Translations under genes and position numbers: made by a program | Notes under the pieces: generated by a model | Databases searched by the model: none | What the model was told of the DNA's origin: nothing | What the model saw: the letters and a program-made list of their open reading frames with translations, nothing else | Sequence record: NC_019401.1 | Direction: 5' to 3' (one strand) | Length of the DNA stretch: 64,000 nucleotides | Shown: positions 1-64,000 of the stretch, piece after piece | Numbering within the stretch: the stretch's first letter is position 1 | How the letters are laid out: each line of letters opens with the position of its first letter

Positions 1-16
1 TTTATTTGGATATATA

Positions 17-955
17 ATGGGTTCATTTAACACAACATGTTCGGTTTCTCGCCTACCTATTGGTATGGGTGATGAAGTAAAGATTTTCTTTCTAATTAAA
101 AATCCATACAATGATACGCACAAATGCTATATTAATGATAACTGGAATTTATTTGGTCTTCCGCTAGATGCAATCTATGATGATTATGGCAAATATGAAT
201 TAGTAGAAAATGAAAAAAATATACGTATTTGGGAAACATACGCACGAGAGTTTAAAAAACGTATCGTAGAGCGTGAACAGGGTCCAAACCAATTTCATGA
301 TTGTCCGGTATCTCGCAGCGACATTACTTTTAGTACTATTCAAGACGCCATTTGGGAAAGTCGTGCTAATCTAGAGCATAAATTTTTGGATGATAATTCT
401 GTTGATCTGAAAATCGAAATCATGGCTATTCATAAAAAAGTATATGATTCTATTAGTACTGAATTTGATTGTTGGCGTGGTAAAATTGTCCTTGAAGATA
501 AAATCAAAGAAATACAAAGCGAACACCGCTTCCCATATTATTTGAACTGCACTGAATTTTTGGAATCATTCGATGAAGATGATGAAAAATTATATGATGG
601 TGATGAATTAACAGAAGAAGGCAATAAACTACTAAGCCTAAAAATCGAATTAGAGTGGACGATTGATGGACTGATAAAAACACCTAGAATATATGAAGAT
701 GTTAACATTTATATCAATCACAGCATGGGAATCTACAATCTTGTCGAATACACAGTGCCAGAATATGCAGATTTTGCTCCAGAATTTATTCAGAAATATT
801 TGTTCGAATGTAACATGACCATGTTGAATATTGAGTATTGTCCAGCAATTACATCAGGCCAATCTTACAATTTTATGAAGCAGGTTGCATTTCATGAAAG
901 TATTGTTGAACTGGCAAAAGAACTACATCAAACACACGACAATTGGGATGATTAA
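17..955 (+). CDS. hypothetical phage protein
   Basis: 312 aa ORF with phage-like codon usage; no motif recognised. Confidence 0.8.
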   Translation: MGSFNTTCSVSRLPIGMGDEVKIFFLIKNPYNDTHKCYINDNWNLFGLPLDAIYDDYGKYELVENEKNIRIWETYAREFKKRIVEREQGPNQFHDCPVSRSDITFSTIQDAIWESRANLEHKFLDDNSVDLKIEIMAIHKKVYDSISTEFDCWRGKIVLEDKIKEIQSEHRFPYYLNCTEFLESFDEDDEKLYDGDELTEEGNKLLSLKIELEWTIDGLIKTPRIYEDVNIYINHSMGIYNLVEYTVPEYADFAPEFIQKYLFECNMTMLNIEYCPAITSGQSYNFMKQVAFHESIVELAKELHQTHDNWDD

Positions 956-957
956 AT

Positions 958-1158
958 ATGTTAAAATTGATACTAATTATATCCGTTATTGCATACATCA
1001 TTGTGGGATTTTTAACTTATACTGAATATAAAAAGAAGTTTAATTCAGAAGAAAAAATCTCAACCAAAAAAGTTATCTATATAGTCATTCATGGTTTTTT
1101 ATATGTATTGATTGGATTACTAATTGCAGTACTAGGATATTTGATTTTAACTATGTGA
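958..1158 (+). CDS. small membrane protein
   Basis: 66 aa with two hydrophobic segments. Confidence 0.7.
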   Translation: MLKLILIISVIAYIIVGFLTYTEYKKKFNSEEKISTKKVIYIVIHGFLYVLIGLLIAVLGYLILTM

Positions 1159-1165
1159 GGAAATT

Positions 1166-1612
1166 ATGGCTGGCAAAGGATTCGTCGGCCTTTCCCTTGA
1201 TAAAGAACAGGGAAAGGAAATACAAAAAATATTTAAACTAGCAGGGATCGACTGCTTGACTCCATCAAAATTTCATGTTACAGTGATGTACGATGAAAGT
1301 GAACCTGAAATAGAACTACTTTCTAATGATAAGACTTATAAAGCGAAAATCACTGGAGTAGAGCGTTTAGGTAAACCAGGTGGTGAGTGGGAAGCAATTG
1401 CTCTTTTACTTGATTCACCAGAAATTGAGAAGCGGCATAAAGAGTTGCAAAATGCAGGGTTCAAGCACAAGCATCCTAGTTTTAAATGCCATATGAGTAT
1501 CGTATATAAACCAAAAGATACTGATGAAGATTTAATTGAGTTGATTTATAAATTGGGCGTTCTACCAGAAGAATTAATCTTTGGTGATGAACATTTAGGC
1601 ACAACTGTTTAA
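1166..1612 (+). CDS. acb1: 2H phosphodiesterase, anti-CBASS Acb1 (T4 gp57B)-like
   Basis: HxT (FHVTVMY) and HxS (CHMSIVY) motifs; segment LLLDSPEIEKRH...GFKHKHPSFKCHMSIVY follows the T4 57B pattern; 148 aa. Confidence 0.75.
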   Translation: MAGKGFVGLSLDKEQGKEIQKIFKLAGIDCLTPSKFHVTVMYDESEPEIELLSNDKTYKAKITGVERLGKPGGEWEAIALLLDSPEIEKRHKELQNAGFKHKHPSFKCHMSIVYKPKDTDEDLIELIYKLGVLPEELIFGDEHLGTTV

Positions 1613-1624
1613 TTGGTATAAAAA

Positions 1625-1861
1625 ATGAAAAACGACAAAGACTTAACCAAAAATGAAAAACGGCTTTATAGTGGTTCTTGGGTTGATGAGCAAGAAAACG
1701 CTAAAAAAAATGTGGTATGTACTCGTTGTTTTTCAACATACTTTCTCCAATCAGCACCGAGGACTGTACCCGGTACTGATGGATATTATACAAAGGAGCC
1801 TCAATGTCCGAATTGTGGTTGCCGACTATATTTTACGCATTTAACAGGGAAACATGAATGA
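1625..1861 (+). CDS. small zinc-ribbon protein
   Basis: CTRC and CPNC pairs in 78 aa. Confidence 0.65.
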   Translation: MKNDKDLTKNEKRLYSGSWVDEQENAKKNVVCTRCFSTYFLQSAPRTVPGTDGYYTKEPQCPNCGCRLYFTHLTGKHE

Positions 1862-2655
1862 ACCTAAATGGTTTTTTATCTAATAATGGGATTCCACGAC
1901 TAATTTTTTGTACTGGTGCTGGACTTTCAAAAGAATCTGGTATTCAGACTTTCCGTGATGCGGCTGGTGAAGGTCTATGGGATGATGTAAGTATTGATGA
2001 AGTTTGTAACATTGCAACCTTCCATATCAATTACAACAAAATACATAACTTTTATAACAAAATGCGTACTGGATTGGTGAACTATGAACCTAACGCGGGT
2101 CATCATTTTATTGCTGAAATGCAGAAAAAATATGGCGATGAGCGGGTAATGCATATTACTGCGAATGTTGATGATCTAATTGAACGTGCTGGTGGTTCAG
2201 CTATGCATGTTCATGGATTCCTTACTGAAGTCATTGAACCATACAGTACTAATTCGTCTGATTATGAAGTAAAAGATATTGGATATACTGAATTTACACC
2301 AACACCTGGGGTACTTTCTAAACCAAATATTGTTATGTTCGGCGAAACCTTCTGGTTCACTGATGGTAAACGTAAACAGATTTACGATGACCTTTATAAA
2401 GTACTAGATAGTGTTACTGCACGTGATACTTTTATTATCGTTGGTTCATCTGATACAGTTATTCCGTGGTCTGTATATGCTGGAGTTGCAACAGCCGCAC
2501 CGGTTGTTAACATTAATCCAGAAGTTCATAAAAATGATGACCTATTTACATACAATCTGTATCGGCCTTTTACAGAAACACTCGACACTGTAGAAGAATT
2601 TATCAGTCAACGTATGGATTATAAAGATTTGAGCAGTGAGACTAAGGATTTGTAA
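1858..2655 (+). CDS. Sir2/CobB-family NAD-dependent deacylase
   Basis: GAGLSKESGIQTFR, TANVDDL, HVHG, KPNIVMFGE motifs. Confidence 0.92.
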   Translation: MNLNGFLSNNGIPRLIFCTGAGLSKESGIQTFRDAAGEGLWDDVSIDEVCNIATFHINYNKIHNFYNKMRTGLVNYEPNAGHHFIAEMQKKYGDERVMHITANVDDLIERAGGSAMHVHGFLTEVIEPYSTNSSDYEVKDIGYTEFTPTPGVLSKPNIVMFGETFWFTDGKRKQIYDDLYKVLDSVTARDTFIIVGSSDTVIPWSVYAGVATAAPVVNINPEVHKNDDLFTYNLYRPFTETLDTVEEFISQRMDYKDLSSETKDL

Positions 2656-3560
2656 TGACTATGTACGAAGAAATTCCATTCGGAACACGTTCTGAACGAT
2701 ATGATTGTGTGTTCGTGTGGATATATGCAAAAAACTGTACTCCATACGCAAACTATCCTTACAATGATATTCCAAATGTAAGTTTAGTACTGTCAGAATT
2801 ACGTTTTGACGGATTAATGGGTGCAGTCGGTGGGATGGTAGAACATAATGATCCATGTTTAGAAATTGCCGTTCATCGGGAAGCAAAAGAAGAAATTGAT
2901 TATGATTTACCAATTCAACGTTTAGAGCCGTTGGTAAGTTATAAAAATTGTGTATCTGGTTCACACAACCATGCATTTTCGTTGGAAGTATCTTACGAAG
3001 AACTTTTGGAGATTCGTAATAATGCTCATAACGGTGCACATTTTAGTGCTGAAAATGCTGGGGTGAACTTACTACATATCTGCCGTTACCTTAAAGGTAA
3101 CAAAGTAGAATGTGGTTGGAACACACTACTTGAACAACGTTTTATTGGTACGGCCAAAATGGAACTAACGAAACTTGTTCGTACTAAAAATCTGTTAATT
3201 GACTATGTTGATGACGGAAAGACTGATACTTCATACAAAATGTTTTTGGATGATTTACGTGATGTTAATCAGTACTATCCTAATGAAGAATTTGTTGTGT
3301 GCCGTACTTATCAGGAAGCTGTTGAGTATGTTAAACAACATGGAATTCCGGCATTTGTATCATTTGACCATGATTTAGGTGACACTGAAAATGAAAATGA
3401 AGAAACTGGATATACGTTCGCTAAGTTTTTAGTTGATTATATGATGGATAATCAGATTGCTACTGAATTTGAGTATCACGTTCATAGTGCAAATCCAGTT
3501 GGTGCAATGAACATCATTGCTTATTTGGATAACGCATTTAAATTTATTCGGAGTTTATAA
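2655..3560 (+). CDS. Nudix (NUDT16-like) hydrolase fused to a cyclic-phosphate-processing receiver-like domain
   Basis: N-half LRFDGLMGAVGGMVE...REAKEEI; C-half FLDDLRD...SFDHDLG...TGY...VHSANPVG; single continuous ORF. Confidence 0.7.
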   Translation: MTMYEEIPFGTRSERYDCVFVWIYAKNCTPYANYPYNDIPNVSLVLSELRFDGLMGAVGGMVEHNDPCLEIAVHREAKEEIDYDLPIQRLEPLVSYKNCVSGSHNHAFSLEVSYEELLEIRNNAHNGAHFSAENAGVNLLHICRYLKGNKVECGWNTLLEQRFIGTAKMELTKLVRTKNLLIDYVDDGKTDTSYKMFLDDLRDVNQYYPNEEFVVCRTYQEAVEYVKQHGIPAFVSFDHDLGDTENENEETGYTFAKFLVDYMMDNQIATEFEYHVHSANPVGAMNIIAYLDNAFKFIRSL

Positions 3561-3862
3561 TGAAAAGTTTTGTAATCTCAATTATTTTAGCATCAGCAGT
3601 AACTTTCGGAGTTAGTAAAATTATCGATGCTGCTAAAAGGACTGAGCATCAAAATGTTCATTATAATGTCGGACGAGTAGTGTCGTTAGGCCAATGCAAA
3701 GATGGAAGTTGTTCATATGGTTATACTGATATGAACAATGAATTGAAATATGCAAGTACTAGTAAACCAGTTAGTTTAGGCCAACTGGTTTACCAGGAAT
3801 GCTGGTATGAAGAAGCACAGGGAAATCAGTGCTACGTTGATTATACTCCCAGCAATAACTAA
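3560..3862 (+). CDS. membrane-anchored or secreted hypothetical protein
   Basis: N-terminal hydrophobic helix, four Cys. Confidence 0.7.
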   Translation: MKSFVISIILASAVTFGVSKIIDAAKRTEHQNVHYNVGRVVSLGQCKDGSCSYGYTDMNNELKYASTSKPVSLGQLVYQECWYEEAQGNQCYVDYTPSNN

Positions 3863-3926
3863 CAGTATTTCGGAACATTAAATACTGTTAGGAAAACAAA
3901 CGTGTTATACACACAGACAAAAAAGG

Positions 3927-5375
3927 ATGTTTATGAAAAAATATGTTCTTGACACAAACGTGATTCTTAGTGATCCTCATGCAGTCCTAGCATTTGAAGG
4001 AGCACATGTAATTCTTCCGTTTAAAGTACTAGAAGAATTAGATTCCATTAAGAGTCGCAAGGTTGACATTAGTAGAGATGCACGTGTTGCAATTCGCAAT
4101 ATCAGTACTATTCTCGAAGGTGCTACCCACGAAGAAATTTCCACCACTGGTGTTCAAATTTCGAAAACCCATCCACACATTAACGCTGAGACTCGTCTTT
4201 TTGTTCTAACAATTGAAGAACTAACTGCGATACATCATTTAGCAAATCCAGAACTTGGTGATGTTGAATCATTTGATCCTAAGCTAGTTACTCTAATGAA
4301 AAGTACTGTACCTGATGATGAGATTATTCTAGTTGCAAAACTATCTCAATCAGTACTAGTTACTCGTGATATTAATATGCGTATTAAAGCACTAGCATAT
4401 GGTGTTGAAGTACAAGATTATCGTCATGATGTGACCATTCAAGACTCTGATTTGATTCATACCGGAAACCATTCAATTGAGGGTGATTTTTGGGAACATG
4501 CAGGGGATACTGTATATTCGAATCAGGAAGGTCAAAAACTTATTCAAATGATTCCAGAAGAAGTCATTAAACCATTCTTACCAGAAAATCTATGCATCGG
4601 TGATTATATCTATGATGAAGCAGATGGTCTGTTTGTATTTGAAGGTTATGCTTCCGTTCTAGATTCAGATGATGATCGTGATTTCTTAGCATTCAGTGAT
4701 GTTGGACAAACCAAAGCACTATCACGCAAAGTATGGGATATTAAAGCCAAGAACATTCAACAAGCAATGGCAATTAACAGTATTATGGACAAAGATGTAC
4801 ATCTAACGATTCTTCTAGGTCCAGCAGGTACTGGTAAAACGCTAATTACCGTTGCATCTGCACTTGAATTAGTACTAGAGAAAAAGAAATATGATCGTAT
4901 TATTTTCTCTAAAACACAAGATTCTCAGTTCGAAGAAATCGGGTTCCTACCAGGTTCAGAACTAGAAAAAGTAATGCCATTCTGTGGTGCTGCTGTCGAT
5001 GCTCTAGAGTATCTACACAAAGATGATGCTAATCCACAAGGTTCTATTGAAGAAATTATGAAACGTAATGTCTTCCAGTTTAAAGCTTTGAACTTTGTTC
5101 GTGGTCGTAGCTTCATTAACACCATTTTGATTGTCGATGAGTTCCAGAACATTACTCCTGCACAAGCTAAAACAATTCTAACTCGTGCTGGCGAAAACTG
5201 TAAAGTAATCATTATGGGTAACTTATCTCAGATTGATAACAAGTTCATCAGTCCAACTAACAGTGGTTTGACTTATGTAACTGAGAAATTCAAAGATTGG
5301 GAAGGTTGCCGTATCATTGAACTAGAAGGTGTTCAACGCTCAGTACTTGCTGAATTCGCAGAACAAAATCTATAA
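3927..5375 (+). CDS. phoH: PIN domain-PhoH family ATPase (PhoH2/YlaK-like)
   Basis: N-terminal VLDTNV PIN motif; GPAGTGKT Walker A; RGRSF, VDEFQN, GNLSQID. Confidence 0.92.
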   Translation: MFMKKYVLDTNVILSDPHAVLAFEGAHVILPFKVLEELDSIKSRKVDISRDARVAIRNISTILEGATHEEISTTGVQISKTHPHINAETRLFVLTIEELTAIHHLANPELGDVESFDPKLVTLMKSTVPDDEIILVAKLSQSVLVTRDINMRIKALAYGVEVQDYRHDVTIQDSDLIHTGNHSIEGDFWEHAGDTVYSNQEGQKLIQMIPEEVIKPFLPENLCIGDYIYDEADGLFVFEGYASVLDSDDDRDFLAFSDVGQTKALSRKVWDIKAKNIQQAMAINSIMDKDVHLTILLGPAGTGKTLITVASALELVLEKKKYDRIIFSKTQDSQFEEIGFLPGSELEKVMPFCGAAVDALEYLHKDDANPQGSIEEIMKRNVFQFKALNFVRGRSFINTILIVDEFQNITPAQAKTILTRAGENCKVIIMGNLSQIDNKFISPTNSGLTYVTEKFKDWEGCRIIELEGVQRSVLAEFAEQNL

Positions 5376-5385
5376 CAAACTTTTG

Positions 5386-5409
5386 GGGATACTTCGGTAT
5401 CCCTTTTTT
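5386..5409 (+). terminator. rho-independent terminator
   Basis: GGGATAC-TTCG-GTATCCC followed by T6. Confidence 0.85.
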
Positions 5410-5422
5410 AATTGGAAGAACT

Positions 5423-5605
5423 ATGAAATTATCTTTTTATGCTGAAGCTGACCCACAAGTAGGTGACGGTGACATTGTTTTTTATAAAGTGATTCAGGTA
5501 AGGAAGTACTGGTTTTTAACGTTCAAGACGCAAATCGATTATGGTACAGAAAATGAAATGAAGACCCTTGCTAATAATCTTAATTTAAATCTTGGAACAA
5601 AATAA
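5423..5605 (+). CDS. hypothetical protein
   Basis: 60 aa ORF with GGA-type RBS. Confidence 0.6.
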   Translation: MKLSFYAEADPQVGDGDIVFYKVIQVRKYWFLTFKTQIDYGTENEMKTLANNLNLNLGTK

Positions 5606-5621
5606 TTTTTTATGGTATAAT
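5592..5621 (+). promoter_or_regulatory. promoter, TGRAAC-N17-TATAAT class with extended -10
   Basis: TTGGAAC, 17 nt, TATAAT preceded by TGG; same geometry as 36711, 43814 and 50515. Confidence 0.55.
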
Positions 5622-5663
5622 ATACGTAATTAATCGACAAATTAGCCTCCATTTCCGGCCTTA

Positions 5664-5677
5664 TTGATTATAATCAA
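5664..5677. promoter_or_regulatory. FNR consensus box
   Basis: TTGAT-TATA-ATCAA, perfect match to TTGAT-N4-ATCAA, intergenic. Confidence 0.5.
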
Positions 5678-5737
5678 CATAAATAGTTACATAATAATAA
5701 AAATATTTTTGACTCCATGTTGTTTATTACATTCTTT

Positions 5738-5762
5738 AAGGCCACGCAATGTGGCCTTTTTT
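5738..5762 (+). terminator. rho-independent terminator
   Basis: AAGGCCAC-GCAAT-GTGGCCTT plus T run. Confidence 0.8.
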
Positions 5763-5775
5763 ATTGGAAAAATAA

Positions 5776-6474
5776 ATGACCGACAAAACTGCAAAAATAG
5801 AAGTGGTCAATAAAATTTTTGAATACTTTCAAGAATTAGGATTTCAAAACATAGTATTCTATGGCTCATACATAGAGCAAATGAACGGTTTTGACGTTGT
5901 TCCAAATGATATTGATGTATGTATCGTTATGGACGAAGAACCACCAGAGAAGCGTCATAAGACGTTCTATTTGGGGTTCACTGATTTGCCTATCAATGTT
6001 GAATTCATGCACCGCAAGTCGTTTGAAGCAGAATTAAAATCAATGCAACCAAAGTACTTCATGTATATAAGCAACCCTGCATTACACAAAGATATTGATT
6101 CTGCATTTCAAAGTAAAGAACTTCATGAAGTACGTTCATGTATAAGTTCAGTATCTTCAAAAGCCTTTGATAAAGGTAAGAAGAAACTTACGGTAGAGAA
6201 TGACTATGATGAAGTCCTTGGTCTGAAAAATATCTATCATGCATTTAAGTTTCTATATTATGCGAAATGGTATTACTACCCTGAAATGAATCCTCCAAAA
6301 GAAGCTGAACTTCAGTTCTTGAATGAAATTCATAAAAACATTTATGAAATATATCAAAATAGTACCGGAACACTTGATGAACGATGTAAAGTACTGTTAA
6401 ATTATGTAAAAGGTTTGTATAATACCCAAATGACAGGATTTCGAATTCTATTTCCAAAACAGGTGAACACATGA
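5776..6474 (+). CDS. Pol-beta superfamily nucleotidyltransferase-like protein
   Basis: FYGS...NDIDV (GS...DxD) signature. Confidence 0.6.
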   Translation: MTDKTAKIEVVNKIFEYFQELGFQNIVFYGSYIEQMNGFDVVPNDIDVCIVMDEEPPEKRHKTFYLGFTDLPINVEFMHRKSFEAELKSMQPKYFMYISNPALHKDIDSAFQSKELHEVRSCISSVSSKAFDKGKKKLTVENDYDEVLGLKNIYHAFKFLYYAKWYYYPEMNPPKEAELQFLNEIHKNIYEIYQNSTGTLDERCKVLLNYVKGLYNTQMTGFRILFPKQVNT

Positions 6475-6677
6475 CATTTTTTACAATATTAGGAATGGGT
6501 ATAGTGTTCCTGATTGGTCTTATCCTAATATGCTTTAGTTTGTTTGGATTATTTTTTACGAGTGCATTCTCAGGTAAAATAAGCTTGAGTGAATTTATAG
6601 TAGCATGTATTATCTTCTGTATTGGCGGATATGCATGGTACTTCGTGTTTTCACATGTTTCTATTGGATTAGGATAA
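6471..6677 (+). CDS. small membrane protein
   Basis: two hydrophobic helices. Confidence 0.7.
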   Translation: MTFFTILGMGIVFLIGLILICFSLFGLFFTSAFSGKISLSEFIVACIIFCIGGYAWYFVFSHVSIGLG

Positions 6678-6683
6678 TAACTA

Positions 6684-6833
6684 ATGGAAGTACTATTCGA
6701 ATTACTGTTTGCACTAATTGAATGTCTTGTTGAAATGATGTGCATGGGTGCTAAAGGTCGCTGGATACTTTTTATTCTGTTGACTATTATTGCAGTTATT
6801 GGTTTTGGTGTATGGACTCTTTCTTATAAGTAA
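6684..6833 (+). CDS. small membrane protein (not in ORF track)
   Basis: 49 aa, MEVLFELLFALIECL...GFGVWTLSYK; AGGA RBS. Confidence 0.6.
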   Translation: MEVLFELLFALIECLVEMMCMGAKGRWILFILLTIIAVIGFGVWTLSYK

Positions 6834-6907
6834 GGATTGTAAATGAAAAAATTAACTAAAGGGCGTATGACTTTCTATTAAGGTACTTTAATTAATAGGA
6901 GGAACAT

Positions 6908-7450
6908 ATGTTCTTTGATCAAACTTTTAAAATCTTCTTCGATAACGGAACTGTTGTTGAAACCAATGACCTTCTTTCTTGGATTAAAACAAACTTTCCA
7001 GGTACGGTAGAAATTTTCTACTACCGTATGAAATGGGTTTGTAAGTACGAGAAAGACCCATTTTGGCAATACGGTTACTACAACAAAGTGGATACTAACT
7101 TTTGCGAAAATTTTTATTTGTATACTGGCAACAATGTAATGGTTTCACCTGAGTTGTTTAAAAACGAATACAAATCAAAAAATAATCGCGACTTTTGGGA
7201 TTACGTAGAAAAACGCAACCGCAAATGGTTATACCGTGCTTGGCGTAAAAGTCACACAGAAACTTACGACCGTAAAATGGAAACCATTGCTGAACGCCGT
7301 GCTGTTGCGGGTGTTGTAAAAGAAGAAGGTGAACCAGAATTTCGCGGGAAACGCCGTAACATTCCTAATCCGTGGGATGATATTATGGCACGTCGCAGTC
7401 TTTCATGGAAAGATTGCACAAAACGCAAACGTCAACACAAAGGGAGCTAA
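6908..7450 (+). CDS. hypothetical phage protein
   Basis: 180 aa, strong AGGAGG RBS, basic C-terminus with RRNIPNPWDD. Confidence 0.8.
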   Translation: MFFDQTFKIFFDNGTVVETNDLLSWIKTNFPGTVEIFYYRMKWVCKYEKDPFWQYGYYNKVDTNFCENFYLYTGNNVMVSPELFKNEYKSKNNRDFWDYVEKRNRKWLYRAWRKSHTETYDRKMETIAERRAVAGVVKEEGEPEFRGKRRNIPNPWDDIMARRSLSWKDCTKRKRQHKGS

Positions 7451-7461
7451 GCTCCCTTTTT
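7441..7461 (+). terminator. rho-independent terminator
   Basis: AGGGAGC-TAA-GCTCCCT plus T run. Confidence 0.7.
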
Positions 7462-7475
7462 AATTAGGTAATGTA

Positions 7476-8288
7476 ATGACAGATCATAATAATCTTGATT
7501 CAGATGAATTGCAATTAGCAAGAGAGCTATTATTTTTAATGAGCGAGATTGCTCCAACAATTACTGCATATGTTTTTAGCGATAAATGTATGTTCGGTTT
7601 TGGGAAATATTCAGAACGTGTAATTAACTGGCTTGCTACTTACAATTTCATTGTTTGTAATAACAGAACTCCGATAAATGATTCTGGTAATGCGTTCATT
7701 AACTATTACGTATTAACCGATATGGGAAAAGCATTTAACAAGATTGGAGTACTAAGTACAATCGATGTTGAAGAAAATAAAGAAAAGTTTTTCGAGCTTG
7801 GTAATGAAATTTATTCCATTTTGGAAGCTTATTACGCTGAAGAAACGAATATGTTAGCTCGTCTACTTACAGTAGAAGAACAAGACTCGTATTCTAATTA
7901 CTATCGGTTGATGACATACGAATCTATTAAGAACCGAGGCAAAAACAGTACTGATACCATTCGTGAAAACGGCTTAAAAAATATGTTTTCTCTATCAGTA
8001 CTACTAGGTGAGAAAGATGATAATGATCGCCGTACATATGATTATGTACTTAAAAAATGCGTAGAAGAACTTGGCGAACTGTCATTAGAAATTCAAATTG
8101 ATTCGGGTCTTTCATATAAAGAACCTGGTGCAGATGGCATTGAGGGTGAAGCAGTTGATCTTGCAATTTGTGCGATGGATATGTTTGCATTACAATATCC
8201 AGGATTATCACCTGAGCAAATCGAAGCTGAATTCTATAAAAAGATGAATGAAAAATTAGAGAAGTGGAAACGCACTATAGGGATGTAA
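7476..8288 (+). CDS. protein with C-terminal MazG-like NTP pyrophosphohydrolase domain
   Basis: KCVEELGELSLEI...EGEAVDLAICAMD (EExxE...ExxD). Confidence 0.6.
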   Translation: MTDHNNLDSDELQLARELLFLMSEIAPTITAYVFSDKCMFGFGKYSERVINWLATYNFIVCNNRTPINDSGNAFINYYVLTDMGKAFNKIGVLSTIDVEENKEKFFELGNEIYSILEAYYAEETNMLARLLTVEEQDSYSNYYRLMTYESIKNRGKNSTDTIRENGLKNMFSLSVLLGEKDDNDRRTYDYVLKKCVEELGELSLEIQIDSGLSYKEPGADGIEGEAVDLAICAMDMFALQYPGLSPEQIEAEFYKKMNEKLEKWKRTIGM

Positions 8289-8305
8289 AATCGGGGTTTT
8301 TGGGG

Positions 8306-8311
8306 TAAATA
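8306..8311 (+). promoter_or_regulatory. T4-type late promoter core
   Basis: TAAATA 40 nt upstream of the colanidase-like gene. Confidence 0.5.
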
Positions 8312-8350
8312 TTTGTCTAGAACAAAATTTACTCTTAAAAAGGAATCCTT

Positions 8351-10372
8351 ATGAGTGATCTTTCAGTAGTCGCGGAACGCTATTTAATTTCCGAAAGTTC
8401 AGTATGTCATGCATCTGATGGTCAATTACTTGATGATATTAAAATAGTAGTTCACTCTGATGATAGTGAGTGGTATGTTCCAACTTTACCAAAGGGAACA
8501 TTATTAAAATCATTATCACTATCATCTAATGTTGATGGAACGTGTACTTGTAAATTGGTACATACGAATGGAAGTACTGATTTGGTTAGTGCTACGCACA
8601 TATCAAGTAATATCTCAGGTAATACTGCAATACGTCAACTACCAGCTAATGATTCAAGGCTAATACGGTTTTTAAGCTTTGAACAATATGGTGCTATTTC
8701 TGGTGGTACAGTTGAATGTTCTGCCGCAATAAATGCATGTTTAAATGATGCACGAAAATATAATCTCCCAATATGGAGTACTGGAAAATACTATATTAAT
8801 AATATAGTCGATTTTTCAAACGTCACTGCAAGTGGATTCACATTAGTTGGTGGGGCAAGTTCACCAAATTCATATTGTGTACTTGTAAATGGTTCTGCCA
8901 ATATTGATAATGTAAACTTTGAAAAAGTTTATCTTCAGCATACGAATGGTGATTTGAAGTTAACCAATTTTACATTTAAAAAAGTTGGAGCTACCGCAGC
9001 AGTACTTTCATTGAATTTAACAAGTGAAGGTTCCGTAACACTCCAATATGGAACATTTAGACAATGTAACTACGGTTATTTACGTCAAGGTGATCCATTG
9101 TGGGGAAGTGCATTACGATTCCAACACTTGAAAAATCTACAGTTCTTTGATATGAACGGAGATTGTATTGAATTAAATTTGGGCATTAAAGATAGAAATA
9201 CCGAAGTTTCTGATATCCTTGTTGACAACGTTAACCATACTGGTAAAAACCTTTTTTGGGGAATTGCACTAGGATTCGCAGGTAAAACTCCTTACGGTCT
9301 TGATGCTGACGATAGTTCATATATGTCAGATGTAAGTATTAAACGTGTCAAGGTGTATGGTGCTCGCCAATGTCTTCACTTCGAAAAATGTAGAAATATA
9401 TACCTAGAAGATATTGAAATGTATCCAGACAGTACTAAGAGTGTTAACTCTGGTATTGATCCTGCTGGAATTATTCTTTACGGTTCAAAAGATATATCAA
9501 TAAAGGACGTGAAAGGTAAACCTGATCAAGCTTCAATCAAAATGATTCACACGTCATGGGGCGTTACTGATGATGCATATATTTGTGCTGAACGTAATAT
9601 TCTTGTCCGAGACGTTGATGTTGATGGAAACATTGAGTTGAATATGAGCACTAATGATGTATATAACTCATATCTAAGAGTTTACAATGTTAGTTGTAAT
9701 GTATTTGCAATAACTGGACAAGCGTCAGAATTTCATGTTGAGAATGTAAGATGTTCTAATATACTTTTGGACTTCCAACCAGTAACTAATACCAGTAAAG
9801 ACCAACTCAGAAGACACAACCGTATTACTGCAACATTCAAAGATATTGTCAGTAAAGATGAAAATCAAGATTGTGTATGTAGCATTAAAAATATTGCGAT
9901 TGATGAATTAACAGTTCAGAACTGTAATTTTCCATTCTTTAAGCAAAGTACTTCTACCATTACACGTGGAACACCAATAACAAAACTCGACGGTATATAT
10001 CACTATGATAGTGAAGGATTCCCAAATGGATACCAGTTCAAGGTTGGTGACAGAATTATAGATAGTACTGGAAAAATGTATGTTGTCAAACAATCTGGTG
10101 CTGTTTTCAGTTCATATGAGAAGGTTCGTTCTGCTGTATGTGGTCAGAATTATCTAGTTTCATATAATATGAACTGGTTGTCAGCATATAAAACTGCTGG
10201 CACTCGTATTCGCATTCCTGGTGCTGGAGAGAATGGAACAGACTTAGTGTGTACTGTAGTAAGAAGTTCACATGTCAATAATGGGATGTATAGAATTATA
10301 TTATCCGACACAATTAAAACAGATATTCCAGATGGAACTCAAATACTTCCAGAGAATATATGTAAGTACTAA
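8351..10372 (+). CDS. WcaM-like beta-helix protein, putative colanic acid depolymerase
   Basis: GDCIELN...WGIALGFAGK...RQCLHFE resembles the WcaM/phage colanidase core; beta-helix-like composition. Confidence 0.7.
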   Translation: MSDLSVVAERYLISESSVCHASDGQLLDDIKIVVHSDDSEWYVPTLPKGTLLKSLSLSSNVDGTCTCKLVHTNGSTDLVSATHISSNISGNTAIRQLPANDSRLIRFLSFEQYGAISGGTVECSAAINACLNDARKYNLPIWSTGKYYINNIVDFSNVTASGFTLVGGASSPNSYCVLVNGSANIDNVNFEKVYLQHTNGDLKLTNFTFKKVGATAAVLSLNLTSEGSVTLQYGTFRQCNYGYLRQGDPLWGSALRFQHLKNLQFFDMNGDCIELNLGIKDRNTEVSDILVDNVNHTGKNLFWGIALGFAGKTPYGLDADDSSYMSDVSIKRVKVYGARQCLHFEKCRNIYLEDIEMYPDSTKSVNSGIDPAGIILYGSKDISIKDVKGKPDQASIKMIHTSWGVTDDAYICAERNILVRDVDVDGNIELNMSTNDVYNSYLRVYNVSCNVFAITGQASEFHVENVRCSNILLDFQPVTNTSKDQLRRHNRITATFKDIVSKDENQDCVCSIKNIAIDELTVQNCNFPFFKQSTSTITRGTPITKLDGIYHYDSEGFPNGYQFKVGDRIIDSTGKMYVVKQSGAVFSSYEKVRSAVCGQNYLVSYNMNWLSAYKTAGTRIRIPGAGENGTDLVCTVVRSSHVNNGMYRIILSDTIKTDIPDGTQILPENICKY

Positions 10373-10378
10373 CCAAAT

Positions 10379-10410
10379 AGGGAAAGATGAATGTCTTTCC
10401 CTTTTATTTT
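10379..10410 (+). terminator. rho-independent terminator
   Basis: AGGGAAAGA-N6-TCTTTCCCT plus T-rich tail. Confidence 0.8.
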
Positions 10411-10426
10411 ATAATAAGGTAATACG

Positions 10427-11041
10427 ATGACAGATCATGCAAAAACAAAAGCGTTAATGGACGTTCTTGCAGAAATGAATAAACAGGATTCGAAGTGGGG
10501 AGCAGACCGCGATCAGCATCCATTTTTGTGGCAGGTTATTTTAGGTGAGGAATTCGGCGAGGTTTGTCAAGCGATTCTTCATGATGAGTTCGGCGGCTCT
10601 CACGCTGGCACAGCACGAGAAGAATTAGTACAAGTTGCTGCTGTAGCCTTGCAATTCATTGAGCAGTATGATAGACTTAGTGGAATTCAGAAAAGCGAAA
10701 CAAAAAACAAATTAGTAATTTTAGAATCTCCATTTGCAGCTACCAATGGTTATACAGTACAAGAGAATATTGATTATGCACGTAAATGTGTACGCCATTC
10801 TCTTTCATTAGGCGAAGCACCTATTGCAAGTCACTTATTGTATACGCAGGATGGAATTCTTGATGACAATATCCCCGAAGAACGTCAATGGGGTATTGAT
10901 GCTGGTCTAGCATGGAAAGAAGTTGCACACGGTTCTGTTGTTTATACTGATCGAGGAATTAGTAAAGGAATGGAATACGGTATTGCGGCTGCAATTGCTG
11001 CTGGCCTTACTGTTGAATATAGAAGTATTGAGGAAAAATAA
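10427..11041 (+). CDS. MazG-like pyrophosphohydrolase fused to a nucleoside deoxyribosyltransferase-like domain
   Basis: N-half EEFGEV...REELVQVAAVA; C-half VILESPFA...PIASHL...DRGISKGMEYGI. Confidence 0.6.
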   Translation: MTDHAKTKALMDVLAEMNKQDSKWGADRDQHPFLWQVILGEEFGEVCQAILHDEFGGSHAGTAREELVQVAAVALQFIEQYDRLSGIQKSETKNKLVILESPFAATNGYTVQENIDYARKCVRHSLSLGEAPIASHLLYTQDGILDDNIPEERQWGIDAGLAWKEVAHGSVVYTDRGISKGMEYGIAAAIAAGLTVEYRSIEEK

Positions 11042-11322
11042 TGAAAATTCGTCCAGTATATAATCACATAATTGCTAAAAAACATGTGTATGAAGCAAAA
11101 AGTGCAGGTGGTATTATTTTAACTGCCACTGGTGAAGATGAATCAACACATGCTGAAGTACTAGCGATTGGTCCCGCATTTAAATCCGATGTTAAAGTTG
11201 GTGACATTATCACTTATGAAGAAGGTGATAAACGTGTTCATTCTGAAAAAATTGACAACGAAGATATTCTGATTATGCCAGAAGATTGTGTTATTGGCGT
11301 CGTCGAGCAAAAAACTGAATAA
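11041..11322 (+). CDS. groES: co-chaperonin GroES
   Basis: MKIRPV, SAGGIIL mobile loop, VLAIGP, VKVGD. Confidence 0.9.
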   Translation: MKIRPVYNHIIAKKHVYEAKSAGGIILTATGEDESTHAEVLAIGPAFKSDVKVGDIITYEEGDKRVHSEKIDNEDILIMPEDCVIGVVEQKTE

Positions 11323-11331
11323 GGTGAAAAT

Positions 11332-12594
11332 ATGCATTCGGCATTAGTAGAATTACAAGAACGTGGATTAATCAAACAAAGTACTGATATTGAAGTACTG
11401 TCTAAACTACTTGACGAAGGTTCAGCAGTGTATTGTGGTTTTGATCCTACTGCCGATTCTCTGCATATTGGTAGTTTACTCCCACTGACTATCATGAATG
11501 TTTTTAAAAAACATGGAGTGAAAGTTATTGCGTTACTTGGCGGAGCAACTGGATCAATTGGTGATCCAAGCTTTAAATCTGAAGAACGTAAAATGTTATC
11601 ATGGGATGATATTGACCGCAATGTTGCTGGTATTCGTGCAGTTATTAAGAGTATTTTGGGCGATGTAGAAATTGTAAACAATTATTCTTGGACTAAAGAT
11701 ATTAATATGCTTGAGTTTTTGCGTGATTACGGTAAATGCTTCACTGTGAATAATATGATGAACAAAGAATCTGTACGTTCACGTATTGAACGCGATGAAC
11801 AAGGTATTTCTTTCACTGAATTTTCGTATCAAATTCTTCAAGCAATGGACTTTGAATATTTGTACGAAATGAATAACTGCAAAATCCAAATTGGTGGTTC
11901 TGACCAATGGGGTAATATGATTGCTGGAATTGATTTGATTCATAAAATCCACGGCAATGATGCAGACTGCGGTGTTATCACTATACCACTAGTTACTAAA
12001 TCTGATGGTACTAAATTTGGTAAATCAGAATCTGGTACTATCTGGTTAACTGAACAACGCACTACGCCATATCACTTCTTCCAGTTCTGGCGTAATCTAG
12101 ATGATGCAGAGATTCCAAAATTATATCAGTACTTTAAACCTTTTAGTTTCAGTGTTGATGATATTGTAAGTGAAATGACTAATGGTGACCCAAATATTGT
12201 AAAACTTCAGTTTGCAATTGCTATGACTGAGATGGTTCATGGGGAACATAAAGCTTCTTTGGCACGTGATATTACTGATTTCTTACATGGTAAAAAAGAA
12301 ATTACCGAAGAAGCAGTAGAAATGATGATTAAAAGTGGATTTGATGTTGATGAAAGTACTGACAACTTAGAATTAGTTTCTTTGGTGGTTAGTACTGGAT
12401 TAGCTGATTCCCGTAAAATGGCACGTGAGTTTATTAATAATGGTGCTGTAAAAATTAATGGTCGTAAAGTAAATGAATTTTACGATACTGCAAATTGTGA
12501 ATTTACAGAAGATGTAGATTTTGTAGATGCAAAACATTTTGTATTGCAGCGTGGTAAAAACACATATGTCGTTGTAAAAAATACAAGGCGTTAA
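11332..12594 (+). CDS. tyrS: tyrosyl-tRNA synthetase
   Basis: GFDPTADSLHIGS (HIGH), QIGGSDQWGNM, KFGKS (KMSKS), C-terminal S4-like domain. Confidence 0.97.
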   Translation: MHSALVELQERGLIKQSTDIEVLSKLLDEGSAVYCGFDPTADSLHIGSLLPLTIMNVFKKHGVKVIALLGGATGSIGDPSFKSEERKMLSWDDIDRNVAGIRAVIKSILGDVEIVNNYSWTKDINMLEFLRDYGKCFTVNNMMNKESVRSRIERDEQGISFTEFSYQILQAMDFEYLYEMNNCKIQIGGSDQWGNMIAGIDLIHKIHGNDADCGVITIPLVTKSDGTKFGKSESGTIWLTEQRTTPYHFFQFWRNLDDAEIPKLYQYFKPFSFSVDDIVSEMTNGDPNIVKLQFAIAMTEMVHGEHKASLARDITDFLHGKKEITEEAVEMMIKSGFDVDESTDNLELVSLVVSTGLADSRKMAREFINNGAVKINGRKVNEFYDTANCEFTEDVDFVDAKHFVLQRGKNTYVVVKNTRR

Positions 12595-12595
12595 T

Positions 12596-12802
12596 ATGAA
12601 GATTGTATACGCAATATTAATTGCATTACTTTTAACGTCATGTCGTACCGAAGACAAAGTTCAAAACATTGTACTGTACGGTAATAAAACACTTTACCCT
12701 GAAGTACTAAATGCTACTTTAAAATTAGATAACAAAGAGTATTCTTGTACTAGTTTTGACGGAAAGCATGATCAACTTGTTTTCGTGTGTCGTAAGAAAT
12801 AA
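12596..12802 (+). CDS. putative lipoprotein
   Basis: signal peptide with LLTSC lipobox. Confidence 0.6.
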   Translation: MKIVYAILIALLLTSCRTEDKVQNIVLYGNKTLYPEVLNATLKLDNKEYSCTSFDGKHDQLVFVCRKK

Positions 12803-12808
12803 GACTTG

Positions 12809-12931
12809 AGAAATACAAAGCCGTGCATTCTGGCAAAAACCAGATATAAGACCGTTTACGCTTCAATGCTAGTACTTGAAAACTCCCTACTCGTTAGAAC
12901 TACCAATTTCCAGGGCGTTGTATTTCTTTTT
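12809..12931 (+). ncRNA. candidate structured intergenic RNA element
   Basis: AGAAATACAA/TTGTATTTCT closing stem with nested GCC/GGC, GCAT/ATGC, TCTGG/CCAGA and TAGT/ACTA helices. Confidence 0.35.
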
Positions 12932-12949
12932 AATTTAGAGAGGAATAAT

Positions 12950-13591
12950 ATGAATATCGTAGAAAAGTACTACTGGATCATAGAGCACCCAAAATATGTT
13001 CCATTCGGTGATACCGCAGTCATCGAAATCACACCACACATGGTTTGTCCAGAAACAAATTGCGTTGAAAAATTAGAATTGTTGAATACTAAACTACAAT
13101 TTTGGGTTGAGTTGTTGATTCCATTCTTCGATGAACAACACAAACAACACTGTCATTCACATGATTGGGAATTGGATTGTGGTGGTGACACATGGGAAGA
13201 AGCCGTTGAAAATTTGTACAAATTGGTTCTCGAAAAGTACGGTGATTATACCCAAGAAGATTTGGATAAGCAACGTGAAGAAGCAATGAAAGATTTCGAT
13301 ATGGATAAATGGGTAAAAACCGTAGATTCAATGATGGCTGATAATAAAGAATCGAGTGAAGTCGTAATGTTACCAGATTATGAAATCGAACATATGAAGT
13401 TTGAAATCGGGCATTTAGAAGTTCTACAAGAAGTGCTTCAAAATAAATTGCGTGAACCAACAATAACAATGCAAGAATACGATGATGTTCAATTGGAACT
13501 AATCTGCGTAGATCACGACTTATATGTAATGCGTGAAAGCGTTAAATGTGGTTATGATGTAGAAAAATATGGTCTAAGGAATGAAGATTGA
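12950..13591 (+). CDS. hypothetical acidic protein
   Basis: ATG 12950 with GAGGA RBS (shorter than ORF-track call). Confidence 0.75.
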   Translation: MNIVEKYYWIIEHPKYVPFGDTAVIEITPHMVCPETNCVEKLELLNTKLQFWVELLIPFFDEQHKQHCHSHDWELDCGGDTWEEAVENLYKLVLEKYGDYTQEDLDKQREEAMKDFDMDKWVKTVDSMMADNKESSEVVMLPDYEIEHMKFEIGHLEVLQEVLQNKLREPTITMQEYDDVQLELICVDHDLYVMRESVKCGYDVEKYGLRNED

Positions 13592-13946
13592 AAAACTGAT
13601 TCGCATCTTGCAGAAGATGCCTCAGCATAAACAAATCAAGTGCACTCGAAAGAAATATAAAATTATTGCTTGTGCACTTGATAGAAAGGGTAAAGTACTG
13701 GCGATGAGGACGAACGATTATGATTGTTCTCATCCATTACAAAAACATTTTGCAGTACTTGTTGGAAAGCCTGAAGCAATTTTTCTACATGCTGAAATCG
13801 CCACGTTAATTGCCGCACGAAAAGAAGTTCATAAATTACTTATTGCCAGGGTTGATAAGAATGGAAATCCACTTTCAGCAAAACCTTGTCCAATATGTGA
13901 AAAAGCAATTGAAGCCTTTGGAGTAAAAGAGATTGAATACACTTAA
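13581..13946 (+). CDS. zinc-dependent cytidine/dCMP deaminase-fold protein
   Basis: HAE and PCPIC motifs. Confidence 0.8.
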   Translation: MKIEKLIRILQKMPQHKQIKCTRKKYKIIACALDRKGKVLAMRTNDYDCSHPLQKHFAVLVGKPEAIFLHAEIATLIAARKEVHKLLIARVDKNGNPLSAKPCPICEKAIEAFGVKEIEYT

Positions 13947-14193
13947 TGCATCATTGGTCGCGATAATCGATATTTTCAAAAAAGGAAATGAATCTGACAT
14001 GTACATTAGTACTGTCACATTCCTTTTCAAAACTATATCAGAAGAAAAAGAATCTGGTACATATGATATGGAAAAGTATTTCTCAAATGCTATTTCCATT
14101 CATAATCGTCTGCGAGAAAAATATAATGCAGATTTTAACGGGCCACTATTATCGTGGTACAGAAGGTTTATAGGATTGCATGGAGGTTTATAA
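13933..14193 (+). CDS. hypothetical protein
   Basis: fills gap between neighbours; start uncertain. Confidence 0.45.
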   Translation: MNTLNASLVAIIDIFKKGNESDMYISTVTFLFKTISEEKESGTYDMEKYFSNAISIHNRLREKYNADFNGPLLSWYRRFIGLHGGL

Positions 14194-14744
14194 TGGAAAC
14201 AATTGTAATTAATTTAGTTGGGGGTCCCTGTTCAGGAAAATCTACAACAGCGGCAGGGTTATTTGCTAAAATGAAACTACACACTAAACAACGTGTAGAA
14301 ATCGTAACTGAAGTAATCAAAGATTACGTGTACGATGAAAACAAAATGGCAATGCAAGATCAAGTACTGATCACTGCAAACCAGAACCACCGCCTATTCC
14401 GTTTAAATGGAAAGGTGGATTTTGTCGTATCTGATGCATCTCTACTAAATGGTATTGTCTATAATGAATTCTACGATGATGTAGAAAATATTAGTTCTAC
14501 TATTGCGTGGCAACTTTATCAGCAATACAACAATATTGTATTTCTACTTCCACGTAAGCCTGAATATGATCAGTACGGTAGAACTCAATCATTAGAAGAA
14601 GCTAAAGAGCTGGATCGTTTGTTTGTGGAAAATCTTACACATTTCAATATTCCATTTATTGATATGCGTGAATATACTCATGAAGAAATGCCTGACCGTA
14701 TTCTTGAAGTACTTTCTGCAAAATATGGTTTTGATACACATTAA
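14193..14744 (+). CDS. P-loop nucleotide kinase/ATPase (NadR-like AAA_28)
   Basis: GGPCSGKST Walker A; ATG 14193 with GGAGG RBS. Confidence 0.8.
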   Translation: METIVINLVGGPCSGKSTTAAGLFAKMKLHTKQRVEIVTEVIKDYVYDENKMAMQDQVLITANQNHRLFRLNGKVDFVVSDASLLNGIVYNEFYDDVENISSTIAWQLYQQYNNIVFLLPRKPEYDQYGRTQSLEEAKELDRLFVENLTHFNIPFIDMREYTHEEMPDRILEVLSAKYGFDTH

Positions 14745-14753
14745 GGATTTATA

Positions 14754-15044
14754 GTGAAACAATTAGCACAATTAGTAGAAAATCAAGAAAATGCAGGTCA
14801 AATTTATTATGCTTGTAATGTGCGTAATGTAATTCAGCCAGTAAGGGTACGACTAGTATCCGTTACTGAAATTTATAAAAATGTTGACCATAAAGATTTT
14901 CCATTAATGGCAGTAATAGTTTATGAAAGTGATGAAATTCCAGTACCTTCAAAATTTAATACGATTCCAATAAGTTGTACTGTATTGTTTGATACATACG
15001 AAGAAGCATCATTCGAGTTCTCTAAGTACTGGAAAATTCATTGA
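14754..15044 (+). CDS. hypothetical protein
   Basis: GTG start with AAGGA RBS. Confidence 0.65.
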   Translation: MKQLAQLVENQENAGQIYYACNVRNVIQPVRVRLVSVTEIYKNVDHKDFPLMAVIVYESDEIPVPSKFNTIPISCTVLFDTYEEASFEFSKYWKIH

Positions 15045-15071
15045 ACAAACGTTAATCAAAGTTCTGAAATC

Positions 15072-15085
15072 TTGATCTAGATCAA
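15072..15085. promoter_or_regulatory. FNR consensus box upstream of nrdD
   Basis: TTGAT-CTAG-ATCAA perfect consensus; TATTTT (-10-like) starts 30.5 bp from its centre. Confidence 0.65.
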
Positions 15086-15088
15086 TAG

Positions 15089-15120
15089 AAATACCCCGTT
15101 ATATGGGGTATTTTAATTTT
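15089..15120 (+). terminator. rho-independent terminator before nrdD
   Basis: AAATACCCC-N7-GGGGTATTT plus T-rich tail. Confidence 0.7.
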
Positions 15121-15153
15121 TAAGTGCGTAAATAAATTCACCTAAAATTAGAC

Positions 15154-16968
15154 ATGGAGAGTCGTATGAATAACGATAGATTGTACAGTGATATTAACGA
15201 GTTTTTGAACCAAAGCAATAAAGATTTACTGAATGAAAATGCAAACAAGGATGCAAAGATTGTTAATACGCATCGCGATTTACTTGCTGGTATTCTGTCT
15301 AAACATTTTGCAGAAGATATTATTTCAGAAGATTTAATGCAATGGCATAAAAATGGTTATGGTCACATACACGATCTCGATTATTTTATAAGCCCACTAA
15401 CGAACTGTTGCTTAGTAAATTACAGAGATATGTTAGAAAATGGATTTAAGATTGGGAATGCACAAGTTGGCACTCCTAAAAGTATTGGTGTTGCAAGCAC
15501 AGTACTTACACAAATTGTATTAGCTGTTTCCGCGAGTCAATATGGCGGTCAAACACTAGCACACATTGATTTTGGACTCGAACCATACGTTCAGAAGTCC
15601 TACGATAAGCTCTTAGAGCAGCAGAAGGAATTCAACCTACCAGATGAGTTCGTTGAAAAAACCCTTCAGAAAGAGGTTTATGACGCTATGCAAGCGTTGT
15701 TATACCAGGTGAATACAATCACATCAAGTAATGGTCAAACACCTTTTGTCACTATTACTATGGGATTAAACACATCAAAATTTGGTAAAATGATTACTGA
15801 TTCGTACTTAAAAGTTCACGAAAAAGGATTGGGTGTTGATGGCACAACTCCGGTATTCCCTAAAGTAGTATTCTTCCTAGAAGATGGAGTGAATATGAAG
15901 GAAGAAGATCCCAACTACGATCTTAAAGTACAGGCAATGAAAACTTCAGCTAAACGAATCTATCCTGATTTTGTTTCAGTACCATTGAATAAGAAAGTAA
16001 CTGGCAGTACTAGTATTGCGGTTTCACCAATGGGATGCAGATCATTTCTAGGAAAATGGGATGATGGCAGTACTGAAAAATATGATGGTCGTTTTAACCT
16101 TGGAGTAGTGTCAATTAATTTACCATTACTTGCACTCGAATCAAATTCTGATGGTGAATTCTTTGGCAAGATTGACTATCACATGAATATGGCATATCGT
16201 GCACAAATGAATCGTGTCGAACGATTGAAGAATACAAAAGCACGGCAAAACCCTACTATGTTTATGGAAGGTGCAATTTCCCGTCTTGATGCAGATGACA
16301 CAATTGAAAAACTCTTCTATGACGGATACGCAAGTATTAGTATTGGTTATGTAGGCTTAGCAGAATGTTCTGAAATTATGAAAGGACAGATTGTAAAAGA
16401 TTATTGCAAATCTATTCTTCATTATATGAAATATAAATGCGAGCAATTCAAAGAAGAAAGTAATATCGCTTTTAGTTTATATGGAACTCCAGCCGAAAGC
16501 TTATGCTATAAATTTGCAAGAGCAATTGAAGAAAAGCATCCTAATATTCTAAAACGTAACTTTATTACAAACTCATTCCACCAGCCAGTGTGGATTAACT
16601 CTGGACAATTTAGCAAGTTTGATTACGAAGAAGGATTTGCATATCTAAGTAATGGTGGAAATATTAGCTATGTTGAAACCCCAAATCTTTCAAATAACAT
16701 GACTGCACTAGAAACATTAATCAATTATGCATATGAAAGAATTCCGTACTTCGGTATAAATCAGCCAGTAGATAAATGCTATAAGTGCGAGTTTGAAGGT
16801 GAATTTGAAGTTGATAAAATTGGATTCCACTGTCCACAGTGTGATAATAGAGAAGAAGGAACTATGTCAGTGATTCGCAGGGTTTCTGGATATTTGAGTG
16901 CACCTAATAGTAGACCTTTCAACACTGGCAAACAGCAAGAAGTTATACAACGAATTAAACACCAATAA
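15154..16968 (+). CDS. nrdD: anaerobic (class III) ribonucleoside-triphosphate reductase
   Basis: HIHDLD, MGCRSFL, YGTPAESL, CxxC...CxxC, RRVSGYL glycyl-radical motif; true start may be 15166. Confidence 0.97.
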   Translation: MESRMNNDRLYSDINEFLNQSNKDLLNENANKDAKIVNTHRDLLAGILSKHFAEDIISEDLMQWHKNGYGHIHDLDYFISPLTNCCLVNYRDMLENGFKIGNAQVGTPKSIGVASTVLTQIVLAVSASQYGGQTLAHIDFGLEPYVQKSYDKLLEQQKEFNLPDEFVEKTLQKEVYDAMQALLYQVNTITSSNGQTPFVTITMGLNTSKFGKMITDSYLKVHEKGLGVDGTTPVFPKVVFFLEDGVNMKEEDPNYDLKVQAMKTSAKRIYPDFVSVPLNKKVTGSTSIAVSPMGCRSFLGKWDDGSTEKYDGRFNLGVVSINLPLLALESNSDGEFFGKIDYHMNMAYRAQMNRVERLKNTKARQNPTMFMEGAISRLDADDTIEKLFYDGYASISIGYVGLAECSEIMKGQIVKDYCKSILHYMKYKCEQFKEESNIAFSLYGTPAESLCYKFARAIEEKHPNILKRNFITNSFHQPVWINSGQFSKFDYEEGFAYLSNGGNISYVETPNLSNNMTALETLINYAYERIPYFGINQPVDKCYKCEFEGEFEVDKIGFHCPQCDNREEGTMSVIRRVSGYLSAPNSRPFNTGKQQEVIQRIKHQ

Positions 16969-16977
16969 GGAATTATC

Positions 16978-17421
16978 ATGATACATGATAACATAGAAGT
17001 AAACTGCAATCATTTACTGAACAGAACTTTACTAGGATTTTTGCCAGTATTTGATGTAGAGTACAATTCAATATCTTACTATTCAGTTGAAAATATTCAC
17101 CCGAATCGTGAATATGAAAGGGTTGTTCCATGTTATCATTTAGAAGTATCTGATGATTGGGTGTGTGAGCAAGAACATTTCTTTATGCAGGAATGTTTAC
17201 CACCAAAATCTCGCGAGAATTTAGTACTTCTCCACGAGATTTATCGTGACGAATATATAGATAATTTCACTAATAAGAAATATATCGTTATATTCGTTGG
17301 GTGTGATGATGGTGATAAAATTATGCGTTTCAAAGATCATAACGATGCTGTGAAGTTCTTAAACGGAATTTCATACTATGATGAAATCTTTGATAAAAAT
17401 GAAATGTTAATGCTATATTAA
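16978..17421 (+). CDS. hypothetical protein
   Basis: 147 aa ORF with AAGGA RBS. Confidence 0.75.
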   Translation: MIHDNIEVNCNHLLNRTLLGFLPVFDVEYNSISYYSVENIHPNREYERVVPCYHLEVSDDWVCEQEHFFMQECLPPKSRENLVLLHEIYRDEYIDNFTNKKYIVIFVGCDDGDKIMRFKDHNDAVKFLNGISYYDEIFDKNEMLMLY

Positions 17422-17439
17422 CATATTCAAGGATGAATA

Positions 17440-18183
17440 ATGGCAAAATTGACAAAGCAAGAAATTGCAAATCACAATAAAATTCTGGATTTAATAAACT
17501 CAGATAAAGTACTGACATTCGATGAAAAATGGTTTATTCTTGAGAACTATCACGAAGGTGCAACCAATATTAACTCCGCTGCTGGAGCATTTTTTACCCC
17601 AATATACTATTCAAGAGATTTTTGTTTAGAAGTTTGGGGTGATACTGTAATTGATATGTGTGCCGGAATTGGATCTTTATCATTTATGGTAGCAAATAAG
17701 TATGATCCAAATGATATTCCTAGTCAGATTGTATGTGTTGAATTAAATCCAGAATATGCAGAAATTGGTAAACGAATAGTACCGGAAGCTGACTGGATTA
17801 TTGCAGATGTTCTATCGTATGAATCGCCAATTATGTTTGATCAAAGCATAAGTAACCCACCATTCGGTCGTATTAAAACATCTGATGTTAAAGATTTATC
17901 ATATAAAGGTGCAGAGTTCGAATTTAAAGTTATCTCAAAAGCATCCACATTGTCAAAATACGGTACTTTCATATTACCTCAAGGAAGTTCAGGATTTAAA
18001 TACTCTAATAACAGATACTATGAAAGATGTGAGACTGATAAGTACAAAAAGTTTAAAGAACAAACTCAAATAGAATTACATCCTGGTATTGGAATTGATT
18101 CATCCGTTTTTAAAGATGACTGGAAGGGTGTGAACATTATTACTGAAGTATGTGTTGCGGATTTCTCAGGAGAATTTCTATGA
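17440..18183 (+). CDS. amino-DNA methyltransferase (NPPF type, likely m6A)
   Basis: GAFFTP, DMCAGIG (motif I) before SNPPF (motif IV). Confidence 0.85.
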   Translation: MAKLTKQEIANHNKILDLINSDKVLTFDEKWFILENYHEGATNINSAAGAFFTPIYYSRDFCLEVWGDTVIDMCAGIGSLSFMVANKYDPNDIPSQIVCVELNPEYAEIGKRIVPEADWIIADVLSYESPIMFDQSISNPPFGRIKTSDVKDLSYKGAEFEFKVISKASTLSKYGTFILPQGSSGFKYSNNRYYERCETDKYKKFKEQTQIELHPGIGIDSSVFKDDWKGVNIITEVCVADFSGEFL

Positions 18184-18653
18184 ATTTCCAAACAATAGTA
18201 AAAGATGATTTAATCAATGGTACTGGTGTTAGAGTAAGTTTGTATGTTTCTGGATGTAGTCATGGATGCAAAGGATGTTTTAATGAATCTGCATGGGATT
18301 ATCGTTCAGGTGAACCATTTGGCGAAGAACAAATTAACATTATCAGACGCGAATTATCCAAACCATATGTAGAAGGTCTAACACTACTTGGTGGAGATGC
18401 ATTGATGCCTAAAAATATCAGTACTGTTATAGAACTTTGCAAAATAGTAAAATCGGAATATCCGAACAAAAATATTTGGTGTTGGACAGGTTATACTTTA
18501 GAAGAAGTAAAAGAAAACCACGCTTCTGAAATTTTAAAATACGTTGACGTTCTTGTGGATGGGGAGTTCGTTGAAGAACTAAAAAATCTAAAACTCCCAT
18601 TCCGTGGCTCAGAAAACCAACGAGTACTAATAAAAGGAAAAGATTATGACTGA
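18180..18653 (+). CDS. nrdG: anaerobic RNR activating enzyme (radical SAM)
   Basis: GCSHGCKGC (CxxxCxxC), LGGDA, DVLVDGEF, FRGSENQR. Confidence 0.95.
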   Translation: MNFQTIVKDDLINGTGVRVSLYVSGCSHGCKGCFNESAWDYRSGEPFGEEQINIIRRELSKPYVEGLTLLGGDALMPKNISTVIELCKIVKSEYPNKNIWCWTGYTLEEVKENHASEILKYVDVLVDGEFVEELKNLKLPFRGSENQRVLIKGKDYD

Positions 18654-18822
18654 TAAGATTATCTATCAAAAAAAATTTGATGGGAATATGATTGAAGAAC
18701 TAGACCCGTATGATATTTTGAACAGTGATGATATTGAAACTGATGCTTTTGGTGATGCTCATGGAACATTTACTGTTACTGTGACTTACACACCACCAGA
18801 TTATGATCCGAATGAAGAATAA
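18646..18822 (+). CDS. small acidic protein (not in ORF track)
   Basis: 58 aa, MTDKIIYQKKFDGNMIEELDPY...; AAGGA RBS; ends just before a terminator. Confidence 0.6.
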   Translation: MTDKIIYQKKFDGNMIEELDPYDILNSDDIETDAFGDAHGTFTVTVTYTPPDYDPNEE

Positions 18823-18845
18823 GCACCCGCATGGGTGCTTTTTTT
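18821..18845 (+). terminator. rho-independent terminator
   Basis: AAGCACCC-GCAT-GGGTGCTT plus T run. Confidence 0.85.
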
Positions 18846-18859
18846 GTTTATAACCCCAA

Positions 18860-18865
18860 TAAATA
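18860..18865 (+). promoter_or_regulatory. T4-type late promoter core
   Basis: TAAATA upstream of the three-paralog structural operon. Confidence 0.55.
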
Positions 18866-18899
18866 CAACAATGATTATCTAATTTTATAGGGATATATT

Positions 18900-21608
18900 A
18901 TGGCTAAACAAGTAAAAGGTACTGTTGATGTAGCTAGATATGCCACGTCTCAAGGAAGAAACATTGCACGTTCAGTGAGTGGTTTAGATTTTGATGACAA
19001 TGGCAATCTTTCTATTGATGCATACACCACTGAAGAATTTAACAAAATTATCAGTGTAATACCAATATCGCACTATGGATCATTTAACTACCTACCGGCT
19101 GGCGTATACGGTTCATATGAAGGTGCTAGTGATGTTCCCGCATACCGTTATCGCAAGATATTTGTAGAAGATAATGGTTCTTTAATTATACTACGTTCTG
19201 GTACGAATGGTGCTAAACGTGGCTTATATTATTCTTTCATGGATAATATTCTTACAACATCAAATTTAAATAGTTCTATAAACACAAACCGAGAATATAA
19301 ACCAGGTTATTTTGGAAGCACATATACAGCAAAGATGGCATTTGCAAGTGATGCTCGTGTTTGTGCTGGTCTAGCGTTTAATTCATCAAATGACCAATTT
19401 ATTTTTATATCATGGATGAATAACACACTAAACGATACACAGCATGTCGGGTCTATTGTACCAGCGGCAACATTATTACCGAACAATGGTTCAGTAAGAT
19501 TTGTAATGACTGGTAATACAGAAATATACTTCTTCGTAGAAGTGAGTGATGGGAATAATCTTATTTTAGAACTACGTTCTGTTCCTATTTCACAAATTCG
19601 TACATCAGCGACCACATTAACTGTAACAGAATATGCCAACTGGACAACAAATGGATTTTATGGTAAATCGATTTCTAACAGAAATATAGTACTTAACGAA
19701 ACTAAAGTTAGTAAAAATGCATCTGAGCAACCTTACATGTTAATTCCACAAGATGCAATTGGATATGAACCATATATGACAGGAGTTGATATATACGCTG
19801 CACAGAATTCTGCTGGACAAATTCGTCTTCGCGTTGTTGGTGATGCATGGTGCACCACAAGTTTCAGAAGTATACGCCCTAAACATAATTACAGCTTTTT
19901 GTTGAACCCTAGTACTAAAGTTGCAACCTTAGAAGCAGGAAATAATGCACCATTAACTATCACTGATCCCGGTTCTGGCACGTCATTAAACGTTGCTGGT
20001 CAAACTTATACAACTGATCCAGTACTTACTTTTAACGGTCAACGTTCAAACCAAATAATGGGTTATTTCTATTTTGACGATGGTGATATTATTGCAATTG
20101 CTACTGAAAACATCGGAAGTGCAGCTACTAAAATTATACGTGCACACTATCCTAACGCAACATCAGTGTTTAACACACTACAGGTTCGAAATTATATAAG
20201 TACTAATTTTGCGTATGGTGCAATGAATACTGCATTTGGTGCACCAGTTGGTTCTGAAGTTCTTAGCTTTGAATGGCTACCAAATAACCGTTATAAAGTT
20301 GGGTCTACGATTGCAGCAAGTACCTACCGACAATCGGTAAACCAATATAAACCAAATCCAACATATACATTTGGTTCTGTTTCATTAGGTACGATCAATG
20401 GATTTGAACCAACAGCAAACAGATATATTACAAATTCTACACTAGATTATAAACTTTTCATTAATACAATTAATGGAACTACTGTTACTACTAATGGTGG
20501 AATTTTCGTCGAAAATGAAAAATTATCATCAGCATTATCGTATAATGAAGATATGGTTGGTTCAGGTAATATGAGCATTAATAATACCTTGTTGACTAAT
20601 TTAAAAAATCAACAATTAGCAAATGCAACACTATCAGTAGATACAACTAATACATCGTGTATAACATTATTCGTTCCACAACAAACTAACTGTCCAGCGT
20701 TTGCACTAATAAGTGCTGTTACACCATCTAGACAGAATTATCTTAAAATTATCGAAGTTAATGTGAATACAAGAACTGGTGTTATAAGTACATTAACTTT
20801 TAAAAGATTAGTATATGAAGACTCTGGAAACTTTGGTTCAATTTCATATCCAGGCACATATGGAATTTCTTCTGCTGCGGTAGGGATAACAATATATGAT
20901 GCTGGAACTTTTTATGTTATTGGTGGGGTTGACCCATATATGTACAGAACTGTTGGCGATACAAATAGTATCACATGGAGAGCTAAAGTAACTAAAAGTA
21001 CTGGTCAAATGGATGATTTTGTTGTCGCGAGTACATATCAGGCACATACACCAAATGATGGTCAATTACCAACTGCTGTTCCCGGCGTAGGTTTTGGTTA
21101 TATTGATTTTTTCCGAAATAGAGAAGATGACCGTGTTCGTATTATTTTTCAGCCTGTAGGTACAACATTAGCTCAATATAATTCATGGACTCCTAATGGG
21201 AACCCTATTTTATTAGCTTCACAAGATGTTGCACAAGGTTTTATTATATACTTCACTGAAAACACATCAGTACTACTATCTGGAAAGTCATTTACGATGC
21301 CAATTCAAAATATTGATTTGCGAACAGTAAAAGCTAATCCTGCAAATAGTACATTCCACATTTACGTTACAATGGAAGAAGGGTTGGCTAAGTATATGGC
21401 AACAGAAACTGTAATTGCTGAAACTGGAACGACTGCATATAATACATTCTGGATAGGTACGGTTACTACTAATGCTAACCAAATTTCGTCAATAAACGTT
21501 CTTAAACGTAGTCGTTTAGATGTATTCGGTGCATCATTAGAAGCAGCAGGTTCTTCATTCCCTGTGAGTTATGGATTACCGTCAGGATCTGGAATTATAA
21601 ACTGGTAA
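18900..21608 (+). CDS. virion structural protein (tail/baseplate-associated), paralog 1
   Basis: 902 aa, T/N/S/G-rich beta composition; shares LRxGTNG, QDVxQGF and C-terminal motifs with the next two genes. Confidence 0.7.
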   Translation: MAKQVKGTVDVARYATSQGRNIARSVSGLDFDDNGNLSIDAYTTEEFNKIISVIPISHYGSFNYLPAGVYGSYEGASDVPAYRYRKIFVEDNGSLIILRSGTNGAKRGLYYSFMDNILTTSNLNSSINTNREYKPGYFGSTYTAKMAFASDARVCAGLAFNSSNDQFIFISWMNNTLNDTQHVGSIVPAATLLPNNGSVRFVMTGNTEIYFFVEVSDGNNLILELRSVPISQIRTSATTLTVTEYANWTTNGFYGKSISNRNIVLNETKVSKNASEQPYMLIPQDAIGYEPYMTGVDIYAAQNSAGQIRLRVVGDAWCTTSFRSIRPKHNYSFLLNPSTKVATLEAGNNAPLTITDPGSGTSLNVAGQTYTTDPVLTFNGQRSNQIMGYFYFDDGDIIAIATENIGSAATKIIRAHYPNATSVFNTLQVRNYISTNFAYGAMNTAFGAPVGSEVLSFEWLPNNRYKVGSTIAASTYRQSVNQYKPNPTYTFGSVSLGTINGFEPTANRYITNSTLDYKLFINTINGTTVTTNGGIFVENEKLSSALSYNEDMVGSGNMSINNTLLTNLKNQQLANATLSVDTTNTSCITLFVPQQTNCPAFALISAVTPSRQNYLKIIEVNVNTRTGVISTLTFKRLVYEDSGNFGSISYPGTYGISSAAVGITIYDAGTFYVIGGVDPYMYRTVGDTNSITWRAKVTKSTGQMDDFVVASTYQAHTPNDGQLPTAVPGVGFGYIDFFRNREDDRVRIIFQPVGTTLAQYNSWTPNGNPILLASQDVAQGFIIYFTENTSVLLSGKSFTMPIQNIDLRTVKANPANSTFHIYVTMEEGLAKYMATETVIAETGTTAYNTFWIGTVTTNANQISSINVLKRSRLDVFGASLEAAGSSFPVSYGLPSGSGIINW

Positions 21609-21617
21609 GGAAACCAA

Positions 21618-24356
21618 ATGGCTTATACAATTAAAGGCGATTTAAACGCCACACACATTAAAGTACAAGGTAAAACAGTTGGTGGTGCAATAAGCACCAC
21701 TGACAACGATACCGTATATACTGCAAATGAATCAGGTCATGTTGCGTTGCCAATTCCAACATCATCTGAAATTGATTATATTTTGAACCAGTTCCCACTA
21801 TCACAATACGGTTCAATTAATAATAACGCAGTTGGGGTTGCTGGAACATTCGATGGTGGTAGTACACCTGCATATTATTCAGCAATGCCAGTACTATTAG
21901 AAGAAGATGGGTCATTAGTATATCTAAGACCTGGAACAAATGGCAGTACTATAAACTATTACTATACTTATATTAATAATCCAGTAGTTTCTATGCAGCC
22001 ATATACCACCATAAATCATTATTATAGTGGTTCGTGGAAAAATATTTTATTCACTGCATCTGACACTAAGACTGCACTTCTATATGAAGAAGTTGGTAAT
22101 AATGCGATTCATGTAGTACTAACCAATGGAACGCTAAGGAAATCTGCACACAAAGAAGCAGTTATTGTGAGAACACTTATTCCACATTACATGGTATATG
22201 CATTAGTAATTGGAACATATTACTACATTGTAACCATTGATTCATCAACCTTTATTTTGAATAACCCTACTACACTAAACATTAGTATTAACGACCCACT
22301 TCAATTTGGATTATACCGAATTCCAGTTGCGGAAATTAATGCAGGTTCAGTAGTAACGGTTGAACGAGTTAGTGGTATTTCAGGTAAAACTATGTACGGT
22401 GATGATATTACTTCACAGAATTTTATCAGAATTGCAGATAAATGGGCGAGTGCAGATAACACTTCGGATAAATCTTTTATAAAATATCCATCGGTGATAA
22501 CGAATGTAGTACCAGTAACGTACTCAATTTATGGTAGCGTTCGTGCAATATATGACGGAACTAATTTGCGTATAGGTTTCAGTGAGAACTGTTTTATTTC
22601 AAATAACGTTCTACGTTCAGATACACGGTATGATTTTACTGTAACATTCAATATGAATACTGGTGTTTATACATCCAACTTAACACCAACGCCTGTAATT
22701 AGTACTGGAACAGCCACAAGTCTAATAACTTGGTCAAATCCATATTATGCGAATTCATCCAATTTATGGGGCAGTAATGATAATGAGTATTCTGATGGAA
22801 TGGCAGGAACAATATATATTACAAAAAATGGTATTCAGTACTTTATTCGTGAAAAATATGTACTCAGTGATGTATATCAAGTTTATCGTTCTAAGATCGA
22901 AAACTTTACATCCGTTGCTGATGCATATTCGTATCGTGGACGTACTGTAACATTACAAGAACGATTTGTTGTGAATCAGGATTTCGCATCTCGTGTAGGT
23001 GACCAACTTCTTTCATGTACACCAATTAGTTCAAGCCGAGTTATCTTTAGTGGTACAGGTACATATAATGGCGTATATTATGGCAAGTATGATAAAGGTG
23101 TTGCTGATATTGGAACTACCAGAACTTATACATACAATTCATATACACGTGGAACAATAACTGGATATGCACCACAATCATTCAGAGTTCCGTTAACAGT
23201 GCAAAGTCAAGTATATTCTGGAGTTTCATTATGTGACACATCTGGAAATGTGCAATTTTATGGAACTGCCTTTACTGAAGGTAAAAACCTAACAGTAGGA
23301 TATAAGCTAGATGCTAACACATTAACATTTGATAAAACATTTAGCATACCAAGCTCAGTACTAGTTGGATTGAAGAATTCAATTTTAACAAGTTTAGGTT
23401 TAAGTCCACAGGATTCTAAAATTGGTTTATACTACTGTCCAGACTCAAGTTATTCTAAAAGCGTTGCGACTATAGTAACACACAATGGTGGAAATAATGG
23501 CGGAAACAAGATTATTGCTACAGTTGATACAACTGTCAATACATCACAAATTCTTACTGCTACTGTTAACACGGTAATATATAATACATTTGATGCCGCA
23601 ATTCAAAGTGTTTCTCCATTCGAAATTGATGAAATGAACAGACATGCTGGGTTGTCATGTGTAAAATATAGTGATTTTACATATATTGCATTTTCTAATT
23701 TAGTTGGTTTTACGGTTCCTGGTGACACGAGAGAAGAATCTTATTGTGGTATTGTATCAGGAAGTACTATATCTTCTCTTATTGCTTCAAGATCGTATCA
23801 TGCATCAATAGATCCTGTTGCACGGGAGTACGGGTATATTCCTAATTTTGGATTCGGCTATTTTACATTTTATAATTCGGATAATGGTACTAAGCTTATT
23901 TTCAAACAATGTGGTAATACATTAGCACAGTTTAATGCGAATATGGCGGCTGGTACTGGAACAGATACTGTAATTTTGGCACAAGATGTTCCTCAAGGAT
24001 TTTACTTGTACTTCACTGAAGTAACTCCATTATTCATGGCTGGGCAGTACTTCGATGTTCCAATTTCAGTGATTAAACTAGATGATGTGGTTACCAATCC
24101 AAGTAACAAAACGTTCTACATTTACATTCAGTTAGTATTAGGTTCACCACAATATGTGGCAAGTTTATCTGAAATTCCAGAAAGCAATACCACTATGTTC
24201 TTGGGAACTATTACAACTGATGGTACTAAGGTTGCAACATTAAATATTAAGAAGGTTTCACGTTTCGACGTATACAGACCAAGCTTAACTCAGATTGGTT
24301 CGGCATTCCCTGTCAGTTCAGGAAATCCGGCACAGTCTGGTTCAATCGGATGGTAA
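21618..24356 (+). CDS. virion structural protein, paralog 2
   Basis: 912 aa; YLRPGTNG, QDVPQGFYLYF, GSAFPVSSG. Confidence 0.7.
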   Translation: MAYTIKGDLNATHIKVQGKTVGGAISTTDNDTVYTANESGHVALPIPTSSEIDYILNQFPLSQYGSINNNAVGVAGTFDGGSTPAYYSAMPVLLEEDGSLVYLRPGTNGSTINYYYTYINNPVVSMQPYTTINHYYSGSWKNILFTASDTKTALLYEEVGNNAIHVVLTNGTLRKSAHKEAVIVRTLIPHYMVYALVIGTYYYIVTIDSSTFILNNPTTLNISINDPLQFGLYRIPVAEINAGSVVTVERVSGISGKTMYGDDITSQNFIRIADKWASADNTSDKSFIKYPSVITNVVPVTYSIYGSVRAIYDGTNLRIGFSENCFISNNVLRSDTRYDFTVTFNMNTGVYTSNLTPTPVISTGTATSLITWSNPYYANSSNLWGSNDNEYSDGMAGTIYITKNGIQYFIREKYVLSDVYQVYRSKIENFTSVADAYSYRGRTVTLQERFVVNQDFASRVGDQLLSCTPISSSRVIFSGTGTYNGVYYGKYDKGVADIGTTRTYTYNSYTRGTITGYAPQSFRVPLTVQSQVYSGVSLCDTSGNVQFYGTAFTEGKNLTVGYKLDANTLTFDKTFSIPSSVLVGLKNSILTSLGLSPQDSKIGLYYCPDSSYSKSVATIVTHNGGNNGGNKIIATVDTTVNTSQILTATVNTVIYNTFDAAIQSVSPFEIDEMNRHAGLSCVKYSDFTYIAFSNLVGFTVPGDTREESYCGIVSGSTISSLIASRSYHASIDPVAREYGYIPNFGFGYFTFYNSDNGTKLIFKQCGNTLAQFNANMAAGTGTDTVILAQDVPQGFYLYFTEVTPLFMAGQYFDVPISVIKLDDVVTNPSNKTFYIYIQLVLGSPQYVASLSEIPESNTTMFLGTITTDGTKVATLNIKKVSRFDVYRPSLTQIGSAFPVSSGNPAQSGSIGW

Positions 24357-24367
24357 AAGGAATTTAA

Positions 24368-27118
24368 ATGTCTAAAAAAATTATTGGTGATATGAGCGTT
24401 CAGCGTAACGCTCAGTCAAATGGTAGAAACACAATCCGTGATATTAACAATATTACTGCTGATGTGAATGGTAATGTTAATCTACCATATTATGACAAAG
24501 AATATATCAATAAGATAACATCAGTTTTGCCAATTTCACGTATTGGTACTATGGATTATCTACCAATGAGTATTAATGGCTCCTTTGAAGGAGCCACTAC
24601 TTATTATACTGAAAGGCTTATTCTACCTGTTATGGTAGAAAATAATGGTACTTTAGTGTACCTTAGACCTGGAACAAATGGAAGTACTGATGGTTATTAT
24701 TATTGTTATGTAAATGATATTAGAAATGCAGTTGACTTAACTCCCGTTTTATCAAACGAAAAGTATATTCCAACTACATTTACTGCTAATCATAAATTAC
24801 ATGAATTTATTGGTTCTAAAGCAAATGAAGTATTGTTTATGAAAACAAATAACGGAACTACCGATACTTATACAATTGGTCTTACAAATGGAACTCTTAA
24901 TAGTGTTTCACATCAATATGTTGAGTTTCCTCGTTCTAATATGGGAAGTACTGATCCTCAATATGCACATATTGTGGGAAATTTTGTATATATATGGTGT
25001 ATTGATTCTTACGATTCAACCGCTGCTTTTGATATTTCACTATATACAATAAGTGTTGCTAATATTCGTTCTGGTGCAAGCAACTCACTAACAAAAGTGA
25101 CTGGAATTTCTGGTAAGACCATTTATGATGATGCAGTTGCAGGTTCTATCAGAATTGCACAAAAATATGTAAGTACTGCAACCTCCGATAAACCATTTGT
25201 TATTCAGGATGCAGGAGCAAACACTGCTGTGTATCAGTTGAATAATCATGGTGTTATACAGGCAGCAGCAAATAATACTAATACAGGAATTCGAGTAGCG
25301 TTATTTCATCCATTTGCAGTGAATACTTCTTTTTCAAACTCACAGCAATATATGTGGGGTTTAAGTTTCACCTACAATATCAGTGCTAAATCATATATTT
25401 TTGATAAACCTAATGCGGGTGCTATACAAGTATCTACCGCTGGTAACACGATTGTAGTGAATAATCCTTATAATGTTAGAATGGAAGATATTAATGGGTT
25501 TTCTAGTGATGCACAAGGTAACGTTCCAACGATTTATCAAACTGCTGACGGTAAGTTATTCAGTACTGTGGCACGTTATATATCATCACCACAACACAAA
25601 ATAACTCGTGCATCAATTGATAATTTCTCTGATCAGTATACTACATTGAATTTGACTACACGTTCTCTTTCTGGTATAACAATAAAATATGTTGATGCAG
25701 TTTATGGTTCTGCTGTTGGTGAAAACTTAATCAATCCAACTGTATTATCTAAAACACGAGTACTTCTGAACTGTAGCGGTACTGAAAATGGTTTACCACT
25801 ATCGTTCGATACGAAGATTTATACTGATATTGGAACATCCACGACATATCCTTATAAGTCGGTTATTACTGGCAACACGATAAATGGTTATGCACCGAAT
25901 GTAAATAGACACAAAATAGATAATACTGATTTTAGATATTGTGGGTTAATCACATTAGTTGATACTGATGGCTCCATTAAAACTTATGGTTCTACATTCT
26001 TGGAAGGTCTTTCTAAACCAGCCAATGGATTAATGAATCCAAATGATTTTACGTTCAATGGAGTATATACCTTAGAAAATCAATCACTATTAACTGATTT
26101 GAAAAATAGTATATTAAGTTCAGTAACGCATCCAGGAAATATTACTGAAAGCCTTATTGTTTTGTACTATATTCCTAGTACTGAAAATGCTGCATTTGGT
26201 AAAAGTATTGCGGTCACATCAATAAAAACTGATGCACCCGATGTGTCAGGATATAATGGATTTGTAATTGTTAGTCAAGTGACAAGTACTGCAACAGGTT
26301 TTACCATCAACAGTTTATCGGCAAGTAATAGTGTTATACATCCAGCGTCATGGAATGTGTTAAAATTAGATTACACATATATTTCAAGAATGACCGGATT
26401 AGTAATTGCGAAATATTCAGAATTTTCATATATTGGTATTCCTGCTTTAGTTAACATGAGCACTCCAGCAAATGCATCATTCAGATCTATAATTGGTAAA
26501 CTAGATTCAACAAATAATATAGTTTCAAGTAGTGTCTTTACATCACAATATGTTAGTGCTGCTCAGAATACATTTGAAGTTGGTGTATTACCTGATGTTG
26601 GTTTTGGTGTATTCGAAAATGGAAACATTACCGATTATCAAACAAAACTAGTGTTCAAAAATCACGGAACATCTGAAGCTAACTTAGACGCATTGATTGC
26701 AGACGTAACGGCTGCTCCAGTAAGTAGGATTGTAGTTACATCACAGGATGTTGCTCAAGGATTTATCGTTTATTTTGCACAAGTTATACCTATTTTCATG
26801 AATGGTCGTTATTTTGAAATGCAGCCAACATCAATAGACTTAACTACAATTGACCCGTCTCCAGCTAATAAAACATTCTATGTTTATATAACGATTGTAG
26901 AAGGTGAGGCAGAATATCAAATAAGCAGTACGTTACTCAGTGAAGAATTGTACCGGGTATATATAGGAACGATTGAGACTGGAAATTTGGCGATCACTTC
27001 GATAAGTACTGAGAAAGTTACTAGATTCTTAACTTACAGAACAAGTACAACTAAACGTGGTTCAGCAATCCCTTCGAGTACTGGCGTACCGTCTGGAACT
27101 GGCACACGGTGGAACTAA
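24368..27118 (+). CDS. virion structural protein, paralog 3
   Basis: 916 aa; YLRPGTNG, QDVAQGFIVYF, GSAIPSSTG. Confidence 0.7.
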   Translation: MSKKIIGDMSVQRNAQSNGRNTIRDINNITADVNGNVNLPYYDKEYINKITSVLPISRIGTMDYLPMSINGSFEGATTYYTERLILPVMVENNGTLVYLRPGTNGSTDGYYYCYVNDIRNAVDLTPVLSNEKYIPTTFTANHKLHEFIGSKANEVLFMKTNNGTTDTYTIGLTNGTLNSVSHQYVEFPRSNMGSTDPQYAHIVGNFVYIWCIDSYDSTAAFDISLYTISVANIRSGASNSLTKVTGISGKTIYDDAVAGSIRIAQKYVSTATSDKPFVIQDAGANTAVYQLNNHGVIQAAANNTNTGIRVALFHPFAVNTSFSNSQQYMWGLSFTYNISAKSYIFDKPNAGAIQVSTAGNTIVVNNPYNVRMEDINGFSSDAQGNVPTIYQTADGKLFSTVARYISSPQHKITRASIDNFSDQYTTLNLTTRSLSGITIKYVDAVYGSAVGENLINPTVLSKTRVLLNCSGTENGLPLSFDTKIYTDIGTSTTYPYKSVITGNTINGYAPNVNRHKIDNTDFRYCGLITLVDTDGSIKTYGSTFLEGLSKPANGLMNPNDFTFNGVYTLENQSLLTDLKNSILSSVTHPGNITESLIVLYYIPSTENAAFGKSIAVTSIKTDAPDVSGYNGFVIVSQVTSTATGFTINSLSASNSVIHPASWNVLKLDYTYISRMTGLVIAKYSEFSYIGIPALVNMSTPANASFRSIIGKLDSTNNIVSSSVFTSQYVSAAQNTFEVGVLPDVGFGVFENGNITDYQTKLVFKNHGTSEANLDALIADVTAAPVSRIVVTSQDVAQGFIVYFAQVIPIFMNGRYFEMQPTSIDLTTIDPSPANKTFYVYITIVEGEAEYQISSTLLSEELYRVYIGTIETGNLAITSISTEKVTRFLTYRTSTTKRGSAIPSSTGVPSGTGTRWN

Positions 27119-27122
27119 TTTA

Positions 27123-27147
27123 AAGCGGTCACTTGACCGCTTTTTTT
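27123..27147 (+). terminator. rho-independent terminator
   Basis: AAGCGGTC-ACTT-GACCGCTT plus T run. Confidence 0.85.
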
Positions 27148-27202
27148 ATTCTTGCTATAATCATGAGGAAGAAAAAAATAAAAAATTAAATTTAAAAATC
27201 CC

Positions 27203-27231
27203 TTGACACGAGGGCTGTTTGCGTGTACTAT
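27203..27231 (+). promoter_or_regulatory. sigma70-type early promoter
   Basis: TTGACA-N17-TACTAT with A-rich upstream (UP-like) tract. Confidence 0.75.
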
Positions 27232-27247
27232 AATTAGGAATTAAATT

Positions 27248-27820
27248 ATGGGCTTTCAACCAAAACCAAATAAGAACGATAAAAACACCGTCAATATGCT
27301 TTATGTTAGTGATGCTGCTGAAGAACAAGCGAGAGAAATCGGCTGTCATAAACACATTCTTCTTTTAAGAAAGAGTGCTGGTAAACTTCGTCAATACGTC
27401 GATTGCTTTGTAAACACAAAGTTTCCAACCCAACGACTCATTGAAATCAAATACGAATTCAGTAAATGCCGTCCAGAAGTTCTAGCTATGATGGAATCAA
27501 TGGCTAAAGACCCACGCCGTTTTAATTTTGAAAGTTTAGATACTCATAGAAAAGTCTTTGTTGATACCTTACATGGCACACGGTTTCAGTACTATGATTT
27601 TAGCTCGAACCCAAATATCGTTATTCCTACACTTTATATTAATGGTAGAGAATTTCTATCCAAAATTGAATTACAATGCATCTCATCAGTGATTAACTCA
27701 TTGTCTGTTATGCATGAAAATGAATATAAACTACAAGAAGAATTAAAGGCATTAGAAGAACAAGAAAATGTCTTTAAAATTTATCATAATGAAAAACATT
27801 CTACTAACGAAGGAAATTAA
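27248..27820 (+). CDS. hypothetical protein, paralog family A member 1
   Basis: LLLRK...IEIKYEFSKCRPE...MAKDPRRF shared with 28566, 29384 and 29860. Confidence 0.75.
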   Translation: MGFQPKPNKNDKNTVNMLYVSDAAEEQAREIGCHKHILLLRKSAGKLRQYVDCFVNTKFPTQRLIEIKYEFSKCRPEVLAMMESMAKDPRRFNFESLDTHRKVFVDTLHGTRFQYYDFSSNPNIVIPTLYINGREFLSKIELQCISSVINSLSVMHENEYKLQEELKALEEQENVFKIYHNEKHSTNEGN

Positions 27821-28600
27821 ATGAAACTTGGAGATCGCATTAAAGTATATGAGAAAATTGAAACAGCAGAACGCTTCATGCCAATGCTACCTATCTATGC
27901 TCGTATTGATGGTCGTTCATTTAGTAAATTTACAAAAGGTATGGTTAAGCCATATGATAGCACATTAAGTCGTATCATGATGGAAGTGACAAAATATCTT
28001 GTTGAAGAAACTGGTGCATCTATTGGCTATACTCAAAGTGATGAAATTAGTCTTGTGTACTTTCAGAAATCAATGGAAAGCGATGTTTTCTTTAGTGGTA
28101 AAAAACAAAAGATGGTTTCAGTACTTGCAGGTTTAGCAACTGCTAAATTTGTAGAACTTGCACTGAAGTTATACCCTGATGAATGTGCCAAACGTCTTCC
28201 TGTATTTGATTGCCGAGTTTTCCAGGTTCCGTCTAAAGTTGAAGCAGTAAACTGTTTTGTATGGCGTTCACAAGATGCAATTCGTAATAGTATTCAGATG
28301 GCTGGACGTGCAGTATTCTCACATTCTGAATTAGATCGTAAAAATCAGAATCAAATTCTTGATATGCTTATCAACGAGAAAGGCATTAACTGGAATGAAT
28401 ATCCTAAGTTCTTTAAAGAGGGTACATTCTGGCAGAGGCAGAATTATGAAAAAATGGTTGATGGTGTACCAGTAATTCGCTCTAAGGTTGATGAAGTACT
28501 CGTTGGTACGAAGTTTGATGATTTAAGTACTGAAGACAAAGTTAAACTTATTTTTGGGGATGATGATGTTATTCAAAAAGAAAAAAGCGAAACGTCATGA
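27821..28600 (+). CDS. thg1: tRNA(His) guanylyltransferase Thg1-like protein
   Basis: RIDGRSFSKFT, YTQSDEISL, FDCR, WRSQDAIRNS. Confidence 0.92.
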   Translation: MKLGDRIKVYEKIETAERFMPMLPIYARIDGRSFSKFTKGMVKPYDSTLSRIMMEVTKYLVEETGASIGYTQSDEISLVYFQKSMESDVFFSGKKQKMVSVLAGLATAKFVELALKLYPDECAKRLPVFDCRVFQVPSKVEAVNCFVWRSQDAIRNSIQMAGRAVFSHSELDRKNQNQILDMLINEKGINWNEYPKFFKEGTFWQRQNYEKMVDGVPVIRSKVDEVLVGTKFDDLSTEDKVKLIFGDDDVIQKEKSETS

Positions 28601-29075
28601 CGATGAATCATTTTTGATTGCACATATTCTTCGTGGTTCAGGGAGTGTTAGCTCCCTTTTGCGTTATATTAAAACACATCCAGAATCAGCAGATGCTGCA
28701 CGTAGCGATATTATAAAAATAAAGTACTGGTATTCTAAATGTTCACCAGTCGTTCAAAATATTGTTCATAAGATGGTGACTAAGTTTGAGTTGTTTGATG
28801 TTGAAAATGAAGATTGGCGTGGTCTTTATACTGATGAGTTAACGCAGTACTTTAAAGTTACTGATAAAGAAACACGTTTACATTTCAAGGTGAATAGTGG
28901 CAAGGAAGCAATTGAAATAAAAGGCAACCAAACATTATCAACTAATAATATTGATTGGATTATATTTTTATATGCAACTCGTTCAGTAATCTACATTAAG
29001 AACAACATAGAAGAAATGATTAAGTCACAAGCAAACGAACGAACTAAAAATAATTACATTGAATTATACAAATAA
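28566..29075 (+). CDS. hypothetical protein, paralog family A member 2
   Basis: HILRG...IKIKYWYSKCSP...MVTKFELF; start among ATGs at 28560-28566. Confidence 0.7.
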   Translation: MLFKKKKAKRHDDESFLIAHILRGSGSVSSLLRYIKTHPESADAARSDIIKIKYWYSKCSPVVQNIVHKMVTKFELFDVENEDWRGLYTDELTQYFKVTDKETRLHFKVNSGKEAIEIKGNQTLSTNNIDWIIFLYATRSVIYIKNNIEEMIKSQANERTKNNYIELYK

Positions 29076-29377
29076 TGGAATACATTACACCAGTACTGAT
29101 AAATCGCCACAAAGGTGAGTTTGATGTTTACATTGGTCGTGGAACTATATGGGGAAACCCTCATCCAATTGATCCAGGCCAAGGAATTTCAAGACAAATT
29201 TCGATAGAAATGTACAGAGAACACTTGTATAAGTGTTTGGAAGATGGTACTATAACCGTCAAAGACGTATTGAGTCTATCAGGAAAAAGAATCGGTTGTT
29301 CATGTTCACCGTTACCGTGTCATGGCGATGTAATTATAGAGGTGTTTAATTGCATAGTCGAAATGCTTGAGGAATGA
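29075..29377 (+). CDS. DUF4326-like protein
   Basis: YIGRGTIWGNP...LSGKRIGCSCSPLPCHGDVI. Confidence 0.8.
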   Translation: MEYITPVLINRHKGEFDVYIGRGTIWGNPHPIDPGQGISRQISIEMYREHLYKCLEDGTITVKDVLSLSGKRIGCSCSPLPCHGDVIIEVFNCIVEMLEE

Positions 29378-29383
29378 ATTATA

Positions 29384-29863
29384 ATGAAAAAATCGGATAT
29401 GTTATTTGCACTTCTTCGTAAAAGTAAGGTGCTTAAAGATATTGTAAAAACAACGAATGATCGTAAGTTCTTAATTGAATTGAAGTATCAGTACTGTAAA
29501 TTATCTCCATCACTGCGTAATATGATTCGAGTTATGGCAACCGATATTGATCGTTTTAACTTTACTGGTGATGAAAACTCGGTCGCACAAGTGATGAACA
29601 ATTATTATCCAATTACTGGAAATGAGCGTACTGAAACAGGCAACGGTCATCCAGAACTGATAGACACCATTACTGGCAATCGTTTTAAAATTTTTCGCAA
29701 TACTATTAAATCAAAAGATGTTATTGTTTTCAAAGAAGCAGAACACGAAGCTTTTATTGTTGCATGTGGTTGCTTGATAAGAGCAAAACAACGTGAAGAT
29801 GAAATCATTAAAAAGAATGCAGAAGAACAAAAAAGATTGAATATCTTATCGGAGTTTTTATGA
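29384..29863 (+). CDS. hypothetical protein, paralog family A member 3
   Basis: ALLRK...IELKYQYCKLSP...MATDIDRF. Confidence 0.75.
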   Translation: MKKSDMLFALLRKSKVLKDIVKTTNDRKFLIELKYQYCKLSPSLRNMIRVMATDIDRFNFTGDENSVAQVMNNYYPITGNERTETGNGHPELIDTITGNRFKIFRNTIKSKDVIVFKEAEHEAFIVACGCLIRAKQREDEIIKKNAEEQKRLNILSEFL

Positions 29864-30480
29864 ATAGGATTACTTTAACGTTTTTGCTTCTCCGTAAAAA
29901 TGTTAAGCAAATTCGTGAATTTTTATTATCTACATCTGAATCAAGAGTTCGTTCATCCCGTCGAAAATATATTATTGGGATAAAAGAAGAATTAGCTAAA
30001 CTTTCATTATCAAAATATAATTTAATTAAAGCAATAGCAACCAATTTTAGTCGTTTTGAAATTAAAAAACTTAAAACTAATTATGTGCCTAATAGGATTC
30101 ACGAAGAATTTCATACAATTATCAACGTAATAGATGGTACAGATATTGAAGTTTCTAGGAGTGTGAGTTCTTTTTATAGTTCTTTTATGACAAATGAAAA
30201 TGATCTTAAAATAAGCAAACGTGGAATACCCCCATCTAAAGATCCGTGGGTTATATATGATAATGAATTGGATCTTTATTTTCTGATTTATGATGATAAA
30301 ACTATTGTTGATGATGTGGAATTGTTTACAGATTCTGACCATGAATGGTTCATTTCGATATACCGAGAGCTTCAAAAAGCTAAAGAAGCCGAAGATGAAA
30401 TCATGAAACAGCAACAAGAGATGCTAGAGAAACAACGTATAGAACGTAAAAAAGAAGGAATACTTTCAAAATATTCGTAA
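29860..30480 (+). CDS. hypothetical protein, paralog family A member 4
   Basis: LLLRK...IGIKEELAKLS...IATNFSRF. Confidence 0.7.
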   Translation: MNRITLTFLLLRKNVKQIREFLLSTSESRVRSSRRKYIIGIKEELAKLSLSKYNLIKAIATNFSRFEIKKLKTNYVPNRIHEEFHTIINVIDGTDIEVSRSVSSFYSSFMTNENDLKISKRGIPPSKDPWVIYDNELDLYFLIYDDKTIVDDVELFTDSDHEWFISIYRELQKAKEAEDEIMKQQQEMLEKQRIERKKEGILSKYS

Positions 30481-30488
30481 GGATTATA

Positions 30489-31349
30489 ATGGATTACAAC
30501 GGCAATTATCCGCACGAAAAGTTGGAGTTTGATACTGGTACAATCATTGTTATTAATGGTGATTGTTCTGAAGTACTGAAAGAATTACTTGAGTTGGGTT
30601 ATAAGTTTAATGCTGCAATTACTTCCCCACCATACGCAGAACAACGAAAAGATGTATACGATAGTATATCTCCTGAAGATTTTCCCGAATGGTACACAAG
30701 TATTAGTACTGATATAATGAATGTCATTCATGATGACGGTTCATACTTCTTTAATATTAAAGAACATGTAGATAAAGGTAAGAGAGATACTTACGTTTAT
30801 CGAACAATTATTGATATGTCAGAGAAGTTTAACTGGAGTGATGAATTCATTTGGAACAAAACAAATCCATTTCCAACTGGTGCAAAAACAAGATTGAAAG
30901 ATGGTTTCGAACGAATATATCAATTCAATCATAGTACAAAATATAAATTCTTTCCTGATGAAGTTAAAGTACCAAGTACTTCAAAATATTTGGAAAGTGA
31001 GAAGAAACGTAAAAATAAAGGCGAGCATAAAGTTACAAATGGTTCTTCAATGAACATGGCTAAAAGAATAGCTGAAGATATGGTTCGACCAAGTAATGTT
31101 ATCACTTGCAGTACGAGTAATTTAAATATTGGTCATCCTGCGGTTTATCCCATTGACATTCCAAATTTCTTTATTAAACTTAGTACTGAAGAAAATGATT
31201 GGGTTCTAGATCCATTTGGTGGCTCTGGAACTACTGCATTAAGTGCTATTCAGAATAATCGAAATTGTGTAATCATAGAAAAATCTGAACAGTACTATGA
31301 ATTAATAATTGAACGTCTATTACAATATGGTCGGGAGAATTATATATGA
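30489..31349 (+). CDS. beta-class amino-DNA methyltransferase (SPPY type, m4C or m6A)
   Basis: TSPPY (motif IV) before HPAVYP and VLDPFGGSGTT (motif I). Confidence 0.92.
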   Translation: MDYNGNYPHEKLEFDTGTIIVINGDCSEVLKELLELGYKFNAAITSPPYAEQRKDVYDSISPEDFPEWYTSISTDIMNVIHDDGSYFFNIKEHVDKGKRDTYVYRTIIDMSEKFNWSDEFIWNKTNPFPTGAKTRLKDGFERIYQFNHSTKYKFFPDEVKVPSTSKYLESEKKRKNKGEHKVTNGSSMNMAKRIAEDMVRPSNVITCSTSNLNIGHPAVYPIDIPNFFIKLSTEENDWVLDPFGGSGTTALSAIQNNRNCVIIEKSEQYYELIIERLLQYGRENYI

Positions 31350-31627
31350 AATCTAAGCCAACACGTGAAGATGTATTGAGTTCTGTGCGTCAAGAATCTG
31401 ATCGTATAAATGAAGAAGCAAAAGGTATGGAAGTTTTCGATTTGACTACACCAAAAGAGCTAGAGCCAGTACTTGCTAAAATTCATACATATAGTGAATT
31501 AGGCAAGTCTGGATGGTATGAAGTAGTTTATCACAATGGCACTGAATGGTGTTGTTATGCAGGTTCCAATACATTTAATGACGGTGAAAAAGTTCTAAGT
31601 TGGAAGTACTGCAAAGACGTGTTATAA
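31346..31627 (+). CDS. hypothetical protein
   Basis: 93 aa, ATGA overlap with upstream gene. Confidence 0.7.
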   Translation: MKSKPTREDVLSSVRQESDRINEEAKGMEVFDLTTPKELEPVLAKIHTYSELGKSGWYEVVYHNGTEWCCYAGSNTFNDGEKVLSWKYCKDVL

Positions 31628-31635
31628 GGAAAAAA

Positions 31636-32877
31636 ATGAGCGATAATCATCTAGACAATTTAATAGTAAGACACCTAGCAGGATCACAAGCATACGGTAC
31701 AAGTACGCCATCATCAGATACCGATTTCCGTGGTATCTTTTTGGCAGATAAAGAATTTATTCTAACGCCTTTTTTCACGGTGAATGAAGTTTCAGATCCA
31801 AGTGAAGAAGATACAAAGTACTACGAGCTTAATAACTACATGAAGCTTTATCTTGATGCAAACCCAAATATTCTTGAATCACTTTGGGTAGATGAAGAAG
31901 ATATTGTATTCCGTAATGAAATTTACGACCATCTTCGTAACTCAAGGTCAGAACTTCTTTCATCCAAAATCGCTTTTACATATACTGGATATGCACATAA
32001 CCAGGCAAAGCGTATGAAAAATCATCACGGTTGGATGGACAAAGAACGCACTGGCGTTCGTATTTTACAGGAATACTTTGATCAAACACCATGTGAACAA
32101 ATGATCCAGTGGATTGGTGACACATTCCCTGATTATATCATGAATTTGGTTGATGTTGAAAAAGGTCGCGGGAAATACATAAAAGGTTTCATTGACTTTG
32201 AAAAATTCATGCGTAATGCATCATTACAGATGATCAGCACTCAACCGCTAAAACAGTATCATTTTGTTAAACTTGTTCATAACTACTTTGACCATCAAGT
32301 ACTTGACCGTGATTTTAACATTCTGAATTACAAACATGATTATCAACTAGTTCCATATGGTGATAACATTTTTGGTCTAGTTCCGAAAGAAGGGGCTAAA
32401 ACTATAAATGATGATGGTAGTATTCATCGAATTGATACGAGCAATCTCTCACTTCAAGAAGTGAAAGAGCTTCCGAAGCTTATTGTCAAATTCAATAAAG
32501 ATGAATATGAAAAGAGTTCTGATAATCGGACTAACTATCATCACTGGAAAGCAAATCGTAATGAAGCACGTTCTGAATTAGAACAACTTAATGGTTATGA
32601 TACAAAACATGCAATGCATGTTGTACGGCTTCTTCGTACTGCTGAAGAAGCATTGAGCACAGGCGAAGTTCTTGTTAAACGACCTGATGCTGAAGAACTT
32701 CTTGCAATTCGTAATGGTGCTTGGAGTTTTGATGAAATGATGGAGTACTGGACAGAACGTGACCAGTATATCCGTGAAGTACTTTATAAACAATCAGTGT
32801 TGCCTAAAACTCCGAATATTCAAAAAGCAGGAAAACTACTAATTGAACTTCGTGAAATGCAATGGTACGGGAAATAA
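31636..32877 (+). CDS. Pol-beta superfamily nucleotidyltransferase (RlaP/YcgL-like)
   Basis: GSQAYGTSTPSSDTDFRGIF, NPNILE, GYDTKHAMHVVRLL. Confidence 0.8.
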   Translation: MSDNHLDNLIVRHLAGSQAYGTSTPSSDTDFRGIFLADKEFILTPFFTVNEVSDPSEEDTKYYELNNYMKLYLDANPNILESLWVDEEDIVFRNEIYDHLRNSRSELLSSKIAFTYTGYAHNQAKRMKNHHGWMDKERTGVRILQEYFDQTPCEQMIQWIGDTFPDYIMNLVDVEKGRGKYIKGFIDFEKFMRNASLQMISTQPLKQYHFVKLVHNYFDHQVLDRDFNILNYKHDYQLVPYGDNIFGLVPKEGAKTINDDGSIHRIDTSNLSLQEVKELPKLIVKFNKDEYEKSSDNRTNYHHWKANRNEARSELEQLNGYDTKHAMHVVRLLRTAEEALSTGEVLVKRPDAEELLAIRNGAWSFDEMMEYWTERDQYIREVLYKQSVLPKTPNIQKAGKLLIELREMQWYGK

Positions 32878-32878
32878 T

Positions 32879-33292
32879 ATGACTCTTTTAGAACAATTTA
32901 AAACTGCACGTGAAGTATATCTTTCTTTAATCAACGAACATAGCGATGATATTATTCGTGAAATCGTCAAAGAACTTGGAATTAAATATCCAGGGCTAAC
33001 AACTGGTATGATTATCGGTTACACCCCTGAATGGAATGATGGCGAAGCATGTGAGCATAGTTCTGATATTCAAATCCAATATATCGATGATTCTATTGAA
33101 GAATTTATGGATCTTGCTGAAGACCACGAATTTAATAATTTATCACGTGAAGATGCACGTGAAATTAGTAAAGAGCTTGACCTTGTTGATATTATTCTTC
33201 ATGAAATTTATGGAACTAATTATCAATTCGCTTTTACCATCATTGATGGTACTGTTACAATTAAACGTGAATATTATGAGTGTGGTTATTAA
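32879..33292 (+). CDS. hypothetical protein, paralog family B member 1
   Basis: GYTPEWNDGEACEH; ends YECGY. Confidence 0.75.
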   Translation: MTLLEQFKTAREVYLSLINEHSDDIIREIVKELGIKYPGLTTGMIIGYTPEWNDGEACEHSSDIQIQYIDDSIEEFMDLAEDHEFNNLSREDAREISKELDLVDIILHEIYGTNYQFAFTIIDGTVTIKREYYECGY

Positions 33293-33295
33293 TAA

Positions 33296-33802
33296 ATGAG
33301 TCTTTTTGAAAAATTCAGCGAACTAACACGCAATTACAATAAAGCTAAGTATGATCTTGCGGCGTTCATTAATGATAACCAAAAACAAATTCTGATTGAC
33401 GTTTCTAAAGAATTGAAAAAAATCAACGGAATGAATAAAGTTGTTATAAAAGGTTATACTCCATGCTTCAACGATGGTGATGCATGTACTCACAGTAGCT
33501 CAGCATATTTCAACCAACGTTATGATTTTGGGGAATTAGCTGAAGATGACACCATTAGCGGATTAGCCGAATTTTTAGGTGCACCAGACGAATTTATCTA
33601 TGGTGAAGATGACCTATATAATTGGGAAGATCTCAGTTCTGTTAATACTTATAGCACTGAAGACCAAGACAAGATAAACAGCTTAGTTTCAATGCTAGAC
33701 GACTTGATTGAACGAATTTATGATACTAATTATATTGTTTTCATCGATTTGACTACTGATGAACCAACGATTAGTTATCAATCTTACGATTGTGGATATT
33801 AA
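33296..33802 (+). CDS. hypothetical protein, paralog family B member 2
   Basis: GYTPCFNDGDACTH; ends YDCGY. Confidence 0.75.
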   Translation: MSLFEKFSELTRNYNKAKYDLAAFINDNQKQILIDVSKELKKINGMNKVVIKGYTPCFNDGDACTHSSSAYFNQRYDFGELAEDDTISGLAEFLGAPDEFIYGEDDLYNWEDLSSVNTYSTEDQDKINSLVSMLDDLIERIYDTNYIVFIDLTTDEPTISYQSYDCGY

Positions 33803-33803
33803 T

Positions 33804-34280
33804 ATGTTTGAACGTACTGACAAAGCTGTATCAGAATACAAAAAAGAACTTGCCAAAATGCAAGCTGAACTTCGTGAAAAGTTCATTGAAGACCTAAAAC
33901 TAGACGCCGCCGAACTAAAGGCTGCTTTTCCAAATCTAGATAAGATTTTCATTATTGGTAGTACTCCAGAATGGAATGATGGTGAGGAATGTGTTCATGA
34001 ATCGGAAGTCCTAATCGAAAACCGTAATGGTGACGGATGGTACGATATGCGTACATACGTTGACCGTATGTATTGGGATGCAGAAGTAGTTCCAGATGAA
34101 TTCCTACACATTAATATGAATTTGAGTCCTGAAGATCTAAGTAAAATCCGTCTCATTCTACTTAATGCTGGTCTTGAAGATGACTTGGAAGCAGTTTTTG
34201 AAACAAACTACCATATCATTATTGATATGACTGGTGAAGATGTTGAGGTAATTGTCGAAGATTATGACCGTGGATACTAA
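33804..34280 (+). CDS. hypothetical protein, paralog family B member 3
   Basis: GSTPEWNDGEECVH; ends YDRGY. Confidence 0.75.
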   Translation: MFERTDKAVSEYKKELAKMQAELREKFIEDLKLDAAELKAAFPNLDKIFIIGSTPEWNDGEECVHESEVLIENRNGDGWYDMRTYVDRMYWDAEVVPDEFLHINMNLSPEDLSKIRLILLNAGLEDDLEAVFETNYHIIIDMTGEDVEVIVEDYDRGY

Positions 34281-34839
34281 TACGTTAAATCCAGTGGGGA
34301 GCATTGAATTAAATCTTTTTTCATGGGAGGTTCCTGCGAACCTTCCAGTACAAGAATTTAAATACGCTTCACCAGAGATTGTACTTGACAACATTCCACC
34401 AGAAATGGCAGAATTAGTACAGCGAATGATTGATGAAATTAAAAAATATGATTCACGTTCAATCGTTGTAGATTATCGAGTGCGTAATCTTGATACAGGC
34501 GATAGTGGTTCTCACATTTATGGTTATCATCTTGATTGTACAAACAATATCCATGATGACTTTGAACCTGAAACACACATTATCTTTGGTACAGTTCAGG
34601 GAACTAGCTTTATAATGAATCCAATTAATGCTATTGGATATAACACTGTAGATGATATTTTAAAAAATGAAGTACTTGTTGAATATGTTGCTCCTACAAA
34701 CACAGCACACAAATATACGAGTAAAGTACTTCATAATTGTCCACTAATCGAAAATCCATGCCAGCGATTGCTAATTCGTGTTACCGCTGGATTCAAAGAG
34801 AGAATTAAACATGCCAAATCTATCCAGCATCAAGCGTGA
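34264..34839 (+). CDS. putative 2OG-Fe(II) dioxygenase-fold protein
   Basis: HxD (YHLD), distal H (VLHN) and R (QRLLIRV) in canonical order. Confidence 0.45.
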
Positions 34840-35227
34840 TATTGAACGTAAGTATTTCAGTACTAATGATACTGCTGAACGTTACAATATTTTAAAAGAA
34901 CTCACTGACCATCTTAATGAACTACGTCAAAAGACTGTTTCTCAAATTGGAAGTGGTTTTGAGAATTGCAACATGGCAGACGCTTTACGTAGAATATGTA
35001 TTTTATTAGCAGACCAAAGTGGTTGGGCTGTTAGTACTGTTTCAGATTACGTAAAAGAAAGTTCAACTATCGAAGATGTAACTGACAATTTAAGTCTAGA
35101 TTCACTAGATTTGGTTGAATTTATTATGGCAGTTGAAGAAGAATTTGATGCTGAAATCTCTGATGAAGATGCAGAAAAATTTGAAACAATTGGTGACATT
35201 ATTGCTAATGTTCTAATCCGTAATTAA
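34811..35227 (+). CDS. acpP: acyl carrier protein with N-terminal extension
   Basis: [36 protein letters not shown], including the DSL phosphopantetheine serine. Confidence 0.88.
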
Positions 35228-35233
35228 TCATTG

Positions 35234-35258
35234 AAACCCGCTGTTACTGGCGGGTTTT
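35234..35258 (+). terminator. rho-independent terminator
   Basis: AAACCCGC-N8-GCGGGTTT. Confidence 0.7.
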
Positions 35259-35302
35259 CTATTAAATATGGTATATACCTGAAAATTCATGAGGGGTTTA
35301 CC

Positions 35303-35680
35303 ATGTGGAATTTTATTAAGTTAAACAAATTACCAATAAGTATTGTTGCATTTGTGTTATACACAGTACTGATGGTTTTTGGTGGTTGGAAAGTTCATAC
35401 CTACTATGTTGGCTATCAACAAAATCTTGAAGCTAAAGTAGAGCAAGTTGTTAAAGATGGTATCAGTACTTATCAACGCAACCAGGCTCAAGGGTTAGAA
35501 GATACAAAAAATCTCCTAAAAGATGCCAAAACTAACACAATCATTAAAGAAAGTACTATTGTTAATAGACCTATCTATATGCAACAATGTATAGATCAAG
35601 CTGGTGTTGATTTACTAAAACAGTACCGTGAGGATTCTAAAAACATAATCAACGGGACTAAGAAAAATGAAAAAAATTAA
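35303..35680 (+). CDS. i-spanin (Rz-like)
   Basis: N-terminal TM, helical periplasmic part, PIYMQQCIDQAGV; overlaps a lipoprotein gene. Confidence 0.7.
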   Translation: MWNFIKLNKLPISIVAFVLYTVLMVFGGWKVHTYYVGYQQNLEAKVEQVVKDGISTYQRNQAQGLEDTKNLLKDAKTNTIIKESTIVNRPIYMQQCIDQAGVDLLKQYREDSKNIINGTKKNEKN

Positions 35681-35978
35681 AATGTTTTTCGCCGCCATCA
35701 TTATAGCAGTGACATTTGCTATAAGTGGATGTGGTAATCAAGTACATAATCAGCCGATTATAGAACAACAATCTATGCTACAGCTTTGCGGTACTGATAC
35801 ACCGATTCCAACTAACTATGTTATTAACGATAAAGGTGAGCAAGTTTATAACGGTAAAGAAGTGTTTACTGTTTTGCGTGACTGGCAAGCGTACTACAAT
35901 GAATGTGCAGCGATGCATAATCAACTTGTGCGTACTATTCTTGAACTTCAAAATATGAAAGAAGTTCCTAAAAAATAG
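35667..35978 (+). CDS. o-spanin (Rz1-like lipoprotein)
   Basis: lipobox AISGC; YNECAAMHNQL; overlaps i-spanin end. Confidence 0.72.
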   Translation: MKKIKMFFAAIIIAVTFAISGCGNQVHNQPIIEQQSMLQLCGTDTPIPTNYVINDKGEQVYNGKEVFTVLRDWQAYYNECAAMHNQLVRTILELQNMKEVPKK

Positions 35979-35979
35979 G

Positions 35980-36008
35980 TTGATTAACAGCTAAGATGTT
36001 GATATAAT
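35980..36008 (+). promoter_or_regulatory. sigma70-type promoter
   Basis: TTGATT-N17-TATAAT. Confidence 0.65.
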
Positions 36009-36009
36009 A

Positions 36010-36036
36010 AAGGAAATCGTGAGATTTCCTTTTTTT
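36010..36036 (+). terminator. rho-independent terminator overlapping the promoter start site
   Basis: AAGGAAATC-GTGA-GATTTCCTT plus T run. Confidence 0.75.
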
Positions 36037-36052
36037 CGTTTGGAGCTTAGAA

Positions 36053-36442
36053 ATGCTTAAAGATTTAGAATTCACCCACCTGGAAGTAGTTAGTGCAACT
36101 AAAAATATTAATGATTTATATGACAAAAAAGATTTTAATATTACTATAACTATGGTGCGTGAAGAAGATTCTTTTACACATTTAGAAGGAATCGAAAGGC
36201 TACTACATGAAACTCGGCTACATAATGAAAATAAATTTATTAAGTTAAGTTGTACTTATACTGAAACTGAAGATGGAAAAGTTATCCTTCCTATCAAAGT
36301 TGCGTATAATGGAAGTACCGTAAAGTACCGTAAACGTGCTTACTATGAGCACGAACTTACTCCTGATATTTTTGAAGATATTAACTTCGTAGAGAACTTT
36401 TTCGAACGTTCTCCTAACGACCTAAAACGTGTTTATATGTGA
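36053..36442 (+). CDS. hypothetical protein
   Basis: 129 aa, GGAG RBS. Confidence 0.75.
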   Translation: MLKDLEFTHLEVVSATKNINDLYDKKDFNITITMVREEDSFTHLEGIERLLHETRLHNENKFIKLSCTYTETEDGKVILPIKVAYNGSTVKYRKRAYYEHELTPDIFEDINFVENFFERSPNDLKRVYM

Positions 36443-36452
36443 GGATTAAATA

Positions 36453-36710
36453 ATGGATGATGATGTTTATTATCGTATAATTCGCACCCGCGAAGATGAT
36501 AACATACTTACTGTTGTGTGTATGCAATGGTTTGATGAAGATGCCTACGATGTTAATCGTTTTTTATGTGCCAAAGGCACTGATGATCGTTTGATATTCA
36601 GTACTGTAGAAAAGGCAGTTAAGTTCCTGAATGATAACATCAAACAAGAATTTATTGATCCTGAGTATCGCTGTATGACTCAGGAAAACAATGATTCATT
36701 CTACAAATAA
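36453..36710 (+). CDS. hypothetical protein
   Basis: 85 aa, GAGGA RBS. Confidence 0.75.
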   Translation: MDDDVYYRIIRTREDDNILTVVCMQWFDEDAYDVNRFLCAKGTDDRLIFSTVEKAVKFLNDNIKQEFIDPEYRCMTQENNDSFYK

Positions 36711-36740
36711 ATGAAACACAATTAAAAATTGTGGTATAAT
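36711..36740 (+). promoter_or_regulatory. promoter, ATGAAAC-N17-TATAAT class
   Basis: ATGAAAC, 17 nt, TGG-TATAAT. Confidence 0.7.
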
Positions 36741-37360
36741 GTAGGGGAAGACCTGAAAAGGTTTTCCTCTAAAAACTCTGATTGATCCATAATATGGAAT
36801 AGTTTAAACCTGATCTCGTTGAAAATGTAAACAGCAGATGAGTAGTTCAATCAGTACGAGTGCAATATATTTTACCCGTTAGGAATCGGCATAGTTTGTA
36901 CCGACCACGGCAATGCGGCACTTTAAATGCGTCCTTGACATGAACGCACTAGATAGGCATTAGAGGCATACTCACCTGTTAAAAGGGAGATATTCTACGG
37001 AATATCAATAGTACTTGTTGCTGAATTAGCGAGTACTATATGCGAAGGAATGTGAAATCTTCGACCGTTGTATGCGACTGTAGTAACTGGAAACCGGACA
37101 ACCCGCCAGTGTTTGCTACAAATTTTAGATAATATAGATCCGTCCAAAATTTGAGTAAAATCTACAAATTCAGAGGTAAGACTACCACCGTCAGATATAT
37201 TCTGACTTTTTTTCGTTCCCCTTTCGTGGGGGGATGCAAATGGATCAACAAACCCCGTCAGTATAAAAGTATTGAACGTACTTAAATAATAGAACTGAAT
37301 GTTTAATTATTCGAGTTCGACAGAACGAGAAGAATGAAACATTCTTGGCTAACGGAGTTA
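36741..37360 (+). ncRNA. candidate large structured non-coding RNA (~600 nt)
   Basis: no ORF of 60 aa or more; directly after a promoter; GC-richer than flanks; GAAA and cUACGg tetraloop hairpins with G-U pairs; 9 bp long-range helix 36782-36790/37240-37248. Confidence 0.55.
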
Positions 37361-37364
37361 GACA

Positions 37365-37736
37365 ATGAACATTGGAGAAAACGAGTACTTTGATAACATA
37401 CTAATAAAGTACTTCCTTATTTTAATTGAGATTAATCTGTATACTTACAGATTTAATAGTTTTAGATTGAATATTGAATCTAAAAAGGATAAATCACCTG
37501 GCATTTACGAAGCAATGCAGGAGATGGCTTATCTAGGTGAAAAGATAGTATGTGTTAATTTTGATCGTAGCTATCCCGTCAAACATACTGATAATATACA
37601 CTACTTTATCGGGAAAAATGCGTATTACTTACCACCAGTACCTTGTGACTTTTTATTCATATGTAATAATATAACAAGAGAAGAATTGGATAAAATAGCA
37701 AATTTTTATAATCCAAAGTTTATTTTTCACTGCTAA
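37365..37736 (+). CDS. hypothetical protein
   Basis: 123 aa, GGAG RBS; weak. Confidence 0.5.
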   Translation: MNIGENEYFDNILIKYFLILIEINLYTYRFNSFRLNIESKKDKSPGIYEAMQEMAYLGEKIVCVNFDRSYPVKHTDNIHYFIGKNAYYLPPVPCDFLFICNNITREELDKIANFYNPKFIFHC

Positions 37737-37760
37737 ATACAGTATCTATAAACTACAAGG

Positions 37761-38210
37761 ATGATTATTATGAGCGAACATTTTGATCCTAATGACATAC
37801 GAAGTATGATTGATTATGTAGAAACTACTGACGATACCCACGAAGATATATTAATTAAATTCGTAGAGAATAGTCTATTTCTAGAATCGCAAGCACACCA
37901 CTGGCATCTACAATGCATGTACTATTCAAAACATATGGAACTGGATGAATTTTATAAAGGTTTACCAGAATATGTTGATGAATTCATTGAAGGTTTGATG
38001 GCAGAACGTGGACCAATATTCAGTACTGGAAGTTCTTATGTATTCCAGCCATTAGAAGAAGCAATCCCTCTACTTGAGCAATATGTACAGCACTGCCACA
38101 AAATACATGAAATATTGGACAGTCTTGATGAATATGGTTCAGTTAACAAACTAGAAGATATTATTAGTTTTGTTGACAGCATTTTATACAAACTTAAAGT
38201 ACTACAATAA
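37761..38210 (+). CDS. ferritin/Dps-like four-helix bundle protein
   Basis: QAHHWHLQC...HMELDEFY...VDEFIE resembles Dps ferroxidase helices; TAAATA at 37734-37739 upstream. Confidence 0.65.
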   Translation: MIIMSEHFDPNDIRSMIDYVETTDDTHEDILIKFVENSLFLESQAHHWHLQCMYYSKHMELDEFYKGLPEYVDEFIEGLMAERGPIFSTGSSYVFQPLEEAIPLLEQYVQHCHKIHEILDSLDEYGSVNKLEDIISFVDSILYKLKVLQ

Positions 38211-38215
38211 TCAAT

Positions 38216-38240
38216 AAGGACACATAATGTGTCCTTTCTT
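38216..38240 (+). terminator. rho-independent terminator
   Basis: AAGGACACA-TAA-TGTGTCCTT plus T-rich tail. Confidence 0.75.
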
Positions 38241-38254
38241 TTTGGGAGAAGAAA

Positions 38255-38785
38255 ATGAAAGTTCTAATTAATACTCATCATCATGATTGGGATTGTGAAA
38301 CTTGTGGTGGTTCATCGTCAACAACTATTTCATTTGACAATAGTGAGCTTGGATATTTTGAAGATGGAGAACCAGCTACTTGCTTCACTGGTAAGGATGG
38401 TGATCTATACACGGTGTTGAAAGAGTTGAATTCAAGACTCAAGGAACGTGGAATATCCATAGATTTAAAAGAATTTGATGATACTTTATCAGAAAAGTAC
38501 TATGAAATTATGGAATCATTGGATTGGGATTTTGAAGCAGCAAGTACTGAACAAAATGAAATTATATCATCATATGACAAATCGTATGAAGAATATATCT
38601 TGTTTTATGCAGAAGATTCATTGATTGAACACTATTCAAAACATGGCATTTTTCTAGAATTTGAAGAAACGTGTGATGAAATTGAATATGATGATTATGA
38701 TGCCGATGAGCATGATCAATATTATTCAGACTTGTTTGATAATGGTTACACAACTGATGACTCTTATACAAGAGACGATGAATAA
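38255..38785 (+). CDS. acidic hypothetical protein
   Basis: 176 aa, N-terminal CETC, D/E-rich. Confidence 0.75.
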   Translation: MKVLINTHHHDWDCETCGGSSSTTISFDNSELGYFEDGEPATCFTGKDGDLYTVLKELNSRLKERGISIDLKEFDDTLSEKYYEIMESLDWDFEAASTEQNEIISSYDKSYEEYILFYAEDSLIEHYSKHGIFLEFEETCDEIEYDDYDADEHDQYYSDLFDNGYTTDDSYTRDDE

Positions 38786-38810
38786 AGGAGGCTTTTGCCT
38801 CCTTTTCTTT
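38784..38810 (+). terminator. rho-independent terminator
   Basis: AAAGGAGGC-TTTT-GCCTCCTTT plus T-rich tail. Confidence 0.75.
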
Positions 38811-38822
38811 TATGGAGAAAAT

Positions 38823-39257
38823 ATGTACAAATTATATAGATTTGAAATGGATTATGGAAGAAATGGTTCATTAGACGGACTATTCATCAGTACTGATGAA
38901 GAATTAAATTTGATTAATAATGCTACCATTTATTTTGGTGAAGCGTTTGGTAAACACTCTGAAGTATGGATTGATGATTTTGAGTGGGAAAAATGCTGTA
39001 CTGTTATTAGCGATGAACAAGAAAAGATTGAATGGCTAATTGATCTTATGGGATACACACTTACTGGCTACAATCCACTAGATTACTTTGAGTACACCGA
39101 AAGTAGTGAATATCAAGAAGGGTATGATGCAGACCTAGAGGATATGGATTGCGAATACGAAATGCCAGGTGAAATTGCTCGTTGGTTCAAGGGAAAAGAA
39201 GATCGTCGAGTTTATGAGTTTGAGTGCAAGGATACTGACGATGACCAAGATGATTAA
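38823..39257 (+). CDS. hypothetical protein
   Basis: ATG 38823 with GGAG RBS; MYKLYRFEMDYGRNG. Confidence 0.75.
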   Translation: MYKLYRFEMDYGRNGSLDGLFISTDEELNLINNATIYFGEAFGKHSEVWIDDFEWEKCCTVISDEQEKIEWLIDLMGYTLTGYNPLDYFEYTESSEYQEGYDADLEDMDCEYEMPGEIARWFKGKEDRRVYEFECKDTDDDQDD

Positions 39258-39528
39258 AATCAGTAAGGTGATAGTTGTAGACGAAGAAGTTGAATTGAAT
39301 AAATTCCTAGAAAGTAAAGCTGCACATTTTGAATTTATTGATGAGAATTTAGATACTTCCTACATGAAATCTTATGGTTATCCAGATGAAAGCTTTATTC
39401 TAGTATTACAAGAATATGATTGTGGTGACATTTGTTATAGTGAAATTGGTTATGTAATTTGTCCAGACGAACCAAAAAACATGCGTAAACATGTTTTGGA
39501 TAATATGGATTCATTTGTGGAGTTGTAA
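39250..39528 (+). CDS. hypothetical protein
   Basis: overlaps upstream stop; start approximate. Confidence 0.65.
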   Translation: MIKISKVIVVDEEVELNKFLESKAAHFEFIDENLDTSYMKSYGYPDESFILVLQEYDCGDICYSEIGYVICPDEPKNMRKHVLDNMDSFVEL

Positions 39529-39533
39529 AATAA

Positions 39534-39833
39534 ATGGCATTGAGAGCATATATCAGTACTCCACATGATTTACTTCGTGACGAAAATAATAATCCAACCG
39601 AATTATTAAAAAAGTACTGGAGTATTCGTAAAATGGATTATGGTAAAGAGCGTAGGGCTTTAATCCTAGAAGTGCTTAATGCTGGTTTTAGTTTTGCTGT
39701 AAACAGAAAATACTGCTTACAAACAAAAACTGATCCAGATTTAAAGCGTCTTATCAAAAAAGGTAAGATTAAAATTGTTAACTGTCCAGATTCATACGGT
39801 TCAGTTAAGACTACGCATATTCAGCTAAAGTAA
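39534..39833 (+). CDS. hypothetical basic protein
   Basis: 99 aa. Confidence 0.7.
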   Translation: MALRAYISTPHDLLRDENNNPTELLKKYWSIRKMDYGKERRALILEVLNAGFSFAVNRKYCLQTKTDPDLKRLIKKGKIKIVNCPDSYGSVKTTHIQLK

Positions 39834-39846
39834 AAAGGATTTTTTA

Positions 39847-40416
39847 ATGGCTAAATTGTACTATAAATTTAGTTCCATGAATGCAGGTAAAAGTACTAAC
39901 CTACTTCAGATTGCATTTAACTACAAGGAACGTGGTTATAACACATTAATTTTCACATCTGCTCTAGATGACCGTTACGGTACTGGTAAGGTAACTTCCA
40001 GGATTGGTATTGATGCAGATGCTATTATTATACCAAAAGACGATCTGACAGTACTAAATGATGCCAAAGACGCATTAATTTCAAATCAGATTGCAGCAAT
40101 TTTTGTAGATGAATGTCAATTTTTATCTAAAGAGCAAGTTGATATCTTAGGTGAGATTGTCGATGAATTTGAAATACCAGTTTTCTGCTATGGTATAAGA
40201 ACTGATTTTGAATCTAAGCTTTTTAGTGGTTCACAAAGACTATTTGAAATTGCAGACAGTATTGAAGAATTGCGTAATATTTGTCAGTGCGGAAAGAAAG
40301 CAATTTTTAATGCCAGATTAGTTGACAGTACTGAACAAGTGTTGATTGGTGGTAATGATGTTTATCAGAGTATGTGCAGACGTTGTTATCGTAAGTTTAT
40401 TCAACAAAAACCTTGA
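39847..40416 (+). CDS. tdk: thymidine kinase
   Basis: SMNAGKST, VDECQFL, YGIRTDF, C-terminal zinc site. Confidence 0.96.
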   Translation: MAKLYYKFSSMNAGKSTNLLQIAFNYKERGYNTLIFTSALDDRYGTGKVTSRIGIDADAIIIPKDDLTVLNDAKDALISNQIAAIFVDECQFLSKEQVDILGEIVDEFEIPVFCYGIRTDFESKLFSGSQRLFEIADSIEELRNICQCGKKAIFNARLVDSTEQVLIGGNDVYQSMCRRCYRKFIQQKP

Positions 40417-40441
40417 CATAGTAGCAATGAGCCGGTATAAT
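40413..40441 (+). promoter_or_regulatory. sigma70 consensus promoter
   Basis: TTGACA-N17-TATAAT, perfect consensus. Confidence 0.85.
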
Positions 40442-40472
40442 CGGCTCATATGTTTTTAATGAAGGAAAGATT

Positions 40473-40979
40473 ATGGTTGCCGATATTATAATGTTGGTTA
40501 TGTCTTCTATATGGTTTATTGCTAGTATTATTAATTCTGGATATGTGGGTATTAACTTCCAGCGTAGAATTAAGTTCCTACTTAAACAAACAGATAAAGA
40601 AAGTTCTGCGTTAATAATTCGTATTATTGAAAGATATAAGAACGGTGAATTTACTGTACAGAAAAGTAAGTACAACGATAACTTACTATTCACAAAAGTA
40701 ATTGAGAATGGTGGAATGAGTTATGATACTCAACGAATGTATGTTCAGGTTGATGAACCATTGCATAAGTCGTTTGGGTGGGTAGCTGATGAGCCAGTGC
40801 ATGTTGCACATTATAAAGATAACTTTCGTGATGTATGTAAAAACCGTGGGGCAATTTCATTTGAAGCATGGTCAATGCTTATGGAATTGCGTTCTAAATT
40901 AAATGAAGATGCTGAAAAGCCTGTTCGACATGGATTCTTCAAACGTAAACATAAAAACGAGGAAGTACATTTATCATGA
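40473..40979 (+). CDS. membrane-anchored hypothetical protein
   Basis: N-terminal TM. Confidence 0.7.
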   Translation: MVADIIMLVMSSIWFIASIINSGYVGINFQRRIKFLLKQTDKESSALIIRIIERYKNGEFTVQKSKYNDNLLFTKVIENGGMSYDTQRMYVQVDEPLHKSFGWVADEPVHVAHYKDNFRDVCKNRGAISFEAWSMLMELRSKLNEDAEKPVRHGFFKRKHKNEEVHLS

Positions 40980-41557
40980 TTATTGAGATTATTGCAGTAC
41001 TTGCATCACAGCTTGGAATTACTGGATTATCTCTGTTAGGTTATCATCGTTGGGTAAGTCCTAAAAAAGAAAAACGCCCCGCTAAAGAGCTTTCATACCA
41101 ACCTGGTGAATTGACAGCATCACAAAATCTCGGTTTAGTGGTTCAAGATTTAGATGAAACTGTAGAAGTAATAACGGCTGACGAACATCTTAAACGGCTA
41201 ATTAAAATGTATCCAGATGCTGCAAAAGATTATCATAAGCATCATGCAGAAAAACGTCTTCTTAATCGGGCAGACCGTTATATTTTACGAATGCTTCTTG
41301 CGGTGGAAGCAGGTGAAATGACCGTTAAGAAAACTTCGCATCATATAGAATTTAGTAATGGCGATACCATTTGGACAAGTAATGCATATTACAGCTATGG
41401 CAATCTTGATCATTCACCGGATAATCCGCACTGTCGATTTTCTTGCAGTGATGGGCGTTTAAGTCTTTATACATTTATGCGTATTGTTCATTTAGAAGAA
41501 ACTGAATTTGAACCATTACTACGATTAAAAAACAAAACTATTAGGGTAACAGCATGA
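40976..41557 (+). CDS. membrane-anchored hypothetical protein
   Basis: N-terminal TM; WTSNAYYSYG. Confidence 0.7.
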   Translation: MIIEIIAVLASQLGITGLSLLGYHRWVSPKKEKRPAKELSYQPGELTASQNLGLVVQDLDETVEVITADEHLKRLIKMYPDAAKDYHKHHAEKRLLNRADRYILRMLLAVEAGEMTVKKTSHHIEFSNGDTIWTSNAYYSYGNLDHSPDNPHCRFSCSDGRLSLYTFMRIVHLEETEFEPLLRLKNKTIRVTA

Positions 41558-41913
41558 CACGAGAACATTCATTTTATAAAGAAATAGCACGTTGTAAAAC
41601 TTCTTATGTAACCATTCATATGGCTGGTGATTATGATACTGCGGTAACGTGTGCACGTAATTTCACCTTTGAAGAAGGTGCTTGTTATCAACTTAGTAAA
41701 TGTGATTATGTTTACACTGGTGGTAAAGAATCAGGCATTATGGCTCGTGTTATTTGCTATCCACGTTTTCCTAAAACTGACGAGCAGTTGATGGATGAAG
41801 CAACACGTTTTGCTTATATGTTAGCCGAAAGTTTATGTCAAAAAAGCTTTTCTATTGAAAGCTCTAATGAAACAATCTATTTTCAAAGCAATAAACCACT
41901 ACATGGGAAATAA
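41554..41913 (+). CDS. conserved hypothetical phage protein
   Basis: 119 aa, YVYTGGKESG...ICYPRFP. Confidence 0.75.
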   Translation: MTREHSFYKEIARCKTSYVTIHMAGDYDTAVTCARNFTFEEGACYQLSKCDYVYTGGKESGIMARVICYPRFPKTDEQLMDEATRFAYMLAESLCQKSFSIESSNETIYFQSNKPLHGK

Positions 41914-41915
41914 AA

Positions 41916-42491
41916 ATGAACTCGTTCATTGAACATGCATATAAAGAAGTAATCAATCAATATATGCTATCCTTTCAGCACCGTGCAACAGATGAGTATG
42001 AACGAAGCTGGTTTCCATCTGAATTTCCTCATTTAGTGCGAGATAGTAATATATTTCCAGTACTATATGACATGAATGTTAATTCATACAATGCACCTTG
42101 GTATACTGGTATTTGTTTACCTGTTGCACTATTTGTCAAACATTATATGAAAGATGTACATAATACTGATGTAGAAATGGTTGGATTATGGGAAGACCGA
42201 AATAGCCCATATACTCAATCAGTAGATATTCCTCCAATTTTCTGCCATTGTGTTATTAAGTATAACAATAAGTTTCATGATGCTTTTTGGCCTGAAGGAA
42301 CTCAAGATGAAAGTAAAATCTTGTTCGCTGGGGATTGCTTCTATGCAGGTGTTGATAGCGTTATCGATATGTACCTGAATCATCAGGGGTCTGCGTTTTT
42401 AAATGAAAATTTATTTGACAAAGTAAAAACTGCGTTGTACAATAGCCGGAATTTAGCAGAAAACAACTTTTTAAATTTAGAACAAGTATAA
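41916..42491 (+). CDS. hypothetical protein
   Basis: 191 aa; GIC...HC...HDA could be a papain/transglutaminase-like triad, unconfirmed. Confidence 0.7.
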   Translation: MNSFIEHAYKEVINQYMLSFQHRATDEYERSWFPSEFPHLVRDSNIFPVLYDMNVNSYNAPWYTGICLPVALFVKHYMKDVHNTDVEMVGLWEDRNSPYTQSVDIPPIFCHCVIKYNNKFHDAFWPEGTQDESKILFAGDCFYAGVDSVIDMYLNHQGSAFLNENLFDKVKTALYNSRNLAENNFLNLEQV

Positions 42492-42502
42492 GAGAGATTA
42501 AA

Positions 42503-43768
42503 ATGTCTGAGTTTGTAACTGAAGGTCGCCGCCTGGTAACGATCCGTAAAATTAACGAAATTAACCCGATTCCAAATGCAGATGCTATTGAAGTCGCAAC
42601 CATAGATGGTTGGAATGTTGTCACCAAAAAAGGTGAATTCAGCGTTGGTGATTACTGTGTATTTTTTGAAATCGATTCATTTCTTCCAGCGAATGATCCA
42701 CGATTTTCATTCCTTGCAAAAAATGGAACTAAAACTGATGAAGCTGGTGCAGAACGTATTCGTCTTCGTTCAGTTAAACTTCGTGGTCAGCTTTCCCAGG
42801 GTTTAGCTCTACCAGTAAGTGCATTTTCTGATTTCTTTTTCCGTATCAATGATCGTGTGATGTATTGTCTGGCTCCCGATGCAGAAACCATTATGGGTCA
42901 TGCACTACAAGATCTGAAAGAACTCGAAGAATCTCGCGTAGGTATTGAAAAGTTTCTTAATGTAACTAAGTACGAACGCCCTGATGAACGAAATGGTGGT
43001 ACTGGAGCAGGTAAAGCAAAAACTGCTGGCAATTTCCCAATTATGATTCCTAAAACGGATGAAGACCGTGTACAGAATGTATTTGGTAAATTCAAACAAA
43101 CTATGCAGGGTGTTCCGTTCCGTAAATCACTTAAACTTGATGGTTCAAGTCAGACGATTGCGTATTTCAATAATCCTGATTTCTTTGTTGATAAAGTGGA
43201 TGATGAAGTTGTTGCATGGGATGAAGAATCTCAAGAGTTAAAAGTACTGGAAGTGAAACCATATCCTTTCCAGTGGGAAAGTTCTCAGGTAGTAGTTTGT
43301 TCACGTAACCTTGCATTGAAATTTGATGAAAGTACTGCATTCTGGAAAGCAGCATTGAAAGATGATATTCCAGCACGTCTTAAAAAGTACTGTGAAGACC
43401 ATGACCGCCAGCTTGCACTTCAGGGTGAATGTATGGGGCCAGGTATCCAAGGTAACCGCGAACAATTGGAAGAACATGAATTCTATTGCTTCCGTATTTG
43501 GGATATTGACAATCAGAACTTCCTTGATGATGCAGATTTCATTGAAGTAACTCGTATCCTTGGAATTAATATTGTACCACAAGGTGAGATTGTTTACTTC
43601 TTTGATGAATATGAAACTATCAAAGATGCCCTTGCAAGTGCAGACCATGCAAGTATTGTTCATCCTATTGCAGAAGGTGATGTTTATAAAAGTACTGTTA
43701 AAGTTAATGGTCAAACTATTCACTTTAAAGTTATTAATGATAAATTCCTTCTGAAGTGTGAAGATTAA
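42503..43768 (+). CDS. ATP-dependent RNA ligase, DRB0094-like (N-terminal OB fold)
   Basis: KLDGSS (KxDG), LQGECMGPGIQGN, EGDVYK, FKVIN; N-terminal IPNADAIEVATIDGW. Confidence 0.88.
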   Translation: MSEFVTEGRRLVTIRKINEINPIPNADAIEVATIDGWNVVTKKGEFSVGDYCVFFEIDSFLPANDPRFSFLAKNGTKTDEAGAERIRLRSVKLRGQLSQGLALPVSAFSDFFFRINDRVMYCLAPDAETIMGHALQDLKELEESRVGIEKFLNVTKYERPDERNGGTGAGKAKTAGNFPIMIPKTDEDRVQNVFGKFKQTMQGVPFRKSLKLDGSSQTIAYFNNPDFFVDKVDDEVVAWDEESQELKVLEVKPYPFQWESSQVVVCSRNLALKFDESTAFWKAALKDDIPARLKKYCEDHDRQLALQGECMGPGIQGNREQLEEHEFYCFRIWDIDNQNFLDDADFIEVTRILGINIVPQGEIVYFFDEYETIKDALASADHASIVHPIAEGDVYKSTVKVNGQTIHFKVINDKFLLKCED

Positions 43769-43775
43769 GTTTTAT

Positions 43776-43802
43776 TAGCAGCTTAATTAAGCTGCTATTT
43801 TT
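43776..43802 (+). terminator. rho-independent terminator
   Basis: TAGCAGCTT-AATT-AAGCTGCTA plus T run. Confidence 0.75.
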
Positions 43803-43813
43803 AAGTAAGAAAA

Positions 43814-43843
43814 ATGAAACGCCTCTGAAAAATGTGGTATAAT
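43814..43843 (+). promoter_or_regulatory. promoter, ATGAAAC-N17-TATAAT class
   Basis: ATGAAAC, 17 nt, TGG-TATAAT. Confidence 0.7.
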
Positions 43844-43936
43844 CATAGCATTAAAGGACGTGCTGGGGAGCACACCTTAAATGATATAAGAAGTGAGTCA
43901 ACAAAAAATTAATCCATTTCTGAAAAGGAAACAAAA

Positions 43937-45451
43937 ATGTCAGCATTTAAAAACGCAGTAAACAATGTAAACACAACCGCAGCAAATAACCGTTCTACAA
44001 CCGCTAATGGTGGTGCGTCTCTAAAGAGTACCCTAAATCCATTGGTTGATCTGTTCTTCATGATCGGTTCTCTACGTAACAAAGATCTTGGTGCGTACAA
44101 AGCACAATTTGATGCAGCATATGCAGCTAACCCAACGTTAGCATTGCAGATGATTCTTTGGGCACGTGATGTTCGTGGTGGTGCTGGCGAACGTAATACC
44201 CCACGTGAACTTTTGAAGTATTTGGAAGTGAAACATCCTGAAGATGTATTGCGTGTAATTCCAGTACTTGCAGAATTCGGTCGTTGGGATGATCTGTTGA
44301 TCTTCAAAACCGCTGCTGCGAAGTCCGTTGCGTATTCTGCAATTGCAGAAGCACTACAAAGTGGTAATGGTCTTTGTGCAAAATGGATGCCACGCATCTA
44401 TAAATTCAAAAAGAATGCACAAGGTGTTGTTGATATGAATAGTACGGCGAACAAAAACCGTGCACATAACAACAAAATTGCACGTGAAATCATGGCTACC
44501 ATGAATATCAACGAACGTACTTATCGTAAGCTACTTGCATCTTTGAGCAACACCGTTGAACAAAAGATGTGTGCGAACGAATGGGATGAAATTGATTACG
44601 GCAAGCTACCATCAGTTGCAAGTTCTCGTTATCTACCAGCATTCATGAAACGTGATGAAAATCGCTATCGTGAATACCTAGCTTCTCTTGAAAAAGGTGA
44701 AGGTAAAGTTAACGCTGGTGCATTGTTCCCATACGATGTAACTCGTAAGTTAAACACTAATTCTCAGGCAACTACTCTTGCAGTAGCACAATGGGAACAG
44801 TTGAAAAACTTTATGGGTGAAAACACCGCAGTACCAATGGTTGATACTTCCGGCTCCATGACTTGTCGTGCAGGTGAAAGTGGTATGTCTTGTATGGACA
44901 TTGCAATCTCTCTTGGTCTGTATATTGCAGACAAACAAGAAGGTGCGTTCAAAGACTTGTTCTTGAACTTTAGTTCCCGTCCACGTTTGTTTGAACTTAA
45001 AGGTAACAATATTGCAGAGAAACATCGCGATATTCTACGTTATCAGGCAGGTCAATATTGGGGTGGTAGCACCAACGTTGAAGCAGCTTTCCAGGAAGTT
45101 CTTCGTGTTGCAGTAGCTCAGCAAGTTCCTGCTGATCAAATGCCAAAGAACTTAATTGTTCTTAGCGATATGGAATTTAACGCATCAACTTCTGGTGGTT
45201 GGAACGCAACTGCTTACAATAAAGCGAAAGCTGATTTTGCACGTGCAGGTTATGAACTACCAACAGTTGTATTCTGGAATCTAAATGCACGTGCTGGTAA
45301 CAATCCAGTTCGTTTCGACCAGAACAATGTAGCACTTGTAAGTGGTTTCAGCCCTTCAGTACTAGAAGCAATTCTAAGTGGTGAAGATGTTGATCCAGTA
45401 AAAGTAATGCTACGTGCAATCGATACTCCACGGTATCGTGTACTAGGTTAA
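43937..45451 (+). CDS. TROVE/Ro60-like (DUF2828) protein with C-terminal vWA domain
   Basis: RDVRGGAGER, FGRWDDL, AKWMPR, VDTSGSM (MIDAS), LSDMEF, VFWNL. Confidence 0.85.
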   Translation: MSAFKNAVNNVNTTAANNRSTTANGGASLKSTLNPLVDLFFMIGSLRNKDLGAYKAQFDAAYAANPTLALQMILWARDVRGGAGERNTPRELLKYLEVKHPEDVLRVIPVLAEFGRWDDLLIFKTAAAKSVAYSAIAEALQSGNGLCAKWMPRIYKFKKNAQGVVDMNSTANKNRAHNNKIAREIMATMNINERTYRKLLASLSNTVEQKMCANEWDEIDYGKLPSVASSRYLPAFMKRDENRYREYLASLEKGEGKVNAGALFPYDVTRKLNTNSQATTLAVAQWEQLKNFMGENTAVPMVDTSGSMTCRAGESGMSCMDIAISLGLYIADKQEGAFKDLFLNFSSRPRLFELKGNNIAEKHRDILRYQAGQYWGGSTNVEAAFQEVLRVAVAQQVPADQMPKNLIVLSDMEFNASTSGGWNATAYNKAKADFARAGYELPTVVFWNLNARAGNNPVRFDQNNVALVSGFSPSVLEAILSGEDVDPVKVMLRAIDTPRYRVLG

Positions 45452-45458
45452 TAACCTA

Positions 45459-45483
45459 AAGCCTCACTTCGGTGGGGCTTTTT
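45459..45483 (+). terminator. rho-independent terminator
   Basis: AAGCCTCAC-TTCG-GTGGGGCTT plus T run. Confidence 0.85.
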
Positions 45484-45501
45484 CATTTAAAAGGAAGTTA
45501 T

Positions 45502-45642
45502 ATGAAAACTTTAAGAAATCACTTATTTGGTTTTGTTATGATGTATAAAACATCATTTGCAATTAATCCAGTTATCACAACCGTTGGTACAATTGTAGCA
45601 GCAGTATTTGTAGCATCATTAGCAAAAATCTTTGGTCTGTAA
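45502..45642 (+). CDS. small membrane protein (not in ORF track)
   Basis: 46 aa, MKTLRNHLFG...ASLAKIFGL; AAGGA RBS. Confidence 0.6.
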   Translation: MKTLRNHLFGFVMMYKTSFAINPVITTVGTIVAAVFVASLAKIFGL

Positions 45643-45695
45643 TTATTATTGCAGTACTGATGTGCTAATATAAATTAAAATAATAGAGGTGCATC

Positions 45696-46118
45696 GTGAC
45701 CCAATATATTGAACTGGTCGGGTATATCGAATATGACCCTGACCGGAAAGATATGAAGCGACGTACTGAGTATTGGTGTGTATTGCAGTTACCAAATGAT
45801 TTGGTTCGTTATTATCAGTACTTTGTACGCAAAGAGAAACATATTGAACTTGAAATGCCAGCATGGGGTGCACACTCCAGTATTATTCGTGGCGAAAAAC
45901 CAGATGATGAACATATTCACTTATGGAAAAAGTATCATCGTAAAAAAGTAAAGATTCGCTTTAAACCTGATATTATTGAGGTTAAAGACCGTAAGAAGGA
46001 CGGTAGTTTTTATATTATCAACTTTGAATCACCAGAATTATGTGAACTACGGCGTGAATTGGGTTTACCAGTTTATCCTGAATTTCACATAACAATTGGC
46101 AGAACTTATTATGACTGA
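45696..46118 (+). CDS. 2H phosphoesterase-family protein
   Basis: HxS (WGAHSSIIRG) and HxT (FHITIG); GTG start with GAGG RBS. Confidence 0.65.
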   Translation: MTQYIELVGYIEYDPDRKDMKRRTEYWCVLQLPNDLVRYYQYFVRKEKHIELEMPAWGAHSSIIRGEKPDDEHIHLWKKYHRKKVKIRFKPDIIEVKDRKKDGSFYIINFESPELCELRRELGLPVYPEFHITIGRTYYD

Positions 46119-46686
46119 AATACGATATAAAATATTGGATAGTGTAAACGGTAGATACGTTGAACTTATATCAATAAGTGCAATTCCAATATACAGTCCT
46201 TTTGGTAAAACATTTTTTACATATGGTGATGCACTTGGTTATCTGGTGAAAACTCAAAGAGATTGTATGGCAGTTCGAAGATATTTAAATTTAAGCCGCT
46301 TCAAAATACAAGAACTTCATCTGATTCCATATAATACATCTGAGGTATATGATGGTATTGAAGATTCTATTATGAATGACCCTGATTCTGATGATAAACA
46401 TGAGTGGTTAAAAGCTATACTATCTCAGGCAGTACTTGATGGTTTTGGCATCATAAAACCAGCGTTATTAAATTTTGTCTTGACATATGATAAATATCAG
46501 CCTATGCTATCAGAATTAGTACCTCCTCATATGATACAGTGTATTGATGAGTTTAAAACGGTAGGAATTCAAGGCTGTGATTTAGACCTTTTGGGGTCTA
46601 TCTCATTGACAGCAAGCGAAAAACAGCTTAATATGTACGACATAGACGGCTTGTTCAAGCGAAGAAAAGAAAACGCTTCGAAGTAG
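46111..46686 (+). CDS. hypothetical protein
   Basis: ATG 46111 overlapping upstream stop. Confidence 0.7.
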   Translation: MTEIRYKILDSVNGRYVELISISAIPIYSPFGKTFFTYGDALGYLVKTQRDCMAVRRYLNLSRFKIQELHLIPYNTSEVYDGIEDSIMNDPDSDDKHEWLKAILSQAVLDGFGIIKPALLNFVLTYDKYQPMLSELVPPHMIQCIDEFKTVGIQGCDLDLLGSISLTASEKQLNMYDIDGLFKRRKENASK

Positions 46687-46800
46687 TATTCGTACTATTG
46701 TAGAAAGTCCAAAAAGCGGCTTTGTGCAAATAAGGTCGCAACTTTATACCGTCCTTATTATGCAGAAGTCGTGGAACAAAATGTAAAATAAGGAGGAATT

Positions 46801-47733
46801 TTGTATAAAGCGATACAAGAACTCAAGACTCGTGCTGGATTGAAACATATCTTAGTAGGTTTTCTGTTGCTTGCCGCTGCATTTGGATTAGGTTTTATCT
46901 CACATGATCGTACTACATCATTAGTTTCACAAGAGGCAGTAGTACAACAAGAACCACAAATTACAATTCAAAAGCAACCGCCAGTTATTATTCAGATTGA
47001 ACCTGAAGAAGCAACTGTCAATAGAAAGCAATACAAAGTACTGAGTGGTGATAGCCTATGGACTATCGCTAACCGAATTAAGCCACACAACGTTGAAGTT
47101 GACGAGTATGTAAAAGTACTAAAGGTGGTTAACAGTGATGTTGAGATGCATCCAGGTACGATGTTTGAAATTCCGAGTGCAGACGATTTGAAAGAAGTTA
47201 CTTTACCAGACGTATTAGTTCATTTTGATATTACGGATGAGACAGTAATTAATCATATCAAGAAAGCTGAAGGAACAAGTGAATCCCAAGCTGTATTAAA
47301 ACGGCGTTTACTTGGCGGTAAAGTTGGCCCATCTTTCAAAAATGGGAAGTTCTATCCGTACCGTGACAGTACTGGTCATTTCACAATTGGCTATGGTCAC
47401 TACCTTGGAAAGAGTGAAAAAGACGCTGCGAAATATCGCAATGGAATAAGCAAACGGCAAGCACATGATTTATTGCTCACTGATATGCAACGCACCATGA
47501 ACGATTTCGTTCTGTTGCTACAGCGTAAGCGAGCAGTCGATTTAACCGTTGACCAGCAGCGTATCCTTTATGAAATGGCGTTTACGTTAGGTGTAGATAA
47601 GCTTTCGCGTTTCAATAAAATGTGGAAAAGTGTAGAGAATAATAATCAACATAAATTTAAAACGGAAATTGCAAATTCCTTATGGTATAAACAAATGGGA
47701 AATCGTGCAGTTATGTTGGTTAACAATTTATAA
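46801..47733 (+). CDS. T4-type lysozyme with N-terminal TM and LysM domain
   Basis: TM ILVGFLLLAAAFGLG; LysM YKVLSGDSLWTIA; KAEG...YRDSTGHFTIGYGH and SLWYKQMGNRA; TTG start with AAGGAGG RBS. Confidence 0.85.
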   Translation: MYKAIQELKTRAGLKHILVGFLLLAAAFGLGFISHDRTTSLVSQEAVVQQEPQITIQKQPPVIIQIEPEEATVNRKQYKVLSGDSLWTIANRIKPHNVEVDEYVKVLKVVNSDVEMHPGTMFEIPSADDLKEVTLPDVLVHFDITDETVINHIKKAEGTSESQAVLKRRLLGGKVGPSFKNGKFYPYRDSTGHFTIGYGHYLGKSEKDAAKYRNGISKRQAHDLLLTDMQRTMNDFVLLLQRKRAVDLTVDQQRILYEMAFTLGVDKLSRFNKMWKSVENNNQHKFKTEIANSLWYKQMGNRAVMLVNNL

Positions 47734-47750
47734 TATATTGGATATTTTTT

Positions 47751-48364
47751 ATGATATACGGATTTGGAATTTATGATGGAACTTTTGTTGGAAAAAATAA
47801 CGAAAATCTAATATATCAAATATGGGTTGGTATGATAAAACGGTGTTATTCAACAAGGCATCAGATTGCAAATCCGTCTTATATAGGAACTACTGTTAGT
47901 GATGATTGGAAATTATATTCTAATTTTGAAAAGTGGTATAATGAAAATTATATTGACGGATTTTATTTAGATAAAGATATAATCGGTGGTTCTAAAAAAA
48001 ATATTCGCCGGAAACATGTGCGTTTGTACCAAGAGAAATTAATAATTGTATTACAGAAAGTAATTCGTCAGGAAGTGAATTTTCTTTGGGTGTTTGTTAC
48101 CATAAAAAGAAAAAATCGATGATAAATGAATATAAAAAACCTTTCTATTCTCAATTAAATAACAAAAGTTTAGGCTCTTTTGAAACTAACGAAGAAGCAC
48201 ACTTAGCTTGGCAATTAGCTAAACGTGATTCATTGACGTGCCTTATTAAAAAATATAAAGACATTGTGAATCCAGATGTAATAAATGGGTTACAAAAACG
48301 AATTGATATTTTAACCAATGATATTGATAACAATTTAATCACAGCTACACTTAACAAAATTTAG
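47751..48364 (+). pseudogene. HNH-type endonuclease split by a -1 frameshift at an A8 run
   Basis: frame 1 W.GMIKRCY...LDKDIIGGSKK continues in the -1 frame as YSPETCAFVPREIN at 48002. Confidence 0.75.
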
Positions 48365-48381
48365 TTTTAAGGAGTACTTTT

Positions 48382-48717
48382 ATGATCCATCATACTATTG
48401 TTTATAACGATAACATCGCTGTGTCAGAAGAATTAGAATTTCATACTTTCGATTCATTTGACAAACTTGAAAAATTTATTGGAAATGATAATGTAAGTTT
48501 TCGAACTACATATTCAAAAGAAGGTAATTCATTCAAGGTTCATTCGCATGGCGTTCACAATGGTGTGCAATTCGATGCACATGTAGTTGATGATGATATG
48601 TATAAAGGTGTTGATCTCATGGTTGCTAAGTTGGAATCCCAGCTTCGCAAAGAGAAAGGTAAACGTACTAACATCAATCGTGATGTTGACGTAAGTACTG
48701 AAGATAATGAAGAATAA
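48382..48717 (+). CDS. hpf: ribosome hibernation promoting factor (HPF/RaiA-like)
   Basis: DMYKGVDLMVAKLESQLRKEK matches the HPF helix pattern. Confidence 0.75.
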   Translation: MIHHTIVYNDNIAVSEELEFHTFDSFDKLEKFIGNDNVSFRTTYSKEGNSFKVHSHGVHNGVQFDAHVVDDDMYKGVDLMVAKLESQLRKEKGKRTNINRDVDVSTEDNEE

Positions 48718-48721
48718 ACCC

Positions 48722-48750
48722 TTGACAGTACAATAAAAACGTGTTACATT
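48722..48750 (+). promoter_or_regulatory. sigma70-type promoter
   Basis: TTGACA-N17-TACATT with TG extension. Confidence 0.7.
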
Positions 48751-48800
48751 ATAGGACAGACAGAAATGTACTGTCCTTTTTTATTTTAAGGTATTTTTTA

Positions 48801-49196
48801 ATGGCTATTTATATTAAAGACATAACCATAGAATCTGACCCATATGGTCGTTATAGGGTTAAGTACAAAGATAAAGCTGTTATTCTTGAACGTTATGTTT
48901 TCAATCAGTTATATGATATGAATGATCACGTACAAATATATAAGTTTTTAGTTCAAAATTTTTTCCATGAGAAACCAGAAATGATGTATGATGAATATTT
49001 CGGTACTGATTCATATGAATTAGACCTCGAAACAGAACGAATTAAAAAGCTTAAAGCAGAAAAGTTTGAAAGCGGTATACTAGGTGAAAAAGGTACAAAC
49101 CAAACTCAATCACCCAAAGAATTAAGTAGAAAAAATCTTAATTCAACATTTTGGGGTTCGATGATAATACAGGATATTATTGATGCTAACAGTTGA
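48801..49196 (+). CDS. hypothetical protein
   Basis: ATG 48801 with AAGG RBS. Confidence 0.7.
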   Translation: MAIYIKDITIESDPYGRYRVKYKDKAVILERYVFNQLYDMNDHVQIYKFLVQNFFHEKPEMMYDEYFGTDSYELDLETERIKKLKAEKFESGILGEKGTNQTQSPKELSRKNLNSTFWGSMIIQDIIDANS

Positions 49197-49392
49197 TAAA
49201 ATGTTCGAATACGATTTTGGATTTGATTATTCGGATGGCGATAGCTCTGCAAAACAGATGGAAAAAAGATTAAGTTCTATTAGAGAAGAACTTAGCCGAG
49301 AACACCATAATAAAGTACTCATAGAAATTCATCAGAAGAATCAAAGCTTTTGGTATTCGCTCATTAAAGAAGATATTTTAACTAAGGTGTAA
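49180..49392 (+). CDS. hypothetical protein
   Basis: 70 aa. Confidence 0.6.
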   Translation: MMLTVDKMFEYDFGFDYSDGDSSAKQMEKRLSSIREELSREHHNKVLIEIHQKNQSFWYSLIKEDILTKV

Positions 49393-49394
49393 AG

Positions 49395-50510
49395 ATGAAA
49401 AAATATATTGTAGGTGGTTTTGTACGTGACAAATTGCTTGGCCTCCAACCGAAAGACAAAGATTATGTACTGGTAGGTGCTAAACCAAAAGATATTTCAT
49501 ATCTTGAAAGCATTGGTTACAAACAAGTTGGTGCAGATTTTCCGGTATATTTGTCGCCTGAAGGTGATGAATATGCACTTGCACGTATTGAACGTAAAAC
49601 TGGTACTGGATACGATGGTTTTTCTGTTGAAACCCAGGGTGTAACTTTGGAACAAGATTTATTCCGTCGAGATTTAACTATCAATGCTATTGCTTGGGAC
49701 CCAATTACTAAAACCCATATCGACCCATATAAAGGCAAAGAAGATCTAAAAAATAAAGTACTGAAACATGTATCAGATGCATTCAAAGAAGATCCACTTC
49801 GTGTTCTGCGTCTTGCACGTTTCGCTGCTCGTTATGCTGATTTTAAAGTTCATAAAGATACAGATTCTATGGTTCGCCAAATGGTTAAAAATGGTGAAAT
49901 TAATCATCTTACAAAAGAACGTGTATACGTTGAATTTGAAAAAGCGTTTTCTGAACAAAAGCCAAGCATCTTTTTGAAATATTTGAAAGATATTGGTGCG
50001 TTAACAGTGCTGTTGCCTGGTTTTGATGCAACACAAAAAGAACTTGAACTAATTGACCATATTGTAAATACAAGCTCTGAACAGTACCGTGATGAGTTTA
50101 TTTGGTCTGTTATTCTTTCTAAATGTACTGCGAATAACGATTATGTGGTTGGTGGTATTAAATTACCAGCCCGTATGGTGAAATTCAGTAACTTCATTAA
50201 AAAGCACAGTGAAAATCTATTAAAATTCAGGAAGAAAAAGCCGGAAGAAATGGTAGAATTGTTCAGTGCAATGAATGTTAAAAATAATGGTGGAGAAGAA
50301 TTCCTTTATAAAGTAACTGAATACTTCATTATTCGCCGCGAAATGGATAATGAACTTGAAGATTTGATTGTAAAAGTTTTTGATCGTTATACTGATGCAC
50401 CTGTTGGTAACATTGAGGAAATGGTAAAAACTGGCGAACTCAAATCAAGTGATATTCGTAATTACGTTAAAGACATTCAGCTAACTGAAGTTAAGAAAAT
50501 GTTCTCGTAA
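49395..50510 (+). CDS. cca: tRNA nucleotidyltransferase (CCA-adding enzyme, class II)
   Basis: VGGFVRD, DKDY, DLFRRDLTINA, EDPLRVLRLARF, ERVYVEFEK. Confidence 0.93.
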   Translation: MKKYIVGGFVRDKLLGLQPKDKDYVLVGAKPKDISYLESIGYKQVGADFPVYLSPEGDEYALARIERKTGTGYDGFSVETQGVTLEQDLFRRDLTINAIAWDPITKTHIDPYKGKEDLKNKVLKHVSDAFKEDPLRVLRLARFAARYADFKVHKDTDSMVRQMVKNGEINHLTKERVYVEFEKAFSEQKPSIFLKYLKDIGALTVLLPGFDATQKELELIDHIVNTSSEQYRDEFIWSVILSKCTANNDYVVGGIKLPARMVKFSNFIKKHSENLLKFRKKKPEEMVELFSAMNVKNNGGEEFLYKVTEYFIIRREMDNELEDLIVKVFDRYTDAPVGNIEEMVKTGELKSSDIRNYVKDIQLTEVKKMFS

Positions 50511-50514
50511 ATTT

Positions 50515-50544
50515 ATGAAACGAAAATAAAAAATATGGTATATT
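50515..50544 (+). promoter_or_regulatory. promoter, ATGAAAC-N17-TATAWT class
   Basis: ATGAAAC, 17 nt, TGG-TATATT. Confidence 0.6.
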
Positions 50545-50577
50545 ATAGGTATCTGATAATTTTAGTGAGAAATTCAT

Positions 50578-51006
50578 ATGCGTTATACATGTGGAATAAT
50601 TTTTTACCGCGACGGTCAGATACTTATAGGCCATACAACTGGTCAATCACATTGGGATCTTCCTAAAGGAAAAACCGAAGACGGAGAAACCTATAAAGAA
50701 GCCGCAGTTCGTGAATGCTATGAAGAAACTGGATTAGAAATCGCAGAAGATGACCTTCTCTTAATTGGGGAGGTTGCTTATCGTAAGGGAAAGCGTTTAG
50801 TTCTTTTCTTTTATACAGCATCGGACAAACCTGATGTTGAACAGTTGGAATGTCTTAGTACATATACAAACCGTTACGGTCAAGAAAAACCAGAACTAGA
50901 CAAGTTTATGTATATAGACGTAGAAGATTGTCAGTACTATCTAACGGAGCGTATGTGTAATAGTATAATTAAGGCTGTCACACAATTCATGGAAAATAAA
51001 ATTTAA
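50578..51006 (+). CDS. Nudix hydrolase (T4 NudE-like)
   Basis: PKGKTEDGETYKEAAVRECYEETGL Nudix box. Confidence 0.92.
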   Translation: MRYTCGIIFYRDGQILIGHTTGQSHWDLPKGKTEDGETYKEAAVRECYEETGLEIAEDDLLLIGEVAYRKGKRLVLFFYTASDKPDVEQLECLSTYTNRYGQEKPELDKFMYIDVEDCQYYLTERMCNSIIKAVTQFMENKI

Positions 51007-51031
51007 AATAAAAACATAATAAGGGAATATT

Positions 51032-51268
51032 ATGAACGTAAAAATGTATGGTCGTGCACAAGGATGTAAGTTTTGTGATCGTGCTAAACTCATTTGTGAA
51101 ATGAATGGGTTCAACTTAGAATTTATTGATATTGAAGCACAAGGTCTAAGTGCTGAAGATTTAGCAGAAATCATCGGTACTCCAGTTCGCACAGTACCGC
51201 AAATTTTCGTAGATGAACAGTACGTTGGAGGATGTGATAAGTTCGAAGCTTTTCTAAAAGGAGAATAA
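51032..51268 (+). CDS. grx: glutaredoxin
   Basis: CKFC, TVPQIF, YVGGCD. Confidence 0.92.
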   Translation: MNVKMYGRAQGCKFCDRAKLICEMNGFNLEFIDIEAQGLSAEDLAEIIGTPVRTVPQIFVDEQYVGGCDKFEAFLKGE

Positions 51269-51269
51269 T

Positions 51270-51683
51270 ATGAGTCTATTTAAGACCATTCAAGCTGAAC
51301 GTCAAAGTGCACTCGGTCAGAACCGAGTTAAATATAGTCTATTTGGTGTAATCATTGCAGAAGTACAACGCAAAACAACTTCAAGTGAAGTTGATGATTC
51401 TGTTGTAATTCAAGTTATCAAAAAACTACTAGAAAGTGTTAATGAAACTCTTGCAGTAGCAACTTCTGAACAACCTGAACTAGAACAAGAAAAAGTACTT
51501 CTAACCAATCTCCTACCTAAGCAGCTAACTAATGATGAACTACTTGCTATTATGCAAGAAGCAATTGCCGCTGATCCATCAATGGCAGAGAAAAAGAATA
51601 TGTTCCCATACCTAAAAGCTAACTTTGATGGTCAGTATAATGGTAAGGATGCAAATACTCTATTCAGTCAATTAGGTGCGTAA
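51270..51683 (+). CDS. YqeY/GatB-like protein
   Basis: helical; VIQVIKK...EKVLLTNLLPKQLT. Confidence 0.7.
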   Translation: MSLFKTIQAERQSALGQNRVKYSLFGVIIAEVQRKTTSSEVDDSVVIQVIKKLLESVNETLAVATSEQPELEQEKVLLTNLLPKQLTNDELLAIMQEAIAADPSMAEKKNMFPYLKANFDGQYNGKDANTLFSQLGA

Positions 51684-51684
51684 T

Positions 51685-52029
51685 ATGAAAAGACAGGATT
51701 CGTCAGATATTAATGCGTATATTCTTGATGAAGATACTCATTATAAAGTTAATAAATCTCACTTTACGTTAGGTGAACGAAATATTCGCGATATGCAGCA
51801 ACGCCATCAGGATCGTTTAAAGAAAGTAAAAGAACTTGCTGAGCAATTGGGTGTTGAATATGAGCCATGCTTACCAAGTGCAGAAACTGTAATTCATAAT
51901 GCTGAACTGATACAAAAGTATCATCAAAACAAAGAGTTATATGATTCTGTACTAGGACAAGTACTATCAGTATGCACACCTGAAGAAGTTATAAAATATA
52001 TCGATGAGCAATTGAATAGCCCTAAATAA
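51685..52029 (+). CDS. hypothetical protein
   Basis: ATG 51685. Confidence 0.7.
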   Translation: MKRQDSSDINAYILDEDTHYKVNKSHFTLGERNIRDMQQRHQDRLKKVKELAEQLGVEYEPCLPSAETVIHNAELIQKYHQNKELYDSVLGQVLSVCTPEEVIKYIDEQLNSPK

Positions 52030-52076
52030 TATTGAAGGAAACAAATTCCTTCAGATTACAATTTGGGAGAGAAATT

Positions 52077-52319
52077 ATGCTTAGTTTCCGTGAAAAATTA
52101 GCCAATGGCATTTTTGAAAGTGTTAAATCGACTGTATCAATTCCTAAAAAATCAGCATTTTTGGGTACGATTACTGAAGATGGGTATTGCGACTATGACG
52201 TACCCGAAGACACATGGTACTTATCGAAAGATAATAAACGCGGCACGAGACTTCACCAAAGTAATATTGCAAGAAAACATCGTAAAGAGACAAAACGAAT
52301 CCGTTTCGGATTAGAATAA
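52077..52319 (+). CDS. small basic hypothetical protein
   Basis: ATG 52077 with GGGAGAG RBS. Confidence 0.6.
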   Translation: MLSFREKLANGIFESVKSTVSIPKKSAFLGTITEDGYCDYDVPEDTWYLSKDNKRGTRLHQSNIARKHRKETKRIRFGLE

Positions 52320-52322
52320 TTC

Positions 52323-52349
52323 AAAGGGCATCTTAGGATGCCCTTTTTT
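52323..52349 (+). terminator. rho-independent terminator
   Basis: GGGCATC-TTAG-GATGCCC plus T run. Confidence 0.85.
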
Positions 52350-52363
52350 CAATTGAGGCATAT

Positions 52364-52861
52364 ATGATTAATCATCACGTAGGTAATCTGTTTGAGTTAG
52401 TACTTAATCAACAACGATGGGAAGAAGACGTACATTTCATTATTCATGGATGTAATGCACAGGGTCGAATGGGTTCTGGATTTGCTAAAGAACTTCGTTC
52501 TCGCTTCCCAGGGGCGTATGATGAGTATGATGCAGCATATAAAGCTGGTAATAATCATCTAGATATTGGAACCGTGATTTATCATGCAGCAGAAACAGAC
52601 CTGATAATTGCTAACGCTATTACCCAAGAATTCTATGGGCGTGATGGTGCTAAATATGTCAGCTATGATGCGATTGATTCTATCTTCAAAGAACTGAATA
52701 ATACTGCATCAGTATTAAAAGAACTTTCAGGGAAGGAAGCTGTTCATTTCCATTTCCCTAAAATTGGTTCAGATTTAGGTGGTGGTAACTGGAATGTTAT
52801 TGCTGAAATTATTGACCACCGTGTAACTGAAGCAACAAAAAATCTGTATGAACTAAATTAA
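52364..52861 (+). CDS. macrodomain ADP-ribose hydrolase (T4 Tk.4-like)
   Basis: HGCNAQGRMGSGFA, IANAITQ, FPKIGSDLGGG. Confidence 0.88.
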   Translation: MINHHVGNLFELVLNQQRWEEDVHFIIHGCNAQGRMGSGFAKELRSRFPGAYDEYDAAYKAGNNHLDIGTVIYHAAETDLIIANAITQEFYGRDGAKYVSYDAIDSIFKELNNTASVLKELSGKEAVHFHFPKIGSDLGGGNWNVIAEIIDHRVTEATKNLYELN

Positions 52862-52887
52862 TTACAAACAACACAAGGAAGTGTATT

Positions 52888-53214
52888 ATGTCTAATGACG
52901 CAAGCAATGTTAAACTACTTTTTATCAATGGTATTGGTCCAATCATCGCTACTATTCAAAACGATGTAACTGACGCAATCGTAGTTCGAAACCCATGCCA
53001 ATTTGGTCTTGATGAGCAGAATGAACTAGCGATTCGCGATTATCTTGAAGGTATTAGTAATCCAGAAAAAGATGTTATTTTCATGAAGTATAACATTGTT
53101 TCGGTAACTACACCAGTAGCTGAAATTGCAAATGCATATATCAGTGCACTAGAAGCACTACAAGATAATAGTCCAAAACTAATTGTACCAGAAAACAAAA
53201 TTATCACAAGGTAA
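52888..53214 (+). CDS. conserved hypothetical protein
   Basis: 108 aa, AAGGA RBS. Confidence 0.75.
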   Translation: MSNDASNVKLLFINGIGPIIATIQNDVTDAIVVRNPCQFGLDEQNELAIRDYLEGISNPEKDVIFMKYNIVSVTTPVAEIANAYISALEALQDNSPKLIVPENKIITR

Positions 53215-53217
53215 ACC

Positions 53218-53580
53218 ATGAGTGTAAGTCAAGCTATCGTGATTGTAAAAGGTCAATCACCAATGGATTTAGTGCGTATGTCTATTCGTGCTGGTATGGA
53301 AATTATGTATCAATTTGATCCAACACGCTCTGCATATGCAGGTGCTGCTGAACATAAACAATTTGAAAAAGACTTTGCAGAATGGTCAAGTACTGGATAT
53401 GAACAAAATGTCTATGTAGCTGACGAATCTGAAATGTTGAATGAAATTGAAATGTTTTGTAATATGGAAGGTGCACCAACTAATTTTATCGACGGTGAAT
53501 CTGAAACTATGATTCTAGTTGTGGGTCCATTTGATTCTTCACGATTGAATTACTTTACACAAAACTGCATTAAGATTTAA
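53218..53580 (+). CDS. peptidyl-tRNA hydrolase type 2 (Pth2)-like, divergent
   Basis: QAIVIV start, W..TG, C-terminal ILVVGP...YFTQNCIKI parallel Pth2; catalytic residues unclear. Confidence 0.4.
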   Translation: MSVSQAIVIVKGQSPMDLVRMSIRAGMEIMYQFDPTRSAYAGAAEHKQFEKDFAEWSSTGYEQNVYVADESEMLNEIEMFCNMEGAPTNFIDGESETMILVVGPFDSSRLNYFTQNCIKI

Positions 53581-53587
53581 AGATTAT

Positions 53588-53628
53588 CCCCTAAATATGA
53601 TATACAAACATGTTTAGGGGTATTTTTT
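53588..53628 (+). promoter_or_regulatory. late promoter inside an anti-SD hairpin
   Basis: CCCCTAAA/TTTAGGGG stem; TAAATA at 53592-53597 overlaps the 5' arm; AGGGG RBS in the 3' arm. Confidence 0.6.
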
Positions 53629-54414
53629 ATGTCTTATAATTACGCTGGTAATCCAGATTCTCCACAGTACGATCACCGTGAAGAAATGAAACGTGTTATT
53701 ACTGTTATGCTAGGTGCAGGTGCAGTTGAAGTTGAAATAACAGATGAACAGTTAGAAATTTGTATCGATAATGCTGTAGCAAACTATCGTGCATGGGCTG
53801 CTGCTTCGAAAGAAGAAGCATTCTTACATATGAAATTCTATGAATCTGATTCAGTTTATGAACTTCCAACTGAAGTTGAAATTGTTAAAAGAATTTATCG
53901 TCGTGGTAATGGCGTAGTTTCAGGTTCAGGTGCGACTGTAGATCCATTCTCATTAGCATATAGTAATACATATCTATTAAGTGCAGTTCGTGGTTCAACT
54001 GGTGGTGGACTATTAACATATGATTTATATCATCAGTTTGATGAAACTGTTGGTCGTATGTTTGGTCGTGAAATCATGTTTCTTTGGAACTCAGTAACTA
54101 AGAAGTTGACTCTAGAACGTGATATTCGTGGTGAAGAAGAAGTACTTCTACACGTATTCCATAATAAACCAGAACCAATTTTATTCAAAACTCAAAGTAC
54201 TTATCCGTGGTTACGTGATTGGGCTTTATCAGAAGCGATGATGATTCTTGGTCGTAACCGTTCTAAATTCGCAACTCTACCAGGGCCACAAGGTTCCTTC
54301 TCAATGGATGGTGCAGATTTACTACAAAATGCCATTCGTATGCAACAAGAACTTCGCGACCGTTTACGTAAGTATGAAGATGGTAGCACACCATTAGGCT
54401 TCATTATTGGTTAA
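53629..54414 (+). CDS. neck/head completion protein (T4 gp13-like)
   Basis: VEITDEQLEICIDNA, LPGPQGSFSMDG...A...EL; position before sheath. Confidence 0.8.
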   Translation: MSYNYAGNPDSPQYDHREEMKRVITVMLGAGAVEVEITDEQLEICIDNAVANYRAWAAASKEEAFLHMKFYESDSVYELPTEVEIVKRIYRRGNGVVSGSGATVDPFSLAYSNTYLLSAVRGSTGGGLLTYDLYHQFDETVGRMFGREIMFLWNSVTKKLTLERDIRGEEEVLLHVFHNKPEPILFKTQSTYPWLRDWALSEAMMILGRNRSKFATLPGPQGSFSMDGADLLQNAIRMQQELRDRLRKYEDGSTPLGFIIG

Positions 54415-54452
54415 TATAAATACACCATGATTGAAAATGTTATGGTGATATT

Positions 54453-54704
54453 ATGCGTTACGAAGCTTTTATGGGAACAGATGAATTTTTATATAGTGGT
54501 GAAAGCGGTGAGATTTCAACAAAAATGTTGAAGTTCATGGAAGCTATTACAGATGAAAACGAAGCTGGTACATTTGAAATAAAAGAAGAAGTAGTTGGTG
54601 GCATACCACTATATTATGCTTCAGTTTGCTTTCCTGATTGGGCTGAAGCACTATTTTTAATTCAATTTTATGAATACAGTTGGGAACTTTTGGAAGAATC
54701 TTAA
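54453..54704 (+). CDS. hypothetical late protein
   Basis: TATAAATA at 54415-54422 upstream. Confidence 0.65.
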   Translation: MRYEAFMGTDEFLYSGESGEISTKMLKFMEAITDENEAGTFEIKEEVVGGIPLYYASVCFPDWAEALFLIQFYEYSWELLEES

Positions 54705-54742
54705 TAGGGGTTCTTCCTTTTTTCGTTTAAAGGAAAGACAAT

Positions 54743-55429
54743 ATGGAACGTAAATTAGTAGCAATTAATGGAACTATTGGATCAGGAAAAGATACCTTTT
54801 CTCAAGTTTTCATTGACAATGGTTTTTATAGAGTATCATTTGCAGAAACATTAAAAGATGCGGTTTCGGCTATTTTTGGTTGGGATCGTGAAATGTTAGA
54901 AGGTACTACAGATGAATCACGTAAAATTCGTGAACAACCAGACGAGTACTGGTCAAGTAAGCTTGGTCGTGATGTAACTCCACGCTGGGTACTTCAAAAT
55001 CTCGGTACTGATGTTCTCCGTCGGCGTTTTCATGATAATATTTGGGTCTTCGCCGCAGAAAATAAAATTAGGAATCTTCCATGTGACCGTGTAATAATTA
55101 CTGATTGTCGTTTTCCAAATGAATTAAAAATGATTCGTGAAAATAACGGAACAGTTATTGAAGTTCAGCGAGTATTACCCGATTGGTATTGGGATGCATA
55201 TGCTTATAACTTAGAAACTGAGCGAATACTAGCCGGATACCCATTAGATGATGAGTTAGATAGAATGTTTGGTATTACTACTGATGTTCCTCCATCTATG
55301 AAAAATGTTCATTCATCTGAATATGGCTGGGTTGGCATTAATCGCCCTGATTATATAGTAGAAAATAACAGTACTATCGATGCATTGCACTCTCAGGCGT
55401 ACTCCATTCTCAGTAATATCATCAAGTAA
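54743..55429 (+). CDS. deoxynucleoside monophosphate kinase (T4 gp1-like)
   Basis: GTIGSGKDT, SFAETLK, PRWVLQNLGTD, ITDCRFPNE. Confidence 0.9.
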   Translation: MERKLVAINGTIGSGKDTFSQVFIDNGFYRVSFAETLKDAVSAIFGWDREMLEGTTDESRKIREQPDEYWSSKLGRDVTPRWVLQNLGTDVLRRRFHDNIWVFAAENKIRNLPCDRVIITDCRFPNELKMIRENNGTVIEVQRVLPDWYWDAYAYNLETERILAGYPLDDELDRMFGITTDVPPSMKNVHSSEYGWVGINRPDYIVENNSTIDALHSQAYSILSNIIK

Positions 55430-55515
55430 GTTTACTTTACGCACGTAAGTTTAAATCCTTCAATAAATAACATTATACGAATATTCGAATAAACCCAAAA
55501 TTTTTGGAGGATTAA

Positions 55516-58167
55516 ATGGCTGATTTACTATCACCTGGTGCAATTGTAACAGTTACCGATGAAACTATTAGTTCCACTAGTGGTGCAGGAACAGTACCTT
55601 TGTTTGTCATCGCTACGGCACAAGACAAGCTTGTTACTGGCAGTACTTCTGTAGCTACTGGTACAACTAAAGCGAATGCTGGTCAACTAAAACTAATTAC
55701 ATCACAAAGAAATGCTCTTGAAACCTACGGTTCACCAATCTTTCAACAAAGTAATGGTTCTGTAATTCAAGGCGATGAACTTAACGAATATGGTCTACAT
55801 GCATTATACAGCTACATGGGTATCGCTAACCGTGCTTATGTAGTTCGTGCTGATATTGACCTAGCACAATTGGCTCCATCAGGAGTTGAACCAACTGGTC
55901 CAGTTACCAATGGTACTCTATGGTTAGATACAAGTACAACCCAAATCGAAGCATATGTTGCTAAGATTGCAAACCCACAAAGTTTTTATGATTGGGCTGT
56001 TAAACCAGTAACAATCGTAAGTGCAGAAGATATTGCAAATGTTAATACTTCTGGTTTAAATGTAGATGACTTAGTACTTCGTCATATTCCAAGTACTGGT
56101 CAAATGCTAATGTACAAATATGAAGCAGTTGGTCTAGTTCAAGTAGAAACTTATCTATCACCAATTAACAAAGTACCTACAGGTAATACTGTAGAAAAAG
56201 GAAACGTATGGATTCGTGATGGTTTTACCAAAAACGGTTCTAACTACTTTGGTACTCGTTTCGTTGTTAAGCGTTATGCTTCTCTAACTTCTGTTTGGAA
56301 TTTAGTAAACGTTTGGACTGGTAATAGCTTCTATGATATTGAAGCAAAAGCTGGAACATTTGATAACACCTATTTCGGTGCACTATTTGATGAAGACAGT
56401 AAGAGTTTTTCTCTTTATACAAAAGCTGGTTCTATTGCGTCAATCAGTGCTGCTGCAACTCCAATCGGACAATCAGCATCTACTCAAGCAACCGCTGTTG
56501 GTAATTTGACTTTCAAATTCTTGAACAAATCAGTAACTGTAGTTGGTGTTAAAGTGAATGATATTATCAACACTGCAACTCTAATTTCAAACCTAAACCA
56601 AAACGCACAATTAATTAATGCTGGTTTTACATTTACTGGTACTAACGCTTTAGTAGTAAGCAACAAAAATGGTTATAGCTTCCAAATTTCTGCTAGTGGA
56701 CAACAAATGTTTACAGCAAATGAATTGGCTAAACTAAGTGTTGATAGCAATAACTATGCACTAGTTAACGTTAATAACTTACGTGTTTCTTCTGTCACCC
56801 CAACTGCTAAAGCTGCAAACGGTACATACTGGTACAATTTCAGTAACTCTGATTCATTAGCTGTTACTCTTTATACCGCAAACGTAAGTACTGAAACTTG
56901 GGATAAAATTGATGAAACCAATCAGTACGTTCAACTTGATGAACCTGCTGCGGATCGTGATTTTTGGGTTCAACCACTATCACAAGGTGTTGACGGTTAT
57001 ATTTTCTACCGTAACGTAAGTGGTACATGGGTTAAACTAGATGATACAGATCAAAGTACTTTAAATGGTATGGTATTTGATGACTTTACTTCTGGTAATG
57101 TTCCAAGTGCTGAATTGTACCAAAACGGTATGCTTGCAGTTGACTTAGGTACAACTGAAGGTGTTGTTAAAGTAATGAAAAATGGTGTTTGGACTGTCGC
57201 AAGCGGTGTTGCTCTAAACGGTGCTGGCCTATTTGGTCGTGCTGCACAACGTAATATCATTGTTGAAGCTCTAGCATCTGTTGTAATCAGTAACGAAGAT
57301 ATTCGTGCTGAAAGTATTAACTTTAACTTAATTTGTGTTCCTGGTTATGTTGAATTGCTAGATGAACTAGTAACCCTAAACACCGACCGTAAAGAAACTG
57401 CATTCATCGTAACTGATGTTCCTGCACGTTTAGCACCAAACGCAACTGATGTTCAGGCATGGGCTACTAATGCTAACAATGCTGCAAGCAATGGTGAAGT
57501 TGGTCGTTTGACTGCATATCCATATGCTGCACAATATATGGGATGGTGTTTGAGCACTAACGTTGACGGTACTGAGATTGCTGTACCAGGAAGTACTGTT
57601 GCAATGCGTACCTATGCTTACAGCGATAGCGTAAGTTATGTATGGTATCCACCAGCAGGTACACAACGTGGCGTTGTAACTAATGCTGCATCTGTAGGTT
57701 TCATTAATAGCGAAGGTGAATATGCTCCAGTAGTATATAACCAAGGCCAACGTGATACCATGTACGTTAACAAAATTAACCCAATTGCAATGCGTCCAAA
57801 TCGTGGATTGCTAGTGTACGGTGATAAAACTCTAGCTGCTGATGATACATCTGCACTAAGCCGTGTAAACGTTGCTCGTCTAGTAGTTTATATTCGTCGT
57901 CAATTAGAAATTCTAGCTGAACCATTCTTATTCCGTTTAAACACCGCAAGTACTCGCCAAGAGTTTACTTCAATTGTTAACAACTTCCTAGCTGAAATTG
58001 TTCAACTAAACGGTTTGTATGACTTCCTAGTAGTTTGTGATGAATCTAACAACACAACAACTCGTATTGACCGCAATGAACTATGGATGGATATTGCACT
58101 TGTACCAACTCGTTCAATTAACTTCATCTATATTCCAATTCGTTTGGAAAATAGTTTAAATAACTAA
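55516..58167 (+). CDS. contractile tail sheath protein (gp18-like)
   Basis: LSPGAIVT, WYPPAGTQRG, KINPI, YGDKT, RVNVARL, VCDESNN, PTRSINFI. Confidence 0.95.
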   Translation: MADLLSPGAIVTVTDETISSTSGAGTVPLFVIATAQDKLVTGSTSVATGTTKANAGQLKLITSQRNALETYGSPIFQQSNGSVIQGDELNEYGLHALYSYMGIANRAYVVRADIDLAQLAPSGVEPTGPVTNGTLWLDTSTTQIEAYVAKIANPQSFYDWAVKPVTIVSAEDIANVNTSGLNVDDLVLRHIPSTGQMLMYKYEAVGLVQVETYLSPINKVPTGNTVEKGNVWIRDGFTKNGSNYFGTRFVVKRYASLTSVWNLVNVWTGNSFYDIEAKAGTFDNTYFGALFDEDSKSFSLYTKAGSIASISAAATPIGQSASTQATAVGNLTFKFLNKSVTVVGVKVNDIINTATLISNLNQNAQLINAGFTFTGTNALVVSNKNGYSFQISASGQQMFTANELAKLSVDSNNYALVNVNNLRVSSVTPTAKAANGTYWYNFSNSDSLAVTLYTANVSTETWDKIDETNQYVQLDEPAADRDFWVQPLSQGVDGYIFYRNVSGTWVKLDDTDQSTLNGMVFDDFTSGNVPSAELYQNGMLAVDLGTTEGVVKVMKNGVWTVASGVALNGAGLFGRAAQRNIIVEALASVVISNEDIRAESINFNLICVPGYVELLDELVTLNTDRKETAFIVTDVPARLAPNATDVQAWATNANNAASNGEVGRLTAYPYAAQYMGWCLSTNVDGTEIAVPGSTVAMRTYAYSDSVSYVWYPPAGTQRGVVTNAASVGFINSEGEYAPVVYNQGQRDTMYVNKINPIAMRPNRGLLVYGDKTLAADDTSALSRVNVARLVVYIRRQLEILAEPFLFRLNTASTRQEFTSIVNNFLAEIVQLNGLYDFLVVCDESNNTTTRIDRNELWMDIALVPTRSINFIYIPIRLENSLNN

Positions 58168-58170
58168 TAT

Positions 58171-58202
58171 AAAAGGAGCCTAATGGCTCCTTTTTGTTTT
58201 TT
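58171..58202 (+). terminator. rho-independent terminator
   Basis: AAAAGGAGCC-TAAT-GGCTCCTTTT plus T run. Confidence 0.85.
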
Positions 58203-58229
58203 ACAAAGGTCTTCCATACTTAGAAAGTT

Positions 58230-58237
58230 TATAAATA
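58230..58237 (+). promoter_or_regulatory. T4 late promoter consensus
   Basis: TATAAATA upstream of tail tube gene. Confidence 0.75.
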
Positions 58238-58274
58238 CATTAAAGAATATTCCTTAAATTTTGGGAGATTAATA

Positions 58275-58964
58275 ATGGCAAATTTACTGGATAAATATGG
58301 TGTTGTTATTCCTGGTGCAAGCCGTGCACCAATGAAGCAGCCAAAGCCAAAGTATCGTTTCCGTGTAGTTTTCTTCGGATTCGGAAATACTGAGGATGGC
58401 AACTATATTACATTGGATACAAATACCGTTGGTACACCAAACGTGGAGCATGAAAACGTAACTGTTCACAGTTACAACAGTTCTGCACACTATAAAGGCA
58501 AATATACATGGAACACAATTGAAGTAGCATTCCGCGATTCAGTAGGTAACATGTCATTGAAAGCCCTTTGGAACCAAATGCGTAAAGAATTTAACTACTA
58601 CTCACAAGAATCTCGTACTACTGGTTCTCAATATAAATTTGAGATGTGGATTCAAGCGTTAGACGGTTCTAACAGCGAAAATACTACAAACCTATTTGAA
58701 GGTACGTTGCATACTTGGATTTGTCAAGGTTGTTTCATTACTGATTCAAACTTTGGTGATTGGGATTACTCAAGCTCAGAAGCACAAGTTATTACCATGA
58801 CTGTACAACCAGACGGATGCGTACTAGTTGGTCCAGAAGGTCAAGCTCTTGGTGATGAAGTATCCGGTAACGGTACTCCAGAGAACTCTGTTTCTATCAC
58901 ATCTAGTCCTACGGCGATTGATTCCGGTACTCTACCAGATTCAAACTTCTACGAAGGACAATAA
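58275..58964 (+). CDS. tail tube protein (gp19-like), copy 1
   Basis: KYRFRV, KGKYTWNTIEVAFRD, DWDYSSSE; follows sheath. Confidence 0.85.
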   Translation: MANLLDKYGVVIPGASRAPMKQPKPKYRFRVVFFGFGNTEDGNYITLDTNTVGTPNVEHENVTVHSYNSSAHYKGKYTWNTIEVAFRDSVGNMSLKALWNQMRKEFNYYSQESRTTGSQYKFEMWIQALDGSNSENTTNLFEGTLHTWICQGCFITDSNFGDWDYSSSEAQVITMTVQPDGCVLVGPEGQALGDEVSGNGTPENSVSITSSPTAIDSGTLPDSNFYEGQ

Positions 58965-58971
58965 TATAAAT

Positions 58972-58997
58972 GCCCTGGACTTGTCTAGGGCTTTTTT
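58972..58997 (+). terminator. rho-independent terminator
   Basis: GCCCTGGA-CTTG-TCTAGGGC plus T run. Confidence 0.75.
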
Positions 58998-59044
58998 ATT
59001 GCTAAATATAATATACATTCCATATTAAATAGGGGAAAATATAA

Positions 59045-59821
59045 ATGGCAAATAGAATGATGGATAAGTATGGTGTTCCTCTGCCAAGTGGTCGTAATAG
59101 AACTATGAGTCAGCCTAAAGTAAAACATAAGTTTCGAGTAGTTGTATATAACTTCGGAACTGATATTGATGAGAAAGATCATGTTGCTTTAGAAGTTGAG
59201 GAAATAGACCGCCCAAGCATTTCTTTCGAAACTCACCAATTATACCAATTTGCAACCAATACATCTTATGTAGGCCGCTGGGATTGGAAACCAATTACTT
59301 TAACTATTCGTGATGCTGTAGATAACAAGGTTGCCAAATCTATTATACGTCAGCTTCAAAAACAATTAGATTTTCAGAGACGTATCTCTGCAAAATCAGA
59401 ACAATCATTTGCTGGATATAAGTTTAGAATGATGATTGAAACAACTGGTGGTGCAAACCCTGATGATTCTCTAACGAATTTAGGCCGAGACACTGCAATA
59501 GATGCTGCAACTGCTATTACAAATAATGCAGGTTTAGTAAATGCAATCGACGATTTTGTTGGTGGTAAAGGCTATAATGCCGTTAGTACTTTAGACCGTT
59601 GGGTATGCTATGGTTGTATTATTACTGATATTGAATGGGATTCATTAGATTATGGTTCTTCACAATATCTTACTATTAAGTTAACAATTAAGCCTGATAA
59701 CTGTGTTCAATATGATATGATTGAAGAAATGTATTCAGACAAAATTAGCTCACTACTACCAGATAAAGTTGACAATGCATTAGATATTGTTGATAAAATT
59801 TTTGGTGGAGCAACATTATAA
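59045..59821 (+). CDS. tail tube-like protein, copy 2
   Basis: KHKFRV, GRWDWKPITLTIRD, SLDYGSSQ; paralog of 58275. Confidence 0.8.
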   Translation: MANRMMDKYGVPLPSGRNRTMSQPKVKHKFRVVVYNFGTDIDEKDHVALEVEEIDRPSISFETHQLYQFATNTSYVGRWDWKPITLTIRDAVDNKVAKSIIRQLQKQLDFQRRISAKSEQSFAGYKFRMMIETTGGANPDDSLTNLGRDTAIDAATAITNNAGLVNAIDDFVGGKGYNAVSTLDRWVCYGCIITDIEWDSLDYGSSQYLTIKLTIKPDNCVQYDMIEEMYSDKISSLLPDKVDNALDIVDKIFGGATL

Positions 59822-59831
59822 GGAGTACTGA

Positions 59832-61384
<1,553 letters not shown>

Positions 61385-61385
61385 T

Positions 61386-61955
61386 ATGAAAGCTAAACGT
61401 GGAGTCGAAGAAGCATTAGGCTTGCCAAATTCGGAAGAATTAAAAAAACTATTAGGCGATGAGTATAATGAAGATGATTTTTACGATGACGAGGATGAAG
61501 ATATTGAAAGTACTGATATTTCTGAACTTCAAATCGATGAAGCTCGTCGTTCTATGAAGCAGTTGAAAGAATACCGTGAACAGCTAAAAGATATTCCAGA
61601 TATTACAAATCGTAAGGCACATTTAGACCGTTTAGCAAAAATGGCTGAAGATAAGTTCGAAGATATTTTTGACCGTGCTTTTAATTGTGAAGATAGATTT
61701 GCATCTGAAATGATAAATGCTGCAAATGCTATGTTAAAAATTGCATTAGATGCACATGCTAAAGTTATTGATTCAGATATTAAACTGATTGATATGCAGA
61801 TTAAGAAAGATAAGATGGAAATTGAACTTAATCAGAAGCCAAAAAATCAGCAAGCACTGGTAGATAATTCTGATCCTAATGCTATAGAAGGTGAGAAGGT
61901 AGTAGTAGTTAAGTCTCGTAATGAGCTACTTGCTTCTATGAGTAAGAATAAATAA
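61386..61955 (+). CDS. helical protein, possibly terminase small subunit-like
   Basis: coiled-coil core and C-terminal VVVKSRNELL weakly recall T4 gp16. Confidence 0.35.
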   Translation: MKAKRGVEEALGLPNSEELKKLLGDEYNEDDFYDDEDEDIESTDISELQIDEARRSMKQLKEYREQLKDIPDITNRKAHLDRLAKMAEDKFEDIFDRAFNCEDRFASEMINAANAMLKIALDAHAKVIDSDIKLIDMQIKKDKMEIELNQKPKNQQALVDNSDPNAIEGEKVVVVKSRNELLASMSKNK

Positions 61956-61982
61956 AATAAAATACTGTGACTCGGAGTTAAC

Positions 61983-62528
61983 ATGAACAAATTACAGAAA
62001 ATTTTAACAGAACTTACTCCAGAATATTCATATCGTGTAAAATTTGCGTGTGAGCCAAGCTCCGAAGAATTACATAAAGTCGTCGCTAGGCTTACAGATC
62101 GTTATGATGCTTTTGAAGTTGGTCCATTAAAGAAAACAATTTTCCAAGACCGTCCTATTGATTTTTATAATCTAGATTGTGGCGAAATTTGGATGTTCGA
62201 TTTTAAATGCCATCGTGGTGTGCAACCACAAGTACTATTGTTTGAAATCGGTAGTCTATTGAAATGGTCGGAATCATTAATTCACGTTAGAAATAATTTA
62301 GACCCATATCAGGAAGAAATTTCTGATTCTGAAGATGATATTGAATTTGATGAATACGAACCACGTCTTTTAGACCCTGAATATAAAGAAGTTCCAGAAG
62401 TTAATGCTGAGGAACTAGGTGGTCAGGGTCGTGCAGATACTGCGGTTAAAGATGCATTAGACGATTATAAAAAAGGTAAAACACCATACGCAGAATATAT
62501 GTCTGCTGGATTTGGTAAGAAGGGGTAA
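61983..62528 (+). CDS. hypothetical late protein
   Basis: 181 aa, GGAG RBS. Confidence 0.75.
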   Translation: MNKLQKILTELTPEYSYRVKFACEPSSEELHKVVARLTDRYDAFEVGPLKKTIFQDRPIDFYNLDCGEIWMFDFKCHRGVQPQVLLFEIGSLLKWSESLIHVRNNLDPYQEEISDSEDDIEFDEYEPRLLDPEYKEVPEVNAEELGGQGRADTAVKDALDDYKKGKTPYAEYMSAGFGKKG

Positions 62529-62530
62529 TC

Positions 62531-63106
62531 ATGAGTCTTTTAGAAGAAATGTTTGATGGTCAACCAGAACCATTGAATGAAAGACCTTATAGCCGTACAC
62601 AGTCAGCAATTGATTCGGCAAAAGGAAAAGTAAAAGGTTTCTTTGGTTCAGGTCAAGTTGAGCAAGGTGCTCAAGAAACTGGACAAATGGCAAACCAGTT
62701 GTGGGCTGACTTTAAACGTTATATCGGTAGAAAATATGGTTCCCATCCACAATCTGTTTCATATAGTGATGTTGCTGCGTTTTTTAAAGGTAACGATTTG
62801 GACACTTCCTTTTTAGGTAATAATGAGCGTCGTTCATTTTCTCCTAAAGATGTTGGTAATGCATTAATGCAAGCTGTTCAGAAATTGAATACCGATTATG
62901 AATATCAAAAAGAAAAACAACCAGAACAAGGTGAAGAACAACCAGAACAAGGCCAAGGCCAAGGTTCAGAACAAGGTTCAGGGGAAGGTCAGCCACAAGC
63001 TGGACAAGGCCAACCACAAGGAGCAGGTGCTGGATCATCAATTCCAGATCGTTTATCTTCATTAAGTTCTGCTGATAGAGCAAAATTACTAAGACTAATT
63101 TCTTAA
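62531..63106 (+). CDS. hypothetical protein with Q/G/E-rich linker
   Basis: 191 aa. Confidence 0.75.
   Translation: MSLLEEMFDGQPEPLNERPYSRTQSAIDSAKGKVKGFFGSGQVEQGAQETGQMANQLWADFKRYIGRKYGSHPQSVSYSDVAAFFKGNDLDTSFLGNNERRSFSPKDVGNALMQAVQKLNTDYEYQKEKQPEQGEEQPEQGQGQGSEQGSGEGQPQAGQGQPQGAGAGSSIPDRLSSLSSADRAKLLRLIS
62915..63022 (+). repeat. low-complexity coding repeats (QPEQG/QG)
   Basis: AACAACCAGAACAAGG twice and repeated CAAGG units within a CDS. Confidence 0.7.
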
Positions 63107-63118
63107 TAGGAGAAGAAT

Positions 63119-64000
63119 ATGTTTAAATCTTTAGATAATAACAATTCGATTCCAAATAATTATGTATACACTTCCAATAAAGGTACAGAATATATGTACC
63201 TTGATGGTTCATGGCTTAACTGTGAAACTATGAGTACTGTTCCTAGTACTCATAATTTTAAAATGAATGAGTCAGCAATTCGTCAGATTGCTGAACATAA
63301 CCGACATAACAAATTACAAATCGGTAAGAAATATGTCATCAAAGAATCTGAATATGTATATGTTGGTCGCAATAACTTCACATTAAACGATAACTTATTG
63401 ACAGAAAATGTAAATTCTCGTGTTAAAATGTTGGTTGAGGCTGATGCAAAATCTGAGTTTTCTAATGTAAAATTAGGCAGTACTGAAAATATCGAAATTC
63501 CAGATAAGTTTAAACTTGATGGTTATGTATACAACAAGGCGAAAAAAGCTTGGTGGGGTACTACTGATAACGGTAACGCTGGTTATATAAAAGACCAAGA
63601 ATTAATTGATGAACTTAACAAAGATTCAATTGAACGAATTAAAAAGTATAATGAAAAAGACCCATATCCAGTAGGAACAACTGTTGACTACAATGGTAAA
63701 ACTGCAATATGGAATGGTGAAGTTTTTGTTGTTCCAGGTGAAGGTGCTTACCCACCAGGATTTGCACAACAATTTGATGATTATTTTCAAAATGTTTATA
63801 AATCTGGTAATAACAATGACAGTACTGAACAACAGGATAAAGAAGATACCGTGAATACCTCTGACAATTCAAATACTAATGAACCACAAAATACAGGTTC
63901 AACAAGTAGTACTGAAGTTCCTAACGGATTTGTGTATCAATCTGGAAAAGGCAAAAGTTATTACAAGAAAAATGGTCGCTGGTTCTCAAGTGAAACCAAA
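63119..64000 (+). CDS. partial CDS running off the window end (not in ORF track)
   Basis: ATG 63119 with AGGAG RBS, open to 64000; internal repeat IPNNYVYTSNKGTEY...W / VPNGFVYQSGKGKSY...W. Confidence 0.8.
   Translation, partial: MFKSLDNNNSIPNNYVYTSNKGTEYMYLDGSWLNCETMSTVPSTHNFKMNESAIRQIAEHNRHNKLQIGKKYVIKESEYVYVGRNNFTLNDNLLTENVNSRVKMLVEADAKSEFSNVKLGSTENIEIPDKFKLDGYVYNKAKKAWWGTTDNGNAGYIKDQELIDELNKDSIERIKKYNEKDPYPVGTTVDYNGKTAIWNGEVFVVPGEGAYPPGFAQQFDDYFQNVYKSGNNNDSTEQQDKEDTVNTSDNSNTNEPQNTGSTSSTEVPNGFVYQSGKGKSYYKKNGRWFSSETK

Follow-up and report, generated by a model that had tools for sequence, protein, structure and literature searches.

An iterated AGTACT palindrome held at high density in Cronobacter phage GAP32 and its Rak2-like relatives

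The genome of Cronobacter phage GAP32 (NC_019401.1) raises the question of why one short palindrome, AGTACT, is repeated so often along it and what might read it. We have analyzed a stretch of 64 kb (record positions 62001-126000, hereafter the window). A first-pass annotation of this DNA had estimated by hand about 160 sites, at least 48 of them in the first 18.7 kb, against 20-25 expected from base composition. The computed values are very close: 163 sites in all, of which 50 lie within the first 18,700 positions, and an expectation of 21.5.

1..64000, no strand: AGTACT palindrome, 163 copies, 156 in genes (all three frames) and 7 non-coding

AGTACT is the top-ranking hexamer of the window. 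Markov models of orders 1-2 predict only 15-29 copies and a within-gene synonymous codon shuffle 45.7±5.4 (maximum of 68 in 500 shuffles, z=21.8). An order-4 Markov model expects 136, a value that is uninformative because AGTAC and GTACT are found mostly within the AGTACT hexamer. With a dicodon-preserving (codon-Markov) null the copies that span three codons were still about 2-fold in excess (59 vs 29.9 and 26 vs 11.2), and no codon pair exceeded its expectation more strongly than AGT-ACT (71 vs 11.8). The control hexamers ACTAGT (14), TGTACA (16) and AGATCT (6) were flat in the window, the RGTACY and WGTACW variants matched expectation, and neither the GTAC tetramer outside AGTACT nor the E. 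coli Chi sequence (1 and 2 copies) was enriched. The excess thus persists under codon-shuffle and dicodon nulls and, among the words compared, belongs to AGTACT alone. The whole GAP32 genome contains 1011 copies versus 192 (Markov-2) or 121 (composition) expected, and AGTACT is the sole strongly enriched palindrome, with 27 of the 64 palindromic hexamers missing altogether. The mean interval in the window is 392 bp, with a near-Poisson distribution (CV 0.81).

The sites fall in all three reading frames, as had been claimed: 71 as AGT-ACT, 59 as xxA-GTA-CTN and 26 as xAG-TAC-Txx, plus the 7 non-coding ones. Codon choice is clearly distorted. AGTACT spells 71 of the 132 Ser-Thr dipeptides (15 expected), GTA-CT spells 70 of 136 Val-Leu pairs, with the preceding codon ending in A in 59 of these 70, and AG-TAC, though made of minority codons, accounts for 26 of the 52 [K/Q/E]-Y-[Txx] contexts. 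Actually, AGTACT sites inflate even the Ser-Thr and Val-Leu dipeptides themselves (ST is 1.57-fold over-represented vs 1.01 for TS). Minus-strand genes have an equal density, 2.4-3.4 sites/kb. Two of the non-coding sites are located, as the first reading had noticed, between a ribosome binding site and a start codon:

48373..48378, no strand given: AGTACT between the RBS and the start of the gene at 48382 (from the non-coding site list and annotation)
59824..59829, no strand given: AGTACT between the RBS and the start of the tail-tube gene at 59832 (from the same sources)

The flanking bases show a symmetric preference, with C or A favoured at -1 and G or T at +1, and G at -1 and C at +1 disfavoured. 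NNC-AGTACT-GNN contexts were enriched at least 2-fold and NNG-AGTACT-CNN was found at 0.1-0.36-fold. The excess in every frame and in non-coding DNA, together with the distorted codon choice, bears out the proposal of selection on DNA, and supports the view that whatever shapes this highly iterated palindrome acts on the DNA and not on the protein.

The enrichment extends to related jumbo phages. Among Rak2-like loci with a tail sheath at least 66% identical, AGTACT was enriched in 19 of 19 (1.7-2.8/kb) and was the strongest excess in 17, and further loci of these phages reach 3.7/kb. It was not enriched in 18 of 19 loci with sheath identity of 50% or less (there was one exception), and GAP161, an unrelated T4-like phage from the same host genus as GAP32, has no copy in 20 kb vs 3.6 expected. 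No description of iterated AGTACT in these phages was found in the searchable literature, in agreement with the first-pass annotation. Conservation of individual sites decays with distance: GAP32 sites are kept at 74% in CBB (44% for all hexamers), 42-45% in BF and Yen9 (25-27%), 25% in 121Q (12%) and only 3% in RaK2 (9.5%). A polarised comparison counted 108 sites as shared, 101 as lineage-specific gains and 23 as losses, showing that single sites come and go while the density stays at about 2-3/kb. Furthermore, density follows the time of residence of the genes, from 0 in low-GC HNH genes and 1.2-1.3/kb in patchily distributed methyltransferase genes to 3.7-6.9/kb in long-resident genes.

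A first possible explanation, the one originally put forward, is that the phage methylates AGTACT over the whole genome as a self mark and that the excess is the substrate of this mark. Two genes had been proposed, in this order, and both have the motifs ascribed to them:

30489..31349, + strand: GAP32_152, orphan beta-class N4/N6 DNA methyltransferase (ITSPPY...DPFGGSGTT; Pfam PF01555, 1e-36)
17440..18183, + strand: GAP32_140, NPPF methyltransferase-like (SNPPFG motif; 1 AGTACT in the gene)

GAP32_152 is a genuine M.PvuII-like enzyme with the SPPY motif (best PDB match M.PvuII, 7e-20), far better conserved than its neighbours (84-92% vs 35-70% amino acid identity), and its gene carries 5 AGTACT sites (5.8/kb), all of which favours such a mark. 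No restriction-enzyme-like gene was found among its neighbours. However, its orthologues are restricted to GAP32, CBB, BF, Yen9-03/04, the pEa_SNUABM phages, Kaldavass and XbC2 (a Xanthomonas phage outside our AGTACT counts), and Munch, 121Q, RaK2 and Hallingskeid, the last with no orthologue at the syntenic place, are enriched to an equal degree without it. Conversely, a phage with a 55% homologue is not enriched (9 vs 5.1). GAP32_140 has orthologues among jumbo phages only in GAP32 and Yen9, being missing from most enriched phages, and resembled small or RNA methyltransferase domains only weakly, so that it is possibly not a DNA enzyme; a homologue of its gene family is common in T4-like phages such as GAP161, yet GAP161 lacks AGTACT. 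The nanopore methylome of Kaldavass (native vs amplified DNA) reported GATC, CCWGG and TGCAT but not AGTACT, and that of Hallingskeid only GATC and CCWGG, again without AGTACT (PMC11780129). The Kaldavass orthologue of GAP32_152 is 86% identical and this phage has 67 AGTACT in 18.9 kb. TGCAT appears in Kaldavass and not in the orthologue-less Hallingskeid, and therefore the simplest target of GAP32_152 is probably TGCAT. The enrichment is thus independent of both genes, and the phyletic distribution has already largely refuted the self mark as proposed, leaving it very little probability. From the original interpretation the iterated palindrome acting at the DNA level stands (all frames, null models) and the cognate methyltransferases do not (phyletic pattern, methylome); a self tag, if real, does not work through either of them. 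It is also quite improbable that another clade-conserved enzyme marks AGTACT. There are indeed candidates, such as the PF05869 Dam-family GAP32_068, with orthologues in RaK2 (47%), 121Q-like coliphages (41%), Salmonella 7t3, Yen9 and Kaldavass, or the C5 enzyme GAP32_390, found in PBECO4 (75%) and Klebsiella jumbo phages (67%). But the two methylomes list only GATC, CCWGG and, in one of them, TGCAT, in spite of more than 3.5 AGTACT/kb at each locus sampled, and these motifs map one-to-one to the Dam-like, C5 and N4 enzymes. In RaK2, bisulfite work located m5C in a CpG context (PMC3622015), and AGTACT contains no CpG. Besides, protective methylation would yield neutrality, not a 5-fold excess.

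A different kind of evidence comes from the left terminal-repeat, early-gene end, where AGTACT density is 2-3 times higher. From the left end of GAP32 it falls from 8.6 to 5.8, 4.3 and 2.5/kb, the annotated 22.4-kb terminal repeat of CBB has 6.4/kb, and non-coding DNA at the left end reaches 10-12/kb vs 2/kb in other non-coding DNA. Here the palindrome is built into a promoter cassette, AAAAGTACTTGCAA-N9-10-GCGAGTACTTTATAAT, with both boxes present in 8 of the 33 sigma-70-like promoters of GAP32, all eight within record positions 7.7-14.7 kb. One AGTACT abuts the -35 element and the second is one base upstream of the -10, so that the boxes are 20-21 bp apart, on one helix face. The cassette was also found, along with 5.4-7.7 AGTACT/kb, in CBB, BF, Kaldavass-like contigs and contigs of a clade with 74% sheath identity. 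The box upstream of the -35 is untranscribed from that promoter, which argues for reading at the DNA rather than the RNA level. The cassettes may be duplicated modules, in which case the boxes common to them are not independent observations. A similar pair is found in the window:

37010..37041, + strand: paired AGTACT boxes AGTACTTGTTGCTGAATTAGCGAGTACTATAT, 22 bp apart, in the 654-bp intergenic gap 36711-37364

This pair had no match in 100 shuffles and a simple scan gave no sigma-70 promoter call for it; it is a degenerate copy of the left-end cassette.

The reading that we tentatively prefer, with a probability of about 0.4, is that AGTACT is a clade-wide element of Rak2-like phages, held at a given density and recognized in its double-stranded form, as a symmetric site, by a putative sequence-specific factor. 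This factor would most likely be a dimeric protein encoded by the phage, either DNA-binding or similar to a restriction enzyme. Such a protein would bind the boxes, with the left-end arrays and promoter boxes acting as high-occupancy or regulatory sites, either for operator-like control of early transcription or for nucleation. The about 800 sites scattered in genes would give a low-level occupancy of the whole genome that could serve, for example, for coating, organisation or a methylation-free self-recognition. Many weakly selected sites would account for a density that is conserved and positions that are not. Against a binding factor count the essentially random spacing (CV 0.81-0.93), the lack of a preferred distance between AGTACT pairs outside the left end, and the density in the window of 2.0/kb in non-coding vs 2.6/kb in coding DNA. 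As to candidates, the sole annotated HTH protein, GAP32_488, is limited to GAP32, CBB and XbC2.

Molecular drive without a function for the organism, in which a site-specific activity of mismatch or heteroduplex repair, or biased gene conversion, turns near-cognate alleles into AGTACT during the intense recombination of these T4-related phages, is unlikely. The density peaks in the terminal repeat, where recombination would be highest, and falls away from it, recently acquired genes are poor in sites, gains largely outnumber losses, positions are not conserved at depth, and 4 of the 12 gains with an outgroup-inferred source came from AATATT, a symmetric double transition. In population-genetic terms, a conversion bias linked to recombination would look just like weak selection, and its effect would be greatest in the recombination-prone terminal repeat. 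On the other hand, no clear depletion is seen for any of the 18 one-mismatch neighbours (O/E 0.70-1.44 where more than 10 are expected; AGGACT has 2 vs 6.4, z -1.8), and this, with the deamination products AGTATT at 0.92 and AATACT at 0.70, argues against a Vsr-type very-short-patch mechanism; neither is there a Vsr-like gene among the annotations. Drive would still require a putative AGTACT-specific protein, and the precise conserved promoter boxes and dense left-end non-coding DNA look functional. Very improbable, in turn, is binding by a host protein such as the nucleoid-occlusion factor SlmA. Enriched phages with a named host nearly all infect Enterobacterales, and the 12-bp SlmA site, GTGAGTACTCAC, is likewise a symmetric dimer site found genome-wide and has AGTACT at its centre (PMC3020112). 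However, SlmA requires each half-site to start with G and T at positions 1-2 (PMC3020112), and such flanks are lacking in the phage (24 vs 31.6 and 15 vs 26.1); not one full site exists in 358 kb. Next to the hexamer, G (-1) and C (+1) are actually selected against (depleted 3-10 fold), and GAP161, from the same host genus, is devoid of AGTACT. Finally, a signal acting at the RNA level (mRNA carrying AGUACU), or a side effect of bias in codons, tRNAs and dinucleotides plus the purge of other palindromes, is already disfavoured and scarcely probable. The window genes are almost all on one strand and the phage encodes 26 tRNAs, but neither the survival of the excess under codon nulls in all frames nor the equal density in minus-strand genes fits this possibility, and the same applies to untranscribed promoter-upstream sites, dense non-coding arrays, symmetric flanks and unenriched GTAC.

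Among known systems, HIP1 (GCGATCGC) is a highly iterated cyanobacterial palindrome, coding and non-coding, kept across related genomes while its copies turn over. The likeness drawn by the first-pass annotation holds in kind, AGTACT being a short perfect palindrome many times above chance frequency, in coding and non-coding DNA, with turnover of copies. Unlike HIP1, it is viral, 6 bp, AT-rich and of another sequence, lies in a genome otherwise purged of 27 of the 64 palindromic hexamers, has no co-distributed cognate methyltransferase, becomes markedly denser toward one end of the genome and forms part of a promoter class. Chi, KOPS and DNA uptake sequences are also over-represented short words whose density is set by drive or by weak selection, with a dedicated protein machine to read each of them and positions that drift freely. 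They are, however, asymmetric, 7-12 nt long and strand- or orientation-biased, whereas AGTACT is palindromic and therefore has no polarity. AGTACT is also the ScaI site, and the window encodes an M.PvuII-like orphan methyltransferase of N4C type, but restriction leads to avoidance and protective methylation to neutrality, not to a 5-fold excess, and this enzyme is missing from half of the enriched clade, with TGCAT indicated by the methylome of a relative. SPO1, with TF1, and the first-step-transfer DNA of T5 have terminal-redundancy early regions with protein-bound early promoters. By analogy, the left end of GAP32 resembles these long terminal repeats, crowded with small genes for host takeover, strong early promoters and short reiterated motifs, although AGTACT also pervades the rest of the GAP32 genome. 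What is new for these phages is the gradient of AGTACT toward the left end and a conserved class of early promoters with two boxes.

AGTACT is the most frequent hexamer of the window, with 163 copies when all hexamers were counted (the window is 100% identical to positions 62001-126000 of NC_019401.1, Cronobacter phage vB_CsaM_GAP32, 358,663 bp, genus Mimasvirus). Base composition predicts 21.5 copies and Markov models of orders 1-2 predict 15-29; an order-4 Markov null (136 expected) was dropped as uninformative because its conditioning 5-mers sit mainly inside AGTACT. The enrichment claimed in the first-pass annotation holds when codons are permuted synonymously within each gene, with protein sequence and per-gene codon usage held fixed. 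This shuffle gave 45.7±5.4 AGTACT (maximum 68 in 500 trials, z=21.8 for 163), an expectation that is itself raised by the codons already locked inside the sites. As had also been noticed earlier, the sites occur in all three frames, 71 as AGT-ACT, 26 as xAG-TAC-Txx and 59 as xxA-GTA-CTN, and 7 more fall outside genes. Ser-Thr dipeptides are written AGTACT in 71 of 132 cases (expected 15), Val-Leu uses GTA-CT in 70 of 136, the preceding codon ending in A for 59 of those 70, and half of the Lys/Gln/Glu-Tyr contexts that allow it use the rare pair AG-TAC. In the window, Ser-Thr itself is over-represented 1.57-fold as a dipeptide, and Thr-Ser is not. No codon pair there exceeds expectation more than AGT-ACT and, since it is itself a dicodon, a dicodon-preserving null is unusable for this frame; a codon-Markov (codon-pair-preserving) null was used solely for the sites spanning three codons, which exceed it in both frames (59 vs 29.9 and 26 vs 11.2). 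The possibility raised earlier that the excess would vanish under a codon or dicodon null can thus be set aside, as it persists under both. The words that had been suggested for comparison, ACTAGT, TGTACA and AGATCT, are all flat in the window, as are all one-mismatch neighbours and GTAC outside AGTACT. The whole GAP32 genome contains 1011 AGTACT (2.82/kb) against 192 expected, and it is the commonest hexamer there too. Like HIP1, this is a perfect short palindrome far over chance genome-wide, and its excess in all frames and in non-coding DNA indicates a property of the DNA and not of protein coding. No regular spacing or helical phasing was found outside the left end. Three tandem paralogues of ~900 aa each, GAP32_143-145 (window 18900-27118), whose annotation notes a similarity to gp115 of phage EL and which have no Pfam match, carry ~3.4 AGTACT/kb.

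The excess stands out all the more in a genome from which palindromes have otherwise been purged. Of the 64 palindromic hexamers, 27 do not occur in GAP32 despite expectations of up to 88 (in 358 kb, CTTAAG 0/88, CTGCAG 0/82, CAGCTG 0/73 and GGTACC 0/71, for example), GATATC is found 8 times for 108 expected and GCGC 0 times for 255. AGTACT is the sole strongly enriched palindrome (5.3-fold, the next one reaching 1.8-fold). The purge is common to the relatives (loci L009-L011, L013, L015, L030, L057 and L058) with lineage-specific exceptions, CGTACG being kept by Hallingskeid, GGTACC by RaK2 and CTTAAG by 121Q, and the sites of EcoRI, HindIII, NdeI and NsiI are not avoided. GATC is also scarce (O/E 0.60 and z=-8.8 relative to the codon shuffle of the window; 0.66 genome-wide) despite the phage-encoded Dam-family enzyme.

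The tail sheath was used as the marker protein for a phyletic survey of sampled loci. All 19 loci from phages with a sheath at least 66% identical, which include GAP32, CBB, BF, Yen9-04, 121Q, RaK2, Kaldavass-like contigs, Munch-like contigs and several metagenomic ones, are enriched. They have 1.7-2.8 AGTACT/kb in the sheath region, and loci elsewhere in these phages reach 3.7/kb; for 17 of the 19, AGTACT shows the strongest excess. At sheath identities of 50% or less the density is 0-0.6/kb, with the exception of one contig, IMGVR_UViG_3300027985_000659 (sheath 40% identical, 34% GC), where AGTACT is the top hexamer (18 vs 5.1 expected). Unlike this contig, closer relatives at 46-50% sheath identity have no enrichment, and the case could be either an independent gain or a patchy loss of whatever reads AGTACT. 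No AGTACT occurs in 20 kb of GAP161, which is T4-like and infects the same host species. Enrichment throughout the clade and its absence from GAP161 and from the relatives at 50% or less, bar the one contig, therefore indicate a trait of the phage clade and not of the host.

Individual sites turn over. In a 22-kb multi-genome alignment with GAP32 as reference, its AGTACT sites are kept more often than all hexamers in CBB (74% vs 44%), BF and Yen9 (42-45% vs 25-27%) and 121Q (25% vs 12%); in RaK2 there is essentially no conservation (1 of 37 sites, 3%). Polarising gains and losses for two pairs of sister phages in two regions gave 108 shared sites, 101 lineage-specific ones that neither outgroup has, and 23 clear cases of loss. 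Many gains with moderate retention indicate that the density is upheld by continual creation of new sites, and, as for HIP1, abundance is kept among related genomes despite the turnover of copies. A Vsr-like very-short-patch mechanism is argued against by the neighbours of the word, since the 18 one-mismatch hexamers sum to 477 for 446 expected and none is clearly depleted, including the deamination products expected in a Dcm/Vsr-type system (AGTATT O/E 0.92, AATACT 0.70). Long-resident genes are site-rich, and AGTACT is sparse in genes that are likely recent arrivals, namely the HNH endonuclease genes of low GC content and GAP32_140 and GAP32_519, two methyltransferases of patchy distribution. 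The HNH genes GAP32_181, 182, 274 and 355 (27-30% GC) have zero AGTACT, consistent with mobile genes that arrived recently and have not yet acquired the genome signature. The AGTACT-free HNH genes lie at:

Window 47751-48364, HNH gene, low GC
Record 207155-208063, HNH gene, low GC
Record 268000-268626, HNH gene, low GC

Along the GAP32 record the density falls from 8.6 AGTACT/kb (1-2780) to 5.8 (2781-24850), 4.3 (to 40 kb) and 2.5 elsewhere. The second of these segments is the equivalent of the annotated 22,456-bp terminal repeat of CBB, which has 6.4/kb. The non-coding DNA of the first 20 kb reaches 10-12/kb, compared with 2.0/kb in that of the window. Arrays of up to 23 AGTACT are found in the mostly non-coding record positions 2.4-4.3 kb, adjoining the terminal-repeat boundary inferred from CBB. 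Furthermore, an unbiased scan of the genome for sigma-70-like promoters returned 33, and in 10 of them AGTACT abuts the -35 hexamer, nine of these ten lying at 7.7-14.7 kb. In eight of the ten a second box, (G)AGTACT, directly precedes the -10 hexamer at a distance of 20-21 bp from the first. This two-box early-promoter cassette, AAAAGTACTTGCAA-N9-10-GCGAGTACTTTATAAT, occurs within record 7761-15360 in GAP32 and differs from the box-free promoters of the TGAAACG type reported in CBB and GAP32. It is also found, with a local density of 5.4-7.7/kb, in CBB, BF, Kaldavass-like contigs and clade contigs with a 74% identical sheath; an exact search gave no match in 121Q and RaK2. Both the left-end gradient and the promoter boxes are new findings. 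The sole copy in the window is degenerate, was not called by the simple promoter scan and lies in an unusually long intergenic gap (654 bp, window 36711-37364) that could harbour a small RNA or the remnant of a gene:

Window 36711-36740, promoter-like site
Window 37010-37041, + strand, degenerate two-box cassette
Window 37190-37206, terminator-like hairpin

AGTACT is a symmetric, clade-specific word at the DNA level whose density is maintained; it is concentrated in one region, and a subclass of its copies is linked to promoters. Its pooled flanks favour C at -1 (G at +1) about two-fold and disfavour G at -1 (C at +1) three- to ten-fold, giving the effective order CAGTACTG > AAGTACTT > TAGTACTA >> GAGTACTC, a symmetric extended preference as a dimer reading duplex DNA would give. 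We infer that a clade-specific protein reads the word, and that the sites are binding sites for such a putative protein is the most likely explanation, to which we give a probability of about 0.4. The boxes would be operator-like at early promoters, the terminal repeat would be where the protein nucleates, and sites genome-wide would be occupied at a low level. The helix-turn-helix protein GAP32_488 was considered as a clade-wide reader and rejected, its distribution being too narrow.

The chief rival, which we regard as unlikely, is a conversion drive linked to recombination. It would likewise be expected to be strongest in the terminal repeat, and it would equally need an AGTACT-specific activity. 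A polarity of the Chi or KOPS type is not found, AGTACT being its own reverse complement with equal density in plus- and minus-strand gene blocks, and Chi is not enriched in the window. Binding by a host factor such as SlmA is improbable. The SlmA site GTGAGTACTCAC contains AGTACT and its outer G-T positions are essential (PMC3020112), but these are missing around the phage word and the adjacent G/C is selected against. There are 0 full sites with G and T at positions 1-2 of the half-site GTRAGY, half-sites number 24 vs 31.6 and 15 vs 26.1 expected, and the GTG flank is at 0.27-fold. An RNA-level or compositional by-product is the least probable origin of all.

For the METHYLTRANSFERASE arm, GAP32 has five annotated methyltransferases, two of which had been proposed to methylate AGTACT as a self mark. 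The first candidate, GAP32_152 (window 30489-31349), is a bona fide member of the beta-class N4/N6 fold (PF01555, 1e-36) with ITSPPY at residues ~44-49 and DPFGGSGTT near residue 232, so that the SPPY catalytic motif precedes the FxGxG AdoMet motif, as expected for an M.ScaI-type enzyme. Its closest solved relative is the N4-cytosine enzyme M.PvuII (7e-20), and homology takes its specificity no further than this enzyme, whose site differs and does not occur in the genome; nor can a specificity be read from NCBIfam or source names. GAP32_152 orthologues (84-92% identity) are confined to one part of the clade. The gene is missing from the syntenic place in Hallingskeid and was undetected in RaK2, 121Q, PBECO4 and Munch, all with an enrichment equal to that of GAP32, and the co-occurrence that had been proposed as a test on related jumbo phages thus fails. 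The second candidate, GAP32_140 (window 17440-18183), has an NPPF motif, weakly matches small or RNA methyltransferase domains and is restricted within the clade to GAP32 and Yen9. Hence neither enzyme, unlike in HIP1-like systems, goes with the palindrome consistently, each being absent from many enriched phages. Nor does GAP32_152 behave as M.ScaI would with a paired endonuclease or by being present wherever sites need protection, and no restriction-enzyme-like partner was found among its flanking genes, which are fast-evolving paralogues with no Pfam match. GAP32_148, 150 and 151 (window 28566-30480), directly upstream, are 35-70% identical between phages, and the block GAP32_150-153 is absent in Hallingskeid.

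A published nanopore study set native against amplified DNA. In Kaldavass, whose three methyltransferases include CDS0509, the GAP32_152 orthologue (86% identity), modification was seen at GATC, CCWGG and TGCAT, and in Hallingskeid at GATC and CCWGG; AGTACT modification is reported for neither, and the authors warn that host enzymes may contribute to these motifs (PMC11780129). Hallingskeid has two methyltransferases and no GAP32_152 orthologue, and the sampled loci of both phages carry more than 3.5 AGTACT/kb. The simplest mapping would assign GATC to the Dam-family enzyme, CCWGG to the C5 enzyme and TGCAT, the sole extra motif in Kaldavass, to the N4-type one, which is indirect evidence against AGTACT methylation by GAP32_152. 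TGCAT is depleted in Kaldavass 285923-304780 (5 vs 19.5 expected) and at expectation in GAP32, CBB, BF and phages without the methyltransferase. The patchy distribution and the methylomes therefore indicate that the two candidates are not the cause of the enrichment, which is independent of them, and the self-mark model based on them is very improbable. GAP32_152 is most readily taken for an orphan anti-restriction methyltransferase of the ordinary kind, one that is strongly conserved. That a different conserved enzyme methylates AGTACT, the Dam-family GAP32_068 or the C5 enzyme GAP32_390, is somewhat less improbable than the SlmA explanation, but the two clade methylomes speak against it as well.

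Returning to a putative reader protein, we consider possible, although doubtful, a non-epigenetic "self word", in which a dedicated phage protein would read AGTACT on unmodified DNA, nucleate on the terminal-repeat arrays and the two-box early promoters and occupy about a thousand sites across the genome. It would time early transcription and organise, or distinguish or shield, the phage chromosome in a lineage that has otherwise shed its palindromes and so evades restriction. Cyanobacteria have for decades been known to carry highly iterated palindromes, on whose function there is no agreement. AGTACT resembles HIP1 in its palindrome excess, its DNA-level nature and its conserved abundance with copy turnover, but differs in having no co-distributed methyltransferase, which makes it a new, viral variant. 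We found no relevant full-text literature on AGTACT with jumbo phages, phage over-representation or palindromes, the original GAP32 paper (Abbasifar 2014) lying outside the scope of the search; promoters and methyltransferases are treated in the genome papers of CBB and RaK2, and AGTACT is not. In practical terms, each genome offers about 1000 ScaI sites, whereas about 27 common six-cutters find no site at all. These phages are lytic, some grow on laboratory E. coli, and they are a small and genetically tractable setting for such an element. Its boundaries are clear, one clade having the excess and the nearest relatives and unrelated phages of the same host lacking it, it has an internal gradient, and the promoter class in which it sits gives an immediate assay, so the question of who reads an iterated palindrome and why becomes directly testable. 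If true, the self word would be the first viral system of the HIP kind, and its reader could be studied experimentally. The finding itself bears on self-recognition and early-gene timing in giant phages with unmodified DNA.

Follow-up and report, generated by a model that had tools for sequence, protein, structure and literature searches.

Lytic phages can leave the sensing of the environment to a global regulator of the host by carrying its binding site, as do the lytic cyanophages that have PhoB 'pho boxes' before pstS and phoA and NtcA sites before auxiliary metabolic genes. The Enterobacterales are facultative anaerobes with the oxygen sensor FNR, and the FNR sites of the E. coli and Salmonella nrdDG operon are said, in Boston & Atlung 2003 and Roca 2008, to lie at about −64.5 and −33.5. 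This operon, which encodes a class III ribonucleotide reductase and its activase in E. coli and Salmonella, is activated by FNR (PMC2892513; PMC3688515), as the first-pass annotation of the DNA studied here had also stated. At its promoter, which NrdR represses, FNR has multiple sites in unusual places, and NrdR boxes overlap one of them (PMC2892513). In E. coli, FNR recognizes the consensus TTGAT-N4-ATCAA, and the site lies within ±4 nt of −41.5 in 19 of 23 FNR-activated promoters, with fnrS and ydhY at −42.5 (PMC3688515). The canonical class II promoters (narG, dmsA, nirB, yfiD, fnrS and ydhY) combine such a site, centred 40.5–42.5 bp upstream of the start, with a weak −35 element, and they need FNR (PMC3688515). 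FNR is also established in Pectobacterium and Dickeya (PMC3349551).

The DNA analysed here is a stretch of 64,000 nt (hereafter referred to as the window, to which coordinates refer unless stated otherwise), which matches positions 62001–126000 of Cronobacter phage vB_CsaM_GAP32 with 100% identity. GAP32, a giant lytic phage of enterobacteria with a genome of 358,663 bp, is a 'Rak2-like' jumbo myovirus of the genus Mimasvirus. Its class III reductase genes are arranged in the order nrdD, GAP32_139, methyltransferase-like gene, nrdG and GAP32_142 (15166–18822), without real gaps:

15156–15159, plus strand: Shine-Dalgarno sequence GGAG of nrdD, in an ACA.GGA context that is invariant in the alignment
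15166–16968, plus strand: nrdD (GAP32_138), large subunit of the class III anaerobic glycyl-radical ribonucleotide reductase (Pfam NRDD, 1.7e-160, and Gly_radical)
16978–17421, plus strand: GAP32_139, conserved phage protein within the operon (phrog_24799)
17440–18183, plus strand: GAP32_140, DNA methyltransferase-like protein within the operon (phrog_3820)
18180–18653, plus strand: nrdG, radical-SAM activase of NrdD (Pfam Fer4_12, 2e-51; phrog_626)
18646–18822, plus strand: GAP32_142, small open reading frame of 58 aa, the final gene of the operon
18821–18850, plus strand: strong intrinsic terminator, predicted from the sequence, closing the nrdD-nrdG operon

The start of nrdD is most likely the RefSeq ATG at 15166, with GGAG just upstream. 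The first ATG of the open reading frame, at 15154, is disfavoured because it overlaps the Shine-Dalgarno sequence and reads ACAAGG or ACACGG in relatives. GAP32 NrdD belongs to the short phage type of about 600 aa and is not a recent copy of the host gene.

The promoter region occupies the intergenic DNA between GAP32_137, which encodes a hypothetical protein of 96 aa and ends at 15044, and nrdD. Its elements are as follows:

15040–15071, plus strand: upstream block confined, in its conservation, to the GAP32/BF clade; it includes GTTAATCAA and a GTTRAY hexamer (15051–15056) at a constant 15 nt ahead of the box
15072–15085, no strand assigned: FNR box TTGAT-CTAG-ATCAA (TTGATCTAGATCAA), a perfect consensus at 10 of 10 specified positions, centred at 15078.5
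15088–15124, plus strand: intrinsic terminator of the upstream genes, with a stem (15088–15114) containing four G-C pairs, a T-rich tail and a predicted energy of −15 to −16 kcal/mol
15109–15114, plus strand: −10-like hexamer TATTTT (4 of 6 matches), 23 nt after the box, with a predicted start at about 15120–15121
15129–15142, plus strand: conserved TAAATAAATTCACC, 43 nt after the box, the TAAATA core of which (15129–15134) matches the T4-type late-promoter motif

The first-pass annotation had located the box, TATTTT, TAAATA and GTTAATCAA (15051–15059), and every one of these coordinates proved right; the distance of 30.5 that it gave between the centre of the box and the start of TATTTT also agrees with our measurement and corresponds to a spacer of 23 nt. 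We consider it likely, from the comparisons described below, that these elements form a real and conserved class II-type promoter, activated by host FNR, before the phage nrdD-nrdG operon.

Conservation upstream of nrdD in related phages had been proposed in the first-pass annotation as a check able to refute its reading. We compared 23 Rak2-like genomes and contigs, consisting of 13 phages (GAP32, CBB, Kaldavass, XbC2, BF, pEa_SNUABM_12, fHe-Yen9-03, fHe-Yen9-04, fENko-Kae01, Munch, Hallingskeid, EJP2 and 121Q), RaK2 and nine IMG/VR contigs; the enterobacterial hosts named across all the relatives are Cronobacter, Pectobacterium, Erwinia, Serratia, Yersinia, Klebsiella, Salmonella and Escherichia. 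The box was found before nrdD in all 23, at 81.5–96.5 nt from the nrdD start, with NrdD identities to GAP32 ranging from 94% down to 67%. Most of the boxes are perfect, and those with a mismatch have G in place of A at position 10. No sequence departs from TTGAT or TCAA, and the central N4 occurs in six forms (CTAG, TTAG, ATAG, TTAT, CCAG and TTAA). When eleven of the promoters were aligned, the only invariant islands were TTGAT.TAG.TCAA, TAAATA and the ribosome-binding site; the remainder was scrambled, the flanks were unalignable and the upstream gene differed from phage to phage. Invariant half-sites around a free N4 are the pattern of constraint expected of an FNR-type site. Because the N4 varies while the half-sites stay fixed, selection cannot be acting on the palindrome as a whole or on the GATC or CTAG sub-sites within it.

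The spacing between the box and the −10 element is conserved as well. In every genome compared, the best −10 candidate lies 22–23 nt past the box. Among the 18 distinct upstream sequences tabulated (17 plus that of RaK2), 10 have a perfect TATAAT, all of them outside the GAP32/BF clade. It stands at the position of the GAP32 −10 (23-nt spacer) in Kae01, Munch and four IMG/VR contigs (5 distinct upstream sequences), and 1 nt nearer the box (22-nt spacer) in RaK2, 121Q, EJP2 and Hallingskeid. An extended −10 (TGn, reading TGA) is present in six sequences, namely those of Kae01, Munch, RaK2 and three contigs. The −35 position, 17 nt ahead of the −10, is occupied by TAGAAA in GAP32 and by GGGACA in Kae01 (4 of 6 matches each), and by a hexamer with only 1–2 of 6 matches in RaK2, 121Q and EJP2; a −35 this poor (1–4 of 6) is what characterizes an activator-dependent promoter. 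A sigma-70 promoter scan reported no promoter on the plus strand at this region of GAP32. Assuming the usual 6–7 nt between the −10 and the start, the FNR box would be centred at about −41.5/−42.5 of the predicted start, which is class II geometry. As a different arrangement, we considered an upstream sigma-70 promoter with GTTGAC as its −35 and the box as an operator, which was rejected for want of a usable −10. A second FNR site upstream of the nrdD box was likewise rejected, as only a non-conserved ATCAA half-site is present there (15055–15059).

One point speaks against this reading of the promoter. In the GAP32/BF clade, the class II −10 is weak (TATTTT in GAP32, TATTAT in CBB and BF), is poor in Yen9 (TTGAAT) and in contig L019 (TTTTTT), and overlaps the T-tract of a terminator, yet the box is still perfect. 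This hints that in this clade the box may have a partner other than this −10 alone. The terminator hairpin in question, which was reported by the first-pass annotation (15089–15120) as insulating nrdD from upstream transcription, was borne out in our analysis, with a stem at 15088–15114 and T-rich sequence after it. Across 8 phages, compensatory double changes are seen in four of the ten pairs, and the hairpin can be regarded as a genuine RNA structure in the GAP32/BF clade. There it takes up the spacer that separates the FNR box from the −10, and its T-tract supplies that −10; in the other clades, a terminator of the upstream genes is found upstream of the box instead. From the placement of a hairpin or terminator in every lineage, it follows that the operon would be insulated from upstream transcription and would have its own FNR-box promoter. 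An Rfam search of the nrdD leader gave nothing above threshold.

We propose the following sequence of events. Transcription of the upstream genes would stop at the hairpin terminator (15088–15124). In an anaerobic host cell, a [4Fe-4S]-FNR dimer would bind the box at 15072–15085 and, placed about 41.5–42.5 bp upstream of the start, would recruit the sigma-70 RNA polymerase of the host to the weak −10 TATTTT, which is accompanied by a weak −35. Transcription would begin near 15120, and the oxygen-sensitive class III reductase and its activase would be made mainly when they are able to work. The first-pass annotation had put forward an oxygen-sensor switch that turns these genes on only anaerobically. 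The part of this proposal that invokes a class II-type promoter for host FNR is supported by the conservation in 23 of 23 sequences, the pattern of constraint and the −10 spacing. The word 'only' goes too far, since the conserved late-type TAAATA and the extended −10 of relatives could allow expression without FNR; where relatives have TGn-TATAAT, part of the expression could be FNR-independent. Takeover of the host RNA polymerase by the phage could also limit the action of FNR to early infection.

Set beside the known systems, the GAP32 operon shares with the nrdDG operons of E. coli and Salmonella a class III reductase and activase that would be under the same oxygen sensor, but differs from them in having a single consensus box at what would be the canonical class II distance and no NrdR-like box. 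The predicted promoter has the box and the weak −35 of the E. coli class II FNR promoters and, relative to its predicted start, would have their distance as well; the phage version, in contrast, is on a lytic genome, has a late-type TAAATA at an invariant distance and, in the GAP32/BF clade, holds a terminator hairpin in its spacer, the T-tract of which doubles as the −10. It differs from the cyanophage boxes in the regulator and signal (FNR and oxygen), in the hosts (Enterobacterales) and in the pathway served, which is dNTP synthesis.

The TAAATA element had been called a late promoter by the first-pass annotation; TAAATA is conserved in all relatives and fits the published late motif of these phages (PMC5259590). 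For CBB and GAP32, three promoter classes, an ATAAATA late motif and a gp55-like sigma factor have been described, with no gp33 or gp45 detected (PMC5259590). In GAP32, 36% of the TAAATA copies are intergenic, as compared with 10.7% of the genome, a three-fold enrichment. When matched against the 8-mer TATAAATA, the GAP32 element agrees at 6 of 8 positions and those of Kae01, Munch, Hallingskeid, EJP2 and Kaldavass at 7 of 8; the TAAATA core is invariant in all relatives. It is probably a T4-type late promoter, giving a second route of expression. Between the end of the box and TAAATA there are exactly 43 nt in 18 of 18 distinct upstream sequences. These 43 nt are composed as 23+6+14 or as 22+6+15, the 1-nt shift of the −10 being offset on the opposite side, and this compensation holds even between RaK2 and Kae01, which have GTGATATAAT in common. 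The distance from TAAATA to the ATG, on the other hand, varies from 25 to 40 nt.

Such a strict spacing is what would be seen if the box acted, wholly or additionally, with the TAAATA late promoter and its gp55-like sigma factor, a reading that we consider unlikely but worth setting out. FNR would then be about 61.5–62.5 bp upstream of the start, in a class I position from which only the alpha subunit of the polymerase is contacted, and oxygen would gate late-type transcription of nrdD. Besides the invariant gap, this would account for Yen9 and L019, in which the class II −10 has decayed while the box and TAAATA are intact, and it accords with the intergenic enrichment of TAAATA and with the late motif and gp55-like sigma factor published for CBB and GAP32 (PMC5259590); class I FNR sites near −60.5/−61.5 do exist, though they are rare (PMC3688515). 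The figure of −61.5 is, however, an estimate from a presumed late start, and if the perfect TATAAT at class II distance were unused, its presence in most lineages would be difficult to account for. We know of no host activator that acts on a gp55-type holoenzyme, which counts against this reading as well. The fixed spacing could instead reflect a leader-RNA element at a set distance from the sigma-70 start, and the extended TAAATAAATTCACC occurs only once in the GAP32 genome, at nrdD. A variant in which one FNR site serves two promoters two helical turns apart, a class II promoter for host sigma-70 and a TAAATA promoter for the phage gp55-like factor, suggests itself because the 43-nt gap is strict and the perfect box persists where the sigma-70 −10 has decayed; we regard it as similarly improbable. 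If it were true, the host oxygen sensor would directly activate a phage-specified holoenzyme, a thing so far undescribed.

We return to the class II-type promoter and to the protein that would bind its box. No HTH_Crp_2 or cNMP-binding domain was found in a six-frame translation of GAP32, and a phage-encoded homologue of FNR or CRP was rejected on this ground. A CRP site was also rejected, since the half-sites are TTGA/TCAA, not GTGA/TCAC. Host FNR is by far the most economical binder because the phage has no CRP/FNR-type protein, the half-sites are of the TTGA type, six of the seven recorded host genera are facultative anaerobes with FNR and the host nrdDG operon is itself activated by FNR. 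That the palindrome is instead bound by another protein of like specificity, either a phage regulator or a different host member of the CRP/FNR family, which does not report oxygen, seems to us very unlikely. These phages do encode many proteins without an assigned function and at least one predicted transcriptional regulator (PMC5259590), but the domain search and the half-sites both argue against such a binder. Moreover, the conservation pattern matches that of FNR exactly, the downstream gene belongs to the one gene class whose host counterpart is FNR-activated, and the box is kept in phages from seven recorded host genera, six of them Enterobacterales and the seventh Xanthomonas (XbC2). 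Very probably, then, the Rak2-like phages let the host signal anaerobiosis by way of FNR.

Several further observations concern individual relatives. In XbC2, the recorded host of which (Xanthomonas) is an obligate aerobe, the FNR box and nrdD region are identical to those of Erwinia-phage relatives, and the recorded host may not be its natural one. A gene for a GrcA/YfiD-like glycyl-radical 'spare part' is located inside the nrdD-nrdG operon of BF, Yen9-03/04, Kae01 and Munch (L005, L007, L013, L008 and L009), but not of GAP32 or CBB; the E. coli yfiD/grcA gene is FNR-activated at −40.5 (PMC3688515). Public sequencing runs that contain the promoter sequence are metagenome contigs, and a search for RNA-seq from infected cells found no run. 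In wastewater metagenome contigs of a related phage, the similarity to GAP32 ends just upstream of 15039 while the box is unchanged, and this break is consistent with a regulatory module of about 125 nt moving together with nrdD.

The first-pass annotation had also argued from numbers, contrasting two perfect boxes in the window with an expectation of about 0.3 per 64 kb. A pattern search of the 64-kb window did find exactly two perfect matches to TTGAT-N4-ATCAA, at 5664 and 15072, but shuffles of the window had a mean of 0.41 perfect boxes, and 8 of 100 had two or more. The whole 358,663-bp genome has 4 perfect boxes as against 1.3 expected under a mononucleotide model, and 2 of these 4 are in non-coding DNA, which makes up about 11% of the sequence. 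The excess of boxes inside GAP32 alone is marginal, near chance, and is weak evidence by itself. The argument from an excess is further undercut by the second box:

5664–5677, no strand assigned: second perfect TTGAT-N4-ATCAA (TTGATTATAATCAA), a chance match outside the system

This box is absent in all four relatives compared (CBB, BF, Yen9-04 and Hallingskeid): its position reads TTGATTATAAACAA in CBB and is unrecognisable in the other three. No −10 was found at class II distance from it. The box at 5664, being neither conserved nor provided with a class II −10, was rejected as a second FNR site.

The sequence around it has features of its own. The segment 5651–5768 shows DNA identities of 88–90% in BF and Yen9 and 78% in Hallingskeid, and contains a late-type CATAAATA, an invariant TTTTTGACTCCATGTTGTTTAT and a terminator hairpin with compensatory changes. 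It is a candidate for a small RNA of about 60–90 nt. Within this segment, CUCCAUGU is complementary to ACAUGGAG, the sequence around the ribosome site in nrdD and in several further GAP32 genes. Rfam gave nothing above threshold for the region.

The comparative counts are of a different kind. In 16 of 16 counted loci, a box with no more than one mismatch lies inside a 46-nt promoter interval, whereas the rest of the 75.6 kb from these loci contains 0 perfect boxes and 9 boxes with one mismatch (0.12 per kb). In five whole genomes scanned, perfect boxes (2 in RaK2, 0 in 121Q, 5 in Kae01, 3 in BF and 3 in CBB) are no commoner than matches to a reversed-pattern control, and the only box common to them is that of nrdD. 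Of eight other boxes inspected in the relatives, seven are in open frames of at least 125 aa, and one, in the CBB terminal repeat, looks intergenic. That the nrdD box is functionless, having arisen by chance in AT-rich intergenic DNA or been inherited as a relic, is barely conceivable: the four perfect boxes of GAP32 are near chance, its second intergenic box is a non-conserved chance match and box-plus-TATAAT patterns arise by chance in AT-rich viral DNA, as our IMG/VR scan for them indicates, but the comparative data contradict such a reading, because the 16 of 16 loci compare with about 0.006 boxes per locus predicted from 0.12 per kb, and because the box is retained to 67% NrdD identity with all the surrounding non-functional bases changed and the −10 spacing fixed. 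Among the matches listed in that scan, nrdD was downstream in 1 of 80 loci; the contigs are AT-rich and the scan is uninformative in this respect.

The intergenic box in the CBB terminal repeat (L239:1441–1514; also record position 375218) is a perfect TTGATTTATATCAA; a terminator and then a TATAAT precede it, the TATAAT by about 20 nt. Its position is operator-like rather than that of an activator site, and it is absent from the other scanned genomes.

Other regulators of anaerobic or nrd genes were considered for the nrdD region. The ArcA consensus consists of at least two direct repeats of TGTTAA-like hexamers with a spacing of 11 bp. The ArcA-like site that the first-pass annotation had placed at 15051–15059 could not be upheld: it contains a single GTTAA (15051–15055), the next repeat, a GTT that reads GTA or GTG in relatives, is 10 bp and not 11 bp away, and the block as a whole is absent outside the GAP32/BF clade. 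An ArcA site was therefore rejected. The GTTRAY block may still be functionally relevant, since it is conserved in the GAP32/BF clade despite differing upstream genes. NrdR-regulated nrd promoters have paired 16-bp boxes with the consensus ACACWATATATWGTGT. The best match to such a box had 4–7 mismatches of 16 in each promoter compared and was not positionally conserved, and an NrdR-regulated promoter was rejected, as no NrdR-like boxes were present among these promoters.

We then compared the nrdD loci of other phages. T4 has homologous nrdD and nrdG genes with the same role in phage dNTP supply, but in the T4-like phages and Slopekvirus compared, nrdD overlaps or abuts the upstream gene and is not preceded by a non-coding FNR-like box. 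The few boxes with no more than one mismatch in the 450 nt searched (IMG/VR contigs) lie about 115–300 nt upstream, mostly in coding sequence. More generally, the non-coding DNA before nrdD yielded no box with up to one mismatch in any of the T4-like, Slopekvirus, Pseudotevenvirus, rV5-like, T5-like, FelixO1-like and KVP40-like phages examined. What precedes nrdD in a T5-like phage is an ordinary, strong sigma-70 promoter. The same search in about 65 distant IMG/VR loci also found no such non-coding box. In most of these phages and loci, nrdD abuts the preceding gene. A box 86 nt before an NrdD of 46% identity (L156) was rejected, as it is inside a coding N-terminal extension.

The nearest outside relatives of the Rak2-type NrdD are those of the Stephanstirmvirinae, with 63% identity. 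Near-consensus boxes precede nrdD in phi92 (TTGACTAAGATCAA, followed after 22 nt by TAAAAT; L022:595–690) and in phage 3A1 (TTGATTTCCCTCAA, followed after 22 nt by TAGAAT; L229:604–691). From these boxes, phi92-like phages probably share the arrangement. Transcripts from the −10 of phi92 would be attenuated, as a terminator-like hairpin separates it from the nrdD start.

A full-text literature search, which did not cover the GAP32 genome paper, found no report of an FNR-controlled gene in these phages, and the CBB genome paper makes no mention of FNR (PMC5259590).

Judged by sequence comparison, the element itself is of a common type, a predicted class II FNR promoter; what is unusual is its location, in a family of lytic jumbo phages that have kept it and the anaerobic reductase operon together as one unit. 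The arrangement spans the Rak2-like genera Mimasvirus, Eneladusvirus, Asteriusvirus and Alcyoneusvirus, as well as unclassified relatives. It would offer a simple system for asking how long host activator-dependent transcription stays usable under phage sigma factors, and whether a host activator can talk to a phage late promoter. These phages are considered for use against gut and plant pathogens in low-oxygen settings, where oxygen-gated nucleotide metabolism would bear on their performance. The promoter would plainly exemplify how a strictly lytic jumbo phage delegates the decision between aerobic and anaerobic dNTP synthesis to a global regulator of its host.

Follow-up and report, generated by a model that had tools for sequence, protein, structure and literature searches.

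The window is a stretch of 64,000 nucleotides of the Cronobacter phage GAP32 genome (NC_019401.1), in which window position equals genome position minus 62000. A scan of both strands places its largest stretch without an ORF of at least 60 aa at 36711-37364, which bears out the claim of a first-pass annotation of the letters alone that the largest non-coding gap in the window lies here. The gap is unannotated in GenBank and is flanked by GAP32_163 and GAP32_164. A second ORF-free gap at 63107-63625 is only apparent, since the ORF there runs past the window end. The gap at 36711-37364 holds a free-standing structured-RNA gene that has its own promoter. The RNA gene occupies about 520-530 nt on the + strand (window ~36746-37263), and it is almost certainly functional as a structured RNA gene. 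There is no second copy of the element within the window, where just promoter-like matches occur at 43814 and 50515. The predicted features of the locus are listed below.

36711..36740, + strand: promoter with a -35-like ATGAAAC (36711-36717) and an extended -10 TGGTATAAT (36732-36740)
36743..36770, + strand: 12-bp 5' hairpin, GAAA loop, with compensatory changes among orthologues and paralogues
36778..36857, + strand: 5' core pseudoknot
36778-85 with 36847-54, + strand: helix P1, CTGATTGA with TCAATCAG, 94.6% paired, 56 doubly changed cells
36786-98, + strand: hairpin P2, TCCAT/ATGGA, local and covarying
36810-37, + strand: hairpin P3
36835-59, + strand: near-invariant block CAGATGAGTAGTTCAATCAGTACGA
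36842-44 with 36855-57, + strand: helix H3, GTA with TAC, crossing P1, 100% paired, 34 doubly changed cells
36859-63 with 36918-22, + strand: helix P4, AGTGC with GCACT, 100% paired, 60 doubly changed cells
36876-79 with 36907-10, + strand: helix P5, CCGT with ACGG, invariant
36886-36904, + strand: variable hairpin P6 within the part 36859..36948, after which comes the invariant CACGGCAATGCGGC
36928-36948, + strand: hairpin P7, 143 doubly changed cells
36949..37063, + strand: junction CTAGATAG, an AAGGGAG block and three hairpins
36989-37006, 37008-37039 and 37043-37063, + strand: covarying hairpins
37064..37120, + strand: central pseudoknot core GACCGTTGT, with the near-invariant loop GAAACCGGACAACCCGC
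37067-71 with 37098-37102, + strand: central pseudoknot helix, GTTGT with ACAAC, 100% paired, 37 doubly changed cells
37079-83 with 37116-20 and 37087-90 with 37106-09, + strand: crossed helices, TGTAG/CTACA and CTGG/CCAG, 99-100% paired, 96 and 70 doubly changed cells
37128..37172, + strand: transposable peripheral module that starts ATAATATAGATCCGTCCAAAATTTGAG
37180..37213, + strand: block GACTACCACCGTCAGA, then terminator-like hairpin GTCAGA/TCTGAC (37190-37206) and, after it, a T7 run (37207-13)
37214..37263, + strand: conserved 3' block with a pyrimidine tract, a CCCC/GGGG hairpin (37218-31), a G6 run (37228-33), ATG.AAATG and CAACAAAYCYCGTCAGTA (ends 37263)
37264..37364, + strand: poorly conserved AT-rich spacer (identity 59-71% vs 87-95% for the element) with one hairpin (37330-46) and, for GAP32_164, a ribosome-binding-site hairpin

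The promoter had been proposed from ATGAAAC and TGGTATAAT, and it is present with a spacer of 18 nt between the two and a promoter-scan score of 10/12 with the TG extension. Transcription is expected to start near 36746-36748. A TGAAAC-N17/18-TGnTATAAT promoter precedes all five GAP32 copies of the element at equal distance, and the form TGAAAY-N17-TATACT is found in 12 copies from integrative islands. The promoter class was called 'divergent RpoD-like' in the description of phage CBB, where it was reported upstream of DNA-synthesis genes (PMC5259590). Toward the 3' end, the terminator scan predicts an intrinsic terminator at 37190-37213, which has a G+C-containing hairpin with a 6-bp stem and a 5-nt loop followed by the T7 run. 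Copies A, C and E have a hairpin and T-run at the corresponding place, and B and D do not. In A, C and E the conserved 50-nt block lies 3' of this terminator-like hairpin.

Alignment of relatives supports a predicted fold in which 13 or more helices covary, with two pseudoknots; some dozen junction blocks are near-invariant, and the place of a peripheral module shifts between paralogues. RNA of the + strand folds better than its shuffles (z = -3.98, 0/100 shuffles as good); for the - strand, z is -2.33. Across 67 distinct sequences (alignment A5), canonical pairs fill 98.5% of the pair cells of the 5' domain, and double compensatory changes occur in 21 of its 27 pairs. The covariation score of this alignment is 0.683, whereas slid controls score 0.04-0.08 and shuffles 0.161, and none of 500 shuffles reaches the observed value; this pair-count scoring with controls covered the 5' domain alone, and the whole-molecule pair statistics come from a custom script. 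A separate alignment has compensatory changes at 39 of 72 predicted pairs. Compensatory substitutions keep the base pairs beyond controls, which is the generic mark of a structured ncRNA, and a promoter of its own in every copy with no conserved reading frame is that of an ncRNA gene. The comparative support for the RNA class is unusually strong. Conservation and covariation among relatives, the absence of which the first-pass annotation had named as fatal to its claim, are both found, and together with negative Rfam and ARAGORN searches they strongly support its description of a large non-coding RNA that has a promoter and an elaborate structure.

The hairpins listed in that annotation are all where it had placed them, and most (36743-36770, 36989-37006, 37043-37063, 37079-37120 and CCCC/GGGG) have compensatory changes in relatives. 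A 9-bp helix of 36782-36790 with 37240-37248, which had been proposed to close the domain, exists in GAP32 but is not conserved, and closure of the domain by this helix is refuted. TCCAT pairs locally with ATGGA (36786-36798) and CTGATTGA pairs with TCAATCAG, both covarying. The two pseudoknots and the presence of five paralogues per genome had been missed. The 5' hairpin at 36743..36770 is variable periphery that is found in A, B and 121Q-type copies and not in C, D or E. The position of the peripheral module relative to the landmark GACCGT depends on the paralogue, being upstream in 17, downstream in 15 and on both sides in 1 of 65 non-redundant members. GATAG (36952-56) is a candidate partner of 37182-86, with GATAG/CTAYC 90% compatible and zero double changes. 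The AAGGGAG block and the pyrimidine tract 5' of the G6 run give a mean pairing run of 6.5 bp vs 5.8 bp when shuffled. Variation in the CCCC/GGGG hairpin is solely from C to U facing an invariant G, giving G-U pairs, so the hairpin is read on the + strand.

A search of the whole window against Rfam 15 at the gathering score gave no matches, and a permissive search of 36500-37600 gave chance-level matches only (E >= 0.1), including those to snR51 and RAGATH-34. Nothing was found at E up to 1 in six paralogue loci or three island loci. The families covered include RNase P, tmRNA, group I/II introns, 6S, SRP and Y RNA, as well as GOLLD, ROOL, OLE, raiA, HEARO and EAR. ARAGORN found no tRNA and no tmRNA in the window. 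These negative searches agree with the earlier impression by eye that the RNA is not a tRNA, tmRNA, RNase P or intron. No published description of this RNA was found in the literature searched, and the RNA family is previously undescribed. Large RNAs with a complex fold are uncommon, and new biology has followed from every new class, as with RNase P, group I/II introns, tmRNA and, more recently, OLE, GOLLD and ROOL. GOLLD and ROOL occur in phage genomes. Like GOLLD, ROOL, OLE and raiA, the element is longer than 500 nt and has a covarying multi-helix fold, pseudoknots, invariant junctions and no known function. Unlike them, it exists as five dispersed, evenly spaced paralogues with their own conserved promoters, plus island copies, and it matches none of their Rfam models. 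The distantly related jumbo phage PA5oct has abundant lncRNAs of 0.24-0.62 kb defined by RNA-seq, ncRNA001-004 (PMC7318152). Neither nhmmer nor a covariance model gives homology to PA5oct ncRNA002 and ncRNA004, and the PA5oct ncRNAs, unlike the GAP32 copies, are not evenly spaced.

Sequence comparison indicates that the RNA family is conserved across the Rak2-like jumbo phages. The element is 94.5% identical to that of CBB and 87.4% identical to that of Yen9-04, and the flanking genes are 62-80% identical. Between 62 and 71 phage records match the element and none is annotated as RNA. A 14-mer scan of IMG/VR was too unspecific, and longer degenerate patterns were effective. GAP32 has five paralogues, all on the + strand, at genome positions 35107, 98741, 177445, 261453 and 340659. 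The gaps between them are 64, 79, 84, 79 and 53 kb, more even than random placement (p = 0.002-0.005), and five paralogues occur per Mimasvirus or Eneladusvirus genome; since these genomes are syntenic, the even spacing is really one observation. Asteriusvirus has four dispersed copies on the + strand with gaps of 53, 80, 110 and 109 kb, which are weakly even (p estimated at ~0.06), and a Klebsiella Alcyoneusvirus has at least one copy. Divergence among the paralogues is deep, yet every one of them has stayed at its syntenic site across genera. Genes on the + strand lie within 100-270 nt 3' of four of the five GAP32 copies, and for B and D no terminator is evident between the copy and these genes. 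Copy E stands by itself between minus-strand genes, adjoining gp46-like and EndoVII genes, and minus-strand genes and a bidirectional terminator lie downstream of it. No partner protein co-localised with the copies was found in their neighbourhoods.

Enterobacter, Serratia, Silvania, Buttiauxella and E. coli also have full-length members, one to an island, in small integrative islands. The island copies sit near the integrase, and some of the copy-bearing islands have candidate anti-phage genes. The island RNA is convergent with a CI repressor gene and is not 5' of an operon. Islands with no recognisable replication genes have a copy, the nearest relatives of which are jumbo-phage copies. Virulent jumbo phages and the small islands have repeatedly exchanged the element. 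A conserved 286-aa island protein was considered as an RNA partner or Rep and was rejected; it has no family, no phage homologue and is found in Enterobacteriaceae only. The GAP32 copy has no similarity to E. coli genomes; therefore, it does not derive from a host RNA gene. Five ancient evenly spaced paralogues, a conserved dedicated promoter and repeated phage-island exchange have not been seen together before. Laboratory phage-host pairs exist (for example Asteriusvirus on E. coli K-12), which makes it directly testable how replication or transcription of a 350-kb phage genome is organised and whether islands exploit or sabotage jumbo phages via a common RNA.

The function of the RNA may be tied to replication origins. 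The first-pass annotation had offered an R-loop primer transcript for an origin as an alternative, and this gains weight from the five evenly spaced copies, the promoter class linked to DNA synthesis and the capture by integrative islands. The most likely single mechanism, put forward tentatively, is that the RNA works in place, at the locus that encodes it, as a replication-origin transcript. The middle-type promoter would fire and the nascent RNA would fold into a defined structure. Close to the U-run/G6 this structure may, as in ColE1 RNA II, help to establish either a lasting RNA-DNA hybrid or a 3' end made by processing. The T4-like phage replisome would start leading-strand synthesis from there, along the direction of transcription. 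Five such starts would split the 359-kb genome into units of ~55-85 kb, and the one-copy islands would either be replicated by a jumbo phage that infects the cell or be competitors for the phage replisome. T4 origins have a promoter of middle mode together with an R-loop primer, with several per genome, and T4 origin plasmids replicate in infected cells (PMC3016281). A promoter-driven non-coding transcript is predicted at the site in GAP32 from the promoter sequence, which is a likeness to ColE1 RNA II and T4 oriF/oriG; as with T4, the phages that carry the element have T4-like replication and recombination genes.

ColE1 RNA II is ~550 nt and its fold decides hybrid formation; unlike the element, it has no pseudoknotted invariant core. 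To our knowledge, T4 oriF and oriG need only ~100 bp and have no common conserved RNA fold, in contrast to the elaborate fold of the element. A 520-nt pseudoknotted RNA with invariant junctions far exceeds known priming needs and has more the look of a ribozyme or of the RNA in an RNP, which argues against an origin. The 100 nt downstream of the copies have a GC of 0.29-0.40 vs 0.35 for the genome, with no clear A+T-rich unwinding element. The cumulative GC skew of the full Asteriusvirus EC22.5-2 genome has no break at three of the four copies and no sawtooth; it tracks gene orientation, and the copy at 223 kb alone is near a switch. The missing GC-skew shift counts for little, since a shift is absent from some T4 origins too. 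It is rather doubtful, though conceivable, that the Rak2-like phages define their five origins, spaced around the genome, by a dedicated folded ~0.5-kb RNA which islands have repeatedly pirated, either to have an infecting jumbo phage replicate and carry them like satellites or to use it as a decoy that starves the replisome. If true, this would be the first phage origin system specified by an RNA fold and a new kind of interaction between phages and genomic islands.

Only slightly less likely than the origin transcript, and likewise tentative, is an RNP or ribozyme RNA that acts in trans. The folded RNA itself would be the product, acting as a ribozyme, an RNP scaffold, a ROOL/GOLLD-like multimer or a decoy/sponge. 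The five genes would supply dosage or slight variants, and the islands would carry a mimic that titrates a phage factor or would gain the same benefit. An architecture of 13 or more helices that covary, two pseudoknots, roughly a dozen near-invariant junctions and a moving docking-type module is typical of RNAs with a 3D fold. In A, C and E the hairpin and U-run come directly after the last long-range pairing block, as in many stable small RNAs, and copy E is a stand-alone unit. The repeated exchange with defence-loaded islands suits a decoy or mimic. However, the even spacing is left unexplained, as are five diverged copies at fixed syntenic sites which are neither homogenised nor lost and the conserved 50-nt block 3' of the terminator-like hairpin (A, C, E). 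The copies also have no co-localised partner protein.

A cis-acting leader is unlikely. The nascent RNA would reprogram RNA polymerase by processive antitermination in the manner of HK022 put/EAR, with each promoter driving a domain of ~70 kb, or it would be a giant attenuator or riboswitch. The element resembles HK022 put/EAR in being a promoter-proximal structured RNA that is co-oriented with long gene arrays and has terminator-like hairpins inside or after it. It lies directly 3' of its own promoter, + strand genes begin 100-270 nt after four of the five GAP32 copies with no evident intervening terminator for B and D, and in three copies an internal intrinsic-terminator-like hairpin is followed by conserved sequence. 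The co-orientation and even spacing are also compatible with a leader. However, the antitermination RNAs known so far measure 65-120 nt, with no match among them; the element is five to eight times larger than put/EAR, without sequence or model similarity. Unlike put/EAR, copy E and the island copies have no downstream operon: minus-strand genes and a bidirectional terminator follow copy E, and in the islands the CI repressor gene and the RNA are convergent.

It is very unlikely that the element is a selfish or mobile repeat, intron-like without an ORF or MITE-like, which spread in the genome and islands without serving the phage. It is multi-copy and exchanged between phages and integrative islands, but the paralogues are old and syntenic across genera rather than recent insertions, terminal repeats and target duplications are absent and no intron model matches. 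The copies are also intergenic, each with its own promoter, and the structure is under strong purifying selection.

The chance that the RNA is a Y-RNA-like ligand of the neighbouring protein GAP32_176, which had been called 'Ro-like', is slighter still. As had been noted, the promoter motif also precedes this gene, and the gene adjoins an RNA ligase gene, reminiscent of rsr-rtcB loci; a structured ncRNA, a vWA-containing protein and an RNA ligase with a promoter motif in common resemble the Y RNA/Ro60 (Rsr) system. However, GAP32_176 matches DUF7788 (8.8e-43), DUF2828 (9.9e-33) and, weakly, VWA_2, and does not match TROVE. Unlike Y RNA, the element is multi-copy, has no Y-RNA features and is four to five times as long, and no Y RNA or YrlA model matches it. 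Four of the five copies are distant from GAP32_176, and the islands have the RNA without such a protein.

The probability that the gap is a degenerate or unrecognised coding region, or holds small translated ORFs, is negligible: there is a 30-aa ATG ORF at 37040-37132 and a micro-ORF after the G6 run, and some records annotate small ORFs inside copies, but coding potential was rejected because ORF length is inconsistent (25-75 aa) among A-type orthologues despite 87-95% nucleotide identity, the one-nucleotide indels and lost ATG start codons of the micro-ORF in the 3' block of some copies argue against coding, and the substitutions are paired and compensatory rather than codon-patterned. The present result also corrects the annotation of more than 60 GenBank records, in which copies of the element contain spurious small ORFs, a 'terminator' and a 'repeat_region'.

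The window matches Cronobacter phage vB_CsaM_GAP32 (JN882285.1) at 100% identity, and window positions equal GAP32 genome positions minus 62000. The region 36711-37364 lies unannotated between GAP32_163 and GAP32_164 and is the longest stretch of the window without an ORF of at least 60 aa on either strand, which agrees with the first-pass annotation of it as the largest non-coding gap. The sole other large gap in the window, 63107-63625, was rejected because it is an ORF continuing past the window end. The promoter-like site noted at the first pass is present: ATGAAAC (36711-17), a spacer of 18 nt and TGGTATAAT (36732-40), with a score of 10/12 and a TG extension. Every hairpin listed at that stage was also found where it had been placed. 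The + strand RNA fold of the gap has an energy of -143.3 kcal/mol (z = -3.98; 0/100 shuffles as good), and the - strand fold has a z of -2.33. Almost certainly, the element is a functional RNA gene whose large, intricately folded product belongs to a new family.

Matches to the gap occur in 62 phage records, every one from a Rak2-like jumbo phage (Mimasvirus, Eneladusvirus, Asteriusvirus and the Munch/7t3 group), so the comparison with related jumbo phages proposed at the first pass shows it to be conserved. The element (36741-37266) is 94.5% identical in CBB and 87.4% in Yen9-04, compared with 62-80% and 67-69%, respectively, for the flanking genes and 59-71% for the spacer 3' of the element. 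Therefore, this non-coding stretch is the best-conserved DNA of its neighbourhood.

Covariation, also proposed as a check on the structured RNA, is strong. The full-length set contains 65 members less than 96% identical to one another. RNAalifold on 23 sequences predicted 72 pairs, 39 of which have double compensatory changes. The 5' domain was aligned in 68 sequences (67 distinct) by its covariance model, R1. Its pair cells are 98.5% canonical versus 32-42% with slid partners, and 21 of 27 pairs are changed on both sides. The covariation score of 0.683 exceeds those of slid partners (0.04-0.08) and shuffles (0.161), and none of 500 shuffles reaches it.

Helices supported by our own per-helix counts across the whole molecule (window coordinates of the GAP32 copy)
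36778-85 with 36847-54, + strand: P1
P2, P3 and P7: hairpins
H3: 3-bp helix that crosses P1, giving the first pseudoknot
P4, with the invariant P5
Three central hairpins
Long-range helix closing the central domain
37079-83 with 37116-20, and 37087-90 with 37106-09: two nested helices
37067-71 (GTTGY) with 37098-37102 (RCAAC): second pseudoknot, 100% paired, 37 doubly changed cells

The 9-bp long-range helix suggested at the first pass (36782-90 with 37240-48) did not hold up; it is unconserved, and its 5' arm is taken by P1 and P2, both of which covary. The CCCC/GGGG hairpin varies only from C to U opposite an invariant G. Since these changes give G-U pairs, it is the + strand that forms the structure. 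Near-invariant junction blocks number about a dozen. A ~30-nt module (UACAAUAUAGAUCCGUCC...) sits on the 5' side of a GACCGU landmark in 17 members, on the 3' side in 15 and on both sides in 1; such switching of position is typical of a docking element in an RNA with a three-dimensional fold.

Pattern scans of IMG/VR found five loci with the invariant motifs per Mimasvirus or Eneladusvirus genome.

The five GAP32 copies (genome coordinates)
35107-35666, + strand: copy B
98741-99275, + strand: copy A (window copy)
177445-178022, + strand: copy E
261453-262023, + strand: copy C
340659-341183, + strand: copy D

The gaps between copies are 63.6, 78.7, 84.0 and 79.2 kb, with 53.1 kb across the genome ends, a spacing more even than chance (p = 0.002-0.005, 200,000 simulations). 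Copy E adjoins gp46-like and EndoVII genes and is flanked by minus-strand genes; it is therefore a stand-alone unit. The whole genome of Asteriusvirus EC22.5-2 has four + strand copies (89.9, 143.3, 223.1 and 333.2 kb), which are dispersed and weakly even (p ~0.06, estimated from positions). Klebsiella phage Muenster (Alcyoneusvirus) has a diverged copy scoring 70.5 bits with the 5'-domain covariance model. All five GAP32 copies share a promoter consisting of T/ATGAAAC or TTGGAAC, a spacer and TGGTATAAT, with a -35 of the unusual TGAAACG type. In CBB, promoters of this type were termed 'divergent RpoD-like' and are mostly upstream of DNA-synthesis genes (PMC5259590).

The copies differ in their 3' parts. 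After the block GACTAYCAYCGTCAGA, copies A, C and E have an intrinsic-terminator-like hairpin and T-run (37190-37213 in the window copy), which copies B and D lack. All copies have a conserved 3' block of about 50 nt, made up of a pyrimidine tract, a CCCC/GGGGGG hairpin, ATGAAAATG and CAACAAATCTCGTCAGTA; in A, C and E it lies 3' of the terminator-like hairpin. Copies C and E share additional conserved sequence some 60-110 nt past the core (…ACGAAAATTCTTTGACATTCGAAGAATGGCAAATC…), with a hairpin and a TTGACA motif (L146 about 3130-3190 and L269 about 3180-3230; L-numbers denote sequence stretches with their own coordinates). Past this stretch, copy E ends at a bidirectional terminator. Some records annotate features inside copies, namely small ORFs, a 'terminator' or a 'repeat_region'. 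The GenBank 'rho-independent terminator' after GAP32_066 (L144:35113-35142, the same in genome coordinates) is the 5' hairpin of copy B, directly 3' of the -10 box. This hairpin may end upstream transcription, form the RNA 5' end, or both.

The RNA also occurs in integrative islands. When each bacterial species was represented by a single genome, the scan recovered full-length members (323-357 bits, nhmmer) from Enterobacter chinensis, Silvania hatchlandensis, Serratia sp. 2723 and Enterobacteriaceae bacterium RIT714, as well as from MAGs of Buttiauxella and Enterobacteriaceae. In the conserved order, an integrase of the tyrosine or large serine type is followed by the RNA on the same strand, a convergent CI-like S24 repressor, a Ner-like HTH_35 protein, a family-less 286-aa protein, an LprI-like protein and a resolvase. 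The 286-aa protein is confined to Enterobacteriaceae, with no homologue in phages. The island is about 12.5 kb long, is flanked by ytfL-like and msrA/tamA host genes and has candidate anti-phage genes in its cargo, among them PDC-S73 (nSTAND3) and AbiGi. A TGAAAY-N17-TATACT promoter is at the same relative position in 12/12 island copies. In one island, the 30-nt promoter-like sequence TGAAAT-N17-CCTATACTA is present both immediately 3' of the integrase gene and before the RNA (L282:2224-2253, 2749-2778). The Serratia sp. L9 chromosome has a truncated member (L300:3493-3894, profile positions 187-562) that looks like a decayed island remnant; its neighbours are an IS-type transposase, T6SS Hcp and DUF4225 genes, and a RimO/MiaB-like gene.

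A different island, adjoining ffs in E. coli LR-29-1, has an RNA copy near the phage consensus (430 bits) without a PGAP annotation. Only 2/5,426 E. coli genomes have a copy; the GAP32 copy itself showed no similarity in 5,426 E. coli genomes. This island is inserted directly beside ffs (4.5S/SRP RNA; L312:2753-2849), and its tyrosine integrase gene is broken by IS3. About 400 nt 3' of the RNA (L312 about 7880-7950), direct and palindromic repeats of the TTATCGATCG type form a cluster; they look like iterons or operators. In the tree, the island clade is nested within phage diversity, as sister to the A types and beside the copies carried by a 349-kb jumbo-phage contig. The RNA gene has therefore been exchanged between jumbo phages and islands on more than one occasion.

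Rfam 15 gave no match in the whole window at the gathering score, only chance-level matches in the gap at E up to 10, and nothing in six paralogue and three island loci at E up to 1. An snR51 (yeast snoRNA) match at 36576-36666, inside GAP32_163, is below the gathering score (33.8 bits, E = 0.1) and was rejected as chance. ARAGORN found no tRNA or tmRNA, and the earlier impression that the region is not a tRNA, tmRNA, RNase P or intact intron thus stands. Full-text literature searches turned up no paper describing an RNA of this kind. It is rated as a new RNA class because it has no Rfam family, no RNA annotation at its loci in more than 60 records and no description in the literature searched, and because five evenly spaced paralogues and phage-island sharing have, to our knowledge, no precedent. 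This rating applies to the RNA itself; the underlying system may or may not be of a new kind. Its likeness to the 'large ornate RNA' class is in size and complexity only. The distant relative PA5oct has lncRNAs defined by RNA-seq (PMC7318152); the two compared, ncRNA002 and ncRNA004, have no homology to this family.

The function of the RNA may be that of an origin or primer, the likeliest single reading though less probable than not, for which a transcript-primed origin is the closest working model. The promoter-driven RNA would prime replication at its own locus, as in T4 oriF/oriG, and its fold could control RNA-DNA hybrid formation, as the fold of ColE1 RNA II can. A role tied to the locus is favoured by the even spacing, by five diverged copies having long been kept in syntenic positions, by a dedicated promoter whose class drives DNA-synthesis genes, by the phages' T4-like replication and recombination machinery, and by the element having been captured by islands in which no replication genes are recognisable. 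T4 oriF and oriG combine a middle-mode promoter with an R-loop priming leading-strand synthesis; each T4 genome contains several of these origins, and origin plasmids replicate in infected cells (PMC3016281). However, T4 origins do not need a conserved RNA fold, no unwinding element is evident, and no skew shift is seen at three of the four copies in Asteriusvirus EC22.5-2. The complexity of the fold is also that expected of an RNP or ribozyme RNA. A trans-acting RNA (RNP, ribozyme, assembly or decoy) is nearly as likely as the origin or primer model. A cis-acting antitermination or leader RNA is unlikely, and a selfish element very unlikely. A Ro/Y-RNA-type ligand is hardly to be expected, although the promoter class is shared with the 'Ro-like' gene, as claimed at the first pass; the exact motif occurs twice in the window, at the RNA gene and before this DUF2828 gene. 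Coding, including the small-ORF alternative, is effectively excluded, since orthologues that are nearly identical have ORFs ranging from 25 to 75 aa, and several copies have lost the frame and the start codon of the micro-ORF that follows the G6 run.

Annotated ORFs of 34-44 aa within RNA copies (GAP32_503A, L268:10072-10185; Yen9-04 g159 and g160, L002:2154-2456; Muenster_135, L277:1758-1889) have unconserved reading frames and are probably spurious. The window's only other exact promoter, TGAAAC-N-TGGTATAAT at 43815-43843, precedes a DUF2828/DUF7788/weak-VWA gene, which follows an RNA ligase gene (PHA02142 OB-fold domain and RNA_ligase) within 42503-45451. An HPF/S30EA-like gene and a CCA-adding enzyme gene are a few kb beyond, and the whole group resembles a neighbourhood of RNA-repair and ribosome-related genes.
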